A stretch of DNA of 63,981 bases, counting the filler, from Reclinomonas americana ATCC 50394 (Eukaryota): NCBI GenBank assembly GCA_048213135.1. It is 9 parts of 8 records of this genome, joined end to end, with 100 filler letters (N's around TTAATTAATTAA, not from the genome) between each part and the next. Parts side by side here need not be neighbours in the genome. Positions count along the whole stretch, not along the records: positions 1 to 6,009 come from PS015831.1; positions 6,110 to 16,362 come from PS015832.1; positions 16,463 to 25,734 come from PS015833.1; positions 25,835 to 36,601 come from PS015834.1; positions 36,702 to 40,893 come from PS015835.1; positions 40,994 to 49,039 come from PS015835.1; 3 more parts are not named here. One strand, written 5' to 3'. Both the position numbers and the translations under genes were made by a program. Positions 1-63,981 of the stretch are shown here, piece by piece (position 1 is the stretch's first letter; each line of letters opens with the position of its first letter). The notes beneath the pieces are model-generated. The model was not told the origin of the DNA and searched no databases. It saw only the letters and a program-made list of their open reading frames with translations.

Positions 1-124
1 GCGCGAGCCCCAGCGGACATACAAAAGTTGTCGCCCTCAAAGCGTTGTAGACGGAGCGAGCCGTACACTTCGCATCCATCCACGTCCGCACTGACGCTCC
101 CACTCCGTCGACCACACGATGCAG

Positions 125-430
125 CCGGATTCGTCACCTGCAGCGCACGGATCATCGATATCGATATCCGAATGCCTCGCGATCGGCAGCAGCACACCGC
201 GTGCGCGGTCAGTCAACATGGCCTGCGAAGTCGCATCTGAACTGGTGGTGATCATCGTGGCCGATGCCGACATTGGCCGATGGCATGGCGATGAGCTGCC
301 GAACGGCGCTCCGGAATGGGCCGTTCCTGTAAATGTCGAGCTTTCCACTTACGAAGAGCTGATGCGCCGAGCTGAAGAAGAAGCAAATGCCTCCTCGTGT
401 GACGAAGAAGTGTATGACGAAGACCCGTGA
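125..430 (+). CDS. 3' exon of a hypothetical protein (acidic C-terminus)
   Basis: Open frame after a ctgac...gcag acceptor, ending EEEANASSCDEEVYDEDP*. No recognisable domain. Confidence 0.35.
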   Translation, partial: PDSSPAAHGSSISISECLAIGSSTPRARSVNMACEVASELVVIIVADADIGRWHGDELPNGAPEWAVPVNVELSTYEELMRRAEEEANASSCDEEVYDEDP

Positions 431-468
431 GGTGTGATTTCAACTTGCTTCTTCACCTCGCTGATTGA

Positions 469-3359
469 TCATTGCACGGCTGACAAGACGAGCGTGTGGT
501 GGCCGAACTCGTCGCCCACGTCGAAATCGACAAAGGGTTCGCGGCACAGCGGGCACTGAGCGCCACCGGAGCGCTGTCGGCCGAGTAGAAGCTGTGCGCA
601 GCCTTGGCAGAGTAGCTGGTGACCGCATGGCTGCAGGCGTGTGTCGCGTAAACCGTCGCACATTTGGCAGGCGTGCTTGCAGGCGACGGTGGCCAGCGTG
701 CGCGACTCGGCCGCCAGCTCATCGGCCGACGGGCGGCGCTCCAATTCGTCACTCACGCAACTGCATCACCGAGCTCGTCAGCACAGCCCTCAAGACTGGT
801 GGCCAACATCAATCGTGCACTCACCGCAGTGCCAGCCTGACGATGCGAGTGCACACTGGCGACGGCCACGTACGCCCTGCCTGGCCGTCGGCCAACTCGG
901 CTGCCTTTGCTTCGAATGCATCCACCGCTGACGAATCACCAGCGCCCGCCTGATATTCGAGTCGTCCCAGAGTGGCCAGCTGTGCATGCACCTCGTCAAC
1001 CGGCAAACCCGAGTACAACTGCAGCAGGATGATGCCGAGCGAGAAAATGTCAGCACTCGGTCGCAGCTTGCCGAGAAGCGCTTGCCGATCTGCGTAGCCA
1101 GGATCGCCGGCAACCTGCACCGACATGTGCGTCTGCGTTGCTACGCGCAGTTCAGTGGTGGCATCAGTGGCACACGACGTCACAACGAAAGCGTACGTAC
1201 CCCATCAGTGCGAAACAATTGCGCGATACCCAGATCGGCCACGTGCACTTCTCCGGCGTCGTCGAAGAGAATGTTGGCGGGTTTGAGATCGCGGTGAATG
1301 ACTGTCAACACGCATCGTTATGCACCGCACGAGAAGATTCATGCTTTGCAGAAACTCACCGTTCTAAGCAGCAAAAGTCACGAGAGTGGGACTCGGGTTA
1401 GCACCACTGGTGTCTGTCTCACTGCACAAAGAAACATGAAAAACACATACCATTCTGCGCCCACTGCGTCAGCATCTCAGTGAGTGACACATTGCGCGGT
1501 GAACGCCGTACGCAACTTGTGCAAGTTGGCGACCACTTCCGCACACCGAGCGAAACAGTGCGTGCGGTCTTCGATTGCCATTGGCCGCAGATGGTGCCTC
1601 TGGTTCTCCAGCAGTCGATGTTGCAGATTGTGCTCGCTGCAGGCAAAAGTTGAGCGCACAGTGAGCGTGTTGCAGACAACAAATGTGCTGGCAACTTCAC
1701 CTCATGCGCTCGAGCACCAGGCATCGCTGACCGGCATCCGACTCTGAGAACCCAATCAATCGAACAATACCCGGCATGGCGGCCGCCTGCAAAACGTCCA
1801 ACTGGGCAGCCGTGCAGGGATCAGTCTCACACAAAGTGGCACAGGAGATCCGACAGTGACCTACCTCGCTGGTGAACGAATTGATGTGACGCGCAGCGGC
1901 ACCGTCAAACACCTTGACGGCCACCAGCTGCTTGCCGAGACTACCCGCGTACACTATGGCCTGACCTCCTCGACCGATGCGCTGTGCAAAGCCGTCCGTC
2001 ATGGCAACAATTTCGTCCCACGAAAACGGTCTCGGCACATCTTTGTTGCGGTGCCACGGATGAGCCATCTGGGGGAGGGTGCTGCGCAGCAAAAGAGGCA
2101 AATACACACCACGTCGATTTCCGTCGACGCCTCCTCTTTGTACACGGTCGAGTTCGGCAGCCAGCAACGCTGCACGCTGGCGATACTCGTCCATCTGCGC
2201 CACTTCCAAACACAACAACCGCTGCTGCTCCTGCATGTCAGCGACGACGGCGTCGCGCGCTGCCAGGTGGCCTCGCAGCTGTTCGATCTCGGCCTCGCGC
2301 TGCAGCTGATGCTCATGCCATCTCCTCATGGCCGCCTGCTGCTGCTCCTGGTACCCTCGATGCAATGCAGCGATCTCTGCGTCGTGCTGCAGCGCACGAA
2401 CTCTCACGGCAGCACGCTGCTCCTCCAGCTCACGCTGCAGGCGTGCCACCGCGTCTTCCAACTCGCGCACACGACTCGCCTGTCCTTTTTCCTGAGCCGG
2501 GGACACATGCATGAGGAAGACGCGACGGCTTCAACACGACGAGCAGAGTCGCCAACAATAACGAACCTGTCTCCGTGGCAGCGGCAGAGGTGGCGCCTGC
2601 GGTGCATCCCGACGTGCTATGTGGCAAGTCAGTCGCCGAGAAAAAGAGGAGGGCGGTAAAGAAAAAACTGCAGCTCACCATCATCCGCCCCCGCTTGCAG
2701 CAACACGTCAATGATTCGCCCCCCTCCCAGACTGCGAGCCAAGTGCAGTGGTGTGCTGCCGAGATCATCCCGCATGCTCAACAACTCGGGTGCGCGCGCA
2801 GCCAGCAAGTGCACAACGCCCTCGTTACCGCGATGCACGGCCCAGTGCAACGCGTTACGACCCGGCTCGTCATTCAGCTCATTCGTGACGGCGCGCACCA
2901 TTTCCACTGGACACCGTCGCTCGTCGGCCAGCAGCCACTGCACTGAGTACCATTGACCGGCGTACGCCGCACGCATCAGTGGTGTCCACCCGTAGTCGTC
3001 GGCAAGCGCCACAAGTTGCGCGCCAACACCACTGTCGGCCCACAGGTAATCCAACATAGCAATGTGCCCGCAGGCGCCTGCGTGACTATACACCGATTCA
3101 CCACTGTCGGACATGCCACGTCTGCTCAGCAGCACCTCGGCACCCTGCAGATCCACCAGTTCGCGCAGAGCGCGCACATCGCCATCGGCCGCGAGATCGA
3201 TTACACTCTTGCTTCTCTCTCTCGGATTCTGCTGTTGGTGCTGCTGCGGCAGTCGCCGTCTCCGACGACGATTTTCACTATGTGTGTGTGAAAAGTGACA
3301 CAAGTGAGTCGCGCATGCACGAGAGCGTGGATGAAAAGGAGAGCGCGAGGGCACCTCAT
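469..3359 (-). CDS. Ankyrin-repeat / coiled-coil / IRAK-Pelle(RLK)-like protein kinase / C3HC4 RING protein (multi-exon)
   Basis: ANK exon 2679-3277 (GWTPLMRAA, GRNALHWAV, GSTPLHLA). Coiled coil ~2150-2490. Kinase motifs PFSWDEIVAMTDGF-IGRGGQAIVY, VAVK, IHRDLKPANILL, VADLG, GDPGY, DIFSLGIILLQL, RRPS. C-terminal CQMC...PCGHQLLCQGCA...CPLCR RING. GT-AG introns restore the frame throughout. The start is inferred from a 5-nt ATGAG first exon. Confidence 0.88.
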
Positions 3360-3890
3360 GATTGCTTGCTTGCGGAAAAATATCAATCATGGGAGGACAT
3401 GACGACGTGTGACCAACCCTCGAAGCTTCTATCTCTCCCTCTCTGCTGCGACGTGACCAAGCATGTTGCCTTTTTCNNNNNNNNNNNNNNNNNNNNNNNN
3501 NNNNNNNNNNNNNNNNNNNNNNNNNNNNNNNNNNNNNNNNNNNNNNNNNNNNNNNNNNNNNNNNNTGATCCGGAGTGACAGATTTCAGAGTGTGTTGAAT
3601 TGTGACTTTTTGGCTCGGGGACGCAAGGTGCGCGGGGCAAGGTGGTTCTTTTGACGGAGATGAGAGGAACGCAAGACTGGAGGGAGGAGGGCCGGAGCTA
3701 ATAGGCGACATTTGTATTCGTTTTATAATATTAGCGGCCAGTTTTCTTTTCGAACACACGCTTTTACAAGTGCAATCATTAAACGAAGATAGCAAAGGAT
3801 TGCACATGGTACTGTTCATTCCTCACAAGTGTCCCAAATAATATGCTGAAGGTGCATCCAACTCGCGAACAAGCTGCCACCGTCAGGGTT

Positions 3891-4505
3891 TTACATTCGC
3901 TGGCCCTCCTCCTCATCATTGTTGTTCTCGTTCAGCTCGGCGACGACGGCGACCAGCGCTTCCGCGGCTTGCCGGTGTCCATCTGCCCGCGCCAAGGCCT
4001 CTGCTGTGCGACCAGTTGCATCGCGCATCCACAGCAGATCTGGACACGCGACGGCAATCAATCGAGCAATGCCAGCGTGGCCACGCATCGCGGCACAGTG
4101 CAGAGCGGTGACCTGCGGTGGATTGGAGCCTTCCCGCGACACCGAGCGCACCACCTCCGGCGGACACCTCCGCTCATCGGCCAAGAGCCACTCCACCACG
4201 GCCTCCTGGCCTTCCCACGCCGCACCTGTCAGCGGCGTCCATCCCTCGACGGAGATCTGGGCCGCCAGCCGCTCGCCGACATCGAGTGCCCACAGATACT
4301 CCAAGACTGCGAGATGACCCTCACGGGCGGCGTGGTAGTATGCCGACAGCCCCCAATAGTCGTCCATGTGCTCTGGGAGCAGCAGCGCGTTGGCTCCGAC
4401 ATCGGCCACCAGATGATCCAGGGCTTGTAGGTCACCACGCTGTGCCAGTCGCCAGGCGCGTGGGCGCTGTTGTTGCTGCTGTTGCTGCTGCTGCAGTTGA
4501 GCCAT
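3891..4505 (-). CDS. Ankyrin-repeat-only protein, paralogue of the neighbouring kinase ANK module
   Basis: Single 204-aa ORF with SAYYHAAREGH, GWTPLTGAA, VTALHCAA and the family signature WLLADERRCP. Poly-Q N-terminus. Confidence 0.85.
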   Translation of the reverse strand: MAQLQQQQQQQQQRPRAWRLAQRGDLQALDHLVADVGANALLLPEHMDDYWGLSAYYHAAREGHLAVLEYLWALDVGERLAAQISVEGWTPLTGAAWEGQEAVVEWLLADERRCPPEVVRSVSREGSNPPQVTALHCAAMRGHAGIARLIAVACPDLLWMRDATGRTAEALARADGHRQAAEALVAVVAELNENNNDEEEGQRM

Positions 4506-5426
4506 GTGTGCCTGCTGGGACGCACGGCGTGAGGAGCAGATGCAGGCGTGTCGTTTTGGAATAAATATCGATCATGATCAAGAATGCGCGCATGCAGGAG
4601 AAGGGGAGTGAAGAGGGGCGAGCGACGTGAGACATGCGGTCGTGAACAGCTCGATGTGCACCCCGGTGTGTGTGTGCGCGTGCGTGTGCGTGTGGGAAGA
4701 ATGAGACACACATGCAACGAAGCGAACAGAACACACCAAATTCGACGAATGCGTTTGAGAGGGTATCTGGAGCAGCGCGTGGTTGAGTGAGTGCGTGTGT
4801 GCGCTCACCTTGAATACGCGTAATCGTTGTCGTCCTCCTCACGTGATCACGCTGTCCGCCAAACAACGTCCTGTTCTGTCGATATCCGTCCATGCATGCG
4901 CATCGACGTCGCTGTGCTGTCCGTACGCGAAGTTATGAGTTGCAACCACCCCTGCGTCGTTCGTTTCCCGAGTTGCTGTGTCCAAGCTGCACATGCACCT
5001 GCTGTGTTGTCGCCGCATCACAGGTATCGCTGCGCTGCGGTATTTCCGAGTTGCAAGACAAGTGAAATCGAACTGGCGCTGCACTCACACCTTCTAGTAA
5101 CCTGCTGCCGACCAGTCCGCAATGCCATATGCCTCGCACAAATGCAAGCATCGCTCTCCGCTGCGCTGCTTGAGATGCACCAGCGTTCCAGCCAAATTGA
5201 ATTCGAATTCCCGGCGTCGAATTCCGTTTCCGCAACTCTCCGCCTTCTGCCCTCCTCCGCACTTGCCCGCCGAGAATGCCCAATCGAAAAGTGCACTATG
5301 ATAGCCTCACAGAAACGACACGCTTCAAGCGGCACGGCATTCTCGATATTGCGCGGCGGCGTCCCAACGGTCGAATGCATTGTCCCCGCCCCCTCTCTCG
5401 TCCTCCCTCGTCGTCACGAAGCCATC

Positions 5427-6009
5427 ATGGACAGCCCCGTGCGCCAACGCTTCACGCAGATTCTGGAGACTGCCGATCTCTCCACTCTCAGCCTCCGCCA
5501 GGTTTGCGCACTCTTCGCCGCCCACCACTCTTCACCCCCACTCTACACCTTTTCTTATCCATGTCCACAGGTGCGAGAGCAACTGGAGACCGAGTTCGGG
5601 CGGAGTCTGGCCGACCACCGCGACGAGTTCAAGTCGATGGCGATGGCGTTTGTGGAGCGCGCAGAGAGTGCGGCGCAAGAGGAGAAGCCCAAGGCGATGA
5701 AGGCCGCCGCCGAGGAGAAGCAGAAGCAGAGCAATGGGAACGGGAAAGGCAAGGGCGACGACGCGAAAGCCGATGATGCTAATGATGATGATGATGATGA
5801 TGACGACGACGACGATGAGGAGGAAGAAGAGGAGCTACCACGGAGACGAGTTGTGTGACACTATTCGCAGTGGAGATCGCTGATGTCACTCACTGTGTTC
5901 GCGATCACAGGGTGCCTCGACATCGATGCGTGGATCTGCGTCGGCCAGAGGCGGAAAGAAGGGCTCCGCGGCAGCTCCATCGCCCCACGATCGTGTGGTT
6001 GTGTCGCCC
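5427..6009 (+). CDS. DEK_C-domain chromatin protein, 5' part (possibly UAF30/SWIB-type); truncated by gap
   Basis: MDSPVRQRFTQILETADLSTLSLRQ|VREQLETEFGRSLADHRDEFK with intron 5502-5570, followed by K-rich and acidic low-complexity tracts. Confidence 0.72.
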
Positions 6010-6053
6010 NNNNNNNNNNNNNNNNNNNNNNNNNNNNNNNNNNNNNNNNNNNN

Positions 6054-6065
6054 TTAATTAATTAA
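6054..6065. other. Artificial contig linker TTAATTAATTAA flanked by N runs (also at 16407, 25779, 36646, 40938, 49084, 51335, 62826)
   Basis: Identical palindromic 12-mer with stops in all six frames, always centred in N padding. Confidence 0.95.
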
Positions 6066-6114
6066 NNNNNNNNNNNNNNNNNNNNNNNNNNNNNNNNNNN
6101 NNNNNNNNNTCCCA

Positions 6115-6497
6115 TCAGATTTCTGCCACTCGTCGACACGCAACTCGCAGTGGCGTTGCCTCGGTGCCCTCGGCCAGACCGAGTGTGAGCGCCGCCTTGA
6201 TCGAATCAATACCCTCGGGTGTGTAGCATGTCACTTCAATATCGGCACGGATGCGTACTGGCTGCGGCTTGAGTCGGAGCTCCACGTTGCGGATGAGCTC
6301 GGTTCTCACTTGCGGATCGAGGTTGAATTCACCGAGAACCTCGTCGGGGGAGCTGACAAGTGAAGCGTGAGTAGTCATGACAAGAAATGACTGACTGCCA
6401 CTCCCCCCAACTCAACTTGACGACCTTCTTCAGGCCCTCGAATGCATGACCGTACTTGCGGTATAGTGGCCAGCCCAGCTTCTCGTATAGCTCCTCT

Positions 6498-6530
<33 letters not shown>

Positions 6531-7331
6531 CGTCATGAGTCTCCCTCTCCTTCTCCAACGCAGATGGGGAGAAAGACGCAACGGAGCGAGAGTGAACACT
6601 GCATGGCGACATGCCGCAGGATCGAGTGCACCGTTTTGGACTTGGTGTACTTCTCCTCACACGCCGCCGCATCCTCCGTGCTGACCTTCTTCTTGGACAA
6701 GTCAATGTAGCCCTGCGTTTCGTCCACACGCAGCACTTGCACGACCTCCAACTGCGCATCACCACAGGATGAGGATTGCAGATCCTCACATGCGCACGAC
6801 GCCACACACGACACACATGCCTTGCCGACGCGAATAAACTGTGAAATGGAGCGAATGCGCTTCCGGCTGAGCTCTGTGAACAGGATCATACCCTCCAAGT
6901 TGTCGTACTGCAAGTGTGTGAGATCCTCTCTCTCTCTCTCATTCAAGATTGATGATGACCAAAGTAGTCACACCTCCAAGAGCGACACATAGGCGGCGAC
7001 ATCGGCGAGGTTGTTGACGCGCACCATGACCAAGTCGTCCACCTGCGGATACCTGTGCTCATAGAACCTGCGGGGCGGAAGGAGCAAAGAAGAGTGCGTG
7101 TGAATGTCAGCTCATGTCCACTCCGCACGCTCACACACGAGAGCCACCTCCCGCATGCGTGTGCACACATAGAACGAGAAACAGACACACGCGCGTCACT
7201 CTCCACACAAGCAGCGACAACAGATGTGGACAAGCACACGAGTGGCACACACACAGACAACACTCACGCAGACAGCAGTAGATGCCTGCTCACCTGCAGG
7301 TTCCGGGATCGTGAAGTCGTTCAAACGCCAT
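6115..7331 (-). CDS. EIF2S1: Eukaryotic translation initiation factor 2 alpha (3' end lost in gap)
   Basis: Spliced: [30 protein letters not shown]...[21 protein letters not shown]...[18 protein letters not shown]...[13 protein letters not shown]...[22 protein letters not shown]. Confidence 0.96.
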
Positions 7332-7411
7332 TCTCTGTCTTGTCTTTGCGCTCGATCAAAGTGCCTTTGTGTGTGTGTGTATGTGGGTGAGAGTCTCCGC
7401 CGCCCGACGGA

Positions 7412-8441
7412 ATGGACGACGGAATGCACGACGGAAACCCCAGCCTCATGGCGTCGGAGACACCGCCATTAGCCAATGGCAGCCGAGGCGGTGCAGGCTC
7501 ATCCTCCGCCGCCGCTGGTGACTCCGATGCTCCATCCTCCTGGACAGCTCTGCTTGCCGGAGTCGAGATTGGAGACGCGGTCGACGTTGCGGTGGTCGCT
7601 GGGAGCACGCTCACTGGTCGTGTGTTTGCCGCCTCGGCCGACCGCGGCCTGTTGATTCTTCGTTGCGTGTGTGAGGCAGGGAGAGAGAGAGAGCGGCGAG
7701 CGCGCAACATGGGCATGACATCTCCTTGCGCACACACTCACACTCACACACGCACGTGTGCAGATGAGACAACAACGCAACCGGTCAAGTCGTCCGTGAC
7801 CATTGTGTCGCTGGAGAACGTCACCAGTGTCGTGGTCAAGGAGAAAGGCAGTGACCACTATTGCACAGTTTCGCGCCACTCAGCAGCAGCCAGCCACTCA
7901 CACTTCACTCAATCACTCATCATCTCTTCCCCCCGCGTTAGTCGAGTGGTCTTCCACGGTTGTTTACAAGTGCCGACGCACAAGCGCTGCCGCCAGTGGA
8001 CCAGGAGGCGATTCACCGACGACTGCGCGGTGAGATGGAGAAGCAGAGGCAGCGAATTGGTGCCGGTGTCAGTGCACGTGCGCAAGACGTCTTTGACTTG
8101 TTCATTGGTCAAGGGTACGTTGTAGCTGTGGAGAAGAAGGCCAAGGCTTGGAGTGAGCAGAAGTCTCACTCTCGCTTTCGCCAGATGGAAGTGCCAGTGG
8201 ACGCCGCAGAATGATATTATCCTGTTTGAAGAGCTGGTGGTTCGCGGCCCCAATTACGGTGTGGCGGATATTGAGGGCGGCGACGATCGGTTCCAAGCGC
8301 GTGTGCGCATAGTCGTTGCGTCTCCTTTTTGCTGCGCAGGAGGGGGGAGGATAATCCACTTGTCTGCTCGTTGATTTTGGATGCTGACACCTCTTGTTGT
8401 TGTTGTTGTTTTTGTTGCAGATGGGTGAAAAGAGGAAGTGA
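7412..8441 (+). CDS. LSM12: LSM12-like protein (LSm domain + AD domain)
   Basis: IGDAVDV...LTGRVFAASADRGLLIL; LPPVDQEAIHRRLR...RIGAGVSARAQDVFD; CQW...IILFEELVVRGPNYGVADIEG. Four introns. The start may be 7412 or 7448. Confidence 0.82.
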
Positions 8442-8865
8442 AACAAACGACGTGTGTGTGTGTTCATTGTCGTACTCCGTCTGCATGATCTGGCGGTGTG
8501 GTGCATGCAAGAAGCTGCAGCATTGGGTTCGGTGATTGCATTGGAATTGGCAAGGATGCATGCATGCGCAGGTCGTACACAGGCTGGACTCGGCCTTCTC
8601 CTATTACTACTATGTGCTCTGTGTGGCGTCAGCGAGCGTAAGCACCTGTCATCCCACTTATGCACCAATTGGTGACAACTTGTCCATTTCATGCATTGAG
8701 GATGCAACTTCCAACTGCGCTTTTCGTGCCTTCTGTCGCGTACAGAGCGTTGGCGCTACGCACATCAGCGCAAGGCAACCACGCAGCGCAACCATCTACT
8801 TCAGCAATCGCGAATTCCACGGCCCACCCGACGAACCGAGCCGACCGTTTTGATCATTGTAAAGA

Positions 8866-9922
8866 ATGCTGAGCGTGAACAGTGAAGTGCAGTACCTCGC
8901 GTCGACAGGCTCTACGCTGTCGCCCGCAGAGCGCGCCAACTTGACCGTGTCTCTCCCGCTTCTGCGCACACAAACGCAAACATCGCATGTGTGGTTGTGG
9001 GGTCGCCTGCAGGGCGTGCGTGGCGACTACCTCGTGGCGCAGGCGTTGCCGCAACAGACGACAGTGGAGCTCGCACGGCACACGTTTATCAGGTGCACAC
9101 TCACTCACATGCTTCCTCTGCCTTGCCTTCCTTCCATCAACTGACCTCAAATTTGCGTGCGTGTCGGCAGCACGGACGGCGGTGTGCAGTGGGAGCTCGT
9201 GCCACCACTCTCCGACATGGAGCGACACTACTGCAGCACGCTGTCGGGTCTGTTCACGGGCGAGAAGGACTTCAAGTACGCGGTGAAGAAGAACCCTGCA
9301 GTGGAGCCGGCCGAGGCGGCGCCAGCAGCAGCAGCGGCCGCCGCGCCTGCGGGCGAGGACGGAGACGAGGGTGGTGAGGGCGGCGACAATGCTGGTGGCA
9401 AGCCGTCGCGCTTGCGTCACATTCCTGAGTCGGTGCGCGTGGCGTACATTGTCGAGGCCATTAATCACGACACGGCGGTGGTGCCGCGCGGTGCGTTTGC
9501 GCTCAACTCGCAGGAGGAGGTGGAGAGCAACCCGGCCTATGCGGGTCTGCCGCGCGCCGAGGCCGGCAAGCTGCGCAACTATGTGCACTTCCGGAAGGCC
9601 GAGTCGTTGGCACGCAAGTCGCTGCTGGAGCGGGAGCACTTGTCGGCGAGTCTCGACTTTGCCGATCCTCTCACCGACGACATTCCCAGGGGTGCGTGCG
9701 CACCCACCCACCCACCGCGTCTCACTCTGTTATTTTGCTCACACTCTTTTGTCCACTGCAGGGTGCTGGTCGATGCAGTACGACTCGATCGGAAACTTTG
9801 TGCTGGGACGCAGCCTGATCTGGCCGGGCTACAGCTTTTATCTGGTGCCCGACTCGCACGTGTGGGGCAGCTGCTACATTGGCAACGGCCAGAAGAATGT
9901 CGACCTGGGTTTCATGTTGTGA
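8866..9922 (+). CDS. RSPH9: Radial spoke head protein 9 (motile axoneme)
   Basis: VWLWGRLQGVRGDYLVAQ, INHDTAVVPRGA, NPAYAGL, LDFADPLTDDIPRG|CWS...LGRSLIWPG...YIGNGQKNVDLGFML*. Two introns. Confidence 0.95.
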
Positions 9923-10116
9923 GCACTTGCAGTGAGAGATGAAGGAAAGGAGGGAGCAGTGTGTTTGGTGTAAAAACAACACAACGAGTGTACACAACAA
10001 CAAAAGCTATGACTATGCAGGGGAAGGAAGGACAGGAGCAGTGTGTTTGGAACCCTAGAGAGAGTACACAACAAAACTTTGACTGTACATTACTTTTCTC
10101 GCCCTCCTGCTGAGCG

Positions 10117-10569
10117 TCAGCACGCTGCGCTCTGCAAGAACGCCGACCAGTCGACTGGTGGCGCGCGTCGCGGCCTGGGAGCGCGCGGAATCGTCGGTGT
10201 GCTCGGTGGCGCACTCGGCCTCACAATCACAATCTCAAACATCTCCTCGTCGTCGTCGTCGCCGCCCGTCACCACACAATCGTCGTCGTCATCATCGTCG
10301 TCCTCTTCTTCCTCGACCACATACGCCGGCTGCGGTCTCCGGTGCCCGTAGCTGTAGCCGTCGGCGTTGTCGAGGTCGGGCTCGACCTCCGACTGGCACA
10401 CGGAATCTTCCGCCTCCACGTCGTCGGTGGCGTCATCATCGTCGGCCAGCCACAGCCTGCTGTGCCTGCACTGCGAAAAGAGAATCGGCGGGGCACGCGG
10501 CCGCTGCGGCGGCGACGGCGTCGACTCGTATCGCAGCGTCACCAGCACCGCCGGCGACATGGGCGCATG
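10117..10569 (-). CDS. Hypothetical acidic/Pro-rich protein
   Basis: GC-rich open frame with poly-D/E tracts and VDWSAFL near the end. No domain recognised; the 5' side is next to a gap. Confidence 0.4.
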   Translation of the reverse strand, partial: HAPMSPAVLVTLRYESTPSPPQRPRAPPILFSQCRHSRLWLADDDDATDDVEAEDSVCQSEVEPDLDNADGYSYGHRRPQPAYVVEEEEDDDDDDDDCVVTGGDDDDEEMFEIVIVRPSAPPSTPTIPRAPRPRRAPPVDWSAFLQSAAC

Positions 10570-10974
10570 ATCAGCAGCGGCCGAGGCAGTAAAGGCCACA
10601 GNNNNNNNNNNNNNNNNNNNNNNNNNNNNNNNNNNNNNNNNNNNNNNNNNNNNNNNNNNNNNNNNNNNNNNNNNNNNNNNNNNNNNNNNNNNNNNNNNNN
10701 NNNNNNNNNNNNNNNNNNNNNNNNNNNNNNNNNNNNNNNNNNNNNNNNNNNNNNNNNNNNNNNNNNNNNNNNNNNNNNNNNNNNNNNNNNNNNNNNNNNN
10801 NNNNNNNNNNNNNNNNNNNNNNNNNNNNNNNNNNNNNNNNNNNNNNNNNNNNNNNNNNNNNNNNNNGCGATCCACTGCAATCGACCTGCCGAACCGTTAC
10901 AGTTTATTCGCTTTGACTTGTCTCTGTGAGCACCTACAACCCCCTTTTTTCTTCTTCAAACCTTCAAAACAAAC

Positions 10975-11617
10975 ATGGACCACTGGAAGGAGACGCCCTC
11001 TGTCCGCGTGAACGCCGCTGGTAAGTCACACAAAAAGCACACACACGCTCCCTCTGCAATGTCCGATTGTGACAACTGACTCCTTCTCCTCCCCGCGCTC
11101 TTCCCCCCACTCTCCTTTCCTCTCCTCCTTGTTATGTGTGTCTTCCTCTCTCTTCATTGGTAGGCGGCACAGGCGGCCGCTCGCAACTCGGCGACATTCT
11201 GGGCGGAGGCCCCGATGCCGTGGATGATCGCTTTGCGGGCTACCGCCGAGCTCCGCCCGCTGCCTCCCAGGCGGCCGCAGCCCCCGCTGCCCCGGCCCCC
11301 GCCAAGCAGTCGGCAAACGCACCCTCTGCTCAGGCGGTGAGTTGCCGTTGTCCATGTTGATGTTGCACCATTCTTTTTTTCCCGTTACGATGATCAGTCG
11401 CTCAACACCCGTTACTCTTTTTCTTTTGCAGGAGTCTCGCATGAGCAACGTCGCACCCGTGTACTCGAGTGAGGGCAGTGGCTCCACTGTGCGTGGCACA
11501 AGTACTCGAGTCGCCCAGCCGCCGGGTGCGTTCCCTCCCATTTTTCATGTCCTATTCTTGCATGCACACTCATGACTTGGTGTTGCAGGTGGCCGCTCGT
11601 CTGGCCCGTTGTGGTAA
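10975..11617 (+). CDS. SPIRAL1/Jupiter(HN1)-like small microtubule-associated protein, 113 aa, 4 exons
   Basis: Exons 10975-11020, 11164-11336, 11432-11525 and 11589-11617 splice in frame (342 nt). Terminal motifs PSVRVNAAGGTGGRSQLGDILGG and TSTRVAQPPGGRSS. Confidence 0.7.
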
Positions 11618-11868
11618 AACCCCCCCGCCCTCCTTTGTGTGTGTACAGTAACGCTGCGAATGACGGAAAAAAAGACTTATCTTTGTGTTTAGTTTTGTTT
11701 TACTCTCGAATGTGTGTGTGTGTGCTGTGTTTGCGTCTCGAGTCCACCACGTGGTTTCGTTTACAACGTGTGTGTGCGCGTTCATGAATGTGGGGAGTGG
11801 GTAGATTAAAACAAGCAAGAGAAAAGAATGTGGGGTGTTTCTTTATCTTATCATTCTCTTCCGCTTCA

Positions 11869-14800
11869 TCATCTCCGCGGTCGCTTCGGAATCGGTGCAT
11901 CTTCATCCGAAGACAAGTCACCGCCACTGGTACTACTCTCGGCCGCACGCTTGACTCCTTGTGCAGGCGCCACCTCCACCTTCCTAAAGTACCGCAAGAT
12001 CGGCAAGTCGTCGCTGGCGGTCGTCTTTTTCGCCGACGGCAACGACGACACCTTCTTCTTGGCGGCGGCTGGCTTGGCCGCTGGCAGTGGCGCCTGTACC
12101 GCCAGCAGTGCCGCAGCCGTGGTAAACGACGCCGCAGGCGGTGCTGCAGCCGTGGTGGTAGTGGTGGTCGTCGTCGACACACCTGCAGACTCCACCATGG
12201 GTCGCGTCCGCGCCTCCTTCAACTTCCCGGCGAGGTGGTTCTTGTAGACTGCGTCGCTACGACCCTGCGTGCTGGCCTCGAAACACTCGGCCTCCATCCG
12301 AGCGGCTTCAGCGACCGCCTCTGCTTGCCCGACACCGCGTCCACGCAACGCGTCAGCCAGCTTGCCGCGAAATGTGCCACGCTGCACCTCGGTCACCATC
12401 GGCTCCGACTTCTTCTTCTCCTTGTACATGGCGGCGGCCGTCGTGAACGCATCGCCGCCTCCGCGACCGCCACCACCACTGCGCTCCAGTTTGGAGAGGC
12501 GGCGAAACACGGCGTCCAGATCGCCATTGGCGCCGTTCATGGCCTGGTAGGCCATGGATTCGACCTGGCGCCCCTGTCGCTCTCTGGCGTACTGCGCTCG
12601 CTGGAGGCCACCATACGCACCATCGGCGTCGGCGGCAGCGGCGGCCGCCGCCTCACTCGCATCCTCACGATCCCACCCGCCGACCGTGTCGTCAAAGAGA
12701 CGAGCGCCAGAGTCTCCAAACCTAGTCATCGAAGGACACACAGTCGGCGAGGTGAGCTCGATCGTGCAAAACAAGCGACGCACTGCACACGCCACACCTG
12801 TGGCTGGTGAACGACGAGTGCGAGGCCACATTGAACGACTTTTGCGCCTCGACTGCCTCGCTCACGGCACGAGGGTGCAGGCAGGCGTCGCAATTCTGGC
12901 ACGACGGTCCACGCAAGTGCTCGTCAAAGTACGCCAGCAGTGCGCGCCGACGGCATGTGGAACCCAGCATGATCTTTTCACACAGCTGCACGGACCGCGA
13001 TCGGGATGAGTGACACGCACGCGCGTATGCAAGACAATGGCGCAACATAGTCAAAGGCCTCGACGCTGGCCATGGAGCCGGAGCCCGCCGTGTCGCCAAT
13101 GTCGTACGAGATGGCTCCCGGAGCGGCGGCCGCCGAGGCTCTCGACAAGCGTCGCGCCTCGCCCCGACTGACCTCCATGTGCAGGAGACTGCGGATCGTC
13201 ATCTGATCAGCTGGTAGCGCAAAGAGGTGAGGTGGGTGGCAGAGCGACACACAACAAGCAAAAAGTACGCCACCATGAGTGTAGTACACGAGGCTGTGAG
13301 CCGCCTCGCCGTCACGACCCGCTCGACCGCTCTCCTGGTAGAAAGCTGCCAACAACAAAAAAAAAAGATCATGAGTGTACGTGTGTGGCCCACCACGCGC
13401 AGCGGTCGGTTTCGTCACCCCGAACCTTCGACTCCTTTCGGCAGATTGAAGTGAATCACAAAGCGCACGTCCTGCTTGTTGACACCCATGCCAAAGGCAA
13501 TGGTGGCCACCACCACACGCGAGAAGCCCTTCATCCACCGATCCAGCACCTCGTCGCGCTGCTTCACGCCGGCGTGGTAAGCCTCAGCGTAGCCTGCATC
13601 GCCCATTTCTCGACAAAGTGCCTCCACGAGACTGTCACACGTAGCACGCTGGCGTGCATACACAATGCCGCACTGGTCGGCCACATTGTTCTCCTCCAGA
13701 AACTGCCGAATGTCCTTGGCGACCTTGGTCTCGAACATGCTGCCACGCGCATCGCGTGTAATAATGTCGGCGTAGCGCACGTGGTAGCGGATCTCCGGCC
13801 TGCCACCGCCATGTGTCAACAAAGAAAAACACCATCATCCTCGCCAGATGATGGTTTGGCAACGTACCGATTGAACGACGCATGCACAATCAGGGGGTTG
13901 TCCATGCACAGCGTTTGCACCACATCACGCTCCACACGCTTCGTCGCTGTAGCTGTGAGTGCAAGACACGGGACGCCAGGCAGCATCTCACGCAGTTGTC
14001 CCTGCAACCAACACCACAAATCGTAAGCGCCAGAGTGTCGCCATCGCTCGTGTGCCGGCCACGTACCAGTCGTCGAAAGTTGGGTCGAAAGTCGTGACCC
14101 CACTCGCTCTGGCCAACACCCATTACGCCGAGTGAGTCTCATCGCGCGCTCTCTCTCTCTTCCTTCACACCCACTTCTGCCAACGCAACGACGCAGTGCG
14201 CCTCGTCAATGGCCACCAGCAACAGCTGATCGTTCTCCTGCAGCTTGATCAGCGCCTTGCGCAGTGTCTCGGTCTTGCCAAACAACGACTCGGGCGTCGT
14301 GTACAGCACACGGAGCTGCACCGGAGAGCGAGCCAGCGACCGCAGCAGACTCGTTTTCTCCGATTGCTTCAGCTCCGAGTTGTACACGGCACAGGCGATG
14401 CCACGCGCCTTCAGATCGTCCACTTGATTCTGCATCAGAGCTGCGCCCGGCAGTCAGCACCACAGCACAATCCGACGAGCCCGCAGCGCGCACGTGCAGT
14501 ACCAATCAGGGGGGAAATGACCAGTGCTAGCTTGCCGGCAAACACTGGCGGGAACTGATAGCACAGACTCTTGCCGGCGCCCGTCGGCAGCAGCGCAAAT
14601 GCATCCTTTTCTGCACCGCACACACAGCGACAGCGCGACAAGCAGTGAGCATGCAAGTCGACAAGTCGACTTGGGCATCTCTCTCTCCCCCCGTGTGTGT
14701 CTGTCTCTGTCTCTCTTTGTGTGCGTGTGTGTAGCCTACGCACTGGCAAGCACCGCCTCGATCACACGACGTTGCATGGGGCGAAACGAAGTCAACTTGA

Positions 14801-14963
14801 AGTGTCGTCGAAGTGCCACCTCCATATCATCATCTCCGCCGACTGGTTTTGGCTTGGGTGCGCCTCGGCGTCGAATGCCTTCACCCGCCTCTTCCTCTTC
14901 GTCTTCCTCCTCTCCAGAGTCCACCTGCACCACCTCTACTACCTTACCTCCCCTCTCACTCAT
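11869..14963 (-). CDS. RECQL5: RecQ DNA helicase, RECQL5-like
   Basis: [70 protein letters not shown] zinc motif [12 protein letters not shown]...CQNCDAC, and a KIX-like segment [12 protein letters not shown]...[10 protein letters not shown]. Confidence 0.85.
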
Positions 14964-15011
14964 TGAATAGAAGCACAAAANNNNNNNNNNNNNNNNNNNN
15001 NNNNNNNNNNN

Positions 15012-18000
15012 AGTGTCGACGCGAATGTCGTTGCACCAGCCACACTCAACGCGCCGCCAAGCGTTGTCAGACCAGTGCCCACCGTCAGCGTGTTTGCACC
15101 AGTCACCGACACGTTGCCATTATGCGTCGTAAGTCCACCAACCGTCAGGGTCGACGACAGCGTTGTCGCCAGCGTCACATCTAGCGTCCCCAGCAGTGTC
15201 GTAGCTCCGTTGTTGACCGACAGTGGCTGACCAGCAGCAATCGTCAGACCGGCTGCAAACGTCGCCAGTCCAGTGACCGACAGCGTGCCGCCCACCGACG
15301 TGTTGGATCCCACAGTCAGCGTCTTTGTCGCCGCAATCGTCACATTGTTGTTGAACTGCGTCGTGCCATTCACCGTCAGCACATTCGTCACCGTCGCACT
15401 ACCGCTGACCGCCACATCGCCAGCAAACGACGACAAGCCAGTACCCTGCACCACCAGCACACCAGGCGACTGAATCGTCAGCGTGTTCGTCAGTGACAGG
15501 CCATTCAACGTCGTCACGCCGGCCACAGTCAGCGAGCCGCCGAGCGTCGTGGCGCCGACTCCCACCGTCAGTGTGCCGTTGCCGAGGAACGCCAGATTGC
15601 CGGTGAGATCGAGACCGCCGCCCAGTGTAGCCTTGCCAGTCAGCGTACTCGTGCCATTGATCGACAGAGTGCCAGTCGGCACAGACAGTGAGCCGCCAAC
15701 CGTCGTGTTGCCAGTCAGCGTCGACGTGCCGCCCACAGACAGCGACGACGACAGCGTGGTCGCGCCAGTGACCGCCAAAGTGCCACCCAGCGTCGTGGCG
15801 CCAGTACCCACTGTAAACGTCGACGTGCCGCCCACGGCAGTCGCGCCATTGAACTGCGATGCACCACTCACCGTCACCGTCGACAGCGATGTCGTGCCAC
15901 CAAGCACATTCAGAGACGCGTTCAACGTCGTCGCACCCGTCACCGTCAGCGTGCTACCCGCCGACACAGCGCCAGTCAGCACCGACCCGCCAGTCACCGT
16001 CAACAGCTGGCCCACAGTAGCGTTGCCGCCCACCGACAGGTTGTTGGTGCCGCCGACAGTCAGCGCACCGCCCGACACAGTCATGCCACCATTAGCAGTC
16101 ACCGCACCGGTGATGGTCGTGGCGCCAGTGATGTCCACAGTGCCGCCGAAAGAGCTCGGTCCAGTGCCCATGGTGAACACATTGCCATTCGCAATCGTCA
16201 AGTTGCCATTCAGCGTCAACGATGACAGCGTCAGGCCGCCAGAGAACGTGGTCGCACCACCTACCGACAGTGACCCAGAGAGTGCCGTCGCACCGGCACT
16301 CACCGTCAGGCCACCAGTCGCCACCGTCAGCGCGTTCATTGTCGACGGACCAGCAGCAGACANNNNNNNNNNNNNNNNNNNNNNNNNNNNNNNNNNNNNN
16401 NNNNNNTTAATTAATTAANNNNNNNNNNNNNNNNNNNNNNNNNNNNNNNNNNNNNNNNNNNNCGGAGCCGGTGCCAAACACCGTGGTTCCGGCATTGGTC
16501 ACCGACAGACTGCCGTTGAGCGTGGTGGTGCCAGTGACCGCCAAACCACTCTGCAGCGTCGTTTGGAAACCCGTGACCGTGAAAGCACCGGTGACAGTGG
16601 TGGTGCCGGCAATATTCGAGCCACCATTGACCGTCAGCAGTCCACCAACGGTGCCGGCACCGGTGACATTGATCGAGCCACCAAACGAAGCGGCGCCAGT
16701 GCCCACCGTAAACGTAGACGGACTGGCGATTGTCGTGTTGCCGGTCACCGACAGCGTGCTCTGCATCGACACGGCGCCGGTGAGGACCGAGGATCCGGTG
16801 ACCGCCAACGTGGAACCGAGCGAGGTCGCTCCGCCAGACACCGTAAATGTGTTCGTGCCCGACACCGTCAGCGGGCCGGCGACAGTGCCACCGCCAGACG
16901 CCGTAAACGTGCCAGTGAGGGTGGTAGTGCCGGCGACAGACAACGCACCGAGCATCGACGACAAGCCGGTGCCCGAGGTGAATGTGTTGGTGCCCTGCAC
17001 GGTGACATTGCCGTTGAACTGACTGGCGCCACCGACGCTCAGAGTGCTGCTCAGCGTAGTGGCACCGCTGACACCCATGGTGCCGCCAAATGTGGCCGCA
17101 CCTGTGCCCACGGAAAACGTCTGCATGTTGCTGATGGCCACTGGATTGTTGAACTGCGTGGGCCCATTCGCCGTCAGTGCCGCGCTCAGTGTAGTGATGC
17201 CGCCGACAGTGACGGCACCGGCAAATGTGGAAGCGCCAGTGCCGACTGCAAACGTGTTGCCGTTCGTGACGGAGACAGCGGCGCTAAAGGTCGACGTCCC
17301 GCCCACGCTGAGCGAGCCAGCCATGGTAGTCGCTCCGGTACCAATCACCACAGCGCTGCCATTGGTGACCGTCACGGTCGATGAAAAAGTGGCCGGTGCC
17401 GTCACCGACGTCGCACCACTAAAGGTGGAGGCGCCAGTGACCGACAGATTGCCACCGAGCGACGTGAGGCCGTTCGTCACACTGAACGTGTTGCCGATCG
17501 GCAGCGACACGTTGCCGTCCAACACCACTGTGCCGCCCGTGGTCGAAAGACCACCATTGATGGTGGCCCGACCGGCAACAGTGAGCGTCCCACCCAGCGC
17601 GGTGGCTCCGGTGCCCACTGTAAAATTGGCGGTGCCAGTGACAGCCGTGTTGGCGCCGAAATTGGCGCCGCCGGAGCCCGTCACCAGGCCAGTAAAGGTC
17701 GATGTGCCGCCGACCGAGAAGGTGCCGTTGAGAACGGTGGGGCCAGTACCGACAGTGACCTGCACGCCGTTGGAGACGTTGATGTTGCCACCAAACTGCG
17801 AGGTAGACACCACACTCAGCGTCGAGTTGAAGGTGGAAGCGCCGGTCACCGCCAGCGTCGATCCGAGGGACGTGGCTCCGCTGGAGACCGTCAGCGATCC
17901 CGTGGTTACGGTTAGGTTGCCTGTCACAGTCGCAGTCGACTGCGCCGTCACCGCACCGGTGAAAGTACTGGCACCGCCGACACTGAGTGTGCCGACCAGC

Positions 18001-21000
18001 GCCGTCGCGCCCGAGTCCACTGTGAGGCCAGCCGAGTTGGTCACCAGCACCGCCGCACGGAACGTGGAGGCACCGACCACGGTCAGTGGACCGCCGAGAG
18101 ATGTGGCACCGGTTCCAGTCACCGACAGCGTCGACGAACCCGTAATGTCCACGTTGCCGGAGAAAGTAGCACGCGCGGCAGACAGAGCGCCTGCGAGTGT
18201 CGTCGCTCCGGTGACGGCGACCGTGCCTGCAAAGGTCGAGTTGCCGTTGCCGACCGTAAAGTTGTTGCCATTGGCAATGTTGACAGCGGCGTTGATGTTC
18301 ACCGGTCCGTTGGCCGACAGCGTCCCATTGGTGGTGGTGACACCAGACACCGTCAACGAGCCACCAAGCGTAGCCGCACCTCCCGACACGGTAAACGTGT
18401 TGGTACCGGAGACGAGCACAGGTCCCGAGAAAGTGCCGCCGTTTGACGCTGTCAGCACACCAGTGAGGGTTGTCGTGCCGGCCACGCTCAGATTGCCGCC
18501 TAGAGAGGTGTTGCCGGCCGCCACCGTAAAGTTCGACAGCGGACCCGTGATGTCCACCGTGTTGTTAAAAGTACTCGCACCACCCACACTCAGCGTGGAC
18601 GCCAGCGTCGAAGCGCCAGTGACGCTCAGCGTACCACCCAGCGTCGTGGCGCCGCTGCTCACCGACAGAGTACGAGTGGCGGCCAGCGTGACATTGCCAT
18701 CGAAAAGCGAACTGCTGTTGGCAGTCAGCGCCCCGTTCAGCGTGGTGACGCCGGTGATGTTGACCGCGCCGGCGAAGGAACTCACACCGTTGCCGACAGT
18801 CAGCGTCTGGCCGTTGGCCACCGCCACATTACCATTCAAGTTGGTGGTGCCCGTCACCGTCAGCGTCCCACCCAAAGAGGTGGCGCCGCCGCCGACGGTG
18901 AACGTGCTGGTCAGACCGGCCACCGAGACAGCGGCGTTGAATGTGGCACCACCATTGCCCGTCATCGTGCCGGTAAATGTGCTGGCGCCGGTCACTGCCA
19001 GCGTGCCGCCCAGTGTCGTGATGCCACCAAACACTGTGAAATTGTTGGTGCCCGACACCATGGTGGCGCCATTCAGAGTGGTGGTGCCGGTGACGGCAGT
19101 GGCGCCAGTGATGTTGACGGGTCCGGCCACCGTCAGGCCACCATTGAGCGACGTCAGACCAATGCCCACCGTGAGGGTGCTGGCGCCCAATAGCGTCACA
19201 GCGCCGGTGATGTTGGCGCCGTTGGAGAGCGTCGAGAGGCCCGTAAAGGTGCTCGTGCCACCCACGCTCAGCGATCCAGTCATGGTGGTGGCGCCGGTGC
19301 CAATAGACACGTTGCGCATGTCGGCAACGGAGATGTTGCCGTCGAAAGTAGACACACCCGTCACCGTGACACCGCCACTCAACGTGGTGGTCGACCCAGA
19401 GCTCACCGTTAGCGCGCGTCCAGTGGCCACCACCACATTGCCGTCAAAGAGTGCGCCGCCGTTCGACGTCAGTGCGCCCGTCAGCGTAGTCACGCCAGTC
19501 ACACGCAGCGTACCACCCAGAGTGCTGGCGCCAGTCCCGACAGTGAATGGGAACGGATCCTGCACCGTCAGCGCACCGCCAATAGTGGTTCCGCCTGTGA
19601 TGAGCATGCCGCCCGACAGAGTCGCCAAACCGGCCACGGTCAACGAACCGCCCAGCGTAGTAGCTCCCGTGCCAACCGTCAAAGTGCTTGTGCCGGACAA
19701 TGTCGTGTTGCCGGTGATGTTGGTGGCTCCGGTGACGGACAACGTGCCGGTGAGAGCCGTGGGGCCAGTGACCGCAAGGCCACCGCCAAGAGTCGTGAGA
19801 CCAGTGGCTACGCTCAGCTGCGACGTGCCTGTAATGGCCACGTTGGAGGCCAGCGTGGTAGTGCCTGTGACGGCCAGTGAGCCACCCAGTGTCGTAGCAC
19901 CGGCGGCCACCGACAGTGTGTTGGTGCCGGTGATGCTCACCGGTCCGGCAAATGTGGCCCCGCTGCTGCCCGTCAGCAAGCCAGTAAGTGTGCTGGCTCC
20001 AGTCACCGCCAAGGTGCCGCCGAGCGAGGTAGCCGAGCCGGTGCCCACCGTCAGATTGCGCCCCGTCAGAATGCTCACGTTGCCGTCAAACGACGACGCC
20101 GAACCGCCAGTCACCGACAGTGGCGCGTTCAGTGTGGTGGAGCCGTTCACTGTCAACGTGCCGCCCAACGTACTAGCCGAGGCGCCGACGGTGAACGTGC
20201 CGTTCACGGAGACCGTCGACGAAAACGTGCTGGCACCACCGACCGACAGCGTGCTGGCAAGTGTGGAAGCACCGGTGACCGAGAGCACGCCGCCGAGAGT
20301 CGTGGCTCCGGTGCCGACGGTGAACGGGTTGGCATTGAGCACGGAAAGCGGAGTATCAAAAGTCGACGCAGCTCCCGACACTTGCAAGCCGAGTCCGAGG
20401 CTGGTGAGGCCCGNNNNNNNNNNNNNNNNNNNNNNNNNNNNNNNNNNNNNNNNNNNNNNNNNNNNNNNNNNNNNNNNNNNNNNNNNNNNNNNNNNNNNNN
20501 NNNNNNNNNNNNNNNNNNNNNNNNNNNNNNNNNNNNNNNNNNNNNNNNNNNNNNNNNNNNNNNNNNNNNNNNNNNNNNNNNNNNNNNNNNNNNNNNNNNN
20601 NNNNNNNNNNNNNNNNNNNNNNNNNNNNNNNNNNNNNNNNNNNNNNNNNNNNNNNNNNNNNNNNNNNNNNNNNNNNNNNNNNNNNNNNNNNNNNNNNNNN
20701 NNNNNNNNNNNNNNNNNNNNNNNNNNNNNNNNNNNNNNNNNNNNNNNNNNNNNNNNNNNNNNNNNNNNNACCAGCGTGCCGCCGAGCGTGGTGGCACCCG
20801 TGTCAACCGTCAGTGTGCCAGAGCCCTGCAAGCGCACATTCTGCAAGAAGGTGGCATCGAGCGCCGTCGACAGCGCACCACCAAGCGTCGTGTTGCCGCC
20901 GACACTCAGCGAACCGCCAAGCGTCGTCGCACCAGTGCCTACGGTGAACGACGAGGTGCCTGTGATGGCGGTGTTGCCGCCAATGGTGGTCGCGCCTCCA

Positions 21001-24000
21001 ATCGTCGCCGTGGTACCAATGGTGGCGCTGGTGGCCACAGTGAGTGCACCACCCAGCGACACCAGACCGGTACCGGTGGTGACGGTCGACATGCCCGTAA
21101 TGCTGACATTGCCCGCAAATGTGGACGCGCCGCCCACCGACAGAGTCGAGGCCAGCGTTGAGGCTCCAGTCACTGACAGTGAGCCACCGAGAGTGGTTGC
21201 TCCGCTGGCGACTGAAAAGGTAGAGAGACCCGTAATGGCGGTGTTACCACCGATAGTTGTGGCACCGGCAATGATAGCGGTGCCACCAACAGTAGCGTTG
21301 TTGGCCACCGCCAAGCTGGCGCCGAGCGACGTATTACCGCCCACCACAGTCAGCGTTCCTGTGCCCGTGATGGAGACGTTGGTCGCAAATGTCGACGCGC
21401 TACCGATCGACAGCGTGCCGGTGACGGCCGTGTTGCCGTTCACTGTAAGATCGCCACCCAGGGTCGTCGGCGTTCCCGCACCCACGGAGAAGGTGCCGCC
21501 GCCGGAGATGGAGACAGCGCCCTGGAAGGTCGCCGTGCTCACAGCAGTCAGAGCACCATTCAAGCGCGTGGTGCCGTTGGCGGTCAGCGAACCACCAATG
21601 GTGGTGATGCCGCCGACTACAGTGAAGTTGCTATTGTTGGCCACCGACACTGCACCGTTAAACGTAGATGGCTGCGACACAACCAACGTGCCACTCAGTG
21701 CGGTACTGCCCGCCACGGCAAGCGAGGATGCCAGTGAGGTTGCACCGCTGACATTGAGCACGTGCGCGTTTGCAATATTGACGTCGCCATCAAATGTTGC
21801 CGTGTCGGCAAACGACGTCTTGTTGTCAAACTCCGCCAACCCCGTAACCGTGAGTGCACCGCCCAGAGTGGTGGTGCCGAGTCCAACCGTCAGAGTGGCG
21901 GTGCCGTCGATCGATACACCGCCATGCAACAGCGACGCGCCGTCCACCTCCAGCGTGCTAGCCATGGTGGCGGCATTGGTGACATTCAACGTGCCGCCAA
22001 NNNNNNNNNNNNNNNNNNNNCGCGTTCTGCATGGTCGCCGTGCCCGTCACCGTCAGCGCGCCACCAAAGCTCACCAGACCCGTGTCGGTGGACAGCGTGG
22101 CGCCGCTGGTAATCGCCACAGCACCGGAGAACGTGGAAGTCGAGGTCGCCGAGAGCGGGCCATTGAAGAGCGCCGTCGTCCCAACTGTCAGCGATGCGCT
22201 CAGCTGCGCAGCACCAGTGACCGCCAGCGCACCCGCCACCGAGACGTTGCCGCCAAGAACCGAAGCACCACTCACGGTGACACCACCTCCAAGAGTGGAG
22301 GCACCGGTGACCGCCAGTGAGCCGCCAAGGGTCGAGGAACCGCCGGCCACCAGGAAAGCGTTGGTACCCTGCACCGTGACAGCGCCGTTAAGCTGCGAGG
22401 CTCCAGCCACACTGAGGCCGGCACCGAGGGTGGAAGCGCCAGCCACCGCCAGCGTGCCGCCGAGAGTGGTCGGGCCCGTGCCCACCACCAGCGGGAACGC
22501 GCCGCCGACAGTCGTGGCACCATTGAACACGGCACCGGCGTTTGCAGTCAACAAGCCAGTGAGAGTGCTAGTGCCCGTCACTGCCAGCGAGCCACCGAGA
22601 ACCGACGGCCCCGAGAGCACGGTGAAGTTTTGACCCGTGTCCACTTGCACACCACCCGAGAAGGTGGCCAGACCCACAACACTCAGCGTACCACTCAATG
22701 AACTGTTGCCAGTCACCGACAGCGTGCCGCCGAGCGTCGTAGGGCTGCCGGTACCGACAGAGAGCGATGTCATTGACGCCAGCGAGACTCCGCCTGCGAA
22801 ATTCGCCGCGCCAGTCACCGACAGTGTGGACGACAGAGCAGTTCCACCGGCCACCGACAGTGTGCCGCCAAGGGCAGTGGCACCGGTGCCGACCGTAAAG
22901 GTCTGCATGTTGGCCAGCGACACGGGGCCCTGGAACAGCGAGGCACCAGCGACGGTGACGGTGGCCGAGAACGTCGAGGCACCCGACACGACCAGCGTAC
23001 CGCCAAGGGTGGTGGGCAGCGCGCCCACCACCAACGACGCTCCCGATACCTGCACCGTGCCAGAGAGTGTGGCATTGCCGCTGATGGTGGTCGCGCCGGC
23101 CAGTGTGGTGGCGCCGGACACATTGACGGGTCCCGCAAAGGAGGCCAGCGAGGTGCCCATGGCGAAGGTCGCTCCGTTTGCAATCGACACATTGCCCGAG
23201 AAGCTGGCCGCCCCGGTGGTCGCCAGGGTTGAGCTCAGCGAAGTGGCGCCGGCGACGACCAGGGTGCCGCCAAGAGTGGTGGATCCACCGGCCACCGTAA
23301 ATGTGTTGCCACTCGACACCGACACCGAGGCATTCAACGCCACCGGAGCATTGGCCGTCAGCGCGCCACTGAATGTGGAGATACCACCCACTGAGAGCGA
23401 GCCACCAAGAGTGGTGGCGCTATTCAGCACCGTCAGCGTGCTTCCAGTACCCAACAAGACACCGCTCGCAAAATTGGCGAGCGCATTGGCCGTGAGTGCA
23501 CCCGAGAATGTGGCCACGCCAGTGACGCCGAGTGCTCCACCCAGCGACACGGCGCCGGTGCCGACGGTCAGTGTGCGTGCGCCGGTAATCGACACATTGT
23601 TGTCAAACTGACTGGTGCCGCTCACTTGCAGCGTGGAGGTGAGTGTGGTAGCACCGGCCACCGCCACAGTACCGCCAAACGATGCACCTCCGCTCACAAG
23701 AGTGAGAGTGCGGCCACCGGTCAGCGTGACGTTTGCGTCAAACGTCGACACGCCACCGACAGAGAGCGCAGAGGCGAGGGCCGTGGAGCCGGCCACAGTC
23801 AGTGTACCACCAAGAGAGGTAGGACCGTTACCAATGTTGACGGCCACACCACTACCGACCGTGACTGGGCCAGTGAGCGTCGTGGCGCCGCCAACGCTCA
23901 GCGAGGTGGTAAGCGTGGTGGCACCGGCCACAGTCAGCGATCCACCAAGTGTCGACGCGCCGGCGCCGACTGTAAATGTGGACGACATACCGACAATCGA

Positions 24001-27000
24001 CAGCGAGTTGTTCATCGTGGTGACGCCGTTCAGCGTCACACCGCCATTCAGCGTGGTCACTCCGGTGACCGACAATGAGCCGCCAAGTGTGGTAGCACCG
24101 GCGCCGAACAGCGTCAGCGTTCGTCCAGCCGCAATCGTCAGGTCGCCATTGTGCACAGTGGCTCCCGTCACAGTGAGCGCACTGCCGAGGGTGGTCACAT
24201 CGGTCACCGACAGCGTCCCGCCAAGAGTCGTGGCACCGCCAACCACCTGCAAGGTGGCCACGCCAGCCACCACCACCGCCCCTTGGAAGGTGCTCGTCGA
24301 GGTTGCCGTCACTGCACCATTCAGCGTGGTGACGCCAGTCACCGACAAGGTGCCACCAAGGACCGAGGCTCCGTTGGTGACGGTGAAGGGACCCGCACCG
24401 GCTGCCAGTGTCACCGGACCGGCAAAGGTGCTCGTGCCGCCGGCACTGAGTGCGCCCACCAGCGACGTCGTGCCAGTGACATTCAAGGTGCCGGTGAGCG
24501 TCGTGGCACCGCCGCCGACCACACTCAGTGTCCCCGGCGCATTGATGGTGACCGTGGATGCAAAGGCAGCAGCACCGGAGACTACAAGCGAACCGCCCAG
24601 CGAAGTGGCACCAGTGCCGACAGTCACTGTGCGGCCATTCGGCACCGACACCGCACCATCCAGTGTCACAGCTCCGCCGCCCACCGAGAGACCGCCAGCG
24701 AGTGTAGCAGCGCCCGTGACGGCCAGCGATCCAGCAAACGACGAAGCACCAGTGCCGACAACAAATGGCTGCATATCGGCAATGGTCACTGAGGCGTTGA
24801 AGCGGGCCGCGCCAGCCGCCGTCATGGCACCCGTCAGTGTCGTCACTCCCGCCACTGTCATGGCACCGCCGTGTGTGACGGCACCAGTGCCGGTGGAGAA
24901 TGTCGACGAGCCCAGAACAGCCACGTTGCCATTGAACGAGGTAGCGCCCGACACTGTGAGCGCACTCAACGTGGTGGCGCCAGTGACGGACAGAGTGCCA
25001 CCAAACACCGCGGCAGTCATGGTATCGAGCGTCAGCGTCTGCATGTTGGTGACGAGGACCGATCCGGTAAATGTCGACGTGCCGTTCGCGGTGAACGCAC
25101 CGCCGAGCACCGTGGCACCCGTGTCCACCATCAGCTTCTTGCCGTTCGTCACCAGGGTGTCGCCCGAGAAGGTGGAGGCACCGGCCACTGCCAGCGTGCC
25201 GCCGAGAATCGAAGCAATGCCCGTGTCGACCGTCAGCGACGTGCCACCGCTGACACGCGCGCCACCGCCAAGTGTGGCAAGGCCACCGACGAGCAGCGTT
25301 GACGACAGCGAGGCGGCACCTGTGGCACTGAGAGTGCCACCGAGAGAGGTGGCGCCCGTGCCGACCGTCAGCGCGTTGGTGCCGAGAACTTGCAGAGCGC
25401 CACCAGAGACCGTCAGACCGCCGGCGGCCGACGCTGCACCGGTAAAGGTCGACGCGCCGTTCACCGACAGTGTACCGGTCAGCGAGGTGGCGCCACCGCT
25501 CACCGTCAGCGCGTTGTTGTTGGCCACGGTCAGCGTACCATTGAACACGCTGGCGCCAGTGACCGCCACAGCGCCGTTGAGGGTGGAGGCTCCAGTCACT
25601 GTTACACCGCCACCCAGGGAGGTAAGGCCAGTGGCGACCGACAGCGTCGAAGACGCACCGGTCACCAGCACACTGTTTGAAAATGTGCTTGCACCGCTGA
25701 CAGACAGCGTGCCAGCCATTGTCGTATTCGACACNNNNNNNNNNNNNNNNNNNNNNNNNNNNNNNNNNNNNNNNNNNNTTAATTAATTAANNNNNNNNNN
25801 NNNNNNNNNNNNNNNNNNNNNNNNNNNNNNNNNNAAAGTCACCACCGCTGACCGCCGCCTGCAGCACCGTGGTGCCGGAGGTGCGGCGCACGGAAAAGTC
25901 CTGAAGAAGAAAACACGCAATGAGGGTCACCAACAACGAAAAAAAGAGTTGTGCAGCCCCCGGTCGACGACAACTGACCGTGGTGGTGATGCTGTGCGCG
26001 CCAGTCAAGGCAGTCGTGAACGACTGACCAAATGCAGTGAGCGTGGTTCCAGAGGAACCTCCGCCAGCCGCCTGACCCAGCTGCAAGCTGCCGTTGGCGT
26101 TGCCGAGCACCAGAGTCAGCGGCGAGTGAGTGTGTGTGGTTCCAAGGAAGTTTGCGGTGGTGGCGGTGAACGACACGGTGGTGGCCGCCAGCTCCGTGGT
26201 GGTGCTCGACAACTTGGTGTAGGGACCAGTGAGACTGAGAGAGGGTGCGAGGGCCGAGCCGGGCACAGTGGCGGTGAGGACCAAGGTGGACGAAAACACC
26301 GACACCGCAGAGCCGCCACTGCTGCCAATGGTGATGCTGCTGGTTTGCGCCGCCGTGGTGCCCAGTTGCATGTCGGAAGCGTTCACTGTGAACCGTGTGG
26401 TTGACGCACCGCCCACGAGCACCGTAGGTCCCGAAATGGTCACCTGACTGGCGGTGCCAGTGCCCAGATCCACCTGCATGCTACCGGCGGCAAAAATGCC
26501 TGTGCCGTCGTTGACTTGCAACCGACCAGTGACGGTGGTCGTCGGCTGGATCGAAAGCAGTACGCTGGAACCGCCAGCGCCGGTGGACGTGAATGTGACC
26601 TGCTTGGCGTAGCCAGTGATCGAGTCCATCTGCCCACCCGTCGATGGCTGCATGAGAATGGTTGACGCCGCCTGCAACTGCAAGTCCTGCGTCTTCAAGC
26701 GAATCGCCTGCGCCGAGGCCACCGGCGTCTGCAGAAGCAGCAACGAAGTCGCCGGATTGCCGCCCGTCCCATCGCCACCCACAGTTACCGTACTGCCCAT
26801 CAGTGCCATGGAACCGCTGATGGAGGACGTGAGGCTGGTACCGAGAACCGTCACCGCCGTCGAAGCCTGGCCGAGCCGCAGAATCGACGACGGCGTGGCC
26901 AGCAGTTGCGTTGGTACCAATGTAACCGACGCACCCGACAATGTGGCACTCCCCGACGCCGCCGACACCGTCAGCGACAGTGTGCCGGCGGTCAGCGAGA

Positions 27001-30000
27001 ATGAGGTGGCGGTGATCACGTCAAACACCGGCAATTTGAACGTCGACGACACCGTGGTGCTCGAGGCCTCCACAGCAAAGTTGCGCGCGTACAAATTGAC
27101 CAGTGGGGTCGACTGACCGAGCGTGATGGTCGACGTGGTGGTGGTGCCGAGATTGAGGGTCGACTGCGCATTCAGGCTAATGATACCGCCGGCCGCCGAC
27201 GCGTCCACAGTGACCTGGAGAGCAACAAGTGAGCAGGGGGACATGATTCTCCACACAAGCAAACAAACACACACCTGTGTGGCCTTTAGCGACATGTTGC
27301 GATTGACGCCGGTGGTATTCATGTCAATCATCACCGCCTGCGTCTCGTCGTACAGCTGAATACGCTGCGGAGTCATGGTGATGGTGGCGGGTGTGGCTGA
27401 GCTGCCTTGCAGCAAACTGATGCTCGAAGTGCCGCTGCCCGACGTGGTGCTCTGCACCACCACTGCCAGCGCCTTGACAGCCAAGCTCTTCGTCTGTGTG
27501 GTGCTGTTGCCGGCAATGGTGACCGAGTTTGTGCCGTACAGGCTCATGTCGAATGTCGAGGCCACCAACGTGTTGCTGGCGCTGTTGGCGGCCGTGGACA
27601 ACGACATGGTTGCTGTATTGGCGACCGTGCCGAGAGTCACAGTGGCAGCGTCGAATGACATTGCGCCCTGTCATATGTGTGAGTGTGTGTGTGTGTGTGT
27701 GCATGTGAGGCGTCGCCAAGGTGAGAGCACGTGGGGGGAATGAAATTACGAACCGACACGGCACCGGTAAACTGCTGGCCGTTCACGCTGACCACGGTGC
27801 CCGGCAGAGTGGCCGTACCCAGCGTGAGCAACGTGGACGGCTCCATGCGCAGCGTGGTCGGTGTGAACGTGTAGGCGGCACCCGTGAATGTCGCAGACGG
27901 GCTGCGCGCGGTAAAAAAACACAGCACACGATTTGAATACAAGCAACCAAACAAGAGCGCGGGCGTGAACAACAAGAAAAAACACGAATGCGCAACGTGC
28001 TAAGTGCGTACGACGTGCTGGCCGACGTGGTGATTGTGGTCGATACCACACTCAGCAACGGCAGCGTCAGTACGTTTGTCGTCGTCGTACTCGAAGCCGT
28101 GAGAGCAATGGAGCCTGCCGCCGCCGTCAAGCTGGCCACACCAGAGTTGCCGATGGCGATGGTGGAGGTGAGTGTGGACGTCACACCAATCTGGATGGCG
28201 CTCCCGTCAATCACAATACCCGAGCGTCCATAGTGCCGAATCTACAATTGATGCACAATGCGATTCCGTGAGCAGCGCAAAAAGAGTGGCAGGCAACCGG
28301 TGCTATGTGGGGGAAAATGACGCACCCGCAGGCACTCGGCGTACATAGGCGACGACGCGTTGTTATCGAGGCGCAGCTCGCACACCGAGGAGGAGCCACG
28401 GTACAGACGAATGGTACCAGGTGTGCCAGACAGTGTCGAGGCCACCAACTGCAGGCCGGCCTGATCGGTACCGGTGCCTGAGGCCGCCGTCAGTGACACT
28501 GAGGACTCGAGATCCAGTGCGCCGGAGAATACATTGACCAGTGGCGAAGGAGTCGCCAGAGTGCCAAGGTCAAACCGACTCGTGGCGGTGACGCTAACAG
28601 CCGCCGACGAGAGCGAAATGGATGTGCTCGACACTGCGCGAGCACACACAGCAACCATTGAACAAACAAACATCAGATGAACAAAAAAACAGAGAGAAGC
28701 ACACGACGTACGTTGCGAAATGGTCGACGTGACGGTTGGTGCCGACGATCCAATGAGCACGCTCGGCGACGTGAGAATCGCCGACGTGCCATAGCGACCC
28801 GTGTAGGCCACCGCTTGCTGCGTCATGGACGTAGTCGACGAATCGCCCAACACCATTGCTCCGGAGGGGATGGCCGTGAACGACGAGACGTTCCACGAGT
28901 AACTGCCGCCAGTGTACGACGCCGACGTGGTGCTCGACTGCGTCAACACTGGCGCAGTGACCGACGTCGTGTCGGTCACCACACTCAACGACGGCGTCGT
29001 CAATGTGGTCGCACCGGCGCCGCCAATGGTGCCGATAAACATGTTCAGATTCACAGAGCGCATGCGAATCGTGTTCAGCACGGTCGACGACGTGGGGTTG
29101 CCGAGCGTCAGCAACGTGGCAGCCGACGAGCCGAGCGAAAGCGTACCCGTCGTGTCCACCGCAACCGACGTCAGCGCCGCCAGGGTCGCCTGTAATCAAA
29201 CGGGGGGAAACAAAGCAGACAGAGTGAGCGCGCGCTGCATCGGGGCTGCGCGGCCACGAGAAACAACACGCACCTGGCTGTTGAGGGCAATGTCGCCGAG
29301 AGTGAGGATGCCGTGTGCATTTCCGCTGGAACCCTGGCCTGCCATGATGATCAGCGGCGCACCGACTCCCGGCGAAGTTCGGGACGGACGCCGGATCGTC
29401 AGCGACGCATTCAGATCGTCGTGCAACTGCATGACATTCGATGCGCCACGGAAGCTGATGACGGCCGTGGACTGCATGTCGACGTTGCCAGAGAATGTGG
29501 TAGTCGCGACATTCACCAACATGGTGCCAGTGGAGCGACCGATTTGCACCTGACTGGAGGCGTTGACGCCCAAGAACAGATTGCCGTGGGTGCTGCCACC
29601 CTGACCAGCATCAATGGTTCTGCTCAGGCAAACACAACAATGGTGAGGAAAGACGAGAAGGAAAGATGCACGGTGCAAGACAAACGCAACAAGTCTCCAC
29701 CAATGCCGGTGGCCGAGTTCTGTCCGCGAATGGTCGTCGCTGAGCCGGTGGCACTGCCAGTAAGCGGTGTGCGCTCCATGATGAATGCCTTGTTGGAGGA
29801 ACCGAGTCGCAGAGTGGCTGACGACAGGGAGGCGTTGCGCCCTGCGTTTTTTCAAGTGCGTGTGTGCACGTGGTTAGTACGTAGCACATATTACGAAGGA
29901 CGAATACGCATTGTAGGCAAACCTGGATCAAGTGTCAGCGTCCCGTCGACATTGATTGCCATGGCGCCCGACGACGCCTGCAGCGTGGACAGCTCCAGCG

Positions 30001-30615
30001 CACCCGTCAGCGTGGTGGCACCATTGACTTGTAGCGAACCGGCCAGAGTCGTGGCGCCCGCCACCGACAGCTGCTCACGATGGAAAAATAACGCATATGA
30101 GACATGCGCACATCTGTGCAACACGATGAATGCAGACGCACCGCCGACTGAATTGTGGTGGTCGTGCCAGTGGCGCCAATGGTCACGCCTGACGATGCCA
30201 GACCGAGTTCGAGGGCCTGCGTGCATCATGCCACAGTAAGCAAGCACATCAATACACACCGCGAGCGCCGTGTCATACAACGAGCAAAAGAACGCAACTG
30301 CGCCCACGGGATTGAGCTGCATGATGGACGTGCTCTGCAGCCGCATGCCCGACGAGCCAGTCAGATTGAACTGACCGATGCTAGTAAACGTCGTTGTCGA
30401 ATCTGCCGTCAGCGACACGACTCCGCCTTCGAGCGTCAGCTGTGCGGGTGGTGCATGAGTACCATGTACGTGTCATACAGAAATCTCGGCAAGGCAAGAA
30501 ACAACATACCAATCCACGAGTGGACGACACGGGGCCGGTGGACAGTGTGAGCGCGCCGCCAGTAATGGCACCACTATTGTTAAATTGTGCCGACTCCACA
30601 CGGAGTTCAGGGGGT
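15012..30615 (-). CDS. Giant Gly/Thr/Ser/Ala/Val-rich hexapeptide-repeat protein (beta-helix/fibre-like), both ends in gaps
   Basis: Long stop-free frames 15012-16362, 16463-~22000 and 22021-25734 built of G-x-x-x-hydrophobic-x hexads (GATTLG GTLSVT GASTFS). An upstream non-identical beta-rich region 25835-30615 has GT-AG introns (e.g. 27215-27274). Continuity across gaps and linkers is inferred from the shared repeat type and strand. Confidence 0.8.
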
Positions 30616-31060
30616 NNNNNNNNNNNNNNNNNNNNNNNNNNNNNNNNNNNNNNNNNNNNNNNNNNNNNNNNNNNNNNNNNNNNNNNNNNNNNNNNNNNNN
30701 NNNNNNNNNNNNNNNNNNNNNNNNNNNNNNNNNNNNNNNNNNNNNNNNNNNNNNNNNNNNNNNNNNNNNNNNNNNNNNNNNNNNNNNNNNNNNNNNNNNN
30801 NNNNNNNNNNNNNNNNNNNNNNNNNNNNNNNNNNNNNNNNNNNNNNNNNNNNNNNNNNNNNNNNNNNNNNNNNNNNNNNNNNNNNNNNNNNNNNNNNNNN
30901 NNNNNNNNNNNNNNNNNNNNNNNNNNNNNNNNNNNNNNNNNNNNNNNNNNNNNNNNNNNNNNNNNNNNNNNNNNNNNNNNNNNNNNNNNNNNNNNNNNNN
31001 NNNNNNNNNNNNNNNNNNNTCTCTCCTCTCCTCTCTCTTCTCCTCCTTCTCTCCTCCACT

Positions 31061-31114
<54 letters not shown>

Positions 31115-31219
31115 CTTTCACTCCTTTTCTCTCGCTCCACTGCTTCTCTCTCGCTCCACTTCCCTTCCCCTCCCGCCCCCCTTTCCCCTTCCGCTCACCT
31201 CCCTCTCCCTCTCCCTCAG

Positions 31220-31602
31220 TCCCCTACATCCTCGGCTGCTACCGCGGCTACAAATCCGGCAACTCCGCCGTCTCCTCGGCCACCACCTGCGTCTCCCGCG
31301 CGCAGTCCACCTCTGGCAGCTCCGGCTCCGGCTCCACCACAACCACCACCTCATCGTCGTCCTCCAACCGCAATGCGGCCATTATCGGCGGCACGATTGG
31401 CGGCGTCGCTGGCGTGGCCATTATCGCCATTATCGTCATCATCGTGTTGCGCCGCCGCTACCGCAACCGCCCACCATCACCCAAGGTCGCCCCGTCGCCG
31501 CTGAGCAACAACGACCGCACCACGGTGACGGTGCAGACGGCCGGACAGCCGTCTACCAAGTTCACGCAGTCGGTGACCGTGGACGCCAACGACAATGCGT
31601 GA
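31220..31602 (+). CDS. Last exon of a single-pass type I membrane protein
   Basis: Ser/Thr stalk, TM AAIIGGTIGGVAGVAIIAIIVIIVL, basic stop-transfer RRRYR, short tail and stop. Preceded by a polypyrimidine tract and CAG. Confidence 0.75.
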
Positions 31603-32265
31603 GCGGGAAAAAGGAGAGAGAAAAAGAACTACTAGCCTGTGTGTAATACTATTGAATCCTTTTTTTTGTGTTGTTTGCAATGAGCCATTGGGCGAAAGGG
31701 ACTTGGGTGAAGGTCTTGGTGACATCAAGAATGGTGTTCGTTGATAAAAATTATCAGAACATTGTTGGTGCATGCTGCAACAATCTCAACAAACAAGCAA
31801 CAGCTGTCTTGACGACCAGTTCGACTGTATTCAAATCATCAACACAGACGCGAATCGTGTGGCAGCAGCAGGTTTCTTGTGTGTTCAAGTCGAGAACTGC
31901 GATCTTCACCGCATGAGCGTGGATTTGACGCACTTGCATAGACGCATAGCGTTTTCTGCGTTCATACACGGCACATCGAATTCGGGAAAAGGCCATAGCC
32001 AGGCAAGCGATGCGAAGCGAAGCCGGGGTCCGGATCCGTGGAGTAAGCAATGCAGTATCCCGAGGGAAGGCCCTTCCTGGACCACCCTTGCATGTCTGAC
32101 TGCTGAGACAGACTTGCACGACCTATCGTGGACTCACCACGTTTCTCCGACCCTTGGACCACTTATGCCTCAACTCATAGCCTGCCCTCGCTCCGTTCTG
32201 CCATGCGTCCAATTGCTCGATTCTTCCCTCGTCTCCACTCCCTCGCACTTCATTATCATCTCCCC

Positions 32266-35200
32266 TCAAAACAAAATGTCTTCATCCACCTCTTCCTCCG
32301 CCGCTCCCCCTTGCTGCTGCCCCTGATTCCCTTGCTGCTCCTGCTGCTCACCACCGTCATTCCCTTCTTCCCCGCCCGCCTCCTCCTCCTCCTCCTCCTC
32401 CTCTTCTTGCTGATTACCCTGCCAGTTATTCGCCGCCTCCATCCCCGCTATCCTCGCGCGGAACCTCCGCAACCACCCCTCCGCGCGATCCGTGTCCGGG
32501 TGATCCTCGCCGAGCTCCTGCCGCGCACGCTCCACCCACGGTCGCAGCACGCGCTCGCCCTCGTACACCTCGTTCTGCTGCATCAGGTAGTGCATGTAGT
32601 TGAAGAGCGTCGTCTGCGACTCGCCGTGCCAGTCGCCCAGCGCCTCGCGCCGCAATTGCAGGCACTGGCGGTACAACTCGCCGGCCTCGGCCAGCGACTC
32701 CAACGTGTTTTGTAGCGTGAGCGAGTACGCCGTGTTGTTCATGGAGAAGAGTGTTTCGGGGTGCCGATCGCCCAGCACGCGCCGACGCATGGCAAAGCAC
32801 TCGCGATCCAGGCGCACACGCTCAGCCGATCGCCCATGGTCCTGAATGCACAGCGCCACCTCGTTGAGTGACACCAGCGTGTCGGCATGCTCCTCGCCCA
32901 GCAGCTGCCGGCGCATCTCCAGGCACTGCCGGTGTAGCTGCTCGCCGTCGCGGAAGTGGCGGCCGCGCACGTCGAGCTTCGCACGCCAAAACATCGTCCA
33001 TATGACGTCGGGGTGGCTGGCGCCGAGTNNNNNNNNNNNNNNNNNNNNGGCCCGTGCTTCGCCGACCCGCCGCCGCCGCCCACAGCGTGTCGTCCTCGCT
33101 CAGTCGACGCCACGCCGTGTGCAGCAGGCCGAGGACGTCGCGCTGCACGAGCAGAATCGTGTCCGTGTCGTTCTCTGTGTCAATGGTCAACAGCACGCTG
33201 CAGATGAGGCGTATGATGAGGCGCTGCGTGCGTGCCACGGCGCGCTGCCCGCCCTCGGCCGTCTCCGACAACCACCGCGAGATCTCGTCGTGCACGCGAT
33301 ACTCGACGCCGGCATCGGCCGCCCGCACAAAGCGGTCTTCGCACAACACACGCGCAATGCTGTCGGTGCTGGCCGAGGCGGCCACCGTCGCCAGATTGGC
33401 CTCGCACAACGCACGCAGAGCACCGTCCACCTCCTCGTCGACATTGGTCACCAGCACCGCCACGCGCTCGCGCACCTGCTGCTCCCGCGCCTCGGTCATC
33501 TCCCCACACTGCAGCTGCTCGCCCACCAAATCGGGCGCCCGCTGTCGCCGCCCGCGCGCCAGATGATGCAGGTGCACGCAGCGCGACAGCTCGCCCAGCT
33601 CCAGCAGCCGCTCCGCTGCCTCCTCGTCCTCTCGCTGCTCGGCTGCTGCCTCCTCCCCTTCCTGAGGAGCAGCAAAGTCGGGCACGGCGCGGAGGACGCC
33701 AGTGGCCACGCGCACCAGCGCCGGGGTGACGCTGACGCCCAGCTCCTTGCAGGCGGTGATGAGGACGAGGGCGCGACGTGCGGCCGAGCTCTGCGACATG
33801 ACGTTGCGGGAGAGGAGTTGGGAGAGGGCGGCGTCGCCAATGCCGGAGAGGTTTTCCTCCAGGCGGGCGCCGGTGAGTTCCGCGGGGGGGCAGGACAGGA
33901 GCCAACTGTGAAGGGGAAGGGATGTAAGGGAAAGGGATGGCGAGGGGAAGGGATGTAAGGGAAAGGGATGTAAGGGGAAGGGATGGAAGGGAAAGAGATT
34001 GTAGGGAAAGGGATTGAAGGGAAAGGGATGTAAGGGGAAGGGATGTAAGGGGAAGGGATGTAAGGGGAAGGGATGGAAGGGAAAGGGATTGAGGGGGAAG
34101 GAAGAAAGGGGAAGGGTGATAAAGGGAAGGGCGAGTGGAAAGGGCGAGAGGGAGGGAAAAAGAGAGAGGGAACGAGTGAGGGGAGCGATACAGGGGAGGG
34201 CATCAGTATTCGCATAACTGACTCTGGTCTCTCTCTCACCCACACACTCACTCTCTCATGCACTCACTCTCTCATGCACTCACTTGCTCACTCACTCACT
34301 CACTCACTAAATCACTCACTCAATCAATAGGGAGGAAGGAACAGGATAAGGAATAGGGGAAAACAGGGGCAAGAAATGAAAAAGGAGGAAGGGGAAGGTA
34401 TGGAGAAAGGCGGAGGAGTGAGAAGAGAAGGGGTGGGATATTGGGGAGAGGGGATAAGAGAGGAAGGAATAGGAAAAGGAGAAAGCGTGAAGGGAAGGGT
34501 GAGGCTCACACTTGCAACTCCCTTGTGTCTGATCACTCGAGCACTCTTTTTCAGTCGCATGCAACGACTTGCGAATCTCTCGGCGCGCGCGCTCTCACTC
34601 TCTCTCTCTCTCTCTCAATCACTCTCTCTCTCTCTCTCAATCACTCTCTCACAATTCACAGAAACTCTTCTTCCTAAAGCTCGCCGTATGCAACAACTCG
34701 GAACTCAATATCATTCAATCCCTCCAGGGAAGGGAAAGAAACAAAGCGAGAGAGTACAGAAAGGAAACTGCGAAGGGAAGGGGTAACAGGGAGAAGAAGA
34801 GGAACGGGGAGGCTAAAAGTGGAGGATGAGAAGAGAGAAGGAGAGACTGAGGACAGGGAGAGAAATCAAATGACTAATTCGAGGAGCGACAGGTCTCTTC
34901 CTGTCTCTCTTGCTGTATGGTTCTGCTTGCAGGATGTTGTTGAAATTCTCCCACCACACAATCGATCATTCTTTGATCTTCTTCCTTCTCTGACTCTGTC
35001 ACTCTCTTCTTCACCGTTCTTCATTCCACAATCTCTCACTTCCATCTCATTGCTGCAATTCCTCGAGAAACAGGAGGAGGTAAAAGCGGAGGAGATGAGA
35101 AAAAGAAAAATGTGAACAGGTGAAAGAGTCAGAGATCTCGTGTCCACGACTGCGGTTTTTCAGCTCTTCCTCTCCTTCTTTTCCTGCACAACTTCTTCTC

Positions 35201-36158
35201 ATCAACTCTCGCTCGTGCTCTCGTTCTTTCTCTTGCTTTGCGTCACAAGAGAGACTATCATGAGGAGAAGAGAGCAGGAACACTTCAGAAGCGAAACAGC
35301 AAGAATGATAGAGACTGCATCAGCAAACGCCCTCCCCCCTCGCCTTCCCCTAAAGTAACGTACCCCAGGCACGCGCTCACTCGCAGCGCACTGTGATGCT
35401 CTCTCTCCAGCGCCTCGACAATGCGCCGGCGCACGGCATCCGACGCGCGGTCGCGCAGTCGCTCCTCCACCACTTGCACAATGTCGTTCTCCACCACGTA
35501 CTGCAGGTGCACACTCTCCACCGCGGTGCCGGCATGTCCGACCAGGCCGCGCAGCTCGTCCGCCAGTGCGTCGTGTCGGCTCGTCACAATGACCACGGGG
35601 GAGACCAGGCCGCTGCCGTCGTCGTCTGTGTGTGTGCGGGAGAGGGAATGAGAGACAAGAAAACGCAAGAGCGTCTCCTTGGCGCAAAAAAAACTCACCG
35701 CAAATCGCCCGCTGCACCTGCTCCAACGACCCGGCATTGTCGAGCACCAGCACACCGCGCGACGCCTCCATCAGCTGGCGCAGACGGTGACGTGCCGACA
35801 CCGCGTCGTCGCCACCGACCATCGAGTCGACCGCACTCGCCATGCGGCGCCCTTCCTCGGCATCCACTCGCATTTGTGCCGTCACAAATGTGCGCAGGCA
35901 TACTTCGAGGGCGTGCAGTGGCTGCGCGAGAGGTGTGCGTCGTCAGCCTCCCTCGAACACGAAAAAAGGAGACGAGGAGGAGGAGGAGTCTCACCTGCAC
36001 GTGCTCACGCACGTCACTCACGTGACCGCGCATCTCCACGGACATGGCCGAGCCGTTCCATCGTCGTGTTTTGAGCATTTCGGTGACGATGAGTTCGGCG
36101 AGGAAGGATTTGCCGCTGCCGCCGGGGCCGGTGAGGACCACGATGATGGGTTGGTGGG
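32266..36158 (-). CDS. STAND NTPase (NB-ARC type) with C-terminal ~42-aa TPRs, NLR-like; N-terminus missing
   Basis: Walker A LTGPGGSGKS, Walker B VLVLDNA, sensor-1 VVIVTSR, MHD-like YRVHDEI, and KLC-type TPRs (RRQLLGEEHADTLVSLN, RRRVLGDRHPETLFSMNN, LGEDHPDT). Confidence 0.85.
33908..34100. repeat. 15-bp intronic minisatellite (aaggggaagggatgt)n
   Basis: Direct tandem copies visible within an intron of the NLR-like gene. Confidence 0.85.
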
Positions 36159-36701
36159 CTGGAGGGGGGAAGGGGGGAAGGGGGGAAGGGGGAGGTGAGG
36201 GAAAAAGGGGGATGAGGGAGGTGAGGGAAGGGTAGTGAGCAAAGGTAGGATGTAAGGAAATGAACGAGAAGCAAGAGTCGAGACAAGAGAGAGAGAGAGA
36301 GAGAGCGAGCGAAACAGGTCTCCTATCACATCCACTGTTCTCAAGAGAGGAGACAACGGAAGAGAGGAGACAACGAAAGAGAGGGAGAAAAGAGAGAAGA
36401 AGAGTAGTGATTAAGTGACGGAAAGCAAGCACCAAGAGAAGCAAGAGTAGAGAGCGACACAGGTCTTCTATCACACCCACTCTTCTCAAGAGGCAAGCAG
36501 CACTCCGAGGAGGCAATGAGAGAGAGAACAGGAGTGTTCTATTTGCAACTCGAACATGATGCTGTATTGATGAACAGCACGATGAGCGGTGAGTGCAGAG
36601 GNNNNNNNNNNNNNNNNNNNNNNNNNNNNNNNNNNNNNNNNNNNNTTAATTAATTAANNNNNNNNNNNNNNNNNNNNNNNNNNNNNNNNNNNNNNNNNNN
36701 N

Positions 36702-37662
36702 GCCATCCTCCTCCTCTCCCGCCTCCTCCACCACCAACTCGCCCACCGCCCACACCGCCCCCTCCGCCACCTTCACCTCGTGATTGACCGAGGCCAGCGC
36801 GTCCACCACCACCGCCTTGAAGATCGAGTCGAGCGAGCCGCCGCCCACCACCCGCACCCGCCCATCGACCGCCTGCACCCCCACGCTCAACCCAAACCCG
36901 ACCGCCGCCTGAAACCGCACCTCCCGCAACGCCTCCATGTCGCGCACAGACCACAGCACCATCTCCCACCGCGACTTGGAGATCAACGTGGTCTCACTGT
37001 CTGGCACAAAGTGCACCTCCTCCACGCGCATCGCATGACGCGCCGGGCCGGCGTCGATCAGCGGACGACTCCACGTTGTGTCGGCGTCGACATCAAAGAG
37101 CGCCACGCGCTGGTAGCTCCCGACGGCCACGTACCGCCCACTGCGCGAGGCCGCCACGCATGTAATGGGCGGCTGCGGCGCGTCGGCGGCATGGAGGTCG
37201 CGCATGCGGCGTGCCGTGCACTGCAGATTGCCGCCCCGACAGTGCCAGCCGGTCCACTCCAAAATCATGCCCTGCGACGTGAACGCCAAGGCGCGCTCGC
37301 CGACCACCAGCACCTGCACCGTGCCGCAGTGATACGTGTACCGGTAGCGCAGTCGCATGACAAAGTGCAGCTGCGCTGTCACACCGCCGTCGTCATCATC
37401 TCCTTCATGCCACTCCAGTCGGTACAGTCGCACCAGCCCGTACACATCGGTCAGCACCACGTGCACGCCGTCCGCCGAACACGCCGCCGAGCGCCACGAA
37501 AAGCCCTTGATGGCCTGCACGAGGCGCACACGCGACTCACCGCTCTCGTTGTGCACCGTCAGCACCACCACGTGGTAGTTGGAGGTGCAGCACAGAAAGG
37601 CAGTGCAGTCGGGGGCGAGGGCGTGCGTGGGGAGGCGGGTGATGGCGTAGACGCGGTCGAGG
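36702..37662 (-). CDS. WD40-like beta-propeller exon (partial gene)
   Basis: Blade-like segments SAACSADGVHVVLTDVYGLVRLY, ITCVAASRSGRYVAVGSYQRVALFDV, HAMRVEEVHFVPDSETTLISKSRWEMVLWSV. Confidence 0.65.
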
Positions 37663-39099
37663 CTGGGGAGGAGAGGGGTGGGAGCGGCGGGGTGGACTGT
37701 GAAGCGAGGGGGAAGGGAGATTAGGGGGAGAGTGGGTAAAAGGGAAAGGACACGAGTGATGGTTTCGCGAGTTGGAACAGCAACATTTCCAACACATGTG
37801 CAGAATGACAAAACAGCGAATTGTGAGACGAGTGACACGTGGACGCGACAAAGAAGAGGGATGCATCAGAGTGGGCGACAACGATGTGTCAAGGAAACAT
37901 GTACAATGATAAAAGCGAGTGAGATGTAACTCGCGAGGATTAACGCAGAGGACACAACAGAGAAAGAGGCAAGGGGCATGGTGTGACGGACAGGAGAGGA
38001 AGTCTCATGATAGTCCGCGGGAAGCGCGGTCGTCAGGGAGACAGCGGAGAGTGAGAGCTCGACGGCCCTTTTGGCGTGTTTCCACTAAAAATAGAGAGAC
38101 AACACGCCAGAAGCAGAGGAAAGGCATAGCATACGCAGCATTCTCTTCACGAATACATCTGCATGCACTCGCTCATTAACTCAGTTTATCACAGTCACAT
38201 AGTCACTCACATTTCTGATTTCTCTTCTTTCTCTATTCCTCTCTCGCACACACTCGCTCACTGTAGTCGCTCTCTCTCTTTCTCTCTCTCTCTCTNNNNN
38301 NNNNNNNNNNNNNNNNNNNNNNNNNNNNNNNNNNNNNNNNNNNNNNNNNNNNNNNNNNNNNNNNNNNNNNNNNNNNNNNNNNNNNNNNNNNNNNNNNNNN
38401 NNNNNNNNNNNNNNNNNNNNNNNNGAGGAGGAGGAGGAGGAGGGAATGGTGATGCCGCCGTTGCCGTTGTTGGTGTTGGCGGGGATGGTGGTGGAGGAGG
38501 CGAGGTTGGCGAGGTTGAGGGTGTGGAGGGGGATGAAGTGAATGGAAGGGAGAAGGGAAGAAAAAGGGGAAGGGGAGAAAGGGGAAGGGAGGGGGAGGGA
38601 AAGAACGACAGAGAGAGATAGAGGGAGTGACGTTCATGCACGTGGGTGCCAGTGTTCTTCAAGCAGGATACGAGTGAGAGAGGGCCTGGCAGAGACTGCC
38701 TTGCTGTAGTTGCTGAAAAGGAAGACAATCTAGTTCATGCATCTGCCGTGAGCTGGGCAACAGCGATTGTTGGCGAGATGAAGGAGTTGACAGACGATGA
38801 ACCTTTGCCTATCATGCGTTTCGCAAGCAGGTCGGCAGTGGGAGTTGTCTCGAATCATTAACAAGGTGGAGCGGAGAAGAAATGTGCTCGCCTGGTCGGA
38901 GAGGGAGACAAGAAGCTGCCTGCAATCGGCCAGGCAGTGTTCTCTCATAAGCTTTTCTGAACTGAATAATTCGGCGCAGGAAGAAGGTGAGCAAAAGAGA
39001 CTTGAACAAAGCGCCTGCTGGTGTGATGACTTCTCCTGCATATTGGTCGCCAGAGAGAACGAGCGCGCGCGAGAGAGGAGAGAAACCGTCACGCTTGCA

Positions 39100-39450
39100 G
39101 CAACTGTTCAAGCATGGAGCCCACATGTGCATCTGTTTAGAAAGGCGAGGAGGGAAAGGGAAGGGAGTTAGAATGGGAAGCAGAAGGACAGGAGAAGGCA
39201 AAAAGGCAACAGAGCACGTGGCGCCAGACAACAGTGATTCTCAAGCACGATAACAGCTGAGTAAGAGAGCACGTGTATCTGTTTTGAAAGGCGAGGAGGG
39301 AAAGGGATGGGAGGTAGGATGGGAAACAGAAGGAAGTGGAAGAGGAGAGAAAGCAAAAAAAGCAACAGAGCAAAGGTGGCGCCACCAGTGATTCTCAAGC
39401 ACGATAACAGCTGAGCAGGGGAGCACGTGTATCTGTTTGGAAAAGTGCAG
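39100..39450. repeat. Degenerate ~155-bp direct tandem duplication
   Basis: cagtgattctcaagcacgataacagctgag...gcacgtgtatctgttt recurs. Confidence 0.7.
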
Positions 39451-39800
39451 AGCAGAGGAGAATGATACCAGAGAAGAGGCGAGCGGCGCGTTTGCCAGTC
39501 CCGCAATAGGAGACAAAGACAGCCGACAAGTTCGACGCGACCATGGGTGTCGAGGCCGGCACCATGTATCCAGACGAGGACGAGAAGAAAAATAGAAGCC
39601 GACAGGCAAGGCCACCCCTCCAGTTGGTTTAACATGGGTGAAGACTGTTTGTATTCACGCAGCTGCCTGCCTTCCGCACCCCTCTCCTCTTCATTGTCAC
39701 TCTTTCCCGACTCGTCTCTGCGGCGAGATGCCGACTGCAGACGTGCATCCAGTGAGAAACACCGAGGTCAAACAGAGGGAACCCCACAAAGAAGATCAGA

Positions 39801-40893
39801 CCTTGCGCGCGTCGCAGCTGGGAGATCAGTCGATCTCTCTCCTCCAGCTGCTGCCGCAGCTGCGCCACCACGGCATCGTGCTCCCGTTGCCGCTGCTCGC
39901 GCTCCTGTTTCGCCGTGTCCAGGTCGCGTTGGAGTTGAGCGATGAGTGCGTCCTTGTCGACAGCCTGCGACGTGTAGGCAAAGTGAGAAACGCAGACAAG
40001 AGAAAATGTGAAGATTTGCAACGTTTTGCCCTTCTTCTGTCTCTGTTTGCCCTTGGTCTGTCTCTCCTTGCCCTTGGTCTGTCTCTCCTTGTCCTTGTTC
40101 CCTCTCTCTTTGCCCTTGTTCCCTCTCTCTTTGCCATTCTTCTGTCTCTGCTTGCGCATGTTCTGTCTCTGTTTGCCCTTGTTCTGTCTCTCCTTGCCCT
40201 TGTCCCCTCTCTCTTTGCCCTTGTCCCCCTTCTCTTTGCCCTTGTTCCCTCTCTCTTTGCCGTTGTTCCCTCTCTCTTTGCCCCTCTTCTGTCTCTGTTT
40301 GCCCTTGTTCTGTCTCTGTTTGCCCTTGTTCTGTCTCTCACTGCCGTTGTTCCCCTTCTCTTTGCCCTTCTTCTGTCTCTCCTTGCCCTTGTTCTGTCTC
40401 TCCTTGCCCTTTTTCTGTCTCTGCGTGCGCATGTTCAGTCTCTCTTTGCCCCTCTTCTGTCTCCGTTTGCCCTTGTTCTGTCTCTCCTTGCCCTTCTTCT
40501 GTCTCTGTTTGCCCTTGGTCTGTCTCTCCTTGCCCTTGTTCCCTCTCTCTTTGCCCTTGTTCTGTCTCTCTTTGCCCTTGTCCCCTCTCTCTTTGCCCTT
40601 CTTCTGTTTCTGTGCCCTTGTTCTGTCTCTGTTTACCCTTCTTCTGTCTCTGATTGCCCTCACTCTTTGCCCTTCTGCTGTCTCTCCTTGCCCTTCTTCT
40701 GTCTCTGATTGCCCTTGTTCTGTCTCTCTTTGCCCTTCTTCTGTCTCCGCTCGCCCTTGGCCTGTCTCTCTTTGCCCTTGTGTCGACTCACCGGCGCCGG
40801 CTTTGCATCCCCACCCAAAGAGAGGAGATCCTTCCCCTCTGCCGCCGCCGCACCGAGCCGCTCGAGCAACTCAGCCACCCTCTTCGCGCCCCC
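39801..40893 (-). CDS. Fragment of a further ankyrin/coiled-coil family gene
   Basis: Exon 40792-40893 (GAKRVAELLERL, matching the end of the ANK module GKQQVAELLDRL) splices to 39801-39964 (LIAQLQRDLDTAKQEREQRQRE, matching NAQLQRDLSAAQHEHKQQQRE of the 43.5 kb paralogue). Confidence 0.55.
40025..40780. repeat. 21-bp minisatellite (ttgcccttgttctgtctctct)n filling intron 39965-40791
   Basis: Roughly 35 degenerate copies between a GTGAGT donor and a CGCAG acceptor on the minus strand. Confidence 0.9.
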
Positions 40894-41590
40894 NNNNNNN
40901 NNNNNNNNNNNNNNNNNNNNNNNNNNNNNNNNNNNNNTTAATTAATTAANNNNNNNNNNNNNNNNNNNNNNNNNNNNNNNNNNNNNNNNNNNNGAGGGGA
41001 AGGGATGAGAGGGGAGGATGTGAGAGAGAAAGAGAGAGAGAGTGAGAGGGAGAGAGAGACTCACTTGGCGTCGGGGTCGACGGAGTCGAGGGCCATCTGT
41101 CTGTACATTGCTGCGGTGGTGGGTGGGTGGTGAGAGCGTGGAGGGAGGGAGAGAGGGTGTATGAAAATCTGAATGCGGATCACAGGACAAGTGGAGGAGT
41201 GCAGCACCGCCAACGGCAGCGAGGACAGGGTTGATTCGCAGTTCCTTTTGCCTGAGTGAGAGGAGTACACGTGGCTGTTGCTCAACAGTGATCACGCGAG
41301 CGTTGCATACATACATATTCAGTTCGTGCATGCATTGACGCATACCAAAGTCTGACAACTCGCGATCTCAAACTCGTTATCGGCCAAGTCATTGACATGC
41401 GACTATAACTCCAACTCGAGTGAGCCAGACTGCAACACAACTGCATGATAATCACCATCTTGTGTGAGCATCAGGAACAAGAGAAAATCGAAAGTTGGCG
41501 TTTCTGCACGAGAAACTGCCGATTGAGGCCAAGCCCATAAAGGAATTCAGAAAGCACATAAAAAATCAAAAAAAAAAGGCAACATGTACA

Positions 41591-44500
41591 TTACACCCTC
41601 GCTAGTCTTCTCATCTTCTCTCGTAATTCGCCCATCACTGACAGCACACTCTCCGCAGTTGGTCGCTCCTCTCCGAACGGCGACATGCATCTGTTCACAG
41701 ATTAGAAGACAGGCCAACAGGTACAACATTCCTTGTGATGCACGCAACTGCACTCCCACTCGCAGTATGCCATGAGCCACGTCCACGGGCCACTCTCCTG
41801 CCGACGAATCAGCCTCCGCCACCGCATCCACAGTGTCCAGTGACCGTTGCCACCGCGACGTACGGACCACGAGCTCGCTGGCCTCACCTCCAGTCAGTAG
41901 CTGCAGCAGTGTGAGGCCCACAGCATACACGTCCAACGATTTGCGTATCAGGCCGGAGCGCGCGTAGAGCGGGTCCATGCGCCGCATGTCGCCGGCTGGG
42001 TGCGACGTGTGCTTCTCAGTCTGGATTGCCGAAATACGAAGGGAGTTACGGTGGTGTGAGACAGAAGAATCTAGTGCTCGGGTGCTGGCGCCCCAGCTCA
42101 CCTCGCCATCGTCCAATTTGTAGACGACATTAAAACCACCGATTTGAGGATCGCACCGAGAGTCGAGGAGGATACTGGAGGGGTTGACATTGCGGTGGAT
42201 GATGTTGTTCTGTGGCAATACAACAAGTGGTGAGCCCAACTGCAAAATGGACAGGGTAAAAGGGCAAAAGCTGGAGAGAAACGAAGGTTTCGGGCTCGGA
42301 AAGAACGACAAGAGAAATAGACACTAAAGTGCACGTGAAGACATGCACCACACAAGTAAATGCAGCTACGACCAAAAAAATCGCATCAATCGCGAGAGTT
42401 CGAGCACCAAGAATAGAAATAGGGTAGCACTCAGAAGCCACACGCACCTGATGCAAGAAGGCCACACCCTCGACAATGCCGACTGCAATTTGCACACGCT
42501 CCATCGCCGTCAACGGTTGCACGCCAGCGGCACGCTTCGTCAACCGCGATTCCAAATCATGGCCACTACGACGGGCACAGAGAGACAGAACACGTCAGAA
42601 TCTCCAACACAATCCACTTTGTGCGAATATTATGTGTGCGCCTGTAGTATTGGATTTCGCTGTCAACACTCACCGCACGGCTCGATATACCAGGCAACGC
42701 TCCCGCACGACATCGTCGTCATCCACCAATGTGGAGTACCCCAGCAGTTGAACGATGCGACGGTGATGCAGGTGTCCCATGATGGTCAACTGGCCGGCAA
42801 GAAAAGAGCGCGCACGTGAGAGAGCGAGATCTGCATACGCCACACTTGCCTCATTCCTCTCTCGTTACGCACCTCTGCAAAGTACTTGTCGGACGCCCAC
42901 GGTGCACTGCTGTCCAGTCGCTTGATGGCCACATCCTCGTCATGGAGATAACAGAGAAATACCTTTCCGGAGGCACCCTGACCGGCCTTGAGTCGAGAAG
43001 AGAAGGATTCGGTGGCCGCCTCAATGTCCTGCCAGGTATACTGACGCAGGAGAATGGGCTCAGAGACTGCATTAACGTCGACGACAATGAGTGCACACAT
43101 TTTTCATGCAGCACAGAAAAACAAATAAAAAGTCACCGTGGAGTGATTCGAGCTCACGTGCAAGATTAGCTGCTCGTTGCCGTTCGGCGGCGACCTCCTC
43201 GCGCGCTCGAACAAGCTGCTCCAAATCGCGTTGGAGGTCCGCTCCCTGTTGTTTAGCAGCATACACATCCTGCCACTGCGCATTTACCCGCAGCAGTTCG
43301 GCATTCTGTTGCTGCAAATCGGCGTTGGCATGCCTTAGAGACTCAATGTCAGCGTCGGCGCTCCGCTTGAGCTCCGACATTGCGTGCTGCAGCTTGGCCA
43401 TCATGTACTCGTACTCTTGTCGCTGTTGGTCCCACTCTCGTTGCTGCTGCTTGTGCTCGTGCTGCGCGGCAGAGAGGTCGCGCTGGAGCTGGGCGTTTTT
43501 TGCTTCCAAGTCGGCGACTTGGCGTGAGGCGGAGGGTTCGCCAGAGACCTACACCAATGGAAGTAAGGATGGCCCGTTCAGCGGCGAGAAGATGATTCAA
43601 CATACGGCACCTGGCGCGGTACGTACGCGTCGGGTTGAACTGGTCAGGAGGAGAGTGGAAGGTATGAAGTGTGAGAATGATGAGAATTATACACGGAGCG
43701 CAAGAGAATCACACCTGGTGGTGACAGCCCAGCGAGGTGTTCAAGCAACTCGGCCGCCTGCTGCTTGCCATGTTGGCGTGCCCACCGTGTCGCCGTCATG
43801 CCAGCCTTGTTGACCATGGGAATGAGGCCGGTAAAGCGAGTGGCGAGGAGTCGCACAATGGATTCGTGGCCACTCATGACAGCGTAATGCAATGCGGTGG
43901 ACTGTGGATGCATGGCACGGTCATTGGTGACCGCCCGCACCATCCTCGGCGGACATCGTCGCTCATCGGCAAGCAACCACTCGACCACATGCAGATGCCC
44001 ATACAAGGCAGCCGCCATCAGTGGCGTCCAGCCGTCGTCGCTGACAATTTGTGCGAGTTGTGGCCCCACACCACTTTCCTCCCACAAATACTCCAAAACA
44101 GGGAGATGGCCTTCCTGAGCAGCACAGTAAAATGCTGAGCTGCCACGAGCATCCAGTTGCTCTTTTTCCAGCAGAGTGTCTGCGCCCTTACGCGCCACCA
44201 ACTCGCGCACTGCATTCATATCGCCATCCGTAGCCAGCTTCCACGCTCTCTGTCGTAGAATGCTGACGAAAAACGTGTGAGCTCTAGTCACAACATAATT
44301 TGCAGATTCAGCGAGCGGAAAGGGACATAACATACCTGCCACTGTCGGTAGCTTTCGCTGCGCAATACGTGAGCATAACGAGCACGATTAAAACACGGCG
44401 CGTGCAAAGAGATCATACCTGATGGTGCTTGTAGTTCCACAGCAAGGCGGTCGAATAACTCGGCCACTTGTTGCTTGCCCATGTCGCGTGCCCATTGAGC

Positions 44501-45753
44501 CGCCGTCTTGCCGTCCTTGTCGACCATGGGAATGAGATCGGGAAAGCGGGTGGCAAGGAGTCGCACAATCGCCTCGTGGCCATTCATGGCAGCATGATGC
44601 AGTGCAGTAGTGTGCGCGAATGCGTCCAGATTGCTGGTTGCCGCCCGCACCATCTCCGGCGAACATCGTCGTTCATCGGCCAGTAACCAAGCCACCGCTT
44701 GCAGTTGCCCACCGGCGGCTGCAATCATCAGTGGCGTCCAGCCAAAGTCGTTGACCATTTGAGCGAGATGTGGTCCGACACCACTCTCCGCCCACACGTA
44801 TTCCAACACGGAGATATGACCACAGCAAGCAGCACAATAAAATGCCGAGCCGCCAAGAATCATCTCCTCTCTCTTCAGCAGAATGCGTGCGCCTTCACGC
44901 TCCACCAACTGGCGCAGTGCGTTAATATCGCCTTCCGTAGCCATCAACCATGCTGGCAGCCGACGATGTTGACTAATGACGATATTGACGTGAGTACCAT
45001 CCGCAAGTGACATGACATGCACATGCAGATTCAGCGAGCGGAAAGGGACATAACATACCTGCCACTGTCGGTAGCTTTCGCTGCGCAATACGTGAGCATA
45101 ACGATCAAGATTTAAACACGGCGCGTGCAAAGAGATCATACCTGATGGTGCTTGTAGTTCCACAGCAAGGCGGTCGAGCAACTCGGCCACTTGTTGCTTG
45201 CCCATGTCGCGTGCCCATTGAGCCGCCGTCTTGCCGTCCTTGTCGACCATGGGAATGAGATCGGGAAAGCGGGTGGCAAGGAGTCGCACAATCGCTTCGT
45301 GGCCATTCATGGCAGCATAATGGAGCGCGGTGGAATGTGGAAAGGTGCCACTGTCATTGCTGACCACCCGCACCATATCCGGTGGACATCGTCGCTCATC
45401 GGCAAGCAACCACTCCACCACTTGCAGACGCCCTGCGCGGGAAGCCGTCATCAGTGGTGTGTAGCCTTCGTTGGTGGCCAACTTTGTGAGTTGTTGCCCG
45501 GCGCCACTCTCCTCCCACAAATACTCCAACACAGAGAGACGTCCTCCCTGAGCGGCATAGTAATATGCCGAGCGGCCAAGAAACATCTCCTCTCTTTTCA
45601 GGAGACTGTGTGCGCCTTCACGTGAAACCAGCTCGCGCAGTGCCTTCAAGTCGCCACTCGCTGCCATCAACCATGCTGGTAGCCTACGATGTTGACTATT
45701 GACGAGAATCGTCGAGCAGCAACCAAGAGTGCGCACCCCTCATCAGACAACAT
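41591..45753 (-). CDS. Triple ankyrin-module / coiled-coil / IRAK-Pelle-like pseudokinase
   Basis: ANK exons 45142-45695, 44419-44972 and 43715-44262. Coiled coil ~43140-43520. Kinase fold RQYTWQDIEAATESF, GQGASGKVF, VAIK, ERVQIAVGIVEGVAFLH, IIHRNVNPSSILLD, IGGFN, DVYAVGLTLLQLLTG, AGEWP, ERPT. Stop at 41591 with no RING. Confidence 0.85.
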
Positions 45754-46139
45754 GCAGCGCTGGTGCACCATTGATGCGCGCTGCACCGCTCACCTTTCAC
45801 TGCCGCCAGCAGCGCTGCTCGCCATATTTGCTCCCCAGAATATGAGGCGTTCCGCCTGTGTTGCACGACCGTCTGCAGAGCCCTTGCACGACCCTTGCAC
45901 AAAAAGAGACGCTGCGGATAGGCCAATACAAGATAGAAGGACAGATGCGAAAGTACAGGACATCCACGTTGAATAAACTTCCAGAAGCTCGTTTCTCTAG
46001 GACCTGCATCATACGCTCCTCAACATGTCGCTGGTTAAGGGCGGTCAATGCAGGTTGTCAGAAATTTTTAAAGGAAGAAAGTGAAACGTATACGTAAACG
46101 AAACACATCTTCATTCACCACATTCCAGTAATGAATGTT

Positions 46140-47070
46140 GCTGATGAAGGCGACGAGGCTGTCACTGTCGCTGTTGTTGTTGCTCCCAAGACCGACCTTG
46201 GTGACACGGTTCCGCGTGGAGGAAAGAGTGAATAGAAGTGAGAAAGAAAAGCAAAGTCCGACTTCGAGAACAAGGCGCAAAACCGGATCCGCTCACAAAC
46301 ACAAGGCAAACTGCAATTGCAGAAGCTCGTATCTCGCCACAAAGTACATCATACGCTCTTCACAATGTCTCCGGCAAAAGTGTCTTGCGTGCTGGCAATA
46401 TCGAAGGCCAGCGAAATTTCGAAAAAACGTCCAGCCTTCACTCACACTCAATCTCACAATGGAGCGCCCAGTAGGTCGCCAAGGCAGTCGCGCACAATCC
46501 GCAAAGAGTGTGAGCGTAATAGGCGGAGGAACACCAGACACAGATCGCTCTTCCCCTCACATTACTGATGAAGGCGATGAAGACACCATGGTTGTTGCTC
46601 CCAAGACCGACCTTGGTGACACGGTTCCGCGAGGAGGAAAGAGCGAATAGAAGTGAGAAAGACAAGCGAAGTCCGACTTCGAGAACCATGAATATGCACA
46701 AAACTGGATCCGCAGATCGCAAGCAAAAGGCAAACTGCAGTTGCAAAAGCTCATATCTCACCACGACTTACATCATACGCTCTTCACAATATCTCCCACA
46801 GAAGTGTTTGCCAGCAGGCAATATCGAAATGTGAGTGAAATTTCGAAAAAACGTCCAGCCTTCACTCTCACACTGGCACACTCACAATGGAGCGCCCAGT
46901 AGGTCGCCAAGGCAGTCGCGCACAATCTGCCAAGAGTGTGAGCGTAATAGGCGGCACAGGAAGCGACACAGATCGCTCCTCTCCTCACATTACTGATGAA
47001 GGCGATGAAGACACTGTTGTTGCTCCCAAGACCGACCTTGGTGACACGGTTCCGCGGGGAGGAAAGAGTG
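46140..47070. repeat. ~425-bp tandem repeat (two full copies plus a partial third)
   Basis: ctgatgaaggcga...gttgctcccaagaccgaccttggtgacacggttccgcg at ~46141, ~46565 and ~46993. Confidence 0.85.
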
Positions 47071-47342
47071 AGGTGAATGTGAGTGGATTGAGTGGAGGCT
47101 TGGGAGTGGAGGTGGTGGCGCCTCCGCGGTCAAAGAGTCATTCGGCGGTGCCTGGGAGGAGAAGAGCAGCTGCGCAGGCGCAGGCGGGCAAGGCTAGTGT
47201 GGAGGTGAGTGTGTGAGTGGAGGGAGGGAGGGAGGGAGGCAAGGGAGAGTGAGTCGAGTGAGAGTGTGATTGATTGATACGATATAGAGTCGCACCAACT
47301 CACGCGCTGTTGCTCTCTCTCTCTCTCTCACACACACTTGCT

Positions 47343-47374
<32 letters not shown>

Positions 47375-47880
47375 CTGTTCATCTTTGTGCGCATCTTGGT
47401 GGCCGTGAATCGATCACTCTCACACTGACGAACGATCACACACATACACACACACGTGCTCTCCTCTCTCTCTCTCTCTCTCTCTCTCNNNNNNNNNNNN
47501 NNNNNNNNNNNNNNNNNNNNNNNNNNNNNNNNNNNNNNNNNNNNNNNNNNNNNNNNNNNNNNNNNNNNNNNNNNNNNNNNNNNNNNNNNNNNNNNNNNNN
47601 NNNNNNNNNNNNNNNNNNNNNNNNNNNNNNNNNNNNNNNNNNNNNNNNNNNNNNNNNNNNNNNNNNNNNNNNNNNNNNNNNNNNNNNNNNNNNNNNNNNN
47701 NNNNNNNNNNNNNNNNNNNNNNNNNNNNNNNNNNNNNNNNNNNNNNNNNNNNNNNNNNNNNNNNNNNNNNNNNNNNNNNNNNNNNNNNNNNNNNNNNNNN
47801 NNNNNNNNNNNNNNNNNNNNNNNNNNNNNNNNNNNNNNNNNNNNNNNNNNNNNNNNNNNNNNNNNACTACACACACACCG

Positions 47881-47929
<49 letters not shown>

Positions 47930-48891
47930 CTCATACTTGCGCACTCTCTCACTCTCTTACTCGCACACTCAATATCTCAGTCATTATCTCACACACCCTC
48001 ACCACACACACACACACATGCACAGATACACACGCTCTCTCTCTGTCACTCACTCACACTCTCTTTCACTCACTCGTTCACTCTCACACACTCACCCCCT
48101 CACCTATCCTCCACTCCACCCCTCCCTCCCTCTCTCACTCCCTGCTCTCTCAATCTGTAAGCGCAACGCATCTTATTGCCTTCGGATTTCTCATTTATCC
48201 GCACGCGGTCGCGCTCACCTTCTATCGCCTTGCGCCCTTGTGCTCCTGACGCACACAGCACATTGAACTCCTCGTGCCCCTCGCGCGCTCTCTCCTTCTG
48301 TCCTTCTTTCTTTTGAATCAATCCTGCCCAGGTCTTGCATTCCACTCTTTCCACACTCGTTTCCGTCATTGCTCTGTTCCTTTCTCTCATCCACTCGTCC
48401 CTCTACTCTTCCTCCCTTCCTTCTCTCTCTTCTTATACCTCACAGCCACTCACTCTCGCGCTCTCTCCCTGAATCTGTTTGCGCATCGTGTTGCGTTCTC
48501 TCTGTTGCCTTCTCTTGCTACGTCCTCATTTATCCGCTCGCTGTCGTACACCTTGCGTTCCTCTCTCGCACGCGCACCCTCTCCTTGCGCCCCTCACGCG
48601 CGCGCTTTCTCTCTCCTTCCGCCCTTCTTTCTCTTGCACCACTCCTCCCAACCCCAGACTTGCATTCATTCCTTTTTCATTCCCTTCCATCGTCTCCTCC
48701 TGTGCCTTCTTTCCCTGTTCCTTTCCCACTTTCTCCCATTCCTCCTGTGCTCTGTCTTTGCTTCCTTTATTCCCATGCCTTTCCCTTCCTTCTCTCCCTC
48801 ACTCATCTTCCCTCCTTTGCCACCGCTTGCCTTCTCTCCCCTTCGCCTTTAACCCACTCCATCCCTTCCCCCTCCCTTCCCCCTCTTGCAG

Positions 48892-63981: not shown

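Follow-up and report, generated by a model that had tools for sequence, protein, structure and literature searches.

An ankyrin-module gene family with IRAK/plant-receptor-like kinase domains in Reclinomonas americana

Ankyrin-bearing kinases and the RLK/Pelle/IRAK family

IRAK4 and IRAK1, together with the plant RLKs and RLCKs (LYK3, CERK1, BAK1, BRI1, PBL2, BIK1, Pto, RKS1), make up the RLK/Pelle/IRAK family of TKL kinases; to our knowledge, a C-terminal RING is a feature of neither IRAKs nor RLCKs. Ankyrin (ANK) repeats accompany several TKL kinases: integrin-linked kinase combines them with a pseudokinase, and TNNI3K and RIPK4 are further examples. Plant ILKs are described as ANK-bearing TKL kinases (PMC5376563), and PITG_06288 of Phytophthora infestans as a TKL kinase preceded by 15 ANK repeats (PMC3019232). 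Arabidopsis KEEP ON GOING (KEG) is described as a RING E3, a kinase and ankyrin repeats in one polypeptide (PMC3697954). Among the kinases of the last eukaryotic common ancestor, IRAK4 has been presented as one that duplicated many times (10.1101/2020.01.27.920793), and P. infestans is credited with five IRAK-class kinase genes, all predicted inactive (PMC3019232).

Here we describe four genes (genes 1 to 4) from Reclinomonas americana ATCC 50394, found in a window of 63,981 nucleotides (the whole stretch of DNA analysed). Their architecture is unusual, an ankyrin module being joined to an IRAK/plant-receptor-like kinase and, once, to a ubiquitin-ligase RING. Compared by domain architecture alone, gene 1 resembles KEG in joining RING, kinase and ankyrin repeats, but the order described for KEG is RING, kinase, ANK and HERC2-like repeats, whereas gene 1 runs ANK, linker, kinase, RING and is without HERC2-like repeats. 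Genes 1 and 4, like integrin-linked kinase, have ANK repeats N-terminal to a TKL-like kinase or pseudokinase; they differ from ILK-type ANK kinases in that the ANK repeats make up a separate unit of five, which can occur in triplicate, in the coiled coil placed between ANK and kinase, and in the RING present in one member. The likeness to P. infestans, as that species is described, lies in IRAK-like TKL kinases, among them pseudokinases, occurring in a protist without a known innate immune system; unlike the IRAK-class kinases in that description, the genes here carry ANK modules and show nothing that suggests a membrane anchor. Gene 1 is an RD-type Ser/Thr kinase (HRDLKPAN) as are IRAKs and RLKs, and the kinase domain is predicted to be cytosolic, as in RLCKs and IRAKs. 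In contrast to IRAK/Pelle, the genes are without a death domain, and in contrast to plant RLKs the N-terminus consists of ANK repeats and a helical linker, with no receptor-like ectodomain upstream.

The ankyrin module and the genes that carry it

Eight N44-TTAATTAATTAA-N44 spacers, built from 16 of the 27 N runs across the window, divide it into at least nine pieces; a longer spacer around the same six-frame-stop core is described for scaffold concatenation elsewhere (PMC3019230).

36602..36701, no strand: artificial joiner N44-TTAATTAATTAA-N44, between the piece with a STAND-like gene and the gene 3 piece
40894..40993, no strand: artificial joiner between the gene 3 and gene 4 pieces, cutting the gene 3 ANK exon
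6010-6109, 16363-16462, 25735-25834, 49040-49139, 51291-51390, 62782-62881, no strand: identical joiners

Four of the pieces carry these genes, genes 1 and 2 sharing one and the STAND-like gene, gene 3 and gene 4 having one each, so their order in the window gives neither linkage nor relative strand. An earlier note on this DNA had reported an ankyrin module with the signature WLLADERRC in five copies in three genes, and tblastn with each module against the window recovered these five and no sixth (E 1e-34 to 1e-89 between copies), a recurrence far beyond chance. The modules, each of ~181-191 amino acids and all on the minus strand in window coordinates, match Pfam Ank_2 (E 5e-17 to 5e-43) and are 43-73% identical in protein between pairs, that of gene 1 being 43-44% identical to the other four.

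2668..3213, minus: gene 1 ankyrin module, five repeats, VQWLLADERRC, Ank_2 E 5.3e-17
3894..4466, minus: gene 2 ankyrin module, Ank_2 E 4.9e-17
about 45143..45691 (or 45667, the ATG), minus: gene 4 ANK module 1, from Ank_2, pairwise identity and tblastn
about 44420..44968 (or 44952), minus: gene 4 ANK module 2, from pairwise identity and DNA comparison
about 43713..44255 (or 44245), minus: gene 4 ANK module 3, from an AlphaFold2 model and Foldseek

Tandem units 1 and 2 of gene 4 share 84% DNA identity, intron included. The AlphaFold2 model of gene 4 module 3 (pLDDT 96) has five helix pairs and places WLLADERRCPP at the junction of repeats 3 and 4; with this model, Foldseek ranks DARPins and designed five-repeat ANK proteins top. 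LLADERRC is the best-conserved eight-residue window across the module (entropy 0.22), and loops are conserved as much as helices (mean top-residue frequency 0.67 vs 0.66), which argues for a shared partner and not for the variable sensors that had been proposed. No dN/dS above 1 appeared: whole-module values are 0.39-0.58, a range for gene 4 alone, dS being saturated in between-gene comparisons. An EST-derived ORF labelled Reclinomonas americana is a paralogue (71% identity over 75% of the query); this ORF and one contig protein were the only close relatives found.

The four architectures described earlier were recovered as GT-AG gene models open from start to stop (genes 1 and 4), an ORF (gene 2) and a fragment with an ANK tail and coiled coil (gene 3). 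Exon boundaries and the start of gene 1 are gene models from sequence.

469..3390, minus: gene 1, ANK, helical linker, kinase, RING; seven exons, 753 amino acids, modelled
(3390-2679)(2484-1865)(1801-1701)(1636-1512)(1301-1201)(1132-825)(760-469), minus: gene 1 exons, gene model
2135..2482, minus: gene 1 charged helical linker, 78% E/K/R/Q/L/A/D, 2 Pro/Gly in its 116 amino acids
3891..4505, minus: gene 2, ANK module alone, 204 amino acids, with polyQ at the N-terminus and an acidic tail
39806..40893, minus: gene 3 fragment, ANK C-terminal tail and coiled-coil exon
40792..40893, minus: gene 3 ANK tail, ~34 amino acids, the piece ending within the ANK exon
39965..40791, minus: gene 3 intron, 827 nt, predicted; GTGAGT donor at 40791, acceptor at 39964, in phase
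39806..39964, minus: gene 3 coiled-coil exon, resembling the gene 4 coiled coil
40025..40781, no strand: 21-nt minisatellite within the predicted gene 3 intron
41591..45667, minus: gene 4, 3xANK, coiled coil, pseudokinase; ten exons, ~971 amino acids from ATG 45667, modelled
43137..43548, minus: gene 4 coiled coil, 76% E/K/R/Q/L/A/D, 1 Pro/Gly

All introns of gene 1 (63-210 nt) and gene 4 (58-238 nt) are GT-AG, and the frames are open as far as the TAA at 469 and the stop at 41591, respectively. GC3 in gene 1 exons is 0.67, against a GC of 0.55 in its introns; its start, ATG 3390, is provisional, with an 89-N gap (3477-3565) near the predicted 5' end. The start Met of gene 4 coincides with that of the 'complete' EST ORF P0039. 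Gene 2 runs uninterrupted from ATG 4505 to TAA 3891 (GC3 0.70), and ahead of its stop there are only weak splice donors (GTCGCC/GTCGTC) and no good one. The linker of gene 1 had been called a coiled coil; a charged helical linker it is, but its 3.5-residue hydrophobic periodicity is no higher than in shuffles (544 of 1000 reach the value). Heptad periodicity is significant in gene 4 (7 of 1000 shuffles) and gene 3 (26 of 1000), whose coiled coils are 41% identical over 54 amino acids (E 0.001). Gene 3 is a fragment because the piece ends inside its ANK exon, so the gene itself, earlier taken as a fragment, is not necessarily truncated; no kinase exon was recognised downstream. The minisatellite in its intron has a period of 21, 30.4 copies and 81% matches by TRF.

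Kinase, pseudokinase and RING domains

825..2047, minus: gene 1 kinase domain, five exons; G-loop GRGGQA, VAVK, alphaC Glu, HRDLKPAN, DLG
532..675, minus: gene 1 C-terminal RING finger, C3HC4, with 20 residues between it and the stop
41591..43066, minus: gene 4 pseudokinase domain, HRD to HRN, DFG to GFN, by residue-level alignment with BAK1

The catalytic-loop exon of gene 1 matches Pfam Pkinase (E 6e-9), and the domain retains K, E, HRD, N and DxG, a complete set of catalytic residues. In the alignment with IRAK4, however, DRQ stands at the APE position, unlike in IRAKs and RLCKs, so that the description of this kinase as intact holds for the catalytic residues only and its predicted activity is not certain. 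The RING matches PF13920 (E 5.5e-9; 36.1 bits against a cut-off of 27), and its Cys/His ligands align with those of the CBL RING. Gene 4 keeps the G-loop (GQGASG), VAIK, the alphaC Glu and the subdomain XI motif, but has lost the HRD Asp, the catalytic-loop Lys and Asn, and the DFG Asp. Its pseudokinase and the gene 1 kinase are paralogues by their alignment (27-30% identity, E 6e-22), with modelled introns at matching points, as earlier suggested.

IRAK4 or plant RLK/RLCK chains came top in all four kinase-exon searches of PDB, the top matches being IRAK4, LysM-RLKs/CERK1/LYK3, BAK1, BRI1, PBL2 and RKS1. The best match of the gene 1 C-lobe exon was IRAK4 (E 3.6e-6), and those of the gene 4 pseudokinase were LYK3, CERK1, BAK1, BRI1 and RKS1. 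Integrin-linked kinase, plant ILKs, TNNI3K, RIPK4 and PITG_06288 were not among the PDB matches listed for these exons. Upstream of the kinase, the motif YTWQDIEAATESFS can be aligned to the extension of FTYQELAKATNNFS type that plant RLKs have, and (F/Y)(S/T)(Y/W)x(E/D)(L/I)xxATxxFS aligns with LYK3 and CERK1. Judged by these matches, no other solved kinase comes as close to these kinase domains as IRAK/Pelle/RLK, in agreement with the earlier note; the class is one of best matches of single exons to PDB chains, at modest E values (3.6e-6 to 3e-3).

The STAND-like gene and possible roles of the family

Fungal NB-ARC/NACHT-TPR proteins and NPHP3 are NLR-like STAND NTPases with TPR repeats, and the gene at 32-36 kb resembles them in its P-loop, Walker B-like and TSR motifs, VHD helical region and C-terminal TPR_10/12 repeats.

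32269..36168, minus: STAND-like NTPase and TPR gene, with P-loop, TPR_10/12 repeats and STAND-like motifs
36004..36168, minus: P-loop exon, GPGGSGKS
35676..35930, minus: Walker B-like exon, VLVLDNA
35357..35617, minus: exon with the motif VIVTSR
33050..33877, minus: helical exon containing YRVHDE
32269..33027, minus: TPR_10/12 exon, E 5.5e-16

The TPR half of the earlier label NB-ARC-TPR is solid: the repeats are of kinesin-light-chain type, with a Podospora TPR chain among the PDB matches. The NB-ARC half is at most a candidate, the P-loop exon scoring 16.8 bits against a cut-off of 23.5, with AAA_25, nSTAND3 and AAA_16 scoring at least as high and NACHT below cut-off on this single exon. No N-terminal effector domain is in view because the piece ends upstream. 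An NLR had been placed near the kinase genes on the same strand, which holds for window coordinates only, the pieces being artificially joined.

We somewhat favour a lineage-restricted, probably jakobid, family in which a five-repeat ankyrin module and a helical/coiled-coil linker are joined to a cytosolic IRAK/Pelle/RLK-like (TKL) kinase. The module would act as a protein-binding adaptor, its invariant junction loop LLADERRC-PP-MVRAV touching a partner common to the family, and the linker would gather molecules, their proximity then turning on the active gene 1 kinase. The C-terminal RING might then attach ubiquitin either to the target that is bound or to the complex, making gene 1 a kinase and E3 in one, and the three-module pseudokinase of gene 4 and the module-only protein of gene 2 could serve as scaffolds or compete for the same partners. 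That these are instead by-products of duplication, with gene 1 alone functional and genes 2, 4 and the gene 3 fragment decaying or functionless tandem copies in a repeat-rich region, seems unlikely to us. It would suit the loss of three catalytic residues in gene 4, the divergence of the gene 1 and gene 4 kinases (27-30% identity) far exceeding that of the ANK modules (43% identity), the lack of a recognisable kinase downstream of gene 3, and the abundance of minisatellites and low-complexity DNA. Yet the ten gene 4 exons are open with canonical splice sites, its conserved kinase motifs persist and its modules have a dN/dS below 1, gene 2 reads cleanly from ATG to stop, the piece end and not mutation cuts gene 3, and the EST shows transcription of a module-bearing paralogue.

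Slightly less probable is the innate-immune module proposed earlier, in which variable ANK sensors of microbial or viral molecules would signal to an IRAK/Pelle-type kinase and RING E3, the pseudokinase and ANK-only proteins being decoys, and a neighbouring NLR would cooperate as ZAR1 does with ZED1/RKS1/PBL2. The matches of these IRAK/RLK-like kinases include two members of the ZAR1 complex, PBL2 and RKS1, both active and dead kinase paralogues exist, the gene 4 modules are tandemly duplicated with gene conversion probable, a STAND-like P-loop/TPR gene lies in the same window, and the dN/dS values are not strongly purifying. However, the likeness to ZAR1 with RKS1/ZED1 and PBL2, and to IRAK-M, an active alongside an inactive IRAK/RLCK-like paralogue, is confined to kinase class; the STAND-like gene, its P-loop exon below the NB-ARC cut-off, sits on another piece beyond artificial spacers; and the Pfam searches turned up neither death, TIR or CARD domains nor any other immune adaptor domain. 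Moreover, dN/dS never exceeds 1, and loops are no more variable than helices, with the signature loop the most conserved. IRAK-class kinases are described as already present in the last eukaryotic common ancestor, and organisms in which innate immunity is not known are described as having them too (10.1101/2020.01.27.920793, PMC3019232). An immune role is speculation: immunity is one process that the family might possibly serve, and nothing found here ties the family to it directly. It is highly improbable that the modules are an assembly artefact, that is, collapsed or duplicated haplotype copies or mis-joins and not separate genes, although the assembly is a draft with many N runs and eight artificial joiners and one break falls within an ANK exon. 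Protein differences between modules amount to 27-57%, and even the closest pair (gene 4 modules 1 and 2) differs by 16% in DNA, far above allelic variation, and all three gene 4 modules lie on one continuous stretch without N.

The ankyrin module and the genes that carry it

A single ankyrin module recurs in the window: the signature (V/A)(E/Q/A)WLLADERRC(P/S) is carried by five minus-strand ORF segments, and a tblastn search of each module against the whole window returned exactly these five, with E values between copies of 1e-34 to 1e-89. As bounded by alignment, the modules are 181–191 aa long and share 43–73% mutual identity, so that the repeated WLLADERRC module described in the earlier note is real and its reading of the sequence was accurate. 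Pfam Ank_2 matches the modules with E values of 5e-17 to 5e-43, which identifies them as ankyrin repeat domains. An AlphaFold2 model of gene 4 module 3, built from a seven-sequence alignment, has a pLDDT of 96 and contains five helix pairs, and Foldseek with this model recovered designed five-repeat ankyrin proteins and DARPins (TM 0.73–0.78, query-normalised). In the model the signature occupies the end of helix 2 of repeat 3 and the loop after it. Across the seven sequences, mean top-residue frequency is nearly the same in helix and non-helix columns (0.66 versus 0.67), LLADERRC is the most conserved 8-residue window of the module, and the next loop is the most variable.

Gene structures were obtained by seeking in-phase GT...AG pairs between coding cores and assembling the exons so defined, and should be read as models only. 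Four genes carry the module or part of it.

469-3390, minus strand: gene 1, ANK module, helical linker, kinase and RING; modelled with seven exons and introns of 63–210 nt, 753 aa open from a provisional ATG at 3390 to a stop at 469
3891-4505, minus strand: gene 2, ANK module alone
39806-40893, minus strand: gene 3, tail of an ANK module and coiled coil, cut at the end of its piece of the window
41591-45667, minus strand: gene 4, three ANK modules (1–3), coiled coil and pseudokinase; modelled with ten exons and introns of 58–238 nt, ~971 aa open from an ATG at 45667 to a stop at 41591

The modelled donors of gene 1 are GTGAGC, GTAGGT, GTGAAG, GTACGG, GTACGT and GTGAGT, and the GC3 of exons (0.63–0.70) exceeds the GC content of introns (0.49–0.55). 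Gene 2 is a clean 204-aa ORF on the same piece as gene 1, ~500 nt upstream of it. As gene 4 has three ANK exons, gene 2 might likewise have served as the first exon of gene 1, a structure that we reject for now: the GT dinucleotides ahead of its stop are all in poor contexts, leaving no acceptable donor, and gene 2 is therefore kept as a separate ANK-only gene. On the opposite strand, adjoining gene 2, is an ORF (4824-5855, plus strand) that has an acidic tail and matches the DEK C-terminal domain (E 3.7e-7).

At the piece edge, gene 3 starts within an ANK exon, of which the final ~34 residues are present; then come a predicted intron of 827 nt (GTGAGT donor at 40791, CAG acceptor at 39964) and an exon encoding a 53-aa coiled coil that resembles the gene 4 coiled coil (E 0.001); no kinase exon follows the coiled coil within piece 36702-40893. 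Inside the predicted intron lies a 21-nt minisatellite of ~30 copies (40025-40781) that is open in all frames and reads KGKERQN... on the minus strand. We take this repeat as intronic rather than coding, since consensus borders (GTGAGT...CAG) enclose it.

The linkers are rich in E, K, R, Q, L, A and D (76–85% of residues) and almost without Pro or Gly. Their heptad periodicity was reached by 7 of 1000 shuffles for gene 4 and by 26 of 1000 for gene 3, whereas in gene 1 it does not rise above the shuffles (544 of 1000 reach it). Thus the term 'coiled coil' is supported in genes 3 and 4 and is compositional only in gene 1.

Relatives of the module are scarce. Searched exhaustively with the gene 2 module, 1.84 billion representatives gave 8887 matches at E ≤ 0.001, almost all of them generic ankyrin proteins, and the best 150 of these included two family members, here called P0039 and P0079. 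P0039, the only one of the 150 found by a motif scan for the family signature, is a 154-aa EukProt ORF from an EST labelled Reclinomonas americana and is 71% identical to gene 4 module 3 over 75% of the module. P0079, which was spotted by reading and aligning, is a ~40% identical protein of 400 aa from an anonymous assembled contig and carries QWLLADPLRC. The last ~20 residues of P0039 fit the gene 4 modules in their +1 frame, not in the ANK frame; the EST is thus probably frameshifted, and the real protein would continue as an ANK module. Among near-length proteins, gene 4 module 3 matched P0039 only. Among longer proteins it gave 127 matches at E ≤ 1e-10, and the 120 listed are generic ankyrin-repeat proteins of 26–41% identity, none with a kinase Pfam domain. 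The gene 1 ORF that spans linker and N-lobe matched nothing at E ≤ 0.001 among the 8000 longer candidates scored, and a metagenome scan with the seven-sequence alignment yielded 81 pattern matches, 0 of them confirmed by tblastn. The family is therefore transcribed in at least one jakobid, on the evidence of the EST behind P0039; beyond this, public protein sets contain almost no trace of it. Judged by this one paralogue, the window probably derives from R. americana or a related organism.

Between genes, Nei–Gojobori estimates are saturated (dS 1.35–2.18). Among gene 4 modules 1–3, dN/dS is 0.39, 0.46 and 0.58, and nothing in these few sequences indicates diversifying selection. At 44246-45720 (minus strand), ANK units 1 and 2 of gene 4 form a tandem duplication, intron included, with a DNA identity of 84% across 685 nt. 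In the last third they hardly differ (dS 0.17, compared with 0.55–0.67 elsewhere), which suggests gene conversion between them.

Kinase domains and the RING of gene 1

Both kinase domains are split into small exons, so single exons were searched against all PDB chains. The C-lobe exon of gene 1 found IRAK4 at 3.6e-6, then PBL2, ScRIPK, SymRK, Pto, BRI1 and BIK1, the best match outside the family being AMPK at 0.07; its N-lobe exon found a LysM receptor kinase at 3e-3, then BMPR2, CERK1, SYMRK and a lectin RLK. For gene 4, the N-lobe exon matched LYK3 (2.7e-5), followed by CERK1, a lectin RLK, IRAK1, BAK1 and Pto, and the catalytic/C-lobe exon matched a LysM-RLK (1.1e-4), followed by BAK1, CERK1, BRI1 and RKS1. 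All four exon queries thus point to a place near IRAK/Pelle/RLK in the TKL group, a placement by best matches with modest E values rather than by phylogeny. An N-terminal extension before the glycine loop, of the form FSxxEL..AT..F, is a feature of the RLK/Pelle/IRAK family; here the pre-kinase extension QYTWQDIEAATESFSS lines up with EFTYQELAKATNNFSL of LYK3 in every column, and lines up with CERK1 as well, and in gene 1 the extension reads PFSWDEIVAMTDGFAQ.

Hallmarks of IRAK/Pelle proper and of RLKs did not appear. Upstream of the kinase, Pfam reports ankyrin families only, with no death domain of the IRAK/Pelle kind. The models begin with the ANK module and the charged helical linker, with no sign of the signal peptide, ectodomain or transmembrane helix of an RLK, and no long hydrophobic stretch is visible in the sequences. 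Protist TKL kinases often form lineage-specific clades (PMC10463195, PMC3019232).

The two domains differ in catalytic residues. Gene 1 keeps GRGGQA, VAVK, the alphaC Glu (SFTSE), HRDLKPAN and DLG, and its 34-aa catalytic exon is matched by Pfam Pkinase with an E value of 6e-9; aligned to IRAK4, its APE is DRQ, with Gln in place of the Glu. The kinase of gene 1 is apparently competent. Gene 4 retains GQGASG, VAIK and the alphaC Glu, but has IIHRNVNPSS and IGGFN where BAK1 has IIHRDVKAAN and VGDFG. The Asp of HRD, the catalytic Asn and the Asp of DFG are therefore lost, and gene 4 is by its residues a pseudokinase, a kinase fold with some of its catalytic residues gone.

The kinase domains of genes 1 and 4 are old paralogues. 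They align over their full length with 27–30% identity (E 6e-22), and the modelled introns break both at matching points of the alignment, for example behind the alphaC Glu (gene 1 SE|L, gene 4 AE|L), after LHK/LHQ just before the HRD/HRN loop, and just before the Cys conserved in subdomain XI. Between the two genes, similarity is closer in the ANK modules (43%) than in the kinase domains.

The tail of gene 1 is a C3HC4 RING by its Pfam match (PF13920, 36.1 bits; cut-off 27). In the PDB it is closest to CBL, MGRN1, MEX3C and TRAF6, with the Cys/His zinc ligands aligned. With all eight zinc ligands present in cross-brace spacing, gene 1 would qualify as a putative RING E3 ligase.

An unusual domain architecture and its possible role

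Innate immunity in animals and plants relies on IRAK/Pelle/RLK-type kinases as its central relay, and to our knowledge little is known of the roles that relatives of these kinases play in free-living protists. Each domain of the present family is ordinary; their architecture is new and well defined. The combination of ANK repeats with a TKL kinase is already known from ILK, plant ILKs and the Phytophthora protein PITG_06288, an ANK-TKL kinase (PMC3019232). KEG has the order RING, kinase, ANK, HERC2-like repeats (PMC3697954). Gene 1 shares with KEG the combination of RING, kinase and ANK, but in reversed order (ANK, linker, kinase, RING) and without the HERC2-like repeats. In open-access full text we found no description of the order ANK module, linker, IRAK-like kinase and RING, and the open-access literature likewise held none of the multiplication of one discrete ANK module or of its scarcity in databases. 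The same open-access texts, covering jakobid ankyrin kinases, protist RLK/Pelle and the nuclear genome or kinome of Reclinomonas, yielded no account of the architecture.

In the most likely mechanism, the invariant junction loop of the ANK module would bind one partner that all family members share, and the linker would oligomerise the protein, proximity then switching on the gene 1 kinase; the RING of gene 1 would then mark the bound target or complex, and genes 4 and 2 would act as competitors or scaffolds.

The earlier note read these genes as a protist innate-immune module. By analogy only, an immune role is possible. A bolder reading is that a jakobid (Discoba), a deep-branching free-living flagellate, has diversifying cytosolic ankyrin sensors wired directly to a kinase of IRAK/Pelle type and to a RING E3, the pseudokinase and the module-only protein serving as decoys, and this we hold to be distinctly unlikely. 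If it were true, an IRAK/RLCK-like logic of immune signalling, possibly guarded by STAND NTPases, would predate the plant and animal systems or have arisen independently of them. IRAK-class kinases are inferred to have existed in the last eukaryotic common ancestor, and they duplicate readily (10.1101/2020.01.27.920793). In Phytophthora, an organism without known innate immunity, the IRAK-class kinases are all predicted to be inactive (PMC3019232).

Apart from any immune role, the family offers a kinase of active type, judged by its residues, in one protein with a putative RING E3; two paralogues, one a natural pseudokinase and one consisting of the module alone; and an ankyrin module that is sharply conserved and almost missing from public protein collections. 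Given expression and partners, it would be a tractable entry to ancestral or alternative uses of IRAK/Pelle/RLK-type kinases. Should the family turn out to be large and variable, it would serve as a test for an immune-like receptor-kinase logic in Discoba.

Pieces of the window and the STAND/TPR gene

The window is draft DNA of a eukaryote, with 39–65% G+C in 2-kb windows; its introns are short and of GT-AG type, and it contains low-complexity DNA rich in C and T as well as 27 N runs. Sixteen of the 27 runs build eight identical 100-nt spacers of the form N44-TTAATTAATTAA-N44, the core of which, TTAATTAATTAA, places stops in every one of the six frames. The same core lies within a longer spacer that has been used to concatenate separate scaffolds into a pseudogenome, the unplaced scaffolds standing in arbitrary order (PMC3019230). 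Given this described use and the eight spacers, the window is read as at least nine pieces, and any claim of synteny, order, distance or relative strand across pieces is therefore unsafe.

6010-6109, 16363-16462, 25735-25834, 36602-36701, 40894-40993, 49040-49139, 51291-51390 and 62782-62881: the eight spacers N44-TTAATTAATTAA-N44
1-6009: piece with genes 1 and 2
25835-36601: piece with the STAND/TPR gene
36702-40893: piece with gene 3
40994-49039: piece with gene 4

The proposed linkage of the kinase genes to an NLR does not survive, as artificial spacers part the STAND/TPR gene, the 'NLR' in question, from the ANK-kinase genes. The elements of this gene are as follows.

36004-36168, minus strand: P-loop exon with GPGGSGKS
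35676-35930, minus strand: Walker B-like exon with VLVLDNA
35357-35617, minus strand: exon with VIVTSR
33050-33877, minus strand: helical region of 276 aa with YRVHDE
32269-33027, minus strand: TPR_10/TPR_12 repeats

Its description as an NB-ARC-TPR gene holds for the second half: the C-terminal repeats match TPR_10 (E 5.5e-16) and TPR_12 (E 4.1e-13) in Pfam and the kinesin-light-chain TPRs in the PDB (1.6e-14). NB-ARC itself is unproven, the P-loop exon alone scoring 16.8 bits against a cut-off of 23.5. NACHT scores 14.3 on this exon, and AAA_25, nSTAND3 and AAA_16 score at least as high as NB-ARC, all of these P-loop matches being weak. The Walker B-like, TSR and helical exons have no NB-ARC or other STAND match in Pfam, and the one PDB match of the VIVTSR exon is weak (E 0.27) and to an unrelated hypothetical protein. 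For the helical exon, an Atlas search gave only sub-threshold (sub-0.9) leads, WHD_MalT (a MalT-type winged helix) and DUF7779, and an AlphaFold2 model from the single sequence has a pLDDT of 42, too low to use. The motifs of NB-ARC run in the order P-loop, Walker B, TTR/TSR, GLPL, MHD. This order is followed by GPGGSGKS, VLVLDNA, VIVTSR and YRVHDE, with a doubtful equivalent of GLPL, and makes an NB-ARC identity plausible; 'STAND-like NTPase with TPR sensor' seems a fair description of the 32–36 kb gene.

On the next piece, directly upstream of the P-loop exon, is a 403-aa ORF (36702-37865, minus strand) with weak beta-propeller matches (Beta-prop_EML_2, E 4.7e-6; Beta-prop_THOC3, E 7.4e-6), the 3' end of which enters the spacer at 36701. 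If the two pieces are truly adjacent, this ORF could be an N-terminal domain of the STAND/TPR gene.

Elsewhere in the window, very long ORFs (1879, 1765 and 1274 aa) occupy both strands of 16410-25786, at 60–65% G+C and with no Pfam match. RecQ-type helicase exons occur at 12725-13834 (minus strand; Helicase_C E 1e-9, RecQ_Zn_bind E 9e-8), and two exon-like ORFs at 61695-62515 (minus strand) match the HPP transmembrane family (E 1e-17 and 3e-17).
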